From assembly GCA_039621445.1 (NCBI GenBank), contig CP154954.1, positions 41,285,572 through 41,349,571 on the forward strand: 64,000 bases of DNA, written 5' to 3'. Position 1 is the stretch's first letter. Each line of letters starts with the position of its first letter. A program made the translations under genes and the position numbers. The notes under the pieces were generated by a model that had not been told where the DNA came from, made no database searches, and saw only the letters and a list, made by a program, of their open reading frames with translations. The stretch comes from Euglena gracilis (lineage: Eukaryota). Shown piece by piece: positions 1 to 64,000 of this stretch.

Positions 1-158
1 GGGGGTCAATTTTTGCCCCCCCCAGGGTCGGTCCGGACCCCCCTTGCAGGTGGGGGGGGGGTGGTCCGGCCCCCCCCCTGCGGGCCGGGAGGGGGGGGGG
101 GTGGGGGGGGACACCCCCCCCACCTAAACCATGTACGCCCTCCTTATATCGAACCCTG
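1..158. mobile_element. Right part of a CAG...CTG MITE (same family as 58971-59397), cut by the window edge
   Basis: Ends in TIR tccttatatcgaaccctg; body closely matches ~59245-59397; the homologous macro-repeat site at 6182 (cctccagc) lacks it. Confidence 0.85.
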
Positions 159-1288
159 CCTCCAGCCCCCAATGGGAAAAGGTTGGCCTCCCAGCCATGC
201 AACTTTCGTTTTTTTGATTATTTGCAAAACTTGAACCCCCATTTCAAAAAAAAACATTTGGCAAAAATGCCTTCAGAAAACGCAAAAAAACCCTTTGATG
301 ATGAATCATGTTTGGCCAAAATGCTTTAAAATACCCCAGAAAAACATATAAAAAAAACCTCCCCTTGGGGTCCAGGGTGGGAGTCCGGCTGGCCAGCAGC
401 TGTCCAGATTGTTTGTGAGGGCCTTGGTGCACCTAATCATCTAATCAAGCGCTCGGCGCCATTCATCCACGTTCATCCAGTGGTGTTGGGAGCTGCATGC
501 GTAAGGAGGGGGGGTTGTGGGTTGGGTTGCGAAACCATCCACACCAGGCAGGCCGCCGCGCCATCCCGGTGCTCCGGCGGCGGCGAAGTCTGGTCTCCCC
601 GGGGACGTCCTCGCCCTGCACACCACCGAGAACGGGGGTGCACCGCAAGTAAGCCTGCTGAACGGGGGTGTACCGTACTGTAAGCCTGCTTAAAGACCCT
701 CCGGGGGGTGCTGGCTAGCCAAAAGACACTGGAAAAAACGCACTGAGCACTTTGTACACAGTTTTTTGAACACAGTTTTTTGAGTTTTTTTTGAAATGAT
801 GAAAAAAAAAACCGCAAAAAAAACCTCAATCCTTGCCAAAATCGAAAGACGCAAGAAACCACAAAAAAAAATGCATTTGCCTTCGCCCCTGCAAAATGCC
901 AATTATGCAAAAGCACAACTTCACCTTGCCAGCCCATTTTGGCCCATTTTTTGCGCCTCTGAAAGCAAAGCGCTTGAAAACAATAAAACTTGCTGGTGGG
1001 GGGCATTTAATGAATCTACGGCCCTACCACTCCTGGCCAAGCAGAGGAGGCTAACAATCTTGAGCTGGCTGGATAAAAAAAAGTTGCCAGGTGGTCCCCA
1101 ACCTGCAACTGACCAAGCGTCAAACCAGGCACCAGGGAACCGAAACCGCAAAAAGTGCACTAAAAAAAACTGCCAGAAATTTTATGCAAAAAAATTTTAT
1201 ACAAAAACGGAGGACCTGTTCCAGCCTGTTTTCGGCCCCTTTTTGCATTTCCAAAAGCAAAAAATCCGGGGGGGGGGGACGGGGACGG

Positions 1289-1768
1289 CAGGGTTGTATG
1301 GGAATCTCGGAGGAGGTGGGGGGGGACCCCCTTTCAAAACTAGGGGGGAGGGGGTGGGGGGACCCCCCTCCTACCCCCAGTTATCGGTCGCCGAAAATTT
1401 CGGCCGTTTTTTGGGTGAAAAAATTTTTGTGAAACTTCTCAAAAATGGTGGGGAATCAAAAGAAATGTCTGGAGCCCTGAATATGCCCTATCTAACAGTA
1501 TTTTGGTTTCCCCAGAACTCCCCACCTGGCCCGAGTTACGACCATTTTTCGTCCAATTTTGTCCATTTTGCCCAAATTTTATATTGACCTTCAAGAGAGT
1601 ACACCCGGTGCGCAGCGCCAGAGGATTTTTTATTGCCCCCGCAGAGGAGGGGGAGGGGGGTGGGGAGGACCCACACCCCACCACCTTATCCACCTAGGAG
1701 GGGGGGTGGTGGGGGGACCCCGCCACTGCCACCTACCTCATGTCTGCGGAGCTTCCCAGACAACCCTG
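1289..1768. mobile_element. hAT-like MITE (CAG...CTG, 8-bp TSD)
   Basis: TIR cagggttgtatgggaatctc / gagcttcccagacaaccctg; TSD ggggacgg on both sides; second copy at 7309-7788; absent from copy C. Confidence 0.85.
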
Positions 1769-3497
1769 GGGGACGGGGTCCACGTCGGCTGAAACGACAC
1801 AATCAGTCACCCGGGGAAAGTGCGTCACCGCCCCCATGGACCCCCACCTCACCCAGCAACCCACCTCAGTGGGAACGGCAGCCTCTGACAGGTACGACCC
1901 CAGTCAACACAGCCCCGGCATACCCCGGCCATTGCTTTCTCAGTGGGAGGCCCATCATTTCTCTTGGCAGAGAGGAGCATACCTCTCGCGCTCGAGCCGC
2001 CATCCACCTCTGTCGCAGCAGCCACCGCTTCCAGCAGCCACAGCCATCGCTTCTGGCAGCCGCAGCTGTCATCTGCCCACCGATTTATTTTTGGAAGCTG
2101 CGGCATATTTGCAATCTTAGTAAGCCTTATTACACCAAAACACTGAACCTTTCCATCCCTGCGGTTGTGTGCGCTTCCGTGTCCGGGGTGGCCCGTCCAT
2201 TAAAAAGGGGGGGATTGGGGCTTACTCCGGGAGGGGGGCCGGGTTGTGCTGGGTTTGCCCTGGCCCAGTGCTGGCCGCCACCAAACATCAGCACCCCATG
2301 GGGGCATATGAGTCAGTGGGATCAGGACACACGCAATGGCCAGGCGCCTATAGTCCAGCCCGAAACCTCACGCAGGTGGTGGCAGAAGGCCTGCTGGCCA
2401 TTGCAGGTGTGCAGCCGCGGACCCGATCGGTCCAAGAAACAGGGCAGGACCACAACAGGCCCAGGGCAGAGATCGCAAGCAAGAGCACAGGAGTTCCAAG
2501 CAAAGCAGACAAAGCACAATAGGGGAGCACGTTAGACAGCCCCAGCGAGCTGCAGCACCAAAGCAAAGGTGCAGCAAGACAGCAAACAGAGGCCTAGTCG
2601 GCTTGTGCGGCCTACGGAGGAAAGAGGTCGAGGGCAGCCGAAGGATGGCAGCAAAGGCAAGTGGGGCCCAAATGGCCTAAGCACCGACCTGGCCATGAGC
2701 GACCATCACACCAGTTCTCATTCTCATTCTCTGCTGGCCTCCGACTATAAGTGCCTGGCGGGGTCATGTCATCATGTGCCTGGTGACGGCCGCACATGGG
2801 CCGGCGGGACCCCAAAAATACAACGGGCAGCAAAAAGCATGGCCCTCTGCATTTGCGTGCCATGCACAGCCGGCCACGGTTTTGCACGGTTTGCATTTTC
2901 CAAGAAATCAACGGGGGGGGACGGTGAAATTTCCCAAGATCGCCCTGTTGCTTCCGGCTGTTCAGCCCCCCAGCACAAAAAAGCCTCGGGCGTACAGTGC
3001 CTGTCCTCCACGTTCATCCGGGGGGGGGGGGGGCTGGGGATTGGGTTGCGAAACCATTCGCACCACCAAAAGCGGTGGCCAGGCAGACCACCGTGCCGGT
3101 GCTGGCCTCCTTCCCCGCCGCGCTGCCGGCCCGCCGCGCCGTCCCGGTGCTCCGGCGGCGGCGAAGTCTGGTCTGGGCCTCCAGCATCCCGGGGACGTCC
3201 TCGCCCTGCACACCAATGAGGGGGGGGGGGTGATTGGGGGGGAGGGAGGGGGGGCAGTGAGCGTCCTGGGGTGTCTCGTTCGCTGCCCGGAAAAAAACTT
3301 ACCATAAATCAACAAAGCGCTGGCTGGCTCCCCTTGAGGGGGGTTCCAAGCAGGCTTCTGCTCAGGGTCCGCAGGGGTCGTCCACTGGCAAGTATCAAAA
3401 AAAGACAGGTGGAATGATGGATGCAAAAAAACCCAGAATTTATATGTACAACGTAATGCATGTTTTTATATTGTGTATATTGTAAAAAATTTGTACA

Positions 3498-4464
3498 CAT
3501 ATGGCAGCAACCTTTTAACTGCCCCCTCCAATGGCCATGTGCTTGGCCCCCCAGGGGGAGGGGGGCAAATAAAATCTCCTGGGTCATCAAAAAATCTTTG
3601 CGGAATTGATAGAAAAGGGTTAGGGTTACGAGTTCGGCCTAACTCTCGGCCCAACTTATAAGGTGTACAATTTAGGCCTAAGGTTAAACCCCCCCATTTA
3701 AACCGATCCATCGGTTTACGACTTTTGGGTTGACGGAAATCCTGGAAGGGGTCGGTTTAGACGGGTCGGTTTAGACGGGGGGTCGGTTTCAGGGGGAGCA
3801 CACGGCTGGCCGACAGCGTGACGGAAGCGGGTTGATGTTAGCAAAGCCATTTCAATTGGCAAATGCCTACTTTGGTTGGCCAATTCCTAACTTTGAGTGA
3901 CAAATGCCTAATTCAAGATGTAAATTCTTAATTTTAGGGGCAGATGCTGAATTTTTGGGTGTAATATCCAATTTTTGGTGGCAAACTGCCGAATTCTGGG
4001 TGCAAACTTCTAATTCTACGTGGTAAATGCCTTATTATATATTTTTGGGTGCTCCAAATTTTCGGAGGAAAATGCCCAGTTTGAGGCGCAAACTCCAAAA
4101 TTTGGAAGCAAATGCCTAATTTTGGGTGTAAAATCCCAGTTCTGGGTCATCAAAAATAACGATTCAATGAGCCTGGACACTCTTTCTGTTGGCGGCTTCT
4201 ATTATGTTGTGCATGTTAGTCATCCAACTTGCCATGGGTCGGTTATTTCTTTTTTTTTGGTTGAAATTCTGCAATGGGTCGGTTTGGAAGGGTGGGTCAG
4301 TTTGGAAGGGGGGTCCGTTTAAATGGGGGGTTTAAGATTCTGCTCCAACCATAACGCAAAAAAAATTTGGAACCACCTGGAGACGTTACTTGGTCCCCCT
4401 GGGGGGGGGGGCAAATACCATGCTGCCCTTGGGGGGGGGGCAAATAAAAGCTTGCTGCCATATG
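3498..4464. mobile_element. Non-autonomous TIR element with ~105-bp imperfect TIRs in TA-rich flanks
   Basis: catatggcagcaa... at 3498 and ...ttgctgccatatg ending 4464; arms ~3498-3602 and ~4355-4464 are imperfect reverse complements; left arm recurs at 21170. Confidence 0.7.
3688..4331. mobile_element. TTAA-flanked MITE (piggyBac/Kolobok-type target site) nested in the previous element
   Basis: TTAA|acccccccatttaaacc ... gtttaaatggggggt|TTAA; degenerate internal aaatgcctaatttt subrepeats; second copy at 21371-22006. Confidence 0.75.
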
Positions 4465-4508
<44 letters not shown>

Positions 4509-5759
4509 CATACCTATACATAAAACAATTATGGCAGAACTTCAAAAAAATCTGTGCGTCGTGAGACAGTTGCTCCGAGTGTGAAAATCGAACATGCAAA
4601 AATGTAGCTGAAAATGTGGGGAAATTGCCATCGTTTTTCGATTCAATTTTAATTTCATTGGTTTAATTTGCTGAATGCCAGAAATTTGCTGAAGCTGTGG
4701 ATACAATTCATCCCCACCATACAGAAGACACAATCATTTATATATTTTTATGCATGGCAACCTAGCACCCACAGCGAAACTAAAATTGATTAAATGGAAT
4801 AAAATACCCCAAATCTCCTGAAAATAAGAAAATTTTTGTAGTTTGAAAAATGTATGATTCAGTAAGTGGCGTTGCCATGTCAGCTTCAAACACCTGAAAT
4901 GACCTGCTGAAGACCAGAAAGACACATTGGATTGAAAATGGGCATCATAAGCAATTCTGAATAACATTCCAATTCACACGAGTGGACATTAAACATGTTT
5001 CTTCATTCGTGAGAGGGGGGTTTTACAGGTTGTTGGGGGGAGCGGCTGAGAAGATTTGGGGTCTGGACTCTGGGGGAGGGGGTCGGAGACACATTAAGCA
5101 ACAGTGTGGTCCAGACTGGGGAACCAGAAACAAATATATCCCGGGGGGGGCTCGGCCGGACCCACCCCCCCTCCCCCCTCCCCCCCCCCGGGGGTCCACA
5201 ACTAAAAAAAACCCCTGGTCTGTGCTAGGGCACATTTAGCCAAGTGCCCTACCCCCCCCCCGCCTGCCCAGGCAGGCACCCCCCGAGGTGGGGTCGGCAC
5301 CCGACTAAAATACGGCCTGGTCCTCACCCCTGCCCCACTGAACCCAAATGGGGCACAACCTCAGGCGGAACATCCTGATGCGCCAGGCCAACCCCCCTCC
5401 CCAAAGCCCCTCTGGAAAAATAAAAAATAAACACGGCTCTGCCTTGCAAACTATGCCCTTCTTGGTCCACACAACACCGGTGCTCTTCATCAACGACAAA
5501 AAAAATCCAAAAACTAGCAAAAAGGAAAGATCATCGGGGGGGGGGGGGGTACAGCATTTCTGATTTGCAAAACGGGCAACCTGGCAATCCGCTGCATCAA
5601 TTTTTTCTTGACATTGGTGTCATTTTCATTCTCGTAAAGCGGAATGCGCACACTCGTTCACAGCCCAGCCCCCCTTCCCACCGATGCAGCAGCACACACC
5701 TGGCAGCGAGTGGACCGGCGGGCAGGTGGTGGTGGGGGAACAGCGCAGCCCGCCGCCGC

Positions 5760-6083
5760 TCCTTCGTTCTTCTTCCTTCAACTTCTTTCCACTTTTTCCT
5801 TCTTCTTCCTTCTTTCCTCTCATTCCAGCATATGCCCAATTCTTCCTCCGTCTTTTTCCCTTCATTTTTCTTCTTCTCCTTCTCCTTGGCCTTCTTTTTG
5901 TTCTGCTTCTTTTTCTTCTTCCTTCTTCTGCTTTTTTTGTCTTCTTCCGTCTTCTTCTGATCATCATCGTCGTCATCTTTTTCTTCTTCTTCTTCTTCCA
6001 TATTTTCCTTCATTTTCCTTCTTCTCCTCCTTCCTTCTTCTTCTCCTTTTCCTTTCTTCTTTTCCTCCTCCTTCTCTCCTTCT
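5760..6083 (+). repeat. CT-rich / (TTC)n low-complexity tract
   Basis: Polypyrimidine run; homologous tracts at ~12345-12990 and ~22930-23420. Confidence 0.9.
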
Positions 6084-7308
6084 TGGAGAGCACCTGAGTG
6101 CCGAGGGAGGGGTGTGGGGGGTGACAACCACACAAAAATCTGGGGAAAATGCAGCACGTTGCAATTCATTCAACCCACTCACCTCCAGCCCCCAATGGGA
6201 AAAGGTTGGCCTCCTAGCCATGCAACTTTCGTTTTTGTGATTATTTGCAAAACTTGAACCCCCATTTCAAAAAAAAACATTTGGCAAAAATGCCTTCAGA
6301 AAACGCAAAAAAACCCTTTGATGATGAATCATGTTTGGCCAAAATGCTTTAAAATACCCCAGAAAAACATATAAAAAAAACCTCCCCTTGGGGTCCAGGG
6401 TGGGAGTCCGGCTGGCCAGCAGCTGTCCAGATTGTTTGTGAGGGCCTTGGTGCACCTAATCATCTAATCAAGCGCTCGGCGCCATTCATCCACGTTCATC
6501 CAGTGGTGTTGGGAGCTGCATGCGTAAGGAGGGGGGGTTGTGGGTTGGGTTGCGAAACCATCCACACCAGGCAGGCCGCCGCGGCCATCCCGGTGCTCCG
6601 GCGGCGGCGAAGTCTGGTCTCCCCGGGGACGTCCTCGCCCTGCACACCACCGAGAACGGGGGTGCACCGCAAGTAAGCCTGCTGAACGGGGGTGTACCGT
6701 ACTGTAAGCCTGCTTAAAGACCCTCCGGGGGGTGCTGGCTAGCCAAAAGACACTGGAAAAAACGCACCGAGCACTTTGTACACAGTTTTTTGAACACAGT
6801 TTTTTGAGTTTTTTTTGAAATGATGAAAAAAAACCGCAAAAAAAAACCTCAATCCTTGCCAAAATCGAAAGACGCAAGAAACCACAAAAAAAATGCATTT
6901 GCCTTCGCCCCTGCAAAATGCCAATTATGCAAAAGCACAACTTCACCTTGCCAGCCCATTTTGGCCCATTTTTTGCGCCTCTGAAAGCAAAGCGCTTGAA
7001 AACAATAAAACTTGCTGGTGGGGGGCATTTAATGAATCTACGGCCCTACCACTCCTGGCCAAGCAGAGGAGGCTAACAATCTTGAGCTGGCTGGATAAAA
7101 AAAGTTGCCAGGTGGTCCCCAACCTGCACCTGACCAAGCGTCAAACCAGGCACCAGGGAACCGAAACCGCAAAAAGTGCACTAAAAAAAACTGCCAGAAA
7201 TTTTATGCAAAAAAATTTTATACAAAAACGGAGGACCTGTTCCAGCCTGTTTTCGGCCCCTTTTTGCATTTCCAAAAGCAAAAAATCCGGGGGGGGGGGC
7301 GGGGACGG

Positions 7309-7788
7309 CAGGGTTGTATGGGAATCTCGGAGGAGGTGGGGGGGACCCCCTTTCAAAACTAGGGGGGAGGGGGTGGGGGGACCCCCCTCCTACCCCCAGT
7401 TATCGGTCGCCGAAAATTTCGGCCGTTTTTTGGGTGAAAAAAATTTTGTGAAACTTCTCAAAAATGGTGGGGAATCAAAAGAACTGTCTGGAGCCCTGAA
7501 TATGCCCTATCTAACAGTATTTTGGTTTCCCCAGAACTCCCCACCTGGCCCGAGTTACGACCATTTTTCGTCCAATTTTGTCCATTTTGCCCAAATTTTA
7601 TATTGACCTTCAAGAGAGTACACCCGGTGCGCAGCGCCAGAGGATTTCTTATTGCCCCCCGCAGAGGAGGGGGAGGGGGGTGGGGAGGACCCACACCCCA
7701 CCACCTTATCCACCTAGGAGGGGGGGTGGTGGGGGGACCCCGCCACTGCCACCTACCTCATGTCTGCGGAGCTTCCCAGACAACCCTG
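7309..7788. mobile_element. hAT-like MITE, duplicate of 1289-1768
   Basis: Same TIRs and ggggacgg TSD. Confidence 0.85.
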
Positions 7789-9282
7789 GGGGACGGGGTC
7801 CACTTCGGCTGAAACGACACAATCAGTCACCCGGGGAAAGTGCGGCACCGCCCCCATGGACCCCCACCTCACCCAGCAACCCACCTCAGTGGGAACGGCA
7901 GCCTCTGACAGGTACGACCCCAGTCAACACAGCCCCGCCATATCCCGGCCATTGCTTTCTCAGTGGGAGGCCCAACATTCTCTTGGCAGAGAGGAGCATA
8001 CCTCTCGCGCTCGAGCCGCCATCCACCTCTGCCGCAGCAGCCACCGCTTCCAGCAGCCACAGCCATCGCTTCTGGCAGCCGCAGCTGTCATCTGCCCACC
8101 GATTTATTTTTGGAAGCTGCGGCATATTTGCAATCTTAGTAAGCCTTATTACACCAAAACACTGAACCTTTCCATCCCTGCGGTTGTGTGCGCTTCCGTG
8201 TCCGGGGTGGCCCGTCCATTAAAAAGGGGGGGATTGGGGCTTACTCCGGGAGGGGGGCCGGGTTGTGCTGGGTTTGCCCTGGCCCAGTGCTGGCCGCCAC
8301 CAAACATCAGCACCCCATGGGGGCATATGAGTCAGTGGGATCAGGACACACGCGATGGCCAGGCGCCTATAGTCCAGCCCGAAACCTCACGCAGGTGGTG
8401 GCAGAAGGCCTGCTGGCCATTGCAGGTGTGCAGCCGCGGACCCGATCGGTCCAAGAAACAGGGCAGGGCCACAACAGGCCCAGGGCAGAGGTCGCAAGCA
8501 AGAGCACAGGAGTTCCAAGCAAAGCAGATGAAGCACAATGGGGGAGCACGTTAGACAGCCCCAGCGAGCTGCAGCACCAAAGCAAAGGTGCAGCAAGACA
8601 GCAAACAGAGGCCTAGTCAGCTTGTGCGGCCTACGGAGGAAAGAGGTCGAGGGCAGCCGAAGGATGGCGGCAAAGGCAAGTGGGGCCCAAATGGCCTAAG
8701 CACCGACCTGGCCATGAGCGACCACCACACCAGTTCCCATTCTCATTCTCTGCTGGCCTCCGACTATAAGTGCCTGGCGGGGTCATGTCATCATGTGCCT
8801 GGTGGCGGCCGCACATGGGCCGGCAGGACCCCAAAAATACAACGGGCAGCAAAAAGCATTGCCCTCTGCATTTGCGTGCCATGCACTGCCGGCCACGGTT
8901 TTACACGGATTAACATTTTCCAAGAAATCAACGGGGGGGGGACAGTGAAATTTCCCACGGGCGCCCCGTTGCTTCCGGCTGTTCAACCCCCCTCACAAAA
9001 AAAATCGGGCGTACAGTGCCTGTCCTCTACATTCGTCCAGCGGGGGTGGCAAGCAGTGGTGGTGGGACCGGCATGTGGGGGGGGGGGGGGCTGTAGGGAT
9101 TGGGTTGCGAAACCATTTGCACCACCCAAAGCGGTGGCCAGGCAGACCACCGTGCCGGCGCTGGCCTCCTTCCCCGCCGCGCTGCCGCCCGGCCGCGTTG
9201 TCCCGGTGCTCCGGCGGCGAAATTCCGGTGCTCCTTGTCTCGCCCTGCACACCAATGAGGGGGGGGGGGATTGGGGGAGGGG

Positions 9283-9729
9283 CAGGGATGGATGGGAAGC
9301 CTGTGGGGGGGGGGGGGGTCGGACCTCCCCTCCTACCTCGAAACTGAGGAGGGGCCGAAAAAATTTCAATTTCATGGACGGGCAAGAGGCCGGAAATCAG
9401 GTCGAAATCGGTCAAAAATCCCTGATTTTTCTTTGAAAATCGATCCAAAAATGCTCATTTTTTGGAATCTTTTGAACATTTTTTGGGGGTAAAACACCAA
9501 CACATCATCAAAAAATGGGCAATACGTCCAAAATTCAGCAAAAGTGGTGTTTTTGCTCATTTTCCGGCGCTGCGCGCCGGAAGAAAATTTTCTTCTATTT
9601 TTGGCACCTGCCGAGGAGGGGGGGGGTGGGGGGATCTGGACACCCCCTCCCAACATCTAGGGGGTGGGGGGTCGGGACCCCCCCCCCTACCACCTACCTC
9701 AATACCGAAGGGCTTCCCATCCATCCCTG
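9283..9729. mobile_element. hAT-like MITE (CAG...CTG, 8-bp TSD)
   Basis: Perfect 19-bp TIR cagggatggatgggaagcc / ggcttcccatccatccctg; TSD gggagggg; absent at homologous sites ~3240 and ~20930. Confidence 0.9.
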
Positions 9730-12013
9730 GGGAGGGGGGGCAGTGAGCATCCTGGGGTGTCGCGTCCGCTGCCCAGAAAAAACTGACTAAAAATGCATAA
9801 GGCTGTCTCTCCTTGGGGGGTGTTCCTGGCAGGCTGTTTCAGCCCCCCAGGGGTCCACTGGCTTTCTGCGGAGACACCAGATAAAGCCCAAGCTGAAATT
9901 AGACCCTCCCCGTGGGGGGGTCTAAGGGCTTCCCCAAACGGAAAAATTTTTTCCTTCGGCGCTGCGCACCAATATCAAGCCAAAATCATTCAAAGATCCC
10001 TGATTTTTATTCGAAATGAAATCCTGCAATACTCATTTTTTTTAAAAAAAATTGAATTTTCACGTAGAATACACAAAAAACGGATAAAAAACACAAACGC
10101 GCTCATTTTCTGGTGTGATTGGTGGAAGAAAATTCTTCGCTTTTTTTGGGAACCAGTCAAAGCAAGCGGGTGGGGGGCAATCACCCATACTCAAGCCCCC
10201 CAAAAATTGCCCATTTTAGGCCATTTGAAGCCAACTTAAAATATAGGTGGGGTTCTGAAATTCACAATTTTGGGTTGCTTTCCAAAAAAAAAAACTGCAT
10301 CATAACGTTGATACAAAGAAAAAGTTTGCTGAAAAAAAATGTTGGACAAAATATCAAAAAGACATGAAATGATGGACGCAAAAAAACCTTTCATTAACAC
10401 AATCATGGCAGAACTTGAAAAATCTGTGCACTGTGGGACAGTTGCTCCGAGTGTGAAAATCGAACAGGCTAAAATACAGCTGGAAATGTGGGGAAATTGT
10501 AATCGTTTTTCGATTCAAAAATTTTTTCTTACTTTCAAGAGATTTTGGGATATTTTAGCTATTTTAGTCTATTTTTGGCCACGTTGGGCCATTTTCGCTA
10601 TAAGTGCTTGGTTGCCATGAACAGAAATATATATGATCAGAAAAATACATTGGATTGAAATGGGCATTATGAGCAATTTTAAATAGATTGTATCATGGAT
10701 TTGGGAGTCATCCTCCCCCCCCCCGGGGTGGGGTCAAAGACACTTTAAGCGACACTGTGGTCCAGACTGGAGCCCCAGAAACCAGGATGCAGGGGGGGGG
10801 GGCTTCCAGGACAAGTGGGGGAGGGGGGGGCACTTTTATCCCCTCAAAGCGCACCTCCTCCAAAAATTAAGCGAGAAAAATCTTCCCATCACATTCTGTC
10901 AGGCCAGCAACTCACTAGCACCCGAAAACGGACAAAAAATGTTAAAGATTTTCATTCAAAACTTTCAGGTGAAGACCCCAAAAAGAGCTTTAGGTGGGTA
11001 AAGAACCCTTTAGATGCCTTCAATATTTTTTATGGCTGAAAAGCCTTAAAATAAAAACATCTAAAAAATAAAAAGCGCTCTGTAAAAAATTATCTGCCGA
11101 AGTAAAATAAAGTCGCGAAATCTCAGCAAAAAATCAAGTCGGCTTGAGGTGGGAGGAAAAAGCTGTCTGGTGTCACTGGAACATTATCTGCTCCCCCCAC
11201 AAACAAAAAAAAAACCAGAAAAATGCTGAATTCAACCCTTTTTTTTTTTTTAATTTGGACCCGTTTCGATGGCCCTTGGGCCGCACTTGGAAAATAAAAC
11301 TTGGAAAAAAGCAGAAAGATAAAAAACCTTTTAAAACAGCCCGAAAAACCTGAGGTAACAGGCATTCGCTGTGGAGTGCGTGCAGTGTGCTGGGCTGTGG
11401 CGGACCACTTGTAATCAGAGCTTTCCATTCTCACCCCTTGAGGGGGGGGGGGATTGTTGCCTCCTGGCGCAAGGCGTCAGAATGTTCCGCTCAAAGGCGT
11501 GCCCATTTTTTTAGTTTCCCTCCCCAAAGCCCCCCCCTCGAAAGAGCATGACAAAAAAGAGTTTCTGCGGCTGTGCCTTGCAATCTATGCCCTTCATTTT
11601 CCACAAGGAACAACACCCGTGCTCTTCGACAACTACAAAAATCCAAAAGCTAGCAATAGCGAAAGATCATCGGGGGGGCACAGCATTTCTGATTTGCAAA
11701 ACGAGCAACCTCGCAATCCGCTGCATGAATGTTTTCTTGACATTGGTGTCATTTTCGTTGTGCTGAAGCGGAATGCGCACACTTGTACACAGCCCAGCCC
11801 CCCTTCCTGCCGATGCAGCAGCACACACCTGGCAGCGAGTGGACCGGCGGGCAGGTGGAGGTGGGGGAACAGCGCAGCCCGCCGCTGCTCCTTCGCTTGC
11901 CCACACTCCTGCGCCGCCTGGCCGCCGCTGCCTCCCGTCAGTGCCCCCTGTTCTCACAAACAAACAAACCGAAAACACAAACTCCACCACAAAACTTTTT
12001 TGTCCGCTCGAAA

Positions 12014-12045
12014 TGTGTGTGCATATGCGTGCATGTGTGTGCGTG

Positions 12046-12117
<72 letters not shown>

Positions 12118-12165
12118 CCACGCCCGCGAGCGCATGCGTGCGCGCGCGCGTGTGTGTGGGTGTGC
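12014..12165 (+). repeat. (GT)n microsatellite
   Basis: Long TG dinucleotide run; related (AC)n/(GT)n at 4472-4498 and 22625-22817. Confidence 0.95.
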
Positions 12166-12551
12166 AAGCTTCCTCAAAAAAAAACATGCTCGGCTGTGTT
12201 CCTGTATTGTATTGTATAGCCACCTGGGGGAAACAGCAACACATACAATTCACAGAAAAAAAACGTCAACCACAAACTGTTTTGTGAAGTGCAGGGCACT
12301 GGGCTGGCAGGGGGGAGGTGGGTGTTGGGCTGGCAATGAGTCCTCACCTTTCTTGTCTTTCTGTCATCTTTGGCCATTCGTTCCGCTTCGTTCAACTTTT
12401 TCCTTCTCCTTCCTTCTTCTTCCTTCCTCTTTATTCCATCGTCTGCTCCTTGCTTCTTCTTCTTCTCCTAACTCCGTCATCTTCCATCTTCTTTCTGTAT
12501 CATTCTTCTTCTTCTTCACCCCATTATAACTGGAACCCCTGCTGGCGACCA

Positions 12552-12910
12552 CCCCCGAATAGCAAAATTTTGGCAATTTTTCAACATAAATTGGGGGGGG
12601 GACTCCCCCAACTGAAACAGACCGCCCCATACCCGCACACGCATGCCGCTGCTCAGCCCTCCTCAGCGCGGACAGCACCAAAAGAATCCCCCATTTCCCC
12701 GCCGAGCCGCGCTCAAGGAAAGGCGATACGCCCAAACCCCCAAGCTCCCATTCCCACTCCAACCTGGGGGCACGATTTCCACGGCCAATTGGCCCTAATG
12801 CCAAAAAGTGCAACCAGCCCCCGGGACCAGGTCAGCTGGGTTCCCCACCCCCAAAAACCCCATAATAACCGAACCACTGGTGGTCAACACCCCAAAATAG
12901 CAAAGTTTTG
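12552..12910 (-). repeat. Dispersed, degenerate inverted copy of the 200-bp satellite monomer
   Basis: ccagcccccgggaccaggtcagctgggttccccaccccc and ggtcaacaccccaaaatagcaaa are reverse complements of the satellite. Confidence 0.8.
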
Positions 12911-13036
12911 CTTTCTTCTTCCCCTTCTTTCGTATTCTTCATCTTCCTTCTGCTTTTTCCTTCATTTTCCTCCTCCTTCTCCTTCTTGGAGAGGACCTGA
13001 ATGACGAGGGTGTGGGGACACACAAAATTCTGGGGG

Positions 13037-13434
13037 CAGGCTTTTGCTTAAGGACCCTGGGGGGGGGGTACTGGCTAGCCAATCGGCTGGACACTGGAAA
13101 AAGTGGACAAGCTGGAACCCCCTCCCCCCTGGGGGGGGGGGGGGTCCGGGGGTCCCCGGACTGCAAAAATGAGGTTTTTAACAGGTTTTTGGCTGATTTT
13201 GTTCCAAAAATTCCCAAAATGGCCAAAAACGGGCATTTTGGCCATTTTGGGGGTCCCAAAAAAATTTTCCGGCGCTTTGCGCCGGTCACTGGAAAAAAAA
13301 TTTCCACTAGCTAGCCCTGCTAGCAGACCCCCCGGGGGGGGGGTCTGCTAGAAATCCCTAGCCAAATTTGGACTAGGTGCAGTCCAGCTCCCGGGGGGGG
13401 GGGGGGGTACTGCAATCCCTTAAGCAAAAGCCTG
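13037..13434. mobile_element. hAT-like MITE (CAG...CTG)
   Basis: Perfect 17-bp TIR caggcttttgcttaagg / ccttaagcaaaagcctg; degenerate TSD tctggggg / cctgggga; empty site aaaatctggggaaaatg at ~6135-6151. Confidence 0.85.
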
Positions 13435-13925
13435 CCTGGGGAAAATGCTGCAGTTTACTGAGCCAAAAAAAATTCGCAGTCACCTCCAGCCCCTAATGGC
13501 CTCCTGGCCAGGCGACTTTCCTTTTCGTGATTATTTGGAAAACTTGAAACCCACTTTATAAAAAAAAACCCGAAAGACATTTGGCCAAAGCGTCTTCGGA
13601 AAACCAAAAAAAGCCTTTAGTGATGAATTATGTTTTGGCATGCCGGAAAATACTGCAGAAAAACACAAAAAAAACCTTTAAAAAATGCATTCTGGAAAAA
13701 ATTTTCTGACCAAGCAAAAATGCTGCGGCGAAATCTCGGCAAAAAAAAACAGCCAACTCGGGAAAAAATGCTTTCTGGCATCGCTGGAACATTGCCCCTC
13801 CACAAAAAAACCCATAAGAATGGGGGGGGGCTTCAACTTTTTGATCTTAACCCGATGGCCTTTAGATTGCCCTTTGAAAATAGGCAGGCTTGGCAGGAGT
13901 CCGGGGGGGGAGGTGTGCTGTGGGA

Positions 13926-14295
13926 GGTTGGACCGCGGCCGGCCGCGGTCGGCCGCGGAAAACAGCTGTGGTTGGACCGCGGCCGGCCGCGGCCGGCCGC
14001 GGTCGGCCGCGGAAAACAGCTGTGGTTGGGACCGCGGCCGGCCGCGGCCGGCCGCGGACCAACCACGACCGAAAATTTCCATGCGTGGTTGGACAGTCAT
14101 TTGGCCGCGGTCGGCCGCGGCCGGCCGCGGTCCCAACCACAGCCAGTGTGCAACGCTCTTGGTTGGAAAGGATCTGGCCGCGGCCAGCCGCGGCCAAAAA
14201 CATTTCCAACCACGAGGGGGTGTGGTTGGAAATGGGTTGGCCGCGGCTGGCCGCGGCTGGCCGCGGTCAACGACGGCTTTTAGCCATCTCCAACC
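13926..14295. repeat. Cluster 1 of palindromic modules GGTTGG-(ggccgcggyc)n-CCAACC
   Basis: About six modules with CCGCGG repeated at a 10-bp period, most closed by an inverted flank. Confidence 0.85.
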
Positions 14296-14308
14296 ATAAC
14301 CCACCATG

Positions 14309-14390
14309 GAGCTATTACCCGAGTGGTCAAAGACTACGCTGTTATAAACAGTGTACTCTGGGTGCGTGGGTTCGAAACCCACATTGCTTA
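14309..14390 (+). tRNA. tRNA-like gene or pseudogene (long variable arm, Leu-like body; apparent anticodon ATA)
   Basis: A-box tacccgagtggtc; T-arm gtggg-ttcgaaa-cccac; acceptor gagctat/attgctt with one mismatch; anticodon arm cgctg-ttataaa-cagtg; T4 at 14411. Confidence 0.6.
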
Positions 14391-14450
14391 CTTTAGTTCA
14401 GATAAATGTCTTTTGGTCCACATGAACTATTTTTCAAAAATAAGAAAACT

Positions 14451-14532
14451 GAGTGTTGTGGGACTCGAACCCACGACGCTGGAAGATTGGCCTTTTGTCA
14501 GCATGGACTTTAACCACTCAGGTAAAGCACTC
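14451..14532 (-). tRNA. tRNA-like pseudogene, homologous to and convergent with the previous one
   Basis: Reverse strand reads gagtgct-ttacctgagtggttaaag...gtggg-ttcgagt-cccac-aacactc; acceptor 6/7 paired; anticodon arm disrupted; minus-strand T4 at 14445-14448. Confidence 0.55.
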
Positions 14533-14613
14533 TCTGAGCGTCAAACCTGTGTTTGCAAATGGGGAGGACACATGAACATGTTCACAAACAAAACGGCGGG
14601 TGGGTTTTGGGCC

Positions 14614-16073
14614 GGTTGGCAGATAAAAGGGGTTTATTTTGTTAATGAAAGGGATAGGGTTAGGTCGACTTGCACCCGAAAAGGGGTTGGCAGATAAAAG
14701 GGGTTGGCAGATAAAAGGGGTTTATTTTGTTAATGAAAGGGATAGGGTTAGGTCGACTTGCACCTGAAAAGGGGTTGGCAGATAAAAGGGGTTGGCAGAT
14801 AAAAGGGGTTTATTTTGTTAATGAAAGGGATAGGGTTAGGTCGACTTGCACCCGAGAAGGGGTTGGCAGATAAAAGGGGTTTATTTTGTTAATGAAAGGG
14901 ATAGGGTTACGGGTGCAAGTCGACCTAACCCTATCCCTTTCATTAACAAAATAAACCCCTTTTATCTGCCAACCCCTTTTATCTGCCAACCCCTTTTCGG
15001 GTGCAAGTCGACCTAACCCTATCCCTTTCATTAACAAAACAAACCCCTTTTATCTGCCAACCCCTTTTCGGGTGCAAGTCGACCTAACCCTATCCCTTTC
15101 ATTAACAAAATAAACCCCTTTTATCTGCCAACCCCTTCTCGGGTGCAAGTCGACCTAACCCTATCCCTTTCATTAACAAAATAAACCCCTTTTATCTGCC
15201 AACCCCTTTTATCTGGCAAGTAGACCTAACCCTATCCCTATCATTAACAAAATAAACCCCTTTTATCTGCCAACCCCTTTTATCTGCCAACCCCTTTTCG
15301 GGTGCAAATCGACCTAACCCTATCCCTTTCATTATCTAAACAAACCCCTTTTATCTGCCAACCCCTTCTCGGGTGCAAGTCGACCTAACCCTATCCCTTT
15401 CATTAACAAAATAAACCCCTTTTATCTGCCAACCCCTTTTATCTGCCAACCCCTTCTCGGGTGCAAGTCGACCTAACCCTATCCCTTTCATTAACAAAAT
15501 AAACCCCTTTTATCTGCCAACCCCTTTTATCTGCCAACCCCTTTCGGGTGCAAGTCGACCTAACCCTATCCCTTTCATTAACAAAATAAACCCCTTTTAT
15601 CTGCCAACCCCTTTTATCTGCCAACCCCTTCTCGGGTGCAAGTCGACCTAACCCTATCCCTTTCATTAACAAAATAAACCCCTTTTATCTGCCAACCCCT
15701 TCTCGGGTGCAAGTCGACCTAACCCTATCCCTTTCATTAACAAAATAAACCCCTTTTATCTGCCAACCCCTTCTCGGGTGCAAGTCGACCTAACCCTATC
15801 CCTTTCATTAACAAAATAAACCCCTTTTATCTGCCAACCCCTTTTCGGGTGCAAGTTGACCTAACCCTATCCCTTTCATTAACAAAAACAAACCCCTTTT
15901 ATCTGCCAACCCCTTCTCGGGTGCAAGTCGACCTAACCCTATCCCTTTCATTAACAAAATAAACCCCTTTTATCTGCCAACCCCTTCTCGGGTGCAAGTC
16001 GACCTAACCCTATCCCTTTCATTAACAAAATAAACCCCTTTTATCTGCCAACCCCTTTTCGGGTGCAAATCGA
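14614..16073. repeat. Fold-back tandem array of a 71-bp unit: ~4 units forward, then ~15 units inverted
   Basis: Unit cgggtgcaagtcgacctaaccctatccctttcattaacaaaataaaccccttttatctgccaaccccttct; orientation flips at 14909/14910; some units carry an extra ~18-bp ttttatctgccaacccc. Confidence 0.95.
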
Positions 16074-16075
16074 TC

Positions 16076-16463
16076 GGGTGTGGGGAGGTGTGGGGGGTGT
16101 GGGGGGGGAGTGGGGGGGCGTGGGGGGTGTGGGGGGGGTGTGGGGGGTGTGGAGGGGGTGTGGGGGGTTGGGGGGGGGTGTGGGCGTACTCCTTCAAATA
16201 ACCCCACAAAATCTTTTTGGCCACAATGAAACACCATCGGGTTCTTTTGCAGAAATGCCAAAAATAAAACAATGAAAAGCGAAATGAAAAAAATTTTAAA
16301 TAAATATAAAAACAAAAATAAAAATAAAAAAGGTCACGTGAAATGATGTGACATGTGGGGGGTGTGGGGGGTGTGGGGGGTGTGGGGAGGTGGGGGTGGG
16401 GGGGTGGGGGAGGGGGGGGGTAAGGGGGGGTGTGGGGTGTGGGGGGTATGGGGGGGGGGGTGG
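16076..16463 (+). repeat. Two G-run tracts (tgtggggg-like) flanking an AT-rich spacer
   Basis: G-tracts at 16076-16183 and 16353-16463; strong G-quadruplex potential. Confidence 0.8.
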
Positions 16464-16475
16464 TCATTCACGGGA

Positions 16476-16742
16476 GGTAGGGCGACCGTTGTTTTTAGTC
16501 GCGGCCGGCCACGGCCGACCGCGGCCCTACCAAATAAAAATTTTAGGTAGGGCCGCGGCATGCCGCGGCCCTACCAAAAAAAAATTTTTGGTAGGGCCGC
16601 GGTCAGCCGCGGCCCTACCACGTCCCAGCACAAAAGAACGTGGTTGGGTCGCGGCCGGCCGCGGTCAGCCGCGGCCGGCCGCGACCCAACCTTCGGCAAT
16701 GTTTTGGTAGGGTCGCGGCCGACCGCGGTCAACCGCGGTCGG
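16476..16742. repeat. Cluster 2 of palindromic modules GGTAGG-(ccgcgg)n-CCTACC
   Basis: Includes the perfect 30-bp palindrome ggtagggccgcggcatgccgcggccctacc (16546-16575); runs directly into the telomeric tract. Confidence 0.85.
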
Positions 16743-18343
16743 CTAACCCTAACCAAACTAAAACCTAAAAAACTAACCCGAAAACCCAAACCTACCCTAA
16801 CCCTAACCCTACCCACGAACCCTAACTCTATCCCTAACCCTAAATCTATAACCCTAACACCCTATAACCCTAACCCCAAATCTAACTCTACCCCTATCCC
16901 TACCCCTATCCCTACCCTAAATCTACCCTAACCCTCACCCAAATTCTACCCTAACCCCTAACCCTAACCCTAACCCTAACCCTAAAACCACCCAAACCCG
17001 AACCCTGACCCTAACCCTAACCCTAACCCTACCCCTAACCCTAACCCTAACCCTAACACGAACCCTAACTCGAACCCTATAACCCAACCCTAACCCTAAC
17101 CCTAACCCTAACCCTAACCCAACCCTAACCCTAACCCTAACCCTACCCATCCCTAACCCTAACCCCAAAACCTAACCCTAACCCTAACCCTAACCCTAAC
17201 CCTAACTCTAACCCTAACCCTAACCCTTACCCTAACCCTAACCAACCCCAAATCTAACCCTAACCCTAACCCTAACCCTAACCCGAACCCTAACGCGAAC
17301 CCTAACCAACCCTAACCCTAACCCTAACCTAACCCAAAACCCTAACCCTAACCCTAACCCAACCCCTAACCCTAACCCTAAACCCAAACCTAACCCTAAC
17401 CCGAACCCTAACCCTAACCCCAAATCTAACTCTAACCCTATCCCTAACCCTAAATCTAACCCTAACCCTAACCCCAACCCTAACCCCAAATCTAACCCTA
17501 ACCCTAACCCTAACCCTAACCCTAACCCTAACCCTAACCCTAACCCTAACCCTAACCTAACCCTAACCTTTACCCTAACCCTTACGCTAACCCTAACCCT
17601 AACCCCAAATCTAACCCTAACCCTAACCCTAACCCTAATCCTAACTCTATCCCTGACCCTAACCCTAACCCTAACCCTAACCCTAACCCTAACCCTAACC
17701 CTTACCATAACCCTAACCCTAACCCTAACCCTAACCCTAACCCTAACCCTAACCCTATCCCTAACCCTATCCCTAACCCTATCCCTAACCCTAACCCTAA
17801 CCCTAAGCCTAACCCCAAATCTAAAAAAACCCTAACCCCTAACCGACCCTAACCCGAACCCGAACCCGAACCCTAAAAAGAAACCTATCCGAACCCTTCC
17901 CGAACCCTAACCAAACCCTAACCCTCCCAACCCTATCCTAACCCTAAACCCTAAACCCTAAACCCTATCCCTAACCGATCCCGAACCCTAACCCTAACAA
18001 CCCTAACCCTACCCTATCCCTAAATCTAACCCTAACCTAACCCTAACCCTAACCCTATCCCTAACTAAACCGAACCCGACCCCAACCCTAAATCTTCCCT
18101 AACCTAACCCGACCGCACCCTAACCCTAACCTAACCCGAACCCTAACCCCACCCCCCTAACCCTAACCCTAACCCTAACCCTAAGCCTAACCCTAACCCT
18201 AACCCTAACCCAAACCCTAATCTAACCCTAACCCTATCCCTAAATCTAACCCTAACCCTAACCCTAACCCTAACCCTATCCCTAACCCTAAATCTAACCC
18301 TAACCCTAACCCTAAATCTTACCCTAACCCTAACCCTAACCCT
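16743..18343 (-). repeat. Interstitial telomeric array (TTAGGG)n on the minus strand, partly degenerate
   Basis: ~1.6 kb of CCCTAA with variants (ccctat, cccgaa, aaatct). Confidence 0.95.
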
Positions 18344-18382
18344 GTTCATTGGGCAAAGGTGTTCATTGGGCATGGGGGGGGG
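18344..18382. mobile_element. Orphan right terminus of the MITE family seen at 51841-52176
   Basis: gttcattgggcaaaggtgttcattgggcatggggggggg vs gctcattgggcaagggcgttcattgggcttggggggggggg (52136-52176). Confidence 0.7.
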
Positions 18383-18385
18383 AAT

Positions 18386-19196
18386 ACCTAATCACCTAAT
18401 CAAGCGCTCGGCGCCATTCATCCGGGGGGAGCATGGCGTTGGGAGCTGCATGCGTAGGGGGGGGGGTTGTGGGTTGTGGGTTGCGAAACCATCCACACCA
18501 GGCAGGCCGCCGCGCCATCCCGGTGCTCCGGCGGCGGCGAAGTCTGGTCTCCCCGGGGACGTCCTCGCCCTGCACACCACTGAGAGGGAGGCCCTGGGGA
18601 GGGGGAGTTTATTAGTTCCACCTTCCTCCCCCCTTGTGCAAATGGCAAAACACATTGCACGTGTTTTGCCCCAGACTTACAGCAGTTCATTTTGTTGATT
18701 TTATCCTCCGTAGTTCAGGCGGATCGAAAAAGCAAAAGCCTCCCAAATCAAAACCTGGGGGGGGGGAATGCAACATGGACCGTCAAAAAACACGACACAA
18801 AAAAAAACAAAAAAATTGCAAAAAAAACGCAACTCGCAGATGAAGCCCTTTAAACTCCCCCCTTTTCCAATGGAGAAACTCTGCTGGGCTCTGCTGGGGA
18901 AAAATTTCCATTTTGTATATTTGCACCTTCGAAAGCGAAGCGCTCGCAAACAATATTCGGCCACATTGACGCCAGCTCTCCCATTCCCCGGCGGGGGGGG
19001 GGGGGCGAAGTCATGCAGCAATTAAGGAATCCATGGCCCTACCACTCCTGTGGCCAAGCAGAGGAGGCTGAACACCTTGAGCTGGCTGGATAAAAAAGCT
19101 GCCAGGTGGTCCCCAACCTGCACCTGACCAGGGGTCGAACCGGGCACCAGGGAACCGAAACACACACAAAAAAGAATGCACCAAAAAAACCTGCCC

Positions 19197-19227
<31 letters not shown>

Positions 19228-22200
19228 ATATTATATATATATATTTAATATTTTTACAGAAAAAATGGCAGCCCCATTGAAACCCGTTTTTGACCCATTT
19301 TTGTCACGCGGGGAATTGTCATAATCAGTCACGCGGGGAAAGAGTGGCGCCGCCCCCATAGACTCCCACCTCACCCAGCAACGCACCTCAGTGGAAACGG
19401 CAATCTCTGACAGGTGCGACCCCAGTCAACACGGCCCCGCCATATGCCCGCCATTGCTTTCTCAGAGGGAGGCCCATCACTTCCCTTGGAGGAGGGGTCC
19501 CCATCTCCAACCTCGCACATGGCAGAGAGGAGCATACCTCTCGCGCTCGAGCCGCCATCCGCCTCTGCCACCGCAGCCACCGCTTCTGGCAGCCGCAGCT
19601 GTCATCTGGCCACCGATTTATTTTTGGAAGCTGCGGCATATTTGCAATCTTAGTAAGCCTTATTACACCAAAACACTGAACCTTTCCATCCCTGCGGTTG
19701 TGTGCGCTTCCGTGTCCGGGGTGGCCCTTCCATTAAAAAGGGGGGGATTGGGGCTTTCTCCGGGAGGGGGGCCAGCTTGTGCTGGGTTTGCCCTGGCCCA
19801 GTGCTGGCCGCCACCAAACATCAGCACCCCATGGGGGCATTTGAGTCAGTGGGATCAGGACACACGCGATGGCCAGGCGCCTATAGTCCAGCCCGAAACC
19901 TCACGCAGGTTGTGGCAGAAGGCCTGAGCATTTACATACTCTCTCTGCCTCTCGCATCCTGGTTCTCACCCCTCCTCCCCCCCTTCCGATGATGCATGTG
20001 GCTGGAGGTTAAACAAACCCCACCTGACCAAAGGTCGCCGGGGGGGAGTGGGGTTGGGGGTGGCGTGGGGGGCCGCCGGGGGCGGTCAGGCACCCCCATC
20101 GTGCAGCCGCGGACCCGATCGGTCCAAGAAACAGGGCAGGACTACAACAGGCCCAGGGCAGAGGTCGCAAGCAAGAGCACAGGAGTTCCAAGCAAAGCAG
20201 ACAAAGCACAATGTGGGAGCACGTTAGACAGCCCCAGCGAGCTGCAGCACCAAAGCAAAGGTGCAGCAAGACAGCAAACAGAGGCCTAGTCAGCTTGTGC
20301 GGCCTATGGAGGAAAGAGGTCGGGGGCTGCCGAACCATGGCAGCAAAAGCAAGGGGGGGGCCAAAAGGCCTAAGCACCGACCTGGCCATGAGCGACCACC
20401 ACACCAGTTCCCATTCTCATTCTCTGCTGGCCTCCGACTATAAGTGCCTGGCAGGGTCATGTCATCATGTGCCCGGTGGCGGCCGCACATGGGCCGGCAG
20501 GACCCCAAACATACAACGGGCAGCAAAAAGCATTGCCCTCTGCATTTGCGTGCCATGCACTGCCGGCCACGGTTTGGCACGGTTTGCATTATGCAAGAAA
20601 TCAACTGGGGGGGGACAGTGAAATTTCCCACGGGCGCCCCGTTGCTTCCGGCTGTTCAACCCCCCTCACAAAAAAAATCGGGCGTACAATGCCTGTCCTC
20701 CACGTTCGTCCAGCGGGGGGGGGGGGGGCTAGGGATTGGGTTGCAAAACCATCCGCACCACCAAAAGCGGTGGCCAGGCAGACCACCGTGCCGGCGCTGG
20801 CCTCCTTCCCCGCCGCGCTGCCGGCCCGCCGCGCCGTCCCCGGTGCTCCGGCAGCGGCGAAGTCTGGTCTGGGCCGCCAGCATCCCGGGGACGTCCTCGC
20901 CCTGCACACCAATGAGAGGGGGGATTGGGGGAGGGAGGGGGGGCATTGAGCGTCCTGGGGTGTCTCATCCGCTGCCCGGAAAAAAACCTACCATAAATAA
21001 ACAAAGCGCTGGCTGGCTCCCCTTGACGGGGGTTCCAGGCAGGCTTCTGCTTAGGGTCCGCAGGGGTCGTCCACTGGCAAGTATCAAAAAAAGACAGGTG
21101 GAATGATGGATGCAAAAAACCCGGAATTTATATGTACAACACATGTGTACATGGTAAAAAATTTGTACACATATGGCAGCAACCTTTTACTTGCCCCCTC
21201 CAATGGCCATGGTGCTTGGCCCCCCAGGGGGAGGGGGCAAATAAAATCTCCTGGGTCATCAAAAAAATATTTGCGGAATTGATAGAAAAGGGTTAGGGTT
21301 ACGAGTTCGGCCTAACTCTCAGCCCAACTTATAGATTGGCGTAAGGTGTACAAGTTAGGCCTAAGGTTAAACCCCCCCATTTAAACCGATCCGTCGGTTT
21401 ACGACTTTTGGGTTGACGGAAATCCTGGAAGGCATCGGTTTAGACGGGGGGTCGGTTTCAGGGGGAGCACACGGCTGGCTGACGGCGTGACGGAAGCGGG
21501 TTGATCTCAGCAAGGCAATTTCAATTGGCAAATGCCTACTTTGGTTGGCCAATTCCTAACTTTGAGTGACAAATGCCTAATTCGGGATGTAAATTCTTAA
21601 TTTTAGGGGCAGATGCTGAATTTTTGGGTGTAATATCCAATTTTTGGTGGCAAACTGCCTAATTTTGGGTGCAAACTTCTAATTTTACGTGGTAAATGCC
21701 TTATTATATATTTTTGGGTGCTCCAAATTTTCGGAGGAAAATGCCCAGTTTGAGGCGCAAACTCCAAAATTTGGAAGCAGATGCCTAATTTTGGGTGTAA
21801 AATCCCAATTTTGGGTCATCAAAAATAACGATTCAATGAGCCTGGACGCTCTTTCTGTTGGCGGCTTCTATTATGTTGTGCATGTTGCTCATCCAACTTG
21901 CCATGGGTCGGTGTATTCCTTTTTTGGGTTGACATTCTGCAATGGGTCGGTTTTGAAGGGTAGGTCGGTTTGGAAGGGCAGGTCGGTTTAAATGGGGGGG
22001 GGGGGTTTAAGCTGAACGCCTCACCCTGATTCTGCTCCAACAATAACGCAAATTTTTTGGAACCACGTGGAGCCAGTCACTACCCCACCGGGGGGGGGGG
22101 GTCGGCCACTCAGAAAAACAGCCACTTTCCAGTCACTTTGGGCCATTTTAGGCCCAAAAATTTTTTCCGGCGCCTTCGGCGCCGGGGTCACTCAAGCCAC

Positions 22201-22690
22201 TTTTGCCCACTCCTGGCCGACCCCCCCCCCCGGGGGGAGGGGGTCCGGGCCAAAAACCAGTCAGTCACTCTGAAAAAAACCAGTCACCCACCCCCGGGGG
22301 GGTGCTTAAGCAATTGCCTGCTAGCAATCCGCTGCATCAATTTTTTCTTGGTGTCATTTTCATTCTCGTAAAACGGAATGCGCACACTCGTACACAGCCC
22401 AGCCCCCCTTCCTACCGATGCAGCAGCACACACCTGGCAGCGAGTGGACCGGCGGGCAGGTGGTGGTGGGGGAACAGCGCAGCCCGCCGCTGCTCCTTCG
22501 CTTACCCCGCTCCTGCGCCGCCTTCTGGCCGCCGCTGCCTCCCGTCACTGCCCCCTTGCTCACACAAACAATGCAAAAACACAAACCCCACCACAACGTA
22601 CAATGCCCATTGACCGCTCGGAATGTGATGTGTGTTCCACACGTGTATATGCGTGCGTGCGTGCATGTCTGTGTTTGTGTGTGTGAGCGT

Positions 22691-22727
<37 letters not shown>

Positions 22728-23835
22728 CGATGTGCATGTGTGTGCACATGTATTTGGGTATGTGTGTGTGTTGTGTGTGCGTGTGTGTGTTTGTTTGTAG
22801 TGTGTGTGTTGTGTGCGTAAACTTCCTCCACAAAAAAAACACAAGCTTTTTGTGTTCATTGTATAGGCCAGCGGGGAGGACTTGTTTTGTGGGTGCATGG
22901 GCTGGGCGAGGGGGGTTGGGGGGTGGGTTTCTTCTTCCTTTCTTTGTTCCTCTTCGCTCTCTTCGTCACTTTTGTTTCTCTTTTCTCTCTTCGTCTTTCT
23001 TCTTTCCTCGATCGTTCGTTCCTTCTTCGATCATTTGTTCTTCTTCTTCTTCTTCCTTCAACGTCTTTCCACTTCTTTCTTCTTCTCTCTCTTCTTCCTT
23101 CCTTCCTCTCATTCCATCATCTGCTTCCTTCTTCTTCCGTCATCTTCCTTCATCTTTCTTCTTCTTCTTCTTCTTCTTCTTCTTCTTCTTTCTTTTTCTT
23201 CTCCTTGTTCTTCTTCTTCTCCTCCTCCTCCGTCTTCTGCTTGTTATTTCTTATTCCTTCTTCTTTCATTCTTCTTCTTCTTCATCTCCTTCTTCTCTTC
23301 TCATTCTTCTTCTTTCATCATCATCATGTTCTTCTAATTCTTCTCCTTCTTCTTCTTTCGCCTTCTTCTTCTTCTTCTTCTTGTTCCTTCTTGTTTTCCT
23401 TCATTTTCCTCTACTCCTTCTTGGAGAGCATCTGAAGGCCGAGGGGTGTGGGCAGTGACAACCACACAAAATTCTGAGGCTTACAATTTTTTACCGACCC
23501 CCGGGGGGGGGGTCACTCCACTTTTCAAAAAACCAGTTAATACCCCCCCGGGGGGGGGGCAGGTCGGCCACTCTGGAATTCAAAGGAAATTTGACCAAAA
23601 ACATGCAAAAGAGGCCCAAAGGTTTTCGTGCGCCTTCGGCGCCGGTCACTTCAGTGGTTGTTTGTTTTTTTTGCCGACCCCCCACCCTCCCCCTGGGTCC
23701 AGCCAAAAACCAGTCAGTCACTCTGAAAAAACCAGTCACCCACCCCGGGGGGGGGGGAGGGGGGCAGTGACTAAATGATCGAATGTTCTGGGGAAAATGC
23801 GACACGCAGTTCACTCAGCCAAAAAAACCCAGTCA
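18386..23835 (+). repeat. Macro-repeat copy C (a matching start segment lies at ~13483-13678, before the telomeric composite)
   Basis: Collinear matches: 18386~431, 19030~1015, 19323-19925~1801-2393, 20101-22010~2408-4335, 22320~5581. Confidence 0.85.
21371..22006. mobile_element. TTAA-flanked MITE, copy of 3688-4331
   Basis: TTAA|acccccccatttaaaccga ... tcggtttaaat(g)nt|TTAA. Confidence 0.75.
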
Positions 23836-24270
23836 CCTCCAGCCCCCAATGGGAAAACTTAGCCTATTTAAAAAAAACCCCCGAAAGACATTTGGCAAAA
23901 ATGCCTTCAGAAAACGCAAAAAAAGCCTTTGATGATGAATCACGTTTGGCCGAAATGCTTTAAAATACCCCAGAAAAACATAAAGAAAAAACCTCCCCCT
24001 TGGGGTCCAGGGTGGGAGTCCGGCTGGCCAGCAGCTGTCCGGATCGTTTGTGAGGGCCTTGGTGCACCTAATCATCTAATCAAGCGCCCGGCGCCATTCA
24101 TCCACGTTCATCCAGTGGTGTTGGGAGCTGCACACGTAGGGTGGGGGGGTTGTGGGTTGTGGGTTGCGAAACCATCCACACCAGGCAGGCCGCCGCGGCC
24201 ATCCCGGTGCTCCGGCGGTGGCGAAGTCTGGTCTCCCCGAGGACGTCCTCGCCCTGCACACCACCGAGAG
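23836..24270 (+). repeat. Macro-repeat copy D, truncated just before the satellite
   Basis: Matches 159-630 with a small deletion. Confidence 0.85.
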
Positions 24271-24620
24271 GGGGGGGGGTGCACTGGGGGGGGCAGTGGC
24301 TCTCTGGGGCTGTGGGAGCAAGAACAGGGGGAGATTGTGGGCCTGTCTGCCTGAAGGGGCCCTGGGGAGGGGGAATGTAAACCCTCCCCCCAAATCTTAC
24401 CACCCCCCCCCTTGAGGTCCGACTTCGGCGACCAAGTTAATACCCCTCCCCCAACCTCCGGCCGATGACCCGGATTTTGACCTGAAAATGTTGGTAAAAA
24501 ATTACAGTCTCTGACAACAAATTTCGAAAAAAAAATCGGGTTTTCTGGATCATCTGGCTTCCAAAGATGTTAAATTTCATTAGAAAGTACAAAAAAAAAT
24601 GACCCCAAAGAGGGGTGTTG

Positions 24621-27600
24621 GCACTCTTTGGCACCGCCCATTTTTTTGGCATTGAGGCAATCTGGCCCCGAAAATCTCCCCCCCAACCAACCAATTTATA
24701 CCAAAAAAGCAGCCAAAATTTTGCTATTTGGGGGTGTTGACCATCAACCGTTCTGGTGATAACGGGGTTTTGGGGGGTGGGGAACCCAGCTGGCCTGGTC
24801 CCGGGGGCTGGACGCACTCTTTGGCACCCCCCATTTTTTGGCATTGAGGCAATCTGGCCCCGAAAATCACCCCCGCCCCCAACCAACCGACCAATTTATA
24901 CCAAAAATGCAGCCAAAATTTTGCTATTTGGGGGCGTTGACCATCAACCGTTCTGGTGATAACGGGGTCTTGGGGGGTGGGGAACCCAGCTGGCCTGGTC
25001 CCGGGGGCTGGACGCACTCTTTGGCACCCCCCATTTTTTGGCATTGAGGCAATCTGGCCCCGAAAATCACCCCCGCCCCCAACCAACCAACCAATTTATA
25101 CCAAAAAAATTGGCAAAATTTTGCTATTTGGGGGCGTTGACCATCAACCGTTCTGGTGATAACGGGGTTCTGGAGGGTGGGGAACCCAGCTGGCCTGGTC
25201 CCGGGGGCTGGACACACTCTTTGGCACCGCCAATTTTTTGGCATTGAGGCAATCTGGCCCCGAAAATCACCCCCCCAACCAACCGACCAATTTATACCAA
25301 AAAAATTGCCAAAAATTTTGCTATTTGGGGGTGTTGACCATCAACCGTTCTGGTGATGCCAGTTGGCCTGGTCCCGGGGGCTGGACGCACTCTTTGGCAC
25401 CCCCCATTTTTTGGCATTGAGGCAATCCGGCCCCGAAAATCACCCCCGCCCCCAACCAACCAACCAATTTATACCAAAAAAATTGGCAAAATTTTGCTAT
25501 TTGGGGGCGTTGACCATCAACCGTTCTGGTGATAACGGGGTTTTGGGGGGTGGGGAACCCAGCTGGCCTGGTCCCGGGGGCTGGACGCACTCTTTGGCAC
25601 CCCCCATTTTTTGGCATTGAGGCAATCTGGCCCCGAAAATCACCCCCGCCCCCAACCAACCGACCAATTTATACCAAAAAAATTGCCAAAAATTTTGCTA
25701 TTTGGGGGTGTTGACCATCAAGCGTTCTGGTGATAACGGGGTTTTGGGGGGTGGGGAACCCAGCTGGCCTGGTCCCGGGGGCTGGGCGCACTCTTTGGCT
25801 CCCCCATTTTTTGGCACTGAGGCAATCCGGCCCCGAAAATCCCCCCCCCCCCCCCCCCCCAAATTAAATCCACCCCAGCCCCCCCCCCCCAGAATTTCCC
25901 CCCCCCCCCAAAATCCCCCCCGCGACCCCCACCCCCAACCCAAAAACCCACCTAACACCNATTTATACCAAAAAAATTGCCAAAAATTTTGCTATTTGGG
26001 GGCGTTGACCATCAACCGTTCTGGTGATAACGGGGTCTTGGGGGGTGGGGAACCCAGCTGGCCTGGTCCCGGGGGCTGGACGCACTCTTTGGCACCCCCC
26101 ATTTTTTGGCATTGAGGCAATCTGGCCCCGAAAATCCCCCCCCCAAACCAACCAACCGACCAATTTATACCAAAAAAATTGCCAAAAATTTTGCTATTTG
26201 GGGGCGTTGACCATCAAGCGTTCTGGTGATAACGGGGTTTTGGGGGGGTGGGGAACCCAGCTGGCCTGGTCCCGGGGGCTGGGCGCCCTCTTTGGCTCCC
26301 CCATTTTTTGGCACTGAGGCAATCCGGCCCCGAAAATCCCCCCCCCAAACCAACCAACCGACCAATTTATACCAAAAAAATTGCCAAAAATTTTGCTATT
26401 TGGGGGTGTTGACCATCAAGCGTTCTGGTGATAACGGGGTTTTGGGGGGTGGGGAACCCAGCTGGCCTGGTCCCGGGGGCTGGACGCACTCTTTGGCACC
26501 CCCCATTTTTTGGCATTGAGGCAATCTGGCCCCGAAAATCACCCCCGCCCCCAACCAACCGACCAATTTATACCAAAAAAATTGCCAAAAGTTTTGCCAT
26601 TTGGGGGTTTTGACCATCAACCGTTCTGGTGATAACGGGGTTTTGGGGGGTGGGGAACCTAGCTGGCCTGGTCCCGGGGGCTGGACGCACTCTTTGGCAC
26701 CCCCAATTTTTTGGCATTGAGGCAATCTGGCCCCGAAAATCCCCCCCCCAACCAACCAACCGACCAATTTATACCAAAAAGATTGCCAAAAATTTTGCTA
26801 TTTGGGGGTGTTGACCATCAAGCGTTCTGGTGATAACGGGGTTTTGGGGGGTGGGGAACCCAGCTGGCCTGGTCCCGGGGGCTGGACGCACTCTTTGGCA
26901 CCCCCCATTTTTTGGCATTGAGGCAATCTGGCCCCGAAAATCCCCCCCCCCCCACACCGACCAATTTATACCAAAAAAGCAGCCAAAATTTTGCTATTTG
27001 GGGGTGTTGACCATCAACCGTTCTGGTGATAACGGGGTTTTGGGGGGTGGGGAACCCAGCTGGCCTGGTCCCGGGGGCTGGACGCACTCTTTGGCACCCC
27101 CCATTTTTTGGCATTGAGGCAATCTGGCCCCGAAAATCACCCCCGCCCCCAACCAACCGACCATCTTATACCAAAAAAATTGCCAAAAATTTTGCTATTT
27201 GGGGGTGTTGACCATCAAGCGTTCTGGTGATAACGGGGTTTTGGGGGGTGGGGAACCCAGCTGGCCTGGTCCCGGGGGCTGGGCGCACTCTTTGGCTCCC
27301 CCATTTTTTGGCACTGAGGCAATCCGGCCCCGAAAATCCCCCCCCCCCCAAACCAACCAACCGACCAATTTATACCAAAAAAATTGCAAAAATTTTGCTA
27401 TTTGGGGGCGTTGACCATCAACCGTTCTGGTGATAACGGGGTCTTGGGGGGTGGGGAACCCAGCTGGCCTGGTCCCGGGGGCTGGACGCACTCTTTGGCA
27501 CCCCCCATTTTTTGGCATTGAGGCAATCTGGCCCCGAAAATCCCCCCCCCCAAACCAACCAACCGACCAATTTATACCAAAAAAATTGCCAAAAATTTTG

Positions 27601-30600
27601 CTATTTGGGGGCGTTGACCATCAAGCGTTCTGGTGATAACGGGGTTTTGGGGGGTGGGGAACCCAGCTGGCCTGGTCCCGGGGGCTGGGCGCACTCTTTG
27701 GCTCCCCCATTTTTTGGCACTGAGGCAATCCGGCCCCGAAAATCCCCCCCCCAAACCAACCAACCGACCAATTTATACCAAAAAAATTGCCAAAAATTTT
27801 GCTATTTGGGGGTGTTGACCATCAAGCGTTCTGGTGATAACGGGGTTTTGGGGGGTGGGGAACCCAGCTGGCCTGGTCCCGGGGGCTGGACGCACTCTTT
27901 GGCACCCCCCATTTTTTGGCATTGAGGCAATCTGGCCCCGAAAATCACCCCCGCCCCCAACCAACCGACCAATTTATACCAAAAAAATTGCCAAAAGTTT
28001 TGCCATTTGGGGGTTTTGACCATCAACCGTTCTGGTGATAACGGGGTTTTGGGGGGTGGGGAACCTAGCTGGCCTGGTCCCGGGGGCTGGACGCACTCTT
28101 TGGCACCCCCAATTTTTTGGCATTGAGGCAATCTGGCCCCGAAAATCCCCCCCCCAACCAACCAACCGACCAATTTATACCAAAAAGATTGCCAAAAATT
28201 TTGCTATTTGGGGGCGTTGACCATCAGCCGTTCTGGTGATAACGGGGTTTTGGGGGGTGGGGAACCCAGCTGGCCTGGTCCCGGGGGCTGGACGCACTCT
28301 TTGGCACCCCCCATTTTTTGGCATTGAGGCAATCTGGCCCCGAAAATCCCCCCCCCCCACACCGACCAATTTATACCAAAAAAGCAGCCAAAATTTTGCT
28401 ATTTGGGGGTGTTGACCATCAACCGTTCTGGTGATAACGGGGTTTTGGGGGGTGGGGAACCCAGCTGGCCTGGTCCCGGGGGCTGGACGCACTCTTTGGC
28501 ACCGCGCATTTTTTGACATTGAGGCAATCTGGCCCCGAAAATCCCCCCCCCAACCGACCAATTTATACCAAAAAAGCAGCCAAAATTTTGCTATTTGGGG
28601 GTGTTGACCATCAACCGTTCTGGTGATAACGGGGTTTTGGGGGGTGGGTAACCCAGCTGGCCTGGTCCCGGGGGCTGGGCGCACTCTTTGGCTCCCCCCA
28701 TTTTTTGGCACTGAGGCAATCCGGTCCCGAAAATCCCCCCCCCAAACCAACCAACCGACCAATTTATACCATAAAAGCAGCCAAAATTTTGCTATTTGAG
28801 GGTGTTGACCATCAACCGTTCTGGTGATAACGGGGTTTTGGGGGGTGGGGAACCCAGCTGGCCTGGTCCCGGGGGCTGGACGCACTCTTTGGCACCGCCC
28901 ATTTTTTGGCATTGAGGCAATCTGGCCCCGAAAATCACCCCCGCCCCCAACCAACCGACCAATTTATACCAAAAATGCAGCCAAAATTTTGCTATTTGGG
29001 GGTGTTGACCATCAAGCGTTCTGGTGATAACGGGGTTTTGGGGGGTGGGGAACCCAGCTGGCCTGGTCCCGGGGGCTGGACGCACTCTTTGGCACCCCCC
29101 ATTTTTTGGCATTGAGGCAATCTGGCCCCGAAAATCACCCCCGCCCCCAACCAACCGACCAATTTATACCAAAAATGCAGCCAAAATTTTGCTATTTGGG
29201 GGCGTTGACCATCAACCGTTCTGGTGATAACGGGGTTTTGGGGGGTGTGGAACCCAGCTGGCCTGGTCCTGGGGGCTGGACGCACTCTTTGGCACCCCCC
29301 ATTTTTTGACATTGAGGCAATCTGGCCCCGAAAATCACCCCCCCAACCAACCGACCAATTTATACCAAAAAAATTGCCAAAAATTTTGCTATTTGGGGGT
29401 GTTGACCATCAACCGTTCTGGTGATAACGGGGTTTTGGGGGGTGGGGAACCCAGCTGGCCTGGTCCCGGGGGCTGGACGCACTCTTTGGCACCCCCCATT
29501 TTTTGGCATTGAGGCAATCTGGCCCCGAAAATCACCCCCGCCCCCAACCAACCGACCAATTTATACCAAAAAAATTGGCAAAATTTTGCTATTTGGGGGC
29601 GTTGACCATCAACCGTTCTGGTGATAACGGGGTTTTGGGGGGTGGGGAACCCAGCTGGCCTGGTCCCGGGGGCTGGACGCACTCTTTGGCACCCCCCATT
29701 TTTTGGCATTGAGGCAATCTGGCCCCGAAAATCACCCCCGCCCCCAACCAACCGACCAATTTATACCAAAAAAATTGCCAAAAATTTTGCTATTTGGGGG
29801 TGTTGACCATCAAGCGTTCTGGTGATAACGGGGTTTTGGGGGGTGGGGAACCCAGCTGGCCTGGTCCCGGGGGCTGGACGCACTCTTTGGCACCCCCCAT
29901 TTTTTGGCATTGAGGCAATCTGGCCCCGAAAATCCCCCCCCCAAACCAACCAACCGACCAATTTATACCAAAAAAATTGCCAAAAATTTTGCTATTTGGG
30001 GGCGTTGACCATCAAGCGTTCTGGTGATAACGGGGTTTTGGGGGGTGGGGAACCCAGCTGGCCTGGTCCCGGGGGCTGGACGCACTCTTTGGCACCCCCC
30101 CATTTTTTGGCATTGAGGCAATCTGGCCCCGAAAATCACCCCCCCCCCAACCAACCAACCGACCAATTTATACCCAAAAATTGCCAAAAATTTTGCCATT
30201 TGGGGGTGTTGACCATCAAGCGTTCTGGTGATAACGGGGTTTTGGGGGGTGGGGAACCCAGCTGGCCTGGTCCCGGGGGCTGGACGCACTTTTTTGCCCC
30301 CTTCTTTTTTTGGCATTGAGGCAATCTGGCCCCGAAAATCACCCCCCTCAACCAACCGACCAATTTATACCAAAAAAATTGCCAAAAGTTTTGCCATTTG
30401 GGGGTTTTGACCATCAACCGTTCTGGTGATAACGGGGTTTTGGGGGGTGGGGAACCTAGCTGGCCTGGTCCCGGGGGCTGGACGCACTCTTTGGCACCCC
30501 CAATTTTTTGGCATTGAGGCAATCTGGCCCCGAAAATCCCCCCCCCCAACCAACCAACCGACCAATTTATACCAAAAAGATTGCCAAAAATTTTGCTATT

Positions 30601-33600
30601 TGGGGGCGTTGACCATCAGCCGTTCTGGTGATAACGGGGTTTTGGGGGGTGGGGAACCCAGCTGGCCTGGTCCCGGGGGCTGGACGCACTCTTTGGCACC
30701 CCCCATTTTTTGGCATTGAGGCAATCTGGCCCCGAAAACCCCCCCCCCCCCACACCGACCAATTTATACCAAAAAAGTAGCAAAAATTTTGCTATTTGGG
30801 GGTGTTGACCATCAACCGTTCTGGTGATAACGGGGTTTTGGGGGGTGGGGAACCCAGCTGGGTACTTATCTGTTATCGTACGACGGACCCCCCCCCTTTC
30901 GGTTATGGTACGACACCCTTTTTCTGGGTTATTATGGGGTTATTGAAGGAGTAGGGTTAGGTGCGCTCATGCTACAGTGCGCTACATGGCCACGTTGCGC
31001 TACATTGTCACGTTGCGCTACATGGCCGTGTAGCGCAACATGGCCATGTAGCGCTATTATGGGGTTATTGAAGGAGTAGGGTTAGGTGCGCTAATGGTCA
31101 TGTTGCGCTACATGGCCACGTTGCGCTACACGGCCATGTAGCGCAACGTGGCCATGTAGCGCAACGTGGCCATGTAGCGCAAACGTGCATGTGCGCACCT
31201 AACCCTATTCCTTTAATTAACCCTAAATAACCCAAAAAAAGGGTGTCGTACCATAACCGAAAGGGGGGGGGGTCCGTCGTACGATAACAGATAAGTACCC
31301 CCAGCTGGCCTGGTCCCGGGGGCTGGACGCACTCTTTGGCACCCCCCATTTTTTGACATTGAGGCAATCTGGCCCCGAAAATCCCCCCCCCCAACCGACC
31401 AATTTATACCAAAAAAGCAGCCAAAATTTTGCTATTTGGGGGTGTTGACCATCAACCGTTCTGGTGATAACGGGGTTTTGGGGGGTGGGTAACCCAGCTG
31501 GCCTGGTCCCGGGGGATGGGCGCACTCTTTGGCTCCCCCCATTTTTTGGCACTGAGGCAATCCGGTCCCGAAAATCCCCCCCCCAAACCAACCAACCGAC
31601 CAATTTATACCATAAAAGCAGCCAAAATTTTGCTATTTGAGGGTGTTGACCATCAAGCGTTCTGGTGATAACGGGGTTTTGGGGGGTGGGGAACCCAGCT
31701 GGCCTGGTCCCGGGGGCTGGACGCACTCTTTGGCACCCCCCATTTTTTTTGGCTTTGAGGCATTCCGGTCGCGAAAATCACCCCCCCAACCAACCAACCG
31801 ACCAATTTATACCAAAAAAATTGCCAAAAATTTTGCCATTTGGGGGTGTTGACCATCAAGCGTTCTGGTGATGAGGGGGTTTTGGGGGGTGGGGAACCCA
31901 GTTGGCCTGGTCCCGGGGGCTGGGCGCACTCTTTGGCACCGCCCATTTTTTGGCATTGAGGCAATCTGGCCCCGAAAATCACCCCCGCCCCCAACCACCG
32001 ACCAATTTATACCAAAAAAATTGCCAAAAATTTTGCTATTTGGGGGTGTTGACCATCAAGCGTTCTGGTGATAACGGGGTTTTGGGGGGTGGGGAACCCA
32101 GCTGGCCTGGTCCCGGGGGCTGGACGCACTCTTTGGCACCCCCCATTTTTTGGCATTGAGGCAATCTGGCCCCGAAAATCACCCCCGCCCCCAACCAACC
32201 GACCAATTTATACCAAAAAAATTGCCCAAAATTTTGCTATTTGGGGGTGTTGACCATCAAGCGTTCTGGTGATAACGGGGTTTTGGGGGGTGGGGAACCC
32301 AGCTGGCCTGGTCCCGGGGGCTGGACGCACTCTTTGGCACCCCCCATTTTTTGGCATTGAGGCAATCTGGCCCCGAAAATCACCCCCCCAACCAACCAAC
32401 CGACCAATTTATACCAAAAAAATTGCCAAAAATTTTGCTATTTGGGGGTGTTGACCATCAAGCGTTCTGGTGATAACGGGGTTTTGGGGGGTGGGGAACC
32501 CAGCTGGCCTGGTCCCGGGGGCTGGACGCACTCTTTGGCACCCCCCATTTTTTGGCATTGAGGCAATCTGGCCCCGAAAATCACCCCCCCCCAACCAACC
32601 AACCAATTTATACCAAAAAAATTGCCAAAAATTTTGCTATTTGGGGGTGTTGACCATCAAGCGTTCTGGTGATAACGGGGTTTTGGGGGGTGGGGAACCC
32701 AGCTGGCCTGGTCCCGGGGGCTGGACGCACTCTTTGGCACCCCCCATTTTTTGGCATTGAGGCAATCTGGCCCCGAAAATCCCCCCCCCAAACCAACCAA
32801 CCGACCAATTTATACCAAAAAAATTGCCAAAAATTTTGCTATTTGGGGGTGTTGACCATCAAGCGTTCTGGTGATAACGGGGTTTTGGGGGGTGGGGAAC
32901 CCAGCTGGCCTGGTCCCGGGGGCTGGACGCACTCTTTGGCACCCCCCATTTTTTGGCATTGAGGCAATCTGGCCCCGAAAATCACCCCCCCAACCAACCA
33001 ACCGACCAATTTATACCAAAAAAATTGCAAAAATTTTGCCATTTGGGGGTGTTGACCATCAAGCGTTCTGGTGATAACGGGGTTTTGGGGGGTGGGGAAC
33101 CCAGCTGGCCTGGTCCCGGGGGCTGGACGCACTCTTTGGCACCCCCCATTTTTTGGCATTGAGGCAATCTGGCCCCGAAAATCCCCCCCCCCCACACCGA
33201 CCAATTTATACCAAAAAAGCAGCCAAAAATTTTGCTATTTGGGGGTGTTGACCATCAAGCGTTCTGGTGATAACGGGGTTTTGGGGGGTGGGGAACCCAG
33301 CTGGCCTGGTCCCGGGGGCTGGGCGCACTCTTTGGCTCCCCCCATTTTTTGGCATTGAGGCAATCTGGCCCCGAAAATCCCCCCCCCCCCAACCAACCGA
33401 CCAATTTATACCAAAAAAGCAGCCAAAATTTTGCTATTTGGGGGTGTTGACCATCAAGCGTTCTGGTGATAACGGGGTTTTGGGGGGTGGGGAACCCAGC
33501 TGGCCTGGTCCCGGGGGCTGGGCGCACTCTTTGGCTCCCCCCATTTTTTGGCATTGAGGCAATCCGGTCCCGAAAATCCCCCCCCCCAACAACCAACCAA

Positions 33601-36600
33601 CCAATTTATACCAAAAAAATTGCCCAAAATTTTGCTATTTGGGGGTGTTGACCATCAAGCGTTCTGGTGATAACGGGGTTTTGGGGGGTGGGGAACCCAG
33701 CTGGCCTGGTCCCGGGGGCTGGACGCACTCTTTGGCACCCCCCATTTTTTGGCATTGAGGCAATCTGGCCCCGAAAATCACCCCCCCCCAACCAACCAAC
33801 CAATTTATACCAAAAAAGCAGCCAAAAATATTCCTATTAGAGGGTGTTGACCATCAAGCGTTCTGGTGATAACGGGGTTTTGGGGGGTGGGGAACCCAGC
33901 TGGCCTGGTTCCCGGGGGCCTTGGGCGCACTCTTTGGTCAACCCGCCCCCAAGTTTGTTTTTTTTTTTTTTTTTTTTTTGGCATTGAGGCAATCCGGTCC
34001 CGAAAATCACCCCCCCCCAACCGAACAATTTATACCAAAAAAATTGCAAAAATTTTGCCATTTGGGGGTGTTGACCATCAAGCGTTCTGGTGATAACGGG
34101 GTTTTGGGGGGTGGGGAACCCAGCTGGCCTGGTCCCGGGGGCTGGACGCACTCTTTGGCACCCCCCATTTTTTGGCATTGAGGCAATCTGGCCCCGAAAA
34201 TCACCCCCCCAACCAACCAACCAACCAATTTATACCAAAAAAATTGCCAAAAATTTTGCTATTTGGGGGTGTTGACCATCAAGCGTTCTGGTGATAACGG
34301 GGTTTTGGGGGTGGGGAACCCAGCTGGCCTGGTCCCGGGGGCTGGACGCACTCTTTGGCCCCCCCCCATTTTTTGGCATTGAGGCAATCTGGCCCCGAAA
34401 ATCCCCCCCCCCCAACCAACCAACCGACCAATTTATACCCAAAAATTGCCAAAAATTTTGCTATTTGGGGGTGTTGACCATCAAGCGTTCTGGTGATAAC
34501 GGGGTTTTGGGGGGTGGGGAACCCAGCTGGCCTGGTCCCGGGGGCTGGACGCACTCTTTGGCACCCCCCATTTTTTGGCATTGAGGCAATCTGGCCCCGA
34601 AAATCACCCCCCTCAACCAACCGACCAATTTATACCAAAAAAATTGCCAAAATTTTGCCATTTGGGGGTGTTGACCATCAGCCGTTCTGGTGATAACGGG
34701 GTTTTGGGGGGTGGGGAACCCAGCTGGCCTGGTCCCGGGGGCTGGACGCACTCTTTGGCACCGCCCATTTTTTGGCATTGAGGCAATCTGGCCCCGAAAA
34801 TCACCCCCCCCCCCAACCAACCAACCGACCAATTTATACCCAAAAATTGCCAAAAATTTTGCTATTTGGGGGTGTTGACCATCAAGCGTTCTGGTGATAA
34901 CGGGGTTTTGGGGGGTGGGGAACCCAGCTGGCCTGGTCCCGGGGGCTGGACGCACTCTTTGGCACCCCCCATTTTTTGGCATTGAGGCAATCTGGCCCCG
35001 AAAATCACCCCCCCCCCCCAACCAACCAACCAATTTATACCAAAAAAATTGCCAAAAATTTTGCTATTTGGGGGTGTTGACCATCAAGCGTTCTGGTGAT
35101 AACGGGGTTTTGGGGGGTGGGGAACCCAGCTGGCCTGGTCCCGGGGGCTGGACGCACTCTTTGGCACCCCCCATTTTTTGGCATTGAGGCAATCTGGCCC
35201 CGAAAATCCCCCCCCCACACCGACCAATTTATACCAAAAAAGCAGCCAAAATTTTGCTATTTGGGGGTGTTGACCATCAAGCGTTCTGGTGATAACGGGG
35301 TTTTGGGGGGTGGGGAACCCAGCTGGCCTGGTCCCGGGGGCTGGACGCACTCTTTGGCACCCCCCCATTTTTTGGCATTGAGGCAATTTGCCCCCAAAAA
35401 GCACCCCCCCCCCCAACCAACCGACCAATTTATACCAAAAAAGCAGCCAAAAATTTTGCTATTTGGGGGTGTTGACCATCAAGCGTTCTGGTGATAACGG
35501 GGTTTTGGGGGGTGGGGAACCCAGCTGGCCTGGTCCCGGGGGCTGGACGCACTCTTTGGCCCCCCCCCATTTTTTGGCATTGAGGCAATCTGGCCCCGAA
35601 AATCCCCCCCCCACACCGACCAATTTATACCAAAAATGCAGCCAAAATTTTGCTATTTGGGGGTGTTGACCATCAAGCGTTCTGGTGATAACGGGGTTTT
35701 GGGGGGTGGGGAACCCAGCTGGCCTGGTCCCGGGGGCTGGACGCACTCTTTGGCACCCCCCCATTTTTTGGCATTGAGGCAATCTGGCCCCGAAAATCAC
35801 CCCCGCCCCAAACCAACCGACCAATTTATACCAAAAAAATTGCCAAAAATTTTGCTATTTGGGGGTGTTGACCATCAAGCGTTCTGGTGATAACGGGGTT
35901 TTGGGGGGTGGGGAACCCAGCTGGCCTGGTCCCGGGGGCTGGACGCACTCTTTGGCACCGCCCATTTTTTGGCATTGAGGCAATCTGGCCCCGAAAATCA
36001 CCCCCCCCCCCAACCAACCAACCGACCAATTTATACCCAAAAATTGCCAAAAATTTTGCTATTTGGGGGTGTTGACCATCAAGCGTTCTGGTGATAACGG
36101 GGTTTTGGGGGGTGGGGAACCCAGCTGGCCTGGTCCCGGGGGCTGGACGCACTCTTTGGCACCGCCCATTTTTTGGCATTGAGGCAATCCGGTCCCGAAA
36201 ATCACCCCCGCCCCCAACCAACCGACCAATTTATACCAAAAAATTGCCAAAAATTTTGCTATTTGGGGGTGTTGACCATCAAGCGTTCTGGTGATAACGG
36301 GGCTTTGGGGGGTGGGGAACCCAGCTGGCCTGGTCCCGGGGGCTGGACGCACTCTTTGGCACCGCCCATTTTTTGGCATTGAGGCATTCCGGCCCCGAAA
36401 ATCACCCCCCCAACCAACCAACCAACCAATTTATACCAAAAAAATTGCCCAAAATTTTGCTATTTGGGGGTGTTGACCATCAAGCGTTCTGGTGATAACG
36501 GGGTTTTGGGGGGGTGGGGAACCCAGCTGGCCTGGTCCCGGGGGCTGGGCGCACTCTTTGGCACCCCCCATTTTTTGGCATTGAGGCAATCTGGCCCCGA

Positions 36601-39600
36601 AAATCACCCCCGCCCCCAACCAACCGACCAATTTATACCAAAAAAATTGCCAAAAATTTTGCTATTTGGGGGTGTTGACCATCAACCGTTCTGGTGATAA
36701 CGGGGTTTTGGGGGGTGGGGAACCCAGCTGGCCTGGTCCCGGGGGCTGGGCGCACTCTTTGGCACCCCCCATTTTTTGGCATTGAGGCAATCTGGCCCCG
36801 AAAATCACCCCCCCCCAACCAACCAACCAACCAATTTATACCAAAAAATTGCCAAAAATTTTGCTATTTGGGGGTGTTGACCATCAAGCGTTCTGGTGAT
36901 AACGGGGTTTTGGGGGGTGGGGAACCCAGCTGGCCTGGTCCCGGGGGCTGGACGCACTCTTTGGCCCCGCCCATTTTTTTGGCATTGAGGCATTCCGGTC
37001 GCGAAAATCACCCCCCCAACCAACCAACCAACCAATTTATACCAAAAAAATTGCCAAAAATTTTGCTATTTGGGGGTGTTGACCATCAAGCGTTCTGGTG
37101 ATAACGGGGTTTTGGGGGGTGGGGAACCCAGCTGGCCTGGTCCCGGGGGCTGGACGCACTCTTTGGCACCCCCCATTTTTTGGCATTGAGGCAATCTGGC
37201 CCCGAAAATCACCCCCGCCCCCAACCAACCGACCAATTTATACCCAAAAATTGCCAAAAATTTTGCTATTTGGGGGTGTTGACCATCAAGCGTTCTGGTG
37301 ATAACGGGGCTTTGGGGGGTGGGGAACCCAGCTGGCCTGGTCCCGGGGGCTGGACGCACTCTTTGGCACCCCCCATTTTTTGGCATTGAGGCAATCTGGC
37401 CCCGAAAATCACCCCCCCCCCAACCAACCGACCAATTTATACCAAAAAATTGCCAAAAATTTTGCTATTTGGGGGTGTTGACCATCAAGCGTTCTGGTGA
37501 TAACGGGGTTTTGGGGGGTGGGGAACCCAGCTGGCCTGGTCCCGGGGGCTGGACGCACTCTTTGGCACCGCCCATTTTTTGGCATTGAGGCAATCTGGCC
37601 CCGAAAATCACCCCCCCCCAACCAACCAACCAACCAATTTATACCAAAAAAATTGCGCAAAATTTTGCTATTTGGGGGTGTTGACCATCAAGCGTTCTGG
37701 TGATAACGGGGTTTTGGGGGGTGGGGAACCCAGCTGGCCTGGTCCCGGGGGCTGGACGCACTCTTTGGCACCCCCCATTTTTTGGCATTGAGGCAATCTG
37801 GCCCCGAAAATCACCCCCCCAACCAACCAACCAACCAATTTATACCAAAAAATTGCCAAAAATTTTGCTATTTGGGGGTGTTGACCATCAAGCGTTCTGG
37901 TGATAACGGGGTTTTGGGGGGTGGGGAACCCAGCTGGCCTGGTCCCGGGGGCTGGACGCACTCTTTGGCACCCCCCATTTTTTGGCATTGAGGCAATCTG
38001 GCCCCGAAAATCACCCCCCCCAACCAACCAACCAACCAATTTATACCAAAAAAATTGCCAAAAATTTTGCTATTTGGGGGTGTTGACCATCAAGCGTTCT
38101 GGTGATAACGGGGTTTTGGGGGGTGGGGAACCCAGCTGGCCTGGTCCCGGGGGCTGGACGCACTCTTTGGCACCCCCCATTTTTTGGCATTGAGGCAATC
38201 TGGCCCCGAAAATCACCCCCGCCCCCAACCAACCGACCAATTTATACCAAAAAAATTGCCAAAAATTTTGCTATTTGGGGGTGTTGACCATCAAGCGTTC
38301 TGGTGATAACGGGGTTTTGGGGGGTGGGGAACCCAGCTGGCCTGGTCCCGGGGGCTGGACGCACTCTTTGGCTCCCCCATTTTTTGGCATTGAGGCAATC
38401 TGGCCCCGAAAATCACCCCCGCCCCCAACCAACCGACCAATTTATACCAAAAAATTGCCAAAAATTTTGCTATTTGGGGGTGTTGACCATCAAGCGTTCT
38501 GGTGATAACGGGGTTTTGGGGGGTGGGGAACCCAGCTGGCCTGGTCCCGGGGGCTGGACGCACTCTTTGGCACCCCCCATTTTTTGGCATTGAGGCAATC
38601 TGGCCCCGAAAATCACCCCCGCCCCCAACCAACCGACCAATTTATACCAAAAAATTGCCAAAAATTTTGCTATTTGGGGGTGTTGACCATCAAGCGTTCT
38701 GGTGATAACGGGGTTTTGGGGGGTGGGGAACCCAGCTGGCCTGGTCCCGGGGGCTGGACGCACTCTTTGGCACCCCCCATTTTTTGGCATTGAGGCAATC
38801 TGGCCCCGAAAATCACCCCCCCCCCCAACCAACCGACCAATTTATACCAAAAAAATTGCCAAAAATTTTGCTATTTGGGGGTGTTGACCATCAAGCGTTC
38901 TGGTGATAACGGGGTTTTGGGGGGTGGGGAACCCAGCTGGCCTGGTCCCGGGGGCTGGACGCACTCTTTGGCACCCCCCATTTTTTGGCATTGAGGCAAT
39001 CTGGCCCCGAAAATCACCCCCCGCCCCCAACCAACCGACCAATTTATACCAAAAAATTGCCAAAAATTTTGCTATTTGGGGGTGTTGACCATCAGCCGTT
39101 CTGGTGATAACGGGGTTTTGGGGGGTGGGGAACCCAGCTGGCCTGGTCCCGGGGGCTGGACGCACTCTTTGGCACCCCCCATTTTTTGGCATTGAGGCAA
39201 TCTGGCCCCGAAAATCACCCCCCCCCCCAACCAACCAACCAATTTATACCAAAAAAATTGCCAAAAATTTTGCTATTTGGGGGTGTTGACCATCAAGCGT
39301 TCTGGTGATAACGGGGTTTTGGGGGGTGGGGAACCCAGCTGGCCTGGTCCCGGGGGCTGGACGCACTCTTTGGCACCCCCCATTTTTTGGCATTGAGGCA
39401 ATCTGGCCCCGAAAATCACCCCCCCCCCCAACCAACCAACCGACCAATTTATACCAAAAAAATTGCCAAAAATTTTGCTATTTGGGGGTGTTGACCATCA
39501 AGCGTTCTGGTGATAACGGGGTTTTGGGGGGTGGGGAACCCAGCTGGCCTGGTCCCGGGGGCTGGACGCACTCTTTGGCACCCCCCATTTTTTGGCATTG

Positions 39601-42600
39601 AGGCAATCTGGCCCCGAAAATCACCCCCCCCCCAACCAACCAACCAACCAATTTATACCAAAAAAATTGCCCAAAATTTTGCTATTTGGGGGTGTTGACC
39701 ATCAAGCGTTCTGGTGATAACGGGGTTTTGGGCCTGGTCCCGGGGGCTGGACGCACTCTTTGGCACCCCCCATTTTTTGGCATTGAGGCAATCTGGCCCC
39801 GAAAATCACCCCCCCCCCAACCAACCGACCAATTTATACCAAAAAATTGCCAAAAATTTTGCTATTTGGGGGTGTTGACCATCAAGCGTTCTGGTGATAA
39901 CGGGGTTTTGGGGGGTGGGGAACCCAGCTGGCCTGGTCCCGGGGGCTGGACGCACTCTTTGGCACCCCCCCATTTTTTGGCATTGAGGCAATCTGGCCCC
40001 GAAAATCACCCCCCCCCCCCAACCAACCAACCAACCAATTTATACCAAAAAATTGCCAAAAATTTTGCTATTTGGGGGTGTTGACCATCAAGCGTTCTGG
40101 TGATAACGGGGTTTTGGGGGGTGGGGAACCCAGCTGGCCTGGTCCCGGGGGCTGGACGCACTCTTTGGCACCCCTCATTTTTTGGCATTGAGGCAATCTG
40201 GCCCCGAAAATCACCCCCCCCCCAACCAACCAACCAACCAATTTATACCCAAAAATTGCCAAAATTTTGCCATTTGGGGGTGTTGACCATCAAGCGTTCT
40301 GGTGATAACGGGGTTTTGGGGGGTGGGGAACCCAGCTGGCCTGGTCCCGGGGGCTGGACGCACTCTTTGGCACCCCCGTTTTTTGGCATTGAGGCAATCT
40401 GGCCCCGAAAATCACCCCCCCACCAACCCAACCAACCAATTTATACCAAAAAATTGCCAAAAATTTTGCTATTTGGGGGTGTTGACCATCAAGCGTTCTG
40501 GTGATAACGGGGTTTTGGGGGGTGGGGAACCCAGCTGGCCTGGTCCCGGGGGCTGGACGCACTCTTTGGCACCCCCCCATTTTTTGGCATTGAGGCAATC
40601 TGGCCCCGAAAATCACCCCCCCCCCCCAACCAACCAACCAATTTATACCAAAAAAATTGCCAAAAATTTTGCTATTTGGGGGTGTTGACCATCAAGCGTT
40701 CTGGTGATAACGGGGTTTTGGGGGGTGGGGAACCCAGCTGGCCTGGTCCCGGGGGCTGGACGCACTCTTTGGCACCGCCCATTTTTTGGCATTGAGGCAA
40801 TCTGGCCCCGAAAATCACCCCCCCCCCAACCAACCAACCAATTTATACATAAAAATTGCCAATAACTTTGCTATTTGGGGTGTTAACCATCAAGCGTTCT
40901 GGTGATAACGGGGTTTTGGGGGGTGGGGAACCCAGCTGGCCTGGTCCCGGGGGCTGGACGCACTCTTTGGCACCCCCCATTTTTTGGCATTGAGGCAATC
41001 TGGCCCCGAAAATCACCCCCCCCCCCCAACCAACCAACCAACCAATTTATACCAAAAAATTGCCAAAAATTTTGCTATTTGGGGGTGTTGACCATCAAGC
41101 GTTCTGGTGATAACGGGGTTTTGGGGGTGGGGAACCCAGCTGGCCTGGTCCCGGGGGCTGGACGCACTCTTTGGCACCGCCCATTTTTTGGCATTGAGGC
41201 AATCTGGCCCCGAAAATCACCCCCCCCCCAACCAACCAACCAACCAATTTATACCCAAAAAAATTGCCAGAAATTTTGCTATTTGGGGGTGTTGACCATC
41301 AAGCGTTCTGGTGATAACGGGGTTTTGGGGGGTGGGGAACCCAGCTGGCCTGGTCCCGGGGGCTGGACGCACTCTTTGGCACCCCCCATTTTTTGGCATT
41401 GAGGCAATCTGGCCCCGAAAATCACCCCCCCCCCCAACCAACCAACCGACCAATTTATACCAAAAAAATTGCCAAAAATTTTGCTATTTGGGGGTGTTGA
41501 CCATCAAGCGTTCTGGTGATAACGGGGTTTTGGGGGGTGGGGAACCCAGCTGGCCTGGTCCCGGGGGCTGGACGCACTCTTTGGCACCCCCCATTTTTTG
41601 GCATTGAGGCAATCTGGCCCCGAAAATCACCCCCCCCCCAACCAACCAACCGACCAATTTATACCAAAAAAATTGCCAAAATTTTGCTATTTGGGGGTGT
41701 TGACCATCAAGCGTTCTGGTGATAACGGGGTTTTGGGGGGTGGGGAACCCAGCTGGCCTGGTCCCGGGGGCTGGACGCACTCTTTGGCACCCCCCATTTT
41801 TTGGCATTGAGGCAATCTGGCCCCGAAAATCACCCCCCCCCCCAACCAACCAACCAACCAATTTATACCAAAAAAATTGCCAAAAATTTTGCTATTTGGG
41901 GGTGTTGACCATCAAGCGTTCTGGTGATAACGGGGTTTTGGGGGGTGGGGAACCCAGCTGGCCTGGTCCCGGGGGCTGGACGCACTCTTTGGCACCGCCC
42001 ATTTTTGGCATTGAGGCAATCTGGCCCCGAAAATCACCCCCCCCCCAACCAACCAACCAACCAATTTATACCCAAAAATTGCCAAAAATTTTGCCATTTG
42101 GGGGTGTTGACCATCAGCCGTTCTGGTGATAATGGGGTTTTGGGGGGTGGGGAACCCAGCTGGCCTGGTCCCGGGGGCTGGACGCACTCTTTGGCACCGC
42201 CCATTTTTTTGGCATTGAGGCAATCTGGCCCCGAAAATCACCCCCCCCAACCAACCAACCAACCAATTTATACCAAAAAAATTGCCCAAAATTTTGCTAT
42301 TTGGGGGTGTTGACCATCAAGCGTTCTGGTGATAACGGGGTTTTGGGGGGTGGGGAACCCAGCTGGCCTGGTCCCGGGGGCTGGACGCACTCTTTGGCAC
42401 CCCCCATTTTTTTGGCATTGAGGCAATCTGGCCCCGAAAATCACCCCCCCCCCCAACCAACCAACCAACCAATTTATACCAAAAAATTGCCAAAAATTTT
42501 GCTATTTGGGGGTGTTGACCATCAAGCGTTCTGGTGATAACGGGGTTTTGGGGGGTGGGGAACCCAGCTGGCCTGGTCCCGGGGGCTGGACGCACTCTTT

Positions 42601-43730
42601 GGCACCGCCCATTTTTGGCATTGAGGCAATCTGGCCCCGAAAATCACCCCCCCCCCCCCAACCAACCAACCAACCAATTTATACCAAAAAAATTGCCCAA
42701 AATTTTGCTATTTGGGGGTGTTGACCATCAAGCGTTCTGGTGATAACGGGGTTTTGGGGGGTGGGGAACCCAGCTGGCCTGGTCCCGGGGGCTGGACGCA
42801 CTCTTTGGCACCCCCCCATTTTTGGCATTGAGGCAATCTGGCCCCGAAAATCACCCCCGCCCCCAACCGACCAATTTATACCAAAAAAAAGCCAAAATTT
42901 TGCTATTTGGGGGATGCTGACCATCAGCAATTCTGGTGATAACGGGGGTTTGGGGGGTGGGGAACCCAGCTGGCCTGGTCCCGGGGGCTGGACGCACTCT
43001 TTGGCACCGCCCATTTTTTGGCATTGAGGCAATCTGGCCCCGAAAATCACCCCCCCCCCCAACCAACCGACCAATTTATACCCAAAAATTGACAAAAAAT
43101 TGCCATTTGGGGGTGTTGACCATCAAGCGTTCTGGTGATAACGGGGTTTGGGTAGGGATGTAACCCAGCTGGCCTGGTCCCGGGGGCTGGGCGCACTCTT
43201 TGGCTCCCCTCATTTTTTGGCATTGAGGCCATCTGGCCCCAAAAACCACCCCCTCCCTCGAATCAACCAACCGACCAATTAACACCAAAAACTGCCAAAA
43301 TTTTGCTTTTTGGGGGTGTTGACCATCAGCCGTTCTGGTGATAACGGGGTTTTGGGGGGGTGGGGAACCCAGCTGGCCTGGTCCCGGGGGCTGGGCGCAC
43401 TCTTTGGCTCCCCTCATTTTTTGGCATTGAGGCCATCTGGCCCCAAAAATCACCCCCCCCCCCCGAATCAACCAACCGACCAATTAACACCAAAAACTGC
43501 CAGAATTTTGCTATTTGGGGGTGTTGACCATCAGCCGTTCTGGTGATAACGGGGGTTTGGGGGGTGGGGAACCCAGCTGGCCTGGTCCCGGGGGCTGGGC
43601 GCACTCTTTGGCTCCCCCCATTTTTTGGCATTGAGGTAATCTGGCCCCGAAAATCACCCCCCCCCCCCAACCAACCGACCAATTTATACCAAAAAAAAAC
43701 TACCAAAATTTTGCTATTTGGGGGCATTGA
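24621..43730 (+). repeat. ~200-bp satellite array, roughly 90-95 monomers
   Basis: Monomer ttgctatttgggggtgttgaccatcaa(g/c)cgttctggtgataacggggttttgg...cccagctggcctggtcccggggg...ggcattgaggcaatctggccccgaaaatc...caaccgaccaatttataccaaaa at 197-206-bp spacing; a further short block at 44561-44937. Confidence 0.98.
30861..31299. mobile_element. Fold-back MITE inserted in the satellite; Merlin-like termini
   Basis: ~105-bp TIRs beginning ggtacttatctgttatcgtacgacggaccc; TSD cccagctg (8 bp, 9 bp also possible); interior of 18-bp gcgctacatggccacgtt repeats in both orientations. Confidence 0.9.
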
Positions 43731-44161
43731 CAGGGGGGATCCCCCCACCCACCCGCCCCCTGGGGCCCCCCCCGGGGGGGGTCCCAGGGGACCCACAAAA
43801 AAATGGCCAAAAATCGCGAAAAATGCTAAAAAAAGCAACTTTCCCGCACCAAAAAGTATATCCCACCCCCCTCCGGGAGGACCCCCCCAGGGTGGGATAT
43901 ATTTTTTTGGTTTGGTTTTAGGGTATATGTGTATGTGCATGTTTATGTGTGTATATGTATGGGTATATATGGGTTTTGGGAGGTGGCTGCCCAGCTGGCC
44001 TGGTCGCACTTTTTGGCAACCCCCATTTTTTGGCATTGAGGCAATCCGGCCTCCACCCCGAGCAATTAATACCTCAAAATTTCCAAAATTTTGGTGATAC
44101 ATGGGGTCAAAAAAACACGTCAGAAACAGAATTGGCTGGTTGTTTTCAAACCTTGCTGACT

Positions 44162-44399
44162 CAAAAAGCACTCAATATTGTCATCCTCAACTTCGTGAGA
44201 GACATCACCTTCATAACAATTGTCGTCCAAATCTTCGTTGTCGTCTTCCAAGTATTCAATGGCTTCAATATCAGGTTCCATCATCCAAAGAATGGTGATT
44301 GCTCAATCTCAAGAAATCATCATTTCTTGCAATGAATCTGCAGAAGGTGCGGAAGGTGCGTCACATGCATAGGGCATGGTTTGGGTCACAGGGAACACC
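44162..44399 (-). pseudogene. Decayed coding-like segment with an acidic tail, copy 1 of 3 (others 45708-45942, 46487-46722); product unknown
   Basis: Minus strand reads MMEPDIEAIEYLEDDNEDLDDNCYEGDVSHEVEDDNIECF; upstream frames contain stops. Confidence 0.35.
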
Positions 44400-45214
44400 C
44401 GCAGACCCACCCCAGTGGTCCCCAAATTGCAAATTACAATGCAACACATGGCTAAAACAGTCAAATCAGGACCTCTATGACCTATTTCGACCATTTTGGG
44501 ACATTTTTAACAATGCTTTTTGTGATGACAGAACCGGCGTCAGCGACGCCAGGTTACGGACATTGAGGCAATCTGGCCCCAAAAATCACCCCCCCCCCCA
44601 ACCAACCGACCAATTTATACCCAAAAAATTGCCAAAATTTTGCTATTTGGGGGTGTTGACCATCAGCCGTTCTGGTGATAACGGGGTTTTGGGGGGTGGG
44701 GAACCCAGCTGGCAAATTTTGCTATTTGGGGGTGTTGACCATCAGCCGTTCTGGTGATAACGGGGTTTTGGGGGTGGGGAACCCAGCTGGCCTGGTCCCG
44801 GGGGCTGGGCGCACTCTTTGGCTCCCCCCATTTTTTGGCATTGGGGCCATCTGGCCCCAAAAATCCCCCCCCCCCCGAATCAACCAACCAATTTATACCA
44901 AAAAAACTACCAAAATTTTGCTATTTGGGGGCATTGACAGGGGATTTTTTTTAAGGGGGGAGGGGGGATCCCCCCACCCACCCACGCCCTGGGGGGCCCC
45001 CCCGGGGGGGTCCCAGGGGACCCAAAAAAAATGGCCAAAAATCGCGAAAAATGCTAAAAATAGCAATTTTTCCGCACCAAAAAGTATATCCCACCCCCCT
45101 CCGGGAGGACCCCTCCAGGAGGACCCCCCCCAGGGTGGGATATATTTTTTTTGGATTGGGTTTAGGGTATATGCGTATGTGTATGTTTATGTGTGTATAT
45201 GTATGGGTATATAT

Positions 45215-45484
45215 CAGGGGTTTTTTTTAAGACCGGGGGGGTCCCCCCCCCACCCACCCACCCCCTGGGGCCCCCCCCGGGGGGGAGGAGGGTCCGGGGG
45301 ACCCACAAAAAATGGCCGAAAAATCGCGAAAAGTGCTAAAAATAGAATTTTTCGGCGCCTGCGGCGCCGAAAAGTATATCCCACCCCCCTCCGGGGGGAT
45401 CCCCCGGGGGGGGGGGGAGGGGGTCCGGCGGAGCCCCCCCCCCCCACCCCCCCCCCCGCGGGGGCAAACTTAAAAAAATCCCTG
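45215..45484. mobile_element. hAT-like MITE (CAG...CTG, 8-bp TSD)
   Basis: TIR caggggttttttttaag / cttaaaaaaatccctg; perfect TSD gtatatat; empty site gggtatatatggg at 43961-43973. Confidence 0.92.
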
Positions 45485-46105
45485 GTATATATGGGTTTTG
45501 GGAGGTGGCTGCCCAGCTGGCCTGGTGCTGGTCGCACGTTTTGGCACCCCCCATTTTTTGGTTTTGAGGCAATCCGGCCCCCACCCCGAGCAATTAACAC
45601 CTCAAAATTTCCAAAATTTTGCTGCTTTGGTGATACATGGGGTCAAAAAACACGTCAGAAACAGAATTGGCTGGCTGCTTTCAAATTTCGACAAACCTTG
45701 CTGACTCAAAAAGCACTCAATATTGTCATCCTCAACTTCGTGAGAGACATCACCTTCATAAATTGTCGTCCAAATCTTCGTTGTCGTCTTCCAAGTATTC
45801 AATGGTTTCAACATCAGGTTCCATCATCCAAAGAATGGTGATTGCTCAATCTCAAGAAATCATCATTTCTTGCAATGAATCTGCAGAAGGTGCGGAAGGT
45901 GCGTCACATGCATAGGGCATGGTTTGGGTCACAGGGAGCACCCGCAGACCCAACCCGAGTGGTCCCCAAATTGCAAATTACAATGCAACACATGGCTAAA
46001 ACAGTCAAATCAGGACCTCTATGACCTATTTCGGCCATTTTGGGACATTTTTAACAATGCTTTTTGTGATGACAGAACCGGCGTCAGCGACGCCAGGTTA
46101 CGGAT

Positions 46106-46406
46106 CAGGCTGTTTTTTACCAACCCGGGGGGGGGGGGGGGGGGCCTGTGAGTGCCTGCCCAGGCAGGCACTACCCCCCCCCCCCGGGGGGGTCGGATTT
46201 CGGCCTGACCCGGGCACATTCGTTTGAAAATAGGCCATTTTTGGCTCCCCGGCGCCTTCGGCGTCGGGGTTGTGCTAGGGCACTTTTGGCGGTGTGCCCT
46301 ACCCCCCCCCCGGGGGGGGGTCGGATTTGGAGTGCCTTGGGGTGCCTACCCAGGCAGGCACCCCCCCCCCCGGGGTGGGGTCGGCACCCGACTAAAATAC
46401 AGCCTG
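46106..46406. mobile_element. hAT-like MITE (CAG...CTG, 8-bp TSD)
   Basis: TIR caggctgtttttta / taaaatacagcctg; TSD ttacggat / ttacggac; uninterrupted ggttacggaca at ~44552; related right end at 5219-5319. Confidence 0.85.
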
Positions 46407-47829
46407 TTACGGACAGAACCGGCGTCCGAAAACCAGTGGGGGGGGACGCCGGTTCTGTCGTGAACCCGGCGGACCAAACGCCGGTTTAAAAGCACTCAAT
46501 ATTGTCATTCTTGACCTCGTGAGAGACATCACCTTCATAACAATCATCATCCAAATCTTCGGCATTGTCTTTGTCCAAGTATTCAATTGTTTCAACATCA
46601 GGTTCCATCCAAAGAATGGTAATTGCTCAATCTCAATAAATGATCATTTCTTGCAATGAATCTGGAGAAGGTGCGGAAGGTGCGTCACATGCATAGGGCA
46701 TGGTTTGGGTCACAGGGAACACCACATTTTCGGTTGCAAAGTTTGCCGAACCCAAGATACGGGAAAAATTTTGGACCTGAAGGCAGAGGGGGGAGGAGTC
46801 CTACGGAAAATACAGCATGGGGCGGTCCACTTCCACCAGTCCCCTCCACCCGTGCAAAAGACCCAAAATCAAATAACTTTCCATCGTCTTCCACAGGTCT
46901 GGTGGGGGTGGTTCACCCCACCCGAGGTCAACCCGGCCGGGGTAATAAATGAGAGGTGGCTCGGACACCCCCCCACCCCTGGAGGGGGGTTGGGTCGAAT
47001 TTGCAAAAAAAAAGTTCTGGCGCTTTGCGCAGGAAATGTGTTCTGGGCCTGGCAAAACCCAAAAATCGCATCTTTGCGCGCTTTTTTGTGTTTTCTGGCG
47101 CGAGTTTTTGGGGGGTTTCCGGGGGTCCTGGACCCCGCCTCCCCACCCCCCCACAAAACCACCGTTCACCAAAGGAAAGTTTTGTCCTGAAAATCGGCAC
47201 CCTGGTAACACGGGAAGGTCTGCTGGGGGGGGGGGGTGGCCTGGGGTTGGAAGCATGCAAGGACTCCATCAACTTCCGGGGCAGCGCCACACCTTCAGGC
47301 CTTCAGGCGTCCGGGGGCAACGCCATGGGCACCGCAGCACGGCCGGCTCCTTCGCCCGCTCGCTGCGCTGCGCTGCAGGCCAGCGACGTCCCAGTGCGCG
47401 GCGGGCCCGAGGGGTCCGGGGCCCGCTTCTTCAGTGGCGCCGCTGCTGCCTGGTGATCCCCAATGGATGCCCCACGGAACCGGACACAAAAAAAAGCAAC
47501 AAAAAACGGAGAAAATGCTGTCCGAGAAACCTGCCTAACCTGCAGGGGGGGGGGGAATCGGTTGCTCCGAAAGCCACAAAAGCGGGAAACGCACAAACCA
47601 CCCCCCGATTGGTGGGTGCCACCAATTCTGGCCCAACACTGACCACCACCAAACATCAGCAAGGTTATCAGGATGGGTCAACTTCGCACAATGAAACTGC
47701 TGGCCAGGCACTTATAACCTGCCTTAAATCTCTACAGTGCCCGTTCAAAGGTGCCGAGGAGGGCATTTGCTTTGGTCGAGTGGCTGCTGCCCACCTGAGG
47801 CCATCTCTCAACACTAGCCTTCAGCTGCC

Positions 47830-49981
47830 AGTCATTTGCTTCCTTCGTTTGCAGCCATTTGCTTTGCTTTGGCCGCGCTGGCGACCGTTTGCTTGTTTCG
47901 ACCACGCCAACAGCCATTTGCTCGCTTCGACCACGCCGGCGGCCATTTGCTTGCTTTGACCCCGCCGGCGGCCATTTGCATGCTTCTGCCGCACCAGCGG
48001 TCATCTGTTCGGTTCAACCGCGCCAGAGGCCATTTGCCGCACCAGCGGTCATTTGCTTGCTTCTGCCGCACCAGCGGTCATTTGCTTGCTTCGCCTGCGC
48101 TGGCCATTTGCTTGGCTTCGACCGCGCCGGCCGCCATTTGTTTCGCCAACGGCCATTTGCTTGCTTCGGCCGCACCAGCGGACACTGACCATTTGCTTGC
48201 TTCGGCCGTGCTGTCGGCCATTTGCTCCCTTCGACCGCGCCGGTGGCCATTTGCTTGGCTTCGACTGCGCTGGCTGCCATTTGTTTGCTTCGACCGCGCC
48301 AATGGCCATTTGCTTGCTTCGGCTGCGACAGCGGCCATTTGCTTGGTTCGACCGTACCAGCGATCGTTTGCTTGCTTCTGCCGCACCAGCGGTCATTTGC
48401 TTGCTTCTGCCGCACCAGCGGCCATTTGCTTGCTTCGACCGTACCAGCGGCCATTTGCTTGCTTCTGCCACGCCTGCGGCCATTTGCTTGGTTCGACCGC
48501 ACCAGCAGCCATTTGCTTGCTTCTGCCGCACCAGCGGCCATTTGCTTGCTTCGACCGCACCAGCGGCCATTTGCTTGCTTCGACCGTACCAGCGGCCATT
48601 TGCTTGCTTCTGCCACGCCTGTGGCCATTTGCTTGGTTCGACCGTACCAGCGATCATTTGCTTGCTTCTGCCGCACCAGCGGCCATTTGCTTGCTTCGAC
48701 CGCACCAGCGGCCATTTGTTTGCTTCTGCCGCACCAGCGGCCATTTGCTTGCTTCTGCCACGCCTGCGGCCATTTGCTTGCTTCGGCTGCACCAGCAGCC
48801 ATTTGCTTGCTTCTGCCGCACCAGCGGTCATTTGCTTGCTTCGACCGCACCAGCGGCCATTTGCTTGCTTCTGCCGCGCCGGCTGCAATTTGCTTCGACC
48901 GTGCCATGTGTCTGCGCCGGCCATTTGCTTGCTTTGACCGCACAGCGGCCATTTGCTTGCTTCGGCCGCACCAGCGGCCATTTGCTTGCTTCGACCGCAC
49001 CAGCGGCCATTTGCTGGCTTTGACCGCACCAGCGGCCATTTGCTTGCTTCTGCCGCACCAGCGGTCATTTGCTTGCTTCTGCCGCGCCGGCTGCAATTTG
49101 TTTGCTTCGACCGCGCCATGTGTCTGCGCCGGCCATTTGCTTGCTTCGACCGCACCAGTGGCCATTTGCTTGCTTCTGCCGCACCAGCGGCCATTTGCTT
49201 GCTTCGACCGCACCAGCGGCCATTTGCTTGCTTCTGCCGCACCAGCGGCCATTTGCTTGCTTCGACCGCACCAGCGGCCATTTGCCGCACCAGCGGCCAT
49301 TTGCTTGCTTCGACCGCACCAGCGGCCATTTGCCGCACCAGCGGTCATTTGCTGGCTTCGACTGCACCAGTGGCCATTTGCTTGCTTCGACTGCACCAGC
49401 GGTCATTTGCTTGCTTCTGCCGCGCCGGCTGCAATTTGTTTGCTTCGACCGCGCCATGTGTCTGCGCCGGCCATTTGCTTGCTTCGACCGCACCAGCGGC
49501 CATTTGCTTGCTTCTGCCGCACCAGCGGCCATTTGCTTGCTTCTGCCGCACCAGCGGCCATTTGCTTGCTTCTGCCGCACCAGCGGCCATTTGCTTGCTT
49601 CGACCGCACCAGCGGCCATTTGCCGCACCAGCGGCCATTTGCTTGCTTCGGCCGCACCAGCGGTCATTTGCTGGCTTCGACCGCACCAGCGGTCATTTGC
49701 TTGCTTCTGCCAGACCAGCGGTCATTTGCTTGCTTCTGCCGCGCCGGCTGCCATTTGTTTGCTTCGACCGCGCCAACGGCCATTCGCTCGCTTCGACCAC
49801 GTCAGCGGCCGTTTGCTTGGTTCTACCGGACCAGCGGTCATTTGCTTGCTTCGGCCGCGCCATGCGTCTGCGTCGGCCATTTGCTTGCTTCGTCCGCGCC
49901 ATGCGTCTGCGTCGGCCATTTGCTTGCTTCGTCCGCGCCATGCGTCTGCGCCGGCTGCCATTTGCTTGCTTCGACCGCGCC
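47830..49981. repeat. 29-bp minisatellite (~70 units)
   Basis: Unit gccatttgcttgcttc(tg/ga)ccgcaccagcg; homogeneous in the centre, degenerate at the edges. Confidence 0.95.
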
Positions 49982-49984
49982 GGA

Positions 49985-50622
49985 CTTCCCACCTGCTTGG
50001 AACTACAACTAAACATTCCAGTCACCCTGGGCCAATGGTTATACGCGCCTGGCCGGGACACCATTCGTCTGGTGGTGGCAGTATGTGGGCCCATTGGCAC
50101 CCTGGCAAAAGTTGCAAAAAAAAACTATCAATGCTGGAACGCCAGTGCCCAAATTTTGAGGAAAAGTGAAAAGTAAGAATTGCAAGCTTCAGCTTTGCAA
50201 AACTGTCACCTTTACTGCATGCAGATGGTGCTGAAAGGGAGTCTGGTGGTGGGGGGGGGTGCTTTAAAAAACTTCAAAGAAAATGCAGAAGGAAAATTTT
50301 CCTCCAAACATGGTAGCAAAATACCATTATTTTGGAGGAAGCCGCCAAATTTTCTTCTGGCCGGATTTCGCAGTGTCAAAAACTTGCTTGTCACATCTTC
50401 ATGCCAATCCCACATGAAAGCCAAGCAAAAAAAACCCAGCCAAACTGGATCCCTGGCACCCGGTTTGGCAATTCAACCCATTCTCTGCGGTATTCTTCAC
50501 CACTGAAACCCGGCACTGAGAGATGTGCAACACAACCTAATTAATAATTTACCATCCATGCATAAATTTTTGTGGAGGGATCGCCAGCTTGGGCTGGGGG
50601 TTGCCGACCGTCGTGCAGTCTG
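49985..50622 (+). pseudogene. Possible decayed retroelement ORF fragment (weak Penelope-like resemblance)
   Basis: One frame open for ~210 codons with two internal stops; segments FWRKPPNFLLAGFRSVKNLL and NPALRDVQHNLINNLPSMH...VADRRA; judged by eye only. Confidence 0.15.
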
Positions 50623-51840
50623 AAAAAAGGGGGACAAGAACTCTGGAACAGGAACAGCAGCAGAATCCATGCAGGAGGTGCCCACCATGGCGGTTCGAAA
50701 ACGGAAAACCCTTCAGAACCAGCTGGCCACATGTCATTTCAGATCAGAACCCCCCGGAGCGGGAGTGGCATTTTCAAATGCTATTGTTTTGATTTTTTGA
50801 GGAATAAATCTAACTGGCGTCAAACCTCAACAAATGGCAACAAAGCCCGAAAGCAAGACAATAATGCACGTATTATTCATCTTTGCCACAAAATGAGCAT
50901 GCATATTCGCAAATATTCACAAATTTGCACTGCAATGCCGAAAACCTGTAACCATATACCAATTGAAAAGTCAGCAAATTACCCCCCTGTCACCCTGCCA
51001 GCTGGGGACCCAAAGACCCATCTGCGCACCGCCCAGCTTCTGTGCAATGCAGTCACCCACACCTGGAAGTGGACGGGGGGAGGGAGGGGACCACGGCCGG
51101 GAGGGGGACGGGTTGCTGCCACTGCCCCGCCGCTTCAGCACCCCCTGCTCCCCACCACTAACCAGGAAAGCAAAAACTGGGACGTAAACAGCACAACTGC
51201 AATCCAATCGCAATTCTGTCACAGGGCAAATATTCTCAGATGTATGTGCATCCGTGTGTGCACGAAAACAGTTGGGGATGGCACAAAAAGCCAGGTGAAG
51301 GATTCAAAAAGAAAATGGTTCTGGACCACATTCGGGGGGGGGGGGATTTTATGCAAAATGGAAAAAAATTCCCGGCAATGGGAAAATGTACATCCCGTGG
51401 GAGCTCCTGAAGGATTTTGCAAGTTGCAGTTTGTGTTTTTTTTGCCCTGTTTGCATTTATTTGTGTTTTTGCGTCGCGCACGCTGTTTGAGGGTCCATTC
51501 ACTGGGGAGAGTGCTGTGGCCGCCCGCATCGTGAGAGGCCGACCTGAAAAGATGGATAAACAAATAAAATGGAGGGGAAGAACTACACAACCACAGGGGG
51601 GGAACAAATAAGAGTCCTCCATTCCAGAACGACTACACACCAGGGGGGGGGGCATGCACCAAGGTGCAAAAATAATTGCAAAAAAAAACGTGAACAGCAT
51701 GTAAACACCCCAGACTGCACACTTTTTTGCTGGAGAAGACAGAAAACTGTTGGCCACCTCCAGGGACTTTTTTTTCCACTTTGCAGCAGTATTTGAAATG
51801 CAACATGGTGCACGTTTTGGACTCTCTAACAAAACACATA

Positions 51841-52176
51841 CCTCCCCCCCACAATGAACACTAAGGTGACAATCCAGACGGTCCGAACGGGGGGCGTTCA
51901 TTGGGCATCAAATGTGCTTTCTGTGTGATACCTACCCCCCCCCTGGGAAACTGTCACCTGACAGGTTGGCCAGTACCGAAGACCCTGACAACTTCCTATA
52001 CTGACAGGTTGGCTAGTACCAGGGACCCTGACAGTTTCCCGGGCGGGACCCTGACAGGTTCTCGGGCATGACAGTTTCCCGGGGGAGGGGGTAGGTAAGG
52101 TTTCTGGTGACAATCTAGACGGTCCGAACACCCCCGCTCATTGGGCAAGGGCGTTCATTGGGCTTGGGGGGGGGGG
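51841..52176. mobile_element. Poly-C/poly-G-ended MITE with caatgaac/gttcattg TIR motif
   Basis: TA|cctcccccccacaatgaacac ... gcgttcattgggctt(g)n; internal direct repeat ggtgacaatc(c/t)agacggtccgaac. Confidence 0.6.
51931..52095. mobile_element. TA-flanked MITE nested in the previous element
   Basis: TA|ccta(c)ntgggaaactgtca ... tgacagtttcccgggggagggggtagg|TA; internal ccctgacag subrepeats. Confidence 0.75.
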
Positions 52177-52249
52177 CAAGAGCAGGAAAAAACGTGTCTT
52201 GCACGGTTTTTTCTTCAAAAAATGCCGGAAAAAGGTCTGTCTGGTAGGG

Positions 52250-52372
52250 ATGGGGGGGGGGAGTGATTTTTATAGCCAGATTGCATCAAAGCCAAAAAAA
52301 AATGGGGGGGGTGCCAAAAAAAAATGCGACCAGCCCCCGGGGACCAGGTCAGCTGGGTTCCCCATCAAGGTA
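52250..52372 (-). repeat. Dispersed inverted fragment of the satellite monomer
   Basis: gccagattgcatcaa...ccagcccccggggaccaggtcagctgggttcccc. Confidence 0.7.
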
Positions 52373-55300
52373 ATCAGGGGGCCACCAGCAGGGGGGAAAA
52401 AGACGCATCATTAACAACCAGTCATAACGTTCCTTTTCGGCAATTTCGTCCCTCTCTTTAGTTCTTCCAAAAACTTTTGCTCTCCTGTCGCAATTTGTCG
52501 GGATGTGTCGGGATTTGTTGGGATTTGTTGCTGGAAGTGCTGCCCTGCACCCACCAGGATTGGGGGAGGGGGGTCGATCCCCCACTGTCTATGGGGTTTG
52601 GGGATTCCCGTACTGCTGTGGGGGGGGGGGCTGCGAACCCTTGAGCAGAAGCCTGCTCCCTGTGGATGGGGCAATGCCAGGCGGCCTTGCGTTCAATGCA
52701 CAGGATACCTGACGGAGAGGCCGGCCAATGGTCGTTGGCGTTGCGGGGGCTGGGGAGTAGCCGGGGACTGGGGGCGCTGCCCGCACCCGCACCCGCACCC
52801 GCCGCTCAGACCGCCGCCGCCGCCGGCCGCAGCGTCTTCAGTGTCCCCTGGTCGTGCGCCGCAAGCCAAAGACATAGGGGGGGGGGGGGGGCGGCGCAGA
52901 CTGCGTGAGGTGGGGGCAAGGCGCAAGACAGAGACAGACAGACAGACAGAGAGAGAGAAAGAGAGAGAGCGAAAGCCACCTCCAGGTGCTTAACGCCCCA
53001 TCAGTGTAGGCGACCGGGACCGCATTATTCCTTTTTATGAGGTTTATATGCAATCAAGCCCCCCCCAATGACGTCATTTCAAGGGGAAAACACCCAGCAA
53101 GCAGAAAACAAGAGACAGGGCACATAACACTTCTGACACTTGGGAAGCTGCCTTGAACTGTTGGATGACCACACTCAATACAATAATTGCCATGATTTGT
53201 TATCATTGGTGTGCATGTGTGTGCCAGCGCGCAAGTGCAAAGAAAGGAAGGGGATTTTGAGGAAGGGGGCGCAAACCAACCACAGAAATGTGGGCAGTGC
53301 CACGGGGCACTGGATTTGGAGGGGGTTGTTGGGTTGTGGTAGGGCCACGTTGTGAAAGGCCAACCCAATAATGGAGTGGAGAGAACAATCACATGGAAAA
53401 ATGCAACATCAAAGACCAAAGATCTCATGAAAACAAACAGACGATATGCTCAAAATAGCCCAAGAGAGCTAGCTACAAAATATATAAAACAACCAACCTT
53501 CATAAAATACAACTTGTAACAAAGAATCAAATCATTTTTTTTAATTGTTGAATTAAAAAAATTGTCATGATCAAATGAACATAAAATACCATATGTCTTT
53601 GAATACTTCAAATAAAGAACAAAAGAAAAACTGAGTCAACAACAGAAACAACCAAAAAAACTTGATGGCCACAAACGACTCCCACTGTTGCTGAATGATT
53701 GCAAATTGCAATGTCATCCACAAAATTTTTGAAAAGCACAAAATTGTGAGTGCCCTCGGACGATCCATGAGCGCCCACAGACAACCCACGAAATCATGGT
53801 TGTGAGCCACAAAGTGTTTTTTGGGGGTCTCCACTTGTAGCCATAAAAACTTTTGGTGCTCACAGGTGAACCATAAAAATATCACCTTGGTGACCACACT
53901 GGACATACATAGATTTGATGGTGAAACTATCACATTTTCTTTCCCAAACCCACCCCCCTTTCACTGACCCACCCCCCTTTCACTGACCCACCCCCCTTTC
54001 ACAGCACAGCAATGGATGTCGTTTGATGCCGTAACGTTTGATGGAATAATTGCACAAAAAATGAAAACCAATGGCCCATCACCATAGCCCTTTTAGTCCA
54101 GCCACCATATGACGGGAAGTGCCCAGGGCTCTTGGATCAAAGAGGGGGGAACACCATGGAACAAAAAAAAATGGAACAAAGAAACACCAAATTCTCATTC
54201 AAAGCTCCAAGAAAGCACTCTGACCTCTTTCCACAAGCTTGAAGTTGACTGGACATCGTTTTCAAAGCAATGAACAGGCCCCATGACCATCGTGCCTCAC
54301 AAAACTCTTCAAAACACCCCCACACAGCCCATTGAAAAAGCAATTCCTCATGCTCCACCTATTTGCACAAACAGACACCCCGAAATGACACCCCGGGCAC
54401 GGCAAATAAAAAGATGATGGTGGTGGTGAAGGTGCCGATGTTGTTGTAATCGAGGAAGGGGGAGGGAGGGAGGGTTGGGTGGCGGCTGAGGCGATCCTGG
54501 GAGCTGTCATTTCACCCCTGTGTGCCCAGCCCCCCCCCCCACCCCAACCCTGTCCCCCCGGGGCCCTACGCTATGTGACAGCCCCCGCCAGGCGGGGCAG
54601 TCAGGCGACAAACGAAGGGCCGGTTGGGAATCCCGGCTACGGTGTCCCCCCTCACCCCCCCCCTACGGCCCCGCTCCCAACCGGCCCTTCTCGCGGCGGA
54701 AGGCCAAGGGGGTCCCCCTTCCCCTTGGCCGCGGTCTGCCCGGTTTGCCAGGCCCCGGGCCCTGGCCCAGCCGCGCTTAGTGGCGCCGGGGCGCCGGGGG
54801 CAGTGGTGGGGGGCAGCCTCGGGGGCGGCCTCCTTTCCAGGCGGGAGGGGGATGGGGCATGGGAGGGAGGGGATGGGGGGTTGGGGGAGGGCTGGTGGGC
54901 AGCCCACATCGCTGTGGGCCGCCCGCCAACCCTGCCCCCGGCGTGCGTGCCAACCGCTGCGTGTCGTGGCCACCGTCCCCTTTCAAACCGGAGGGGGGGG
55001 AGAGGGCGCAAAGCAGGGGGGACTGATGGGGGGCCGGCATCCCTGTGGGCCACCCACCAGCCTCCCCCTGGGAGGGAGGGGAAACTGCGCTGGGAGGGAG
55101 GGGGCGTAGATCCCAAAAGCAAGGGGATGGGGAGAAAAAGAGGCCTGGCAGATGCGCTGGGTGGAGCTGAGGGGCCGGGGCTGAGGGGCTGCCCACCGCA
55201 GCCTGCAAGGTGGGAACTGCGCTGTTGGGCTGAACCCCCAATTTGCTGGGCTTCGTTTGGCATTTTCAAGGCTGGTATTGGGGGGGGATGTGGAATTCCC

Positions 55301-55430
55301 CCAAAATAGGATCTCGTCACAGAAAGAAAACCTTGTCTGTCACCCTGCAACAGAACCCATCCTTTTGGGTATCATGCGACCTTCTAAGGTCTGCTTCCAA
55401 AACCACCCCCCATGCCCTGATTTATACCTA

Positions 55431-55843
55431 CCCCCCCCCTAGTCGTATGACCGGGTTCCTGCAACCTGTGACCGGGGGGGGGGGGGGTGGTCATAACACC
55501 CCCATAACCTGCAACCTGTGACCGGGGGGTGGTCATAGATGAGGGGGCGGTCGTAGAAATATGTGAAAACTGTCCCAAAATGGCAGATTTACCCCCCCCA
55601 AAATGTCCCATTTTTCAAAAATCCGGCGCTTCGCGCCGGCAGGGGGGACCTTATTTTGGGGGGGTCCATTTCATGGATTTTTGCTCGGACCGGCCAGGGG
55701 GGGGACTTATTTTGGGGGGGTTAAATTTTTCGCAACCTGCAACCTGTGACCGGGGGGGGTGGTCATAACACCCCCATGACCTGCAACCTGTGACCGGGGG
55801 GGTGGTCATAAATGAGGGGTGGTCGTACGACTAGGGGGGGGGG
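55431..55843. mobile_element. TA-flanked MITE (Tc1/mariner-type target site)
   Basis: TA|ccccccccctagtcgtatgacc ... ggtcgtacgacta(g)n|TA; internal repeats cctgcaacctgtgaccggggg. Confidence 0.85.
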
Positions 55844-55968
55844 TAAAAATTGCCAAAATTTTGCTGTTCGGGGGGAGGCGGGCGGCAGTGGTTCTGGCAT
55901 TGATGGGGTTTTTGGCGGTGGGGAACCCAGCTGACCTGGTCCCGGGGGCTGGTTGCGCATTTTGGCAC

Positions 55969-56236
55969 CAGGGGTGTTTTTAAGACCAGGGGGGAGGGCC
56001 CCCACCCACCCCCTGGGGGGGACCCTCCCTGGGAGGGGGTCCCGGGGGGCTCACAAAAAAATGACCGAAAAAGCGCGAAAAGTGTTAAAAAAAATGCACA
56101 ATTTCAAAAATTTTCGGTGCCAAAGGCGCTGAAAAGTATATCCCACCCCCCTACGGGGGGACCCCCCCGGGTGGGGGGCTTGGCCGGACGACCCACCCTA
56201 CTCCCCCCCCCCGGGTCCATGACAAAAAAACCCCTG
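55969..56236. mobile_element. hAT-like MITE (CAG...CTG, 8-bp TSD)
   Basis: caggggtgttttt / aaaaaaacccctg; perfect TSD tttggcac. Confidence 0.9.
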
Positions 56237-56714
56237 TTTGGCACCCCCCCGCTTTCCTGGCATTGAGGCAATCTGGCCCCTAAAACAACGCCCCCACACA
56301 CAAACACACACATACCACATAAAGCCCAGGGGGCTGTTTGCCAAGCTGCGGATGGAGCGCACATAACGGGGCTGCTGATAAAACCACGGGGAGCCTGTGA
56401 GGGGGAAATATTGAGGAGAGGCTTCCTCGAGTCCCCCCCCCCCTCTTACATCAAAGAAACGGAGTGGTTACAGGAACAGGCTATTGTCAGTTTCGATATT
56501 CCCAACCGTTCCACAGGAGAAACCACCACGGATCCCATGCATCCCAAAATCCGTCATTTGCCCAGGGCTTCAGATGATCAGGCACGATTCAGATTTTTGA
56601 GGCACCCCAGGGTGGACCCACCCCCACACGTGTTCCCTTCTCAAACACACAGAGACATTCCAATGGGGAGACACAACCTCTCAAATGACCATCAACAATG
56701 GAGAGGGTGTCAAC

Positions 56715-57402
56715 CAGGGGTTTTTTTACCCTCCCCCCCCTATGTCCAATGACCGGTAACCTCTGTCCTCTGACCGGGGGGGTGGTCGTTGGACATAGGG
56801 TAATGACCAAAAAGGTGTCCTCTGACCGGGGGGGTGGTCGTTGGACATGGGGTCAAAAGAAAGTTGGTGGGTACCCGGGTTCCTATCCACCCAAAAATGC
56901 CCAAATTTTCCCTTCCGGTGCTTCGCGCCGAAAATTTTGGGCAATTTTGACAAATTTTTGTCCAAAAAGTGTCAAAATGGCATTTTGGCCAAATTTTTGG
57001 TCAATTTTTGGGCAAAATTTTTCGTCCCGGCGCTTCACGCCGGGACCAAAAATTTGGTCAAACCTCCGAAAAGGTGTCCTCTGACCGGGGGGGTGGTCAT
57101 TGGACATAGGGGGGTCGTTGGACATAGGGGGGGGGGTAAGACCGGGGGGGGGGGGCGGGGCCCCCCCCACCCAGCCCCCGGGGGCCCCCCGGGGGGGGGG
57201 GGGGAGGGGGGTCCGGGGGACCCACAAAAAAAATGGCCGAAAAATCGCGAAAAGTGCTAAAAATAGAATTTTGCGGCGCCGAAAAGTATATCCCACCCCC
57301 CTCCGGGGGGACCCCCCCGGGGGGGGGAGGGGGTCCGGCCGACCCACCCACCCTACCCCTCCCCCTCCCCCCCCCCGGGGTCCAAACTTAAAAAAATCCC
57401 TG
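56715..57402. mobile_element. hAT-like MITE (family of 45215-45484) with a nested TA element
   Basis: cagggg... / ...cttaaaaaaatccctg; perfect TSD gtgtcaac. Confidence 0.9.
56729..57136. mobile_element. TA-flanked MITE inserted in the host MITE's left TIR
   Basis: TA|ccctcccccccctatgtccaatgacc ... ggtcgttggacata(g)n|TA; removing it restores caggggtttttttaagacc. Confidence 0.85.
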
Positions 57403-57410
57403 GTGTCAAC

Positions 57411-57688
57411 CAGGGTTGGATGGGAAGCCCTTCGGTATTGAGGTAGGTGGTAGAGGGGGTCCGGACCACCCCCCCCCCCAGATGTTGGGAGGGGGGTCCG
57501 GACCCTCCCACCCCCCCCCTCCTTGACAGGTGCCAAAAATAGCAGAAAATTTTCTTCCGCTGCGGAAAATGAGCAAAAACACCCCCTTTTGCTGACTTTT
57601 GGACATATTGCCCATTTTTTGCCCCCCCCCTCTGTGTCGGGAGGGGGGGTCCGACCCCCCCCCCCTCAAGGCTTCCCATCCAACCGTG
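57411..57688. mobile_element. hAT-like MITE (family of 9283-9729)
   Basis: TIR cagggttggatgggaagcc / ggcttcccatccaaccgtg; TSD gtgtcaac. Confidence 0.85.
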
Positions 57689-57774
57689 GTGTCAACACAC
57701 AGCAGGCTCAAATAGAGGCACACCACGTTGTTATGTCCCACGTGGCGGAAGCCAGGGGCCATACGGACTGGGGC

Positions 57775-58628
57775 CCCCGTTCCGCGCCGGGAACCCTCGC
57801 TCGGCCAGGGCGAACCGAGGCCAAGCGAGGTCATCCGACACGGGGGAGGGGATGTGGGGGCTTCGGGGGTTGAGCCGGAGGTGCGGGGTTGGGCCCAGGG
57901 TGGCCGGGGGCTTCGGGGGTTGAGCCGGAGGTGCGGGGGTGGGCCCAGGGTGGCCGGGGGCTTCGGGGGTTGAGCCGGAGGTGCGGGGGTGGGCCCAGGG
58001 TGGCCGGGGGCATCGGGGGTTGAGCCAGAGCTGCGGGGGTGAGCCCAATGCTGTGGGGGTCGGTGGTTCAGGCGGTGGGGTTCAGGTGGCTGTGCACAGC
58101 ACCCCCGTTCCGCGCCGGGAACCCTCGCTCGGCCAGGGCGAACCGAGGCCAAGCGAGGTCATCCGGGGGGGGGGGGGGGGTGCAGGGGTGGGCCCAGGGT
58201 GGCCGGGGGCTTCGGGGGTTGAGACGGAGGTGCGGGGTTGGGCCCAGGGTGGCCGGGGGCTTCGGGGGTTGAGGCGGAGGTGCGGGGGTGGGCCCAGGGT
58301 GGCCGGGGGCTTCGGGGGTTGAGCCGGAGGTGCGGGGGTGGGCCCAGGGTGGCCGGGGGCTTCGGGGGTTGAGCCAGAGCTGCGGGGGTGAGCCCAATGC
58401 TGCGGGGGTCGGTGGTTCAGGCGGTGGGGTTCAGGTGGCTGTGCACAGCACCCCCGTTCCGCGCCGGGAACCCTCGCTCGGCCAGGGCGAACCGAGGCCA
58501 AGCGAGGTCATCCGACACGGCCGGGGGGGGGGGGGGGCAGGGGTGGGCCCAGGGTGGCCGGGGGCTTCGGGGGTTGAGACGGAGGTGCGGGGTTGGGCCC
58601 AGGGTGGCCGGGGGCTTCGGGGGTTGAG
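57775..58628 (+). repeat. 50-bp GC-rich minisatellite in ~330-350-bp higher-order units
   Basis: Unit ggggcttcgggggttgagccggaggtgcgggggtgggcccagggtggccg; spacer ccccgttccgcgccgggaaccctcgctcggcc at ~57775, ~58102, ~58452. Confidence 0.9.
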
Positions 58629-58918
58629 GGGTTGGTGTTGTGGGCTGACTCACAGGCAGGCCAGTTTCCAGTGCAAGCACAGAATTCCTCTCCCCCTGGA
58701 AACTGTCTCCAGACAAATCAGCGAGTACAGGAGGTCAGGTCAGCAGGTACCAGGCTTTTTTTTACCGACCGGGGGGGGGGGGCACACCCCCGAGGGGGGG
58801 GGCAGCCCCGGGGTGCCCGTGGTCGGCTGAGTCCTTGCCAAAAGGGAAAAGAAAATAAAATGAAAAATTTTTTGAGGAAACGGGTCACTGGATACAAGGG
58901 CAGGAGAAGGTCCCCCTA

Positions 58919-59469
58919 CCCCCCCCCTTGTCCAACGACCACTGATGTTCGTCTCTGACGGGGGGGGGGGCAGGGTTCGATATAAGGACGGGGGGGGGGG
59001 GGGGGCCCGAGTACCCCCCTGCGGGCCGGGGGGGGGGGGGGGTGGGGGGGGACACCCCCCCCACCTAAACAGGTGCGCGGTCAGGGTGGCCGAATTTTCG
59101 GCCCAGCGCAAAGCGCCGGGCCGAAAATTTTTGACCCCCCAAAACGACCAAAAGTGCCATTTTGGGCACTTTTTGGGCAAAAATGTGCCAAAAATGCAAA
59201 AAATTTTCGGCGCGAAGCGCCGGAGGAAAAAATTGACCCTTTTTGGGGGGGTCAATTTTTGCCCCCGAGGGTCGGTCCGGACCCCCCTTGCAGGTGGGGG
59301 GGGTGGTCCGGACCCCCCCCTGCGGGCCAGGAGGGGGGGGGGTGGGGGGGACACCCCCCCACCTAAACCATGTACGCCCTCCTTATATCGAACCCTGGGG
59401 GGGGGTCGCTAAAATGGCCAATGTTCGTCTCCGACCAGGGGGTGGTGGTGGTCGTTAGACAAGCGGGGT
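58919..59469. mobile_element. Degenerate TA-type MITE (TIR related to 56729-57136) hosting a CAG MITE
   Basis: TA|(c)nttgtccaacgacc ... ggtcgttagacaagcgggg. Confidence 0.55.
58971..59397. mobile_element. hAT-like MITE (CAG...CTG)
   Basis: Perfect 18-bp TIR cagggttcgatataagga / tccttatatcgaaccctg; G8 on both sides. Confidence 0.88.
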
Positions 59470-59765
59470 GGACCCCAAGTCAGAGGAAAATTTACCATAG
59501 ATGGGGGTATATGGCCATTTTTGGGCTGTTTTTGGCCATTTATGCTATGTCTTGACTACGGTTGGCCACTTTTGGCCATTTTTGGACATTTTTGGGACAC
59601 TTTTGGGAATTTTTAGGCATTTTTGACCGCTTTTTGCCATGTTTGGTCGCTTTTGCCACTTTTGGCAACGGTTGGCCACACTTTGGCCCCCTTTGCCCAT
59701 TTTTGCCAGAGACAAAACAAAAAAAACTTTGCGTCCGGTCCCTTCACTCCTGGGAGGTTTCCAAC

Positions 59766-60683
59766 CAGGGTTTTTTTTTAAGACCAGGGGGGGTCCCCTC
59801 ACCCACCCACCCCCTGGGGGAGGGAGAGGTCCCGGGTGACCCACTAAGGACCCCCCTCCTCGACAGGGTGCCAAAAATAGCAGAAGAAAATTTTCTTCCG
59901 GCGCACAGCGCAGGGAAAAAAGAGCAATAAACACCCTTTTGCGACATATTGGACTATTTCCCATTTTTGATGTGCTGTTGGTGGTTTGCCCCAAAAAAAT
60001 GTAGGAAGAATTGAGGGAGGGGGGAGGGGGGGTCGGACCCCCTCCCGACACGGGGGGGGGTCGGACCCCCTCCCGACACGGGGGGGGGGGGGGTGGGCCG
60101 GACCCCCCCCTACCCGGGGGGGGGGGGGAGGAATTGAAGATAGATAAATTAGACCCGACAAAATTGGAAGCCGAAAAAATTGGTGCCAAACCTGAAAACG
60201 GCCCCAAAAAAATTGGCAGGTTTTGTATGCAAGATGACTGGAAAAAGGGTGATTTTCAAAATTTTGAGGCAGGATTTTCAAAAAAGTCCCGGAAAAATTT
60301 GGCAGGATTTCTGTACGCCAATTTTTTCCCAATCAATTTTTTCGGCATCCAATTTTTTCCCCCCCCGGTACCTCAAAACTGAGGGGGGCCAAAGATTTTT
60401 TGATTTCATGGACGGGCAAAAGGCCGGATATTGGGTCGAAATCGGTCAAAAATCCCTGATTTTTCTTTGAAAATCGATCCCAAAATGCTCAGTTTTGAAT
60501 TTTTTTGAACCCTCCTCCCAACGTCTAAGGGGGGTCCGGACCCCCCCCCCCCCCGACCACCTCACCCCCCTAGGGAGGGACCCCCCCCACCACCTACCTC
60601 AATACCGAAGGGCTTCCCATCCATCCCTGGACCCCCCACCCTCCCCCCCCCACCCGGCGGTCCAAGACTAAAGAAACCCCCAG
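59766..60683. mobile_element. Nested/chimaeric CAG-type MITE cluster
   Basis: caggg(t)naagacc at left; degenerate right end; TSD tttccaac / attccaac; internal MITE end ggcttcccatccatccctg at ~60629. Confidence 0.6.
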
Positions 60684-62489
60684 ATTCCAACCTTAACAAC
60701 CTCCCTCTCCCAAAACTGTACAGCCTTTGTATGAGCAAAAAAAGGCCTCGGTGGGACCGGGGACGCTGACGGGGGGCGTCGGTGGTGGCAGTCGGAGGCG
60801 TCGTTGGAGCAGGGGCGCTGACCAACGGATGGTTGCCACGGGGTGGCGATGGCGGTGGTGGCAGCGGCGGTGGGGCGGAGGGCGAGGGCGTGGCAGCTCC
60901 CATCACCCGGGCTGGCCAGCAGGTGCGCCAGGGGCCAGCACCACTTGGTGCCCATGGCCCTGGTGGTGGGGGTGGGGGTGGTGGGGGGTGGTCAGTGGGT
61001 GAGGGATGGGGGTCTCCCGTGCGGGGCTGGTTGGCTGTGATGCGATGCACCCCAACTCATATCGGTTGGGCTCTCCTCCGGTCCAGCCCCCCCCCCAAAC
61101 AACGCCGGGGTCAGGCTTCTTTTTAAGGCCCTGGGGGGTCCCCCAACCCAGCCCGGTGCAGGGGGGGGGGACCCCTCCCCCCAATAAAATCGGGCTGTTT
61201 GAGGCCATTTCCCTTCGCGCTGAAACCCATACCCTAGTTTCTGCTGACTTGAAAAGAAGCCAGGGTCCAGGTGATCCATTTTTGGTCCAGCGCAAAGCAC
61301 CAGACGGAAAACGTTGCCCCCCCCCCCACCAAAGCGGCCAGAATGTCATTTTGGGGCACTTGGGGGGAAATTTTGCCAAAAATGCCAAAATTTTGGCACA
61401 AAGGGGGGGTCCCCAGTGCTTTTTTTCCGGGCAGTGAAAAGTCTTCGAATCTGGGTTTGATTTGCTTCCTTTGCTGGGATGGGCCTTGACCCCTCCCTCT
61501 CGGGGCGAGGGGTGCCATTGCATCACAGTCAGCCTGTGGCACGGCCAGGCCAGAATGGGAAACACGAGGATTAGGGAGGTCGGCACCAACCCACCCATTC
61601 CTTGGGGGTGGCCACCAACGGCTCAAAGGGTTCCTCTTGTCGCGGTCAAATTTGGGGGGGGGGGCTCAAAAAAATGTCCCAAAAATCGGCACTTTGGGTA
61701 GACCTTCCAGGGGTGCAGATTTGCCCCCCTCCCGATCCGTCCATGCCCCCCCACCTGCTGCCATCCTTTGGGGGAAAAAACCTTTGTGAGGGACTAATTC
61801 CATAGGGGGTCATTTTTGGAGGCTGAAACTCATTGTGCCAAAAATAGAGGAAAAGGGGGGTTTGACCCTTGAAACCCTTGAAAGTTGCATGCAACCCTCC
61901 AAAACAAAACGTTCAGGCCATTTCCATTTTGGCCTGGGAGGGGGGAGGGGGGGGTGGGGGGCTGGCTGGGCAATCCTACGAGGGATGAGTTTGCTTCCGG
62001 TTGTGGATGCAGAAAGCGGGGGGGGGGGACCAGACCCTCTCCTCTGCCTTCCCTCAAGAGCCAACCCCAAATTCTCACCCAGAACGTTTGCTGGGAAATC
62101 TCAAACCCAATGCCGCTATTGGGCGCTGAAGGTGCCTTTTTTTGTTTGCAACAAACCAATTCTCTTCTTTTTCTGACACCAAACTCAAAAAAAAAGGCCC
62201 GATTGTTGCAAAAAAAATTAAAAAACACCAGACAAAAACTCAACCCTCCAAGGAGTGCCCAGCCAAGGCTTCCAACCCGCCCTCTGTGGGTTTGCCCTCC
62301 CCAGAGGGATGGCACACCCCAGTCTCCAGGGAATCCCTTGAGCGTCCCCCCCACCGGAGGGGGTCAGCTCAAGAAATTCCCTGCCCCAGGCCCATGGGCA
62401 CCGGGCGCCAGCCCCGGGCTTGAGCTTGGGCTTTGGCTGGCGCCAAGGATCGTAAAAAAACAACAACAAAGAAGAATAAAATTGACCCA

Positions 62490-63060
62490 GTAATATTTCA
62501 TACAAACACATGCATGTGCACATCTTGGTACATACAACATATTATCCGGATAAAATGGCAGGAAACAAGAATGACGCAATGACTGAGGGAAAACTGAATT
62601 AAAAATTCCAAGTTTGGGAAAATTGATGATTCATCAATCTGCAGGTGGCGAGGGACTGATAACAAGTTAAAGCCCCCCCCCTGCCCCAACTCCTCTCAGC
62701 ACCCCCCAATTGGCAACCCTGGGCCTTCCCTTCCCAATCATTGAACATCCAAAATGAGATTGCTCCGTTTGAAACGAAACTTTGAAAATCTGGCCTGGCC
62801 AAACAAAGATGGGGCGCAATCTCATGTTGTGTGAACATGCACCACCAATGCACATAGACACCATTTACCATCCTTGGGCATCAATTGATGGCGATGTCCT
62901 CTGTTCACCGCAGCTTGGTCTTCAACTTCCTCCACGCCCGGCGCAGGGCGTTTGGTCGTGTGCAGGGCGCAGCACTGGGGCTGTGCGGCACAGGGGGGGG
63001 GGGCATTGAGAAGGATACCCCATCCCAAAGGTAACCACGCCTGTCTGATTTCAGGACATA
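62490..63060 (-). pseudogene. Possible decayed reverse-transcriptase-like fragment
   Basis: Minus strand ...KLR*TEDIAIN*...FWMFNDWEGKAQGCQLGG..., then after a frameshift CFLPFYPDNMLY; motif order loosely resembles RT; stops and shifts present. Confidence 0.15.
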
Positions 63061-63303
63061 CTCCCACCAAACAATCAATTTAACTGGAAAAAATAACAAC
63101 AGACTGTTCCAAAAAAGAACAGAAAATTCATTTTTTTTTGCGTTTCTTCCCCCCCCAAAACTCTTATTTAATGCATTTTATGCCGTTTTTGTGCATATTG
63201 CAAAATCGCATTTTGGAGATTTGTTCAACAAATTGGCAAAAAGAGGCCAAAAGAAGCACAAAACACCAGGGAAGGGTTTTTTCTGGGTTTCAGGGGTTCC
63301 CAG

Positions 63304-63531
63304 CAGGGGTTTTTTTTTAAGACCAGGGGGTGGGAGCCCCCCCCGGGGGAGATCCGGGGGACCAATCAATTTCCCCAAAGAATGACCAAAAATTGTGAAA
63401 ATGCAAAAAACAGCACCTTGTTCAAAAATTTCCGGCGCCTTCGGCGTCGAAAAGTGCATCCCACCACCCCCTGGGGGGACCCCCCCAGGGGGAGGGGGGG
63501 CTCGGCGTTCAAGACTAAAAAAAAAACCTTT
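63304..63531. mobile_element. hAT-like MITE (family of 45215-45484), degenerate right end
   Basis: cagggg(t)naagacc ... aagact(a)nccttt; TSD gttcccag / gtccccag. Confidence 0.7.
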
Positions 63532-63628
63532 GTCCCCAGACCCCCCTGCTCAAAACTAACGCTCACTTCCTGCCATGAGGGTCCTGGTTGGTCACACCTT
63601 CCCCTGGGGGAGACCGGGGGGGGGGGGG

Positions 63629-63758
63629 CAGGATTTGATAAGGATTTGATAAGGACAGGCGGGGGGGTGGTCCGGACCCCCCTGCAGGCCAGGAGGGGGG
63701 GGGGGTGGGGGGACAACCCCCAACCTAAACCATGTTCGCCCTCCTTATATCAAACCTG
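63629..63758. mobile_element. Short CAG...CTG MITE related to 58971-59397
   Basis: caggatttgataagga ... tccttatatcaaacctg, in a G-run. Confidence 0.7.
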
Positions 63759-64000
63759 GGGGGGGGGTGCTTGGGGGGGGACCGACGTTTGGGTAATTTT
63801 GGGTCCAAAAAAAAAACTCGCACCAAAAACAAAAGCAAATCTGGCAGGACACCGGCGGCCCCGGGGAGGAGGTTCGTCCCCCCCCACCCCGGACAACGAA
63901 ACTTTAAAAAAAAAAACGTCTGAATTCACGAACCCTGGGCACTGAACCCTGGCTGGACTGGCTCCTGCGCCGCAGCATCGGCCGGCGGCGCAGCGGGCTC

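Follow-up and report, generated by a model that had tools for sequence, protein, structure and literature searches.

Twelve short, non-coding CAG...CTG elements, which fall into six or more sequence groups (A, B, C, D, E and G), lie in the 64-kb window, that is, the whole stretch of DNA that was analysed (Table 1). They range in length from 130 to 688 bp, all of them begin with CAGG, most finish with CCTG, and their interiors are made up of long G/C runs and GC hairpins. Each is bounded by terminal inverted repeats (TIRs) of 12-19 nt, which agree at 11-14 of the first 14 nt and include perfect runs of up to 18-19 nt in B and D1, and by 8-bp flanking duplications (TSDs). A first-pass annotation of this DNA had described about a dozen elements with CAGG...CCTG ends from at least five families; the scans bear out this description, and the six 8-bp duplications that it listed are all present as written.

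Table 1. CAG...CTG elements of the window, with a partial copy and an empty target site
Feature	Position	Length	Termini	Flanking 8-mers	Remarks
MITE A1	1289-1768	480 bp	CAGGGTTGTATGGG...CCCAGACAACCCTG	TSD GGGGACGG, both sides	
MITE A2	7309-7788			TSD GGGGACGG, both sides	98.96% identical to A1
MITE B	9283-9729	447 bp	perfect 19-nt TIR CAGGGATGGATGGGAAGCC	TSD GGGAGGGG	
MITE G	13037-13434	398 bp	TIR 14/14 CAGGCTTTTGCTTA	TSD TCTGGGGG/CCTGGGGA (6/8)	
MITE C1	45215-45484	270 bp		TSD GTATATAT	
MITE E	46106-46406	301 bp	CAGGCTGTTTTTTA...TAAAATACAGCCTG	TSD TTACGGAT/TTACGGAC (7/8)	
MITE C2	55969-56236	268 bp		TSD TTTGGCAC	inside a satellite-like monomer
MITE C3	56715-57402	688 bp		TSD GTGTCAAC	
MITE B′	57411-57688	278 bp		GTGTCAAC on both sides	B family, inverted relative to B
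MITE D1	58971-59397	427 bp	18-nt TIR CAGGGTTCGATATAAGGA	GGGGGGGG, uninformative	
MITE C4	63304-63531	228 bp	3′ end decayed	TSD GTTCCCAG/GTCCCCAG (7/8)	
MITE D2	63629-63758	130 bp		GGGGGGGG	deleted D derivative
D-family partial copy	1-158		ends CGAACCCTG at 158		3′ part, truncated at the window start; 93% identity with D1
Empty target site of C1	43963-43970			single GTATATAT	flanks identical, 22/22 nt on each side

Detection of the elements and their empty sites

An exact scan for an 8-mer followed by CAG...CTG and the identical 8-mer, with a span of 40-4000 bp, gave 11 matches in the window and between 0 and 4 (mean 2.35) in 20 dinucleotide-type shuffles. Three of the 11 have one right end in common, that of D1 with its G8 flank, and another is a palindromic repeat at 14185-14249; the distinct elements left are eight (A1, A2, B, C1, C2, C3, D1 and D2). 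Looser scans brought in B′ (TSD 8/8), E and C4 (7/8 each) and G (6/8). The TSD is likewise exact in A, B, C1, C2 and C3, and the G8 flanks of D1 and D2 are uninformative as TSDs. When an exact 8-bp TSD with at least three different letters and a TIR of at least 11/14 were required, CAG yielded five matches, representing four independent insertions, and every other terminus at most two, with three of the four non-CAG matches falling in the palindromic repeat at 13.9-14.3 kb; the TSD/TIR signal is restricted to CAG termini. An additional element at 3505-4457 was rejected, its apparent “TSD” being an extension of its inverted repeat.

B, C1 and C2 are genuine insertions, as their paralogous empty sites demonstrate. 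The site for C1 is perfect, and for C2 the array at 24.4-43.7 kb has 82 monomers that carry a single TTTGGCAC, with similar flanks in the four examined. Two empty paralogues of B, near 3236-3250 and 20927-20941, are exact only to within a few nucleotides of a G-run, and a paralogue of E at 44554 agrees with the left flank and the TSD only. Several elements had earlier been credited with empty paralogous sites in the window; this stands for B, C1 and C2, applies to one side only of E and does not extend to A, for which the window offered no clean empty site. A third paralogue of A1/A2, at 19195-19320, was unusable, being diverged and having a (TA)n tract. Because A1 and A2 both sit in a 2.9-kb segmental duplication with 98% identity (159-3027 equals 6182-9046), they are a single insertion copied by that duplication, and the earlier finding is corrected accordingly: they count as one insertion, not two. 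At C3 and B′, the middle copy of GTGTCAAC is common to both elements, and thus the same 8-bp target was used by two insertions; the 3′ end of B′ is mutated to CGTG, and a TA-flanked (Stowaway-like) MITE is nested in C3 at 56729-57136.

In highly repetitive, G-run-rich DNA, chance or a duplication or assembly artefact could imitate such a pattern, as the G8 “TSDs” of D1 and D2, the single event behind A1 and A2 and the tandem arrays that fill the window illustrate. Such an origin is highly improbable for the set, given the excess over shuffles, the specificity for CAG termini, the perfect empty site of C1 and the many of C2, and the coverage of the region, with few differences, by DNA contigs of an independent run. 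It is refuted for B, C1, C2 and C3 and is possible only for D1 and D2.

Probable assignment to hAT-type MITEs

Whatever their relationship to introns, the elements are real, ordinary transposons, and we regard them as very probably hAT-type MITEs, non-autonomous DNA transposons that move by cut and paste, forming several related families in a gene-free, satellite-rich part of a large, repeat-rich eukaryotic genome of about 1 Gb or more. hAT transposons have 8-bp TSDs and TIRs of 10-25 bp (PMC3942097), and the target pattern of Hermes is nTnnnnAn (PMC10368747). Five of ten independent targets in the window (GTATATAT, TTACGGAC, TTTGGCAC, GTGTCAAC and GTTCCCAG) fit this pattern, for which the background frequency is 0.05 (binomial p = 6.7e-5); the remaining five (A, B, G, D1 and D2) are G-rich and depart from it, two of them being plain G8. 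The hAT-like character that the first-pass annotation had read from 8-bp TSDs and CAG termini thus gains support from the TSDs, from the CAGGG/CAGGC termini and from these five sites. A YARNG terminal rule applies to hAT elements, and the terminus of B presumably resembles the maize Ac/Ds end.

The window elements share with hAT MITEs of the Ac/Ds and Hermes/hobo types the 8-bp TSD, the short CAGGG/CAGGC TIRs, the nTnnnnAn pattern at half of their sites, the lack of coding capacity and a high copy number, as indicated by a DNA depth of 1.5e4 to 4e5 on parts of C and B′ versus about 30-57 on unique DNA. They differ in having interiors of G/C runs and GC hairpins where MITE cores are usually AT-rich, in the G-rich half of their targets, and in that no transposase partner was seen in the window. 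hAT transposase ORFs, which the first-pass annotation had suggested seeking, did not emerge from a Pfam search of 229 window ORFs of at least 85 aa outside tandem arrays, in which the sole match was one AT-hook, nor from the 10 longest ORFs. An A-family ORF used as a protein-search query yielded no candidate, and the 10 loci matched by the B-family TIR in a metagenome scan, each over only 19-23 nt, were dismissed as chance. The copies entered by way of staggered 8-bp cuts, each of which left behind an 8-bp duplication; the CAGG... inverted termini are presumably recognised by a transposase that would be encoded elsewhere.

Assignment to Merlin or to another superfamily with 8-bp TSDs, such as P or Zisupton, is improbable. 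Merlin resembles the window elements in that its members are TIR elements with TSDs of 8-9 bp, and two families with 8-bp TSDs are reported from the draft genome of a euglenid, E. gracilis, so TSD length fits; Merlin TIRs, however, end in a conserved 5′-GG-3′, and Merlin elements encode a DDE_Tnp_IS1595 transposase (PMC8101967), whereas the window elements encode nothing and have CAG/CTG termini immediately next to the TSD. The nTnnnnAn target pattern, a hAT trait, also argues against Merlin.

Correspondence with euglenid nonconventional introns

Nonconventional introns occur in euglenids or hemistasiid diplonemids; those of euglenids were reportedly treated by Milanowski et al. in 2014 and 2016. 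A MITE origin has been proposed for the euglenid introns since 2014. These introns carry CAG at positions +4 to +6 and CTG at -8 to -6, have inverted-repeat ends and “TSD-like” repeats, and display the same pyrimidine/purine junction at both ends (PMC11282704). Knock-in experiments in Euglena showed that the 3-nt and 5(-6)-nt spacers matter, the published annotation of E. agilis comprises 649,158 high-confidence introns, flanking direct repeats make 84.4% of the introns of that species “slidable”, and both the origin of the introns and the 3/5 cut geometry were called unclear in 2025 (PMC12501133).

The intron positions of CAG and CTG quoted in the first-pass annotation agree with this published rule (PMC11282704, PMC12501133), and its central arithmetic, that 3 nt plus 5 nt equals one 8-bp TSD, holds with the published spacers, the acceptor spacer being 5-6 nt. 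Since 3 + 5 = 8, each of the two cuts would separate TSD position 5 from position 6; with cuts put there, the window elements show the published spacer geometry by construction. Judged from the sequence, none of the cis features that make up the published code of Euglena nonconventional introns is missing from the element ends: they have the CAG/CTG pair, pairing arms behind it, and three arbitrary nucleotides ahead of the CAG and five beyond the CTG. The RNA form of C1 has a predicted fold of -179 kcal/mol (z = -5.3), in which a terminal stem runs from CAG to CTG, and the TIRs of the other elements are expected to give comparable terminal pairing. TSD position 6, which would become the first base of the downstream exon, is a purine in 6/10 cases on the + strand and 3/10 on the - strand, counted by eye and for an intron rule that is a preference only. 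The elements are thus like euglenid nonconventional introns in that their terminal stem has CAG and CTG at its base, in their variable length, in their flanking direct repeats and in a TSD whose 8 bp equal the sum of the published spacers; they are unlike them in that the window copies lie in non-coding DNA and are untranscribed, with no splicing seen, where RNA was mapped.

RNA reads from three runs were mapped to positions 50001-57769, a 7.8-kb stretch chosen to avoid long tandem arrays, which covers C2, C3 and B′ and leaves out C1, C4, E, D1, D2, A, B and G. Across this stretch, RNA depth on unique DNA was 0 in the three runs, and no joint removing C2, C3 or B′ appeared among the joints listed, the best supported of which are poly-G artefacts. 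On repeats, RNA depth tracks DNA copy number (about 2-5e-5), and for this reason the signal may be background or pervasive transcription. Within 50001-57769, C2, C3 and B′ were accordingly found neither in a transcribed gene nor removed from RNA, and because the mapped stretch is untranscribed, the window copies are seen in the role of transposon insertions alone and not in that of introns. This accords with the earlier statement that no copy is demonstrably exonic, none of the 229 ORFs having a real Pfam domain. An Rfam search of the window returned 0 matches, and a tRNA scan one doubtful tRNA-like match.

Possible progenitors of nonconventional introns

The assignment to hAT MITEs can be extended, and is in no way excluded, by the proposal that the host is a euglenid and that the elements, or their kin elsewhere, are progenitors of nonconventional introns, with the 3-nt/5-nt rule as the footprint of an 8-bp hAT TSD. 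We consider this a serious possibility, with the balance tilted somewhat against it. The spacers sum to 8, identical cuts in the two TSD copies would give the published shared junction (PMC11282704), and the slidability of most E. agilis introns points the same way (PMC12501133). The acceptor spacer, however, tolerates 5-6 nt, so that the sum is not strictly 8 (PMC12501133), and a sum of 8 would arise by coincidence roughly 1 in 10 times a priori. Also against the proposal are the lack of an exonic copy within the window and, in 50001-57769, the zero RNA depth on unique DNA and the lack of an excision joint among those listed. As to the host, the GC content of the window (about 54%), its TTAGGG-type arrays, its repeat families of about 1e4 copies and the contigs of the DNA run, which amount to about 1 Gb, are compatible with a euglenid, the E. 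agilis genome measuring 1.4-1.5 Gb and E. gracilis repeats exceeding 10,000 copies (PMC6366073), but GC, arrays and repeats of this kind are common to other lineages and are not diagnostic.

In a euglenid host, we infer, an exonic copy would be excised by cuts that separate position 5 from position 6 in each TSD copy, and excision of this kind would restore the original mRNA without a scar. Such scarless excision would, if true, explain the accumulation of about half a million such introns. That the elements are introners is an attractive hypothesis suggested by their sequence features; were it correct, the superfamily of transposons that gave rise to the largest known set of non-spliceosomal nuclear introns would be identified, the 3-nt/5-nt spacer rule would be a molecular fossil of an 8-bp hAT target duplication, and the introner principle of scarless removal through the TSD would carry over to a different splicing machinery. 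If the elements belong to a euglenid genome, published data allow a direct test of how the introns arose; in any other host, the elements are ordinary hAT MITEs.

The idea is less new than the first-pass annotation stated, because the literature already offers a MITE origin for nonconventional introns and describes TSD-like repeats at them, and because spliceosomal introners are known to be spliced without a scar by means of their TSDs (PMC9860276). Introners are found in algae and other protists, among them Micromonas, Aureococcus and Symbiodinium, with a TSD of 8 bp in Aureococcus; like the window elements, they are MITE-like DNA transposons, and their TSD allows removal without a change in mRNA length (PMC9860276). 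They differ in using spliceosomal GT/GC-AG sites, borne by the element or derived from the TSD, where a non-spliceosomal CAG/CTG hairpin code is proposed here. Introners also form many near-identical copies that serve as introns in unrelated genes, whereas the copies in the window are intergenic only. We found no specific link between hAT or 8-bp duplications and nonconventional introns in print; the supplementary information of PMC12501133 and PMC3935182 may bear on it. The contents in question are direct-repeat lengths and intron sequences in the former and a junction logo in the latter.

CAG...CTG elements and their insertion sites

An exact scan for an 8-mer, CAG...CTG and the same 8-mer returned 11 pairs, where 20 shuffles yielded 0-4 (mean 2.35); once alternatives had been collapsed and the palindromic repeat at 14185-14249 removed, eight elements were left, to which looser scans added E, then G, B' and C4 (see the table; letters denote sequence groups). 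In a control over all termini, which called for an exact non-simple 8-bp TSD and a TIR of at least 11/14, CAG was the only terminus with several matches (5), the few others coming mostly from one palindromic repeat. The first-pass annotation had described CAGG starts, ends mostly in CCTG and six 8-bp duplications: CAGG opens every element, CCTG closes ten (B' ends in CGTG and the end of C4 has decayed), and every one of the six TSDs was located in the window. The elements are non-coding, 130-688 bp long, with inverted termini of 12-19 nt followed by G-runs and C-runs; the TSDs directly adjoin CAG and CTG, and the elements fold with their ends paired (C1: -179 kcal/mol, z = -5.3). Palindromic repeats built on GGCCGCGG cluster at 13900-14270 and form a TIR/TSD look-alike, the source of CGG and CCA "termini" in the control; as a transposon insertion the cluster was dropped because it fails the criteria used.

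Empty sites demonstrate insertion. The earlier claim that several elements have empty paralogous sites held for C1, C2 and B (the last near a G-run) and for one side only in E, where the paralogous match covers the left flank. The empty paralogue of C1 has the same base at 22/22 positions on each flank and one GTATATAT. C2 splits a satellite-like monomer, a stray copy at ~55845-56295; a lone TTTGGCAC is present in 82 monomers of the array, with flanks alike in the four compared. B has two empty paralogues, whose exactness is limited to within a few bases of the G-run. A1 and A2 were rejected as separate events, being one insertion later duplicated with the segmental duplication, and the flanks of D1 and D2, both G8, prove nothing as TSDs.

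hAT elements have 8-bp TSDs and 10-25-bp TIRs (PMC3942097, in part), and the target pattern of Hermes is nTnnnnAn (PMC10368747, in part). This pattern fits 5/10 independent targets (GTATATAT, TTACGGAC, TTTGGCAC, GTGTCAAC and GTTCCCAG), where 5% is expected (p = 6.7e-5); the five targets outside it are G-rich and belong to families A, B, D and G. C3 and B' stand back to back (56707-57696), and GTGTCAAC occurs three times around them: before C3, between the two and after B'. That two unrelated MITEs of the CAG type took an identical 8-bp target also speaks for target choice, and the shared target agrees with GTnnnnAC, a flavour seen among hAT targets. The main rival is that these are MITEs of the Merlin type, a group that is present in Euglena gracilis and likewise generates 8-bp TSDs; Merlin TIRs, however, end in GG (PMC8101967, in part), and the window elements lack GG ends. 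Judged by their TSDs, TIRs, partial target fit and non-Merlin ends, the elements are very probably hAT-like MITEs. As transposons they are real and ordinary.

Features of the window, with DNA depth for parts of 50001-57769
Feature	Position	Description	DNA depth
A1	1289-1768	CAG...CTG MITE	
A2	7309-7788	CAG...CTG MITE	
B	9283-9729	CAG...CTG MITE	
G	13037-13434	CAG...CTG MITE	
C1	45215-45484	CAG...CTG MITE	
E	46106-46406	CAG...CTG MITE	
C2	55969-56236	CAG...CTG MITE	1.5e4
C3	56715-57402	CAG...CTG MITE	4e5 (3' half)
B'	57411-57688	CAG...CTG MITE	1e5
D1	58971-59397	CAG...CTG MITE	
C4	63304-63531	CAG...CTG MITE	
D2	63629-63758	CAG...CTG MITE	
TA-flanked MITE	56729-57136	nested in C3	~1e6
TA-flanked MITE	55431-55843	second copy	
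Unique DNA			~30-57
Very high-copy repeat	51814-52331	RNA reads on top; strand bias in run X24	to 9.6e5
Satellite array	24.4-43.7 kb	~200-bp monomer, ~90 copies, higher-order pattern	
CCCTAA (TTAGGG-type) array	16743-18343	1.6 kb; degenerate, telomere-like, interstitial	
Segmental duplication	159-3027 = 6182-9046	98% identity	
Third copy of the duplication	20101-21999	92% identity	

Intron geometry and the introner hypothesis

The geometry that the first-pass annotation attributed to euglenid nonconventional introns, with CAG at +4..+6 and CTG at -8..-6, is in print, together with "TSD-like" repeats and the same pyrimidine/purine junction at either end (PMC11282704, in part). In E. agilis, nonconventional introns make up 71.8% of introns, and flanking direct repeats render 84.4% of all introns "slidable"; knock-ins show that what counts is CAG, CTG and spacers of 3 nt at the donor and 5(-6) nt at the acceptor, and fully synthetic 50-bp introns following the CAG/CTG and spacer rules are spliced (PMC12501133, in part). 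The noncanonical introns of hemistasiid diplonemids have G- and C-rich inverted end runs (PMC12621601), as do the window MITEs.

The sum of 3 and 5, which had been equated with one TSD, agrees with these published spacers, the acceptor spacer being 5(-6) nt. With an 8-bp TSD, each of the two cuts would lie between positions 5 and 6 of the TSD; taking out the element along with one TSD copy would restore the target; and cuts in the two TSD copies would give a common junction dinucleotide at both ends. These steps come from arithmetic plus inference, not observation. We regard it as possible, at somewhat under an even chance, that these MITEs are progenitors of nonconventional introns, spliced scarlessly through the TSD; the hypothesis is coherent and cheaply testable, and rests here on the numerical match and on the host being a euglenid, which is somewhat likelier than not.

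A MITE origin, given in the annotation as suggested, has been proposed since 2014 (PMC3935182, in part) and was repeated in 2024-2025. Spliceosomal introners are spliced scarlessly via the TSD, and an Aureococcus family has an 8-bp TSD (PMC9860276, in part). In the main text of openly available papers, we found neither the step from "3 + 5" to "hAT, 8-bp TSD" nor a hAT report for Euglena, and the word hAT is absent from the available portions of PMC12501133, PMC11282704 and PMC9860276. The introner hypothesis goes one step past print.

Copy number and RNA

Mapping covered 50001-57769, a stretch picked to avoid long arrays and spanning C2, C3 and B', and used RNA from three runs and a set of DNA contigs, all from one organism. 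Depth ratios put the families of C2, C3, B' and the nested TA-flanked MITE at roughly 3e2 to 2e4 copies each; repeat families at ~1e4 copies have likewise been reported in E. gracilis (PMC6366073). RNA depth on unique DNA of this stretch is 0 in the three runs, and on repeats it tracks DNA copy number at a ratio of ~2-5e-5. None of the RNA joints listed for these runs removes C2, C3 or B', and the best supported among them are poly-G artefacts. The locus is transcriptionally silent and therefore provides no test of splicing, nor is it evidence against the introner hypothesis for genic copies. In X24, a size-fractionated RNA library, strand bias reaches 25-fold on MITE families across 56735-57769 and flips on the inverted B'; it spans several repeat families and is not particular to the CAG type. 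The pattern suggests that some genomic members of these families give rise to oriented transcripts or stable RNAs.

Other repeats and make-up of the window

The two copies of a non-CAG MITE family have TIRs beginning CCCCCCCCCTAGTCGTATGACC and TA flanks, and the family is so labelled Stowaway/Tc1-mariner-like; its DNA depth of ~0.7-1.2e6, versus ~45 on unique DNA, points to a copy number of around 2e4. A hairpin motif, GGCGCTT(C/T)(G/A)CGCC, occurs at 13271, 55625, 57029 and 59209 (4 matches versus 0.02 expected), in G, both TA-type copies and D1; it is an inner module common to four MITEs, carriers that differ in termini class.

The window as a whole is 64 kb of very repetitive non-coding DNA, eukaryotic in look, with GC ~0.54 (0.50-0.61 among sixteen 4-kb bins), CpG observed/expected of ~0.5-0.6 and strongly over-represented homopolymer runs. 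Euglena telomeres are TTAGGG, the type of the interstitial array. Along with the GC content, the repeat families at ~1e4 copies, the absence of retroelement domains and the G- and C-rich inverted ends of the MITEs, this array type is compatible with a euglenid, without any of them being diagnostic. Further tandem arrays repeat every 71, 29 or 50 bp; the window's one N lies at 25960, inside the ~200-bp satellite array. No Rfam family matched in the window; Pfam gave no real domain for the 10 longest ORFs, nor for the full set of 229 stop-to-stop ORFs (at least 85 aa) outside arrays, where the sole match was an AT-hook, and window ORFs contain no retroelement domains. Two tRNA-like sequences in opposite orientations at 14300-14540 may be pseudogenes or SINE heads: ARAGORN calls one a tRNA-Tyr with the odd anticodon ATA, a doubtful assignment, and the second carries, on the minus strand, GGTTCGAGTCCCAC, which resembles a T-arm.
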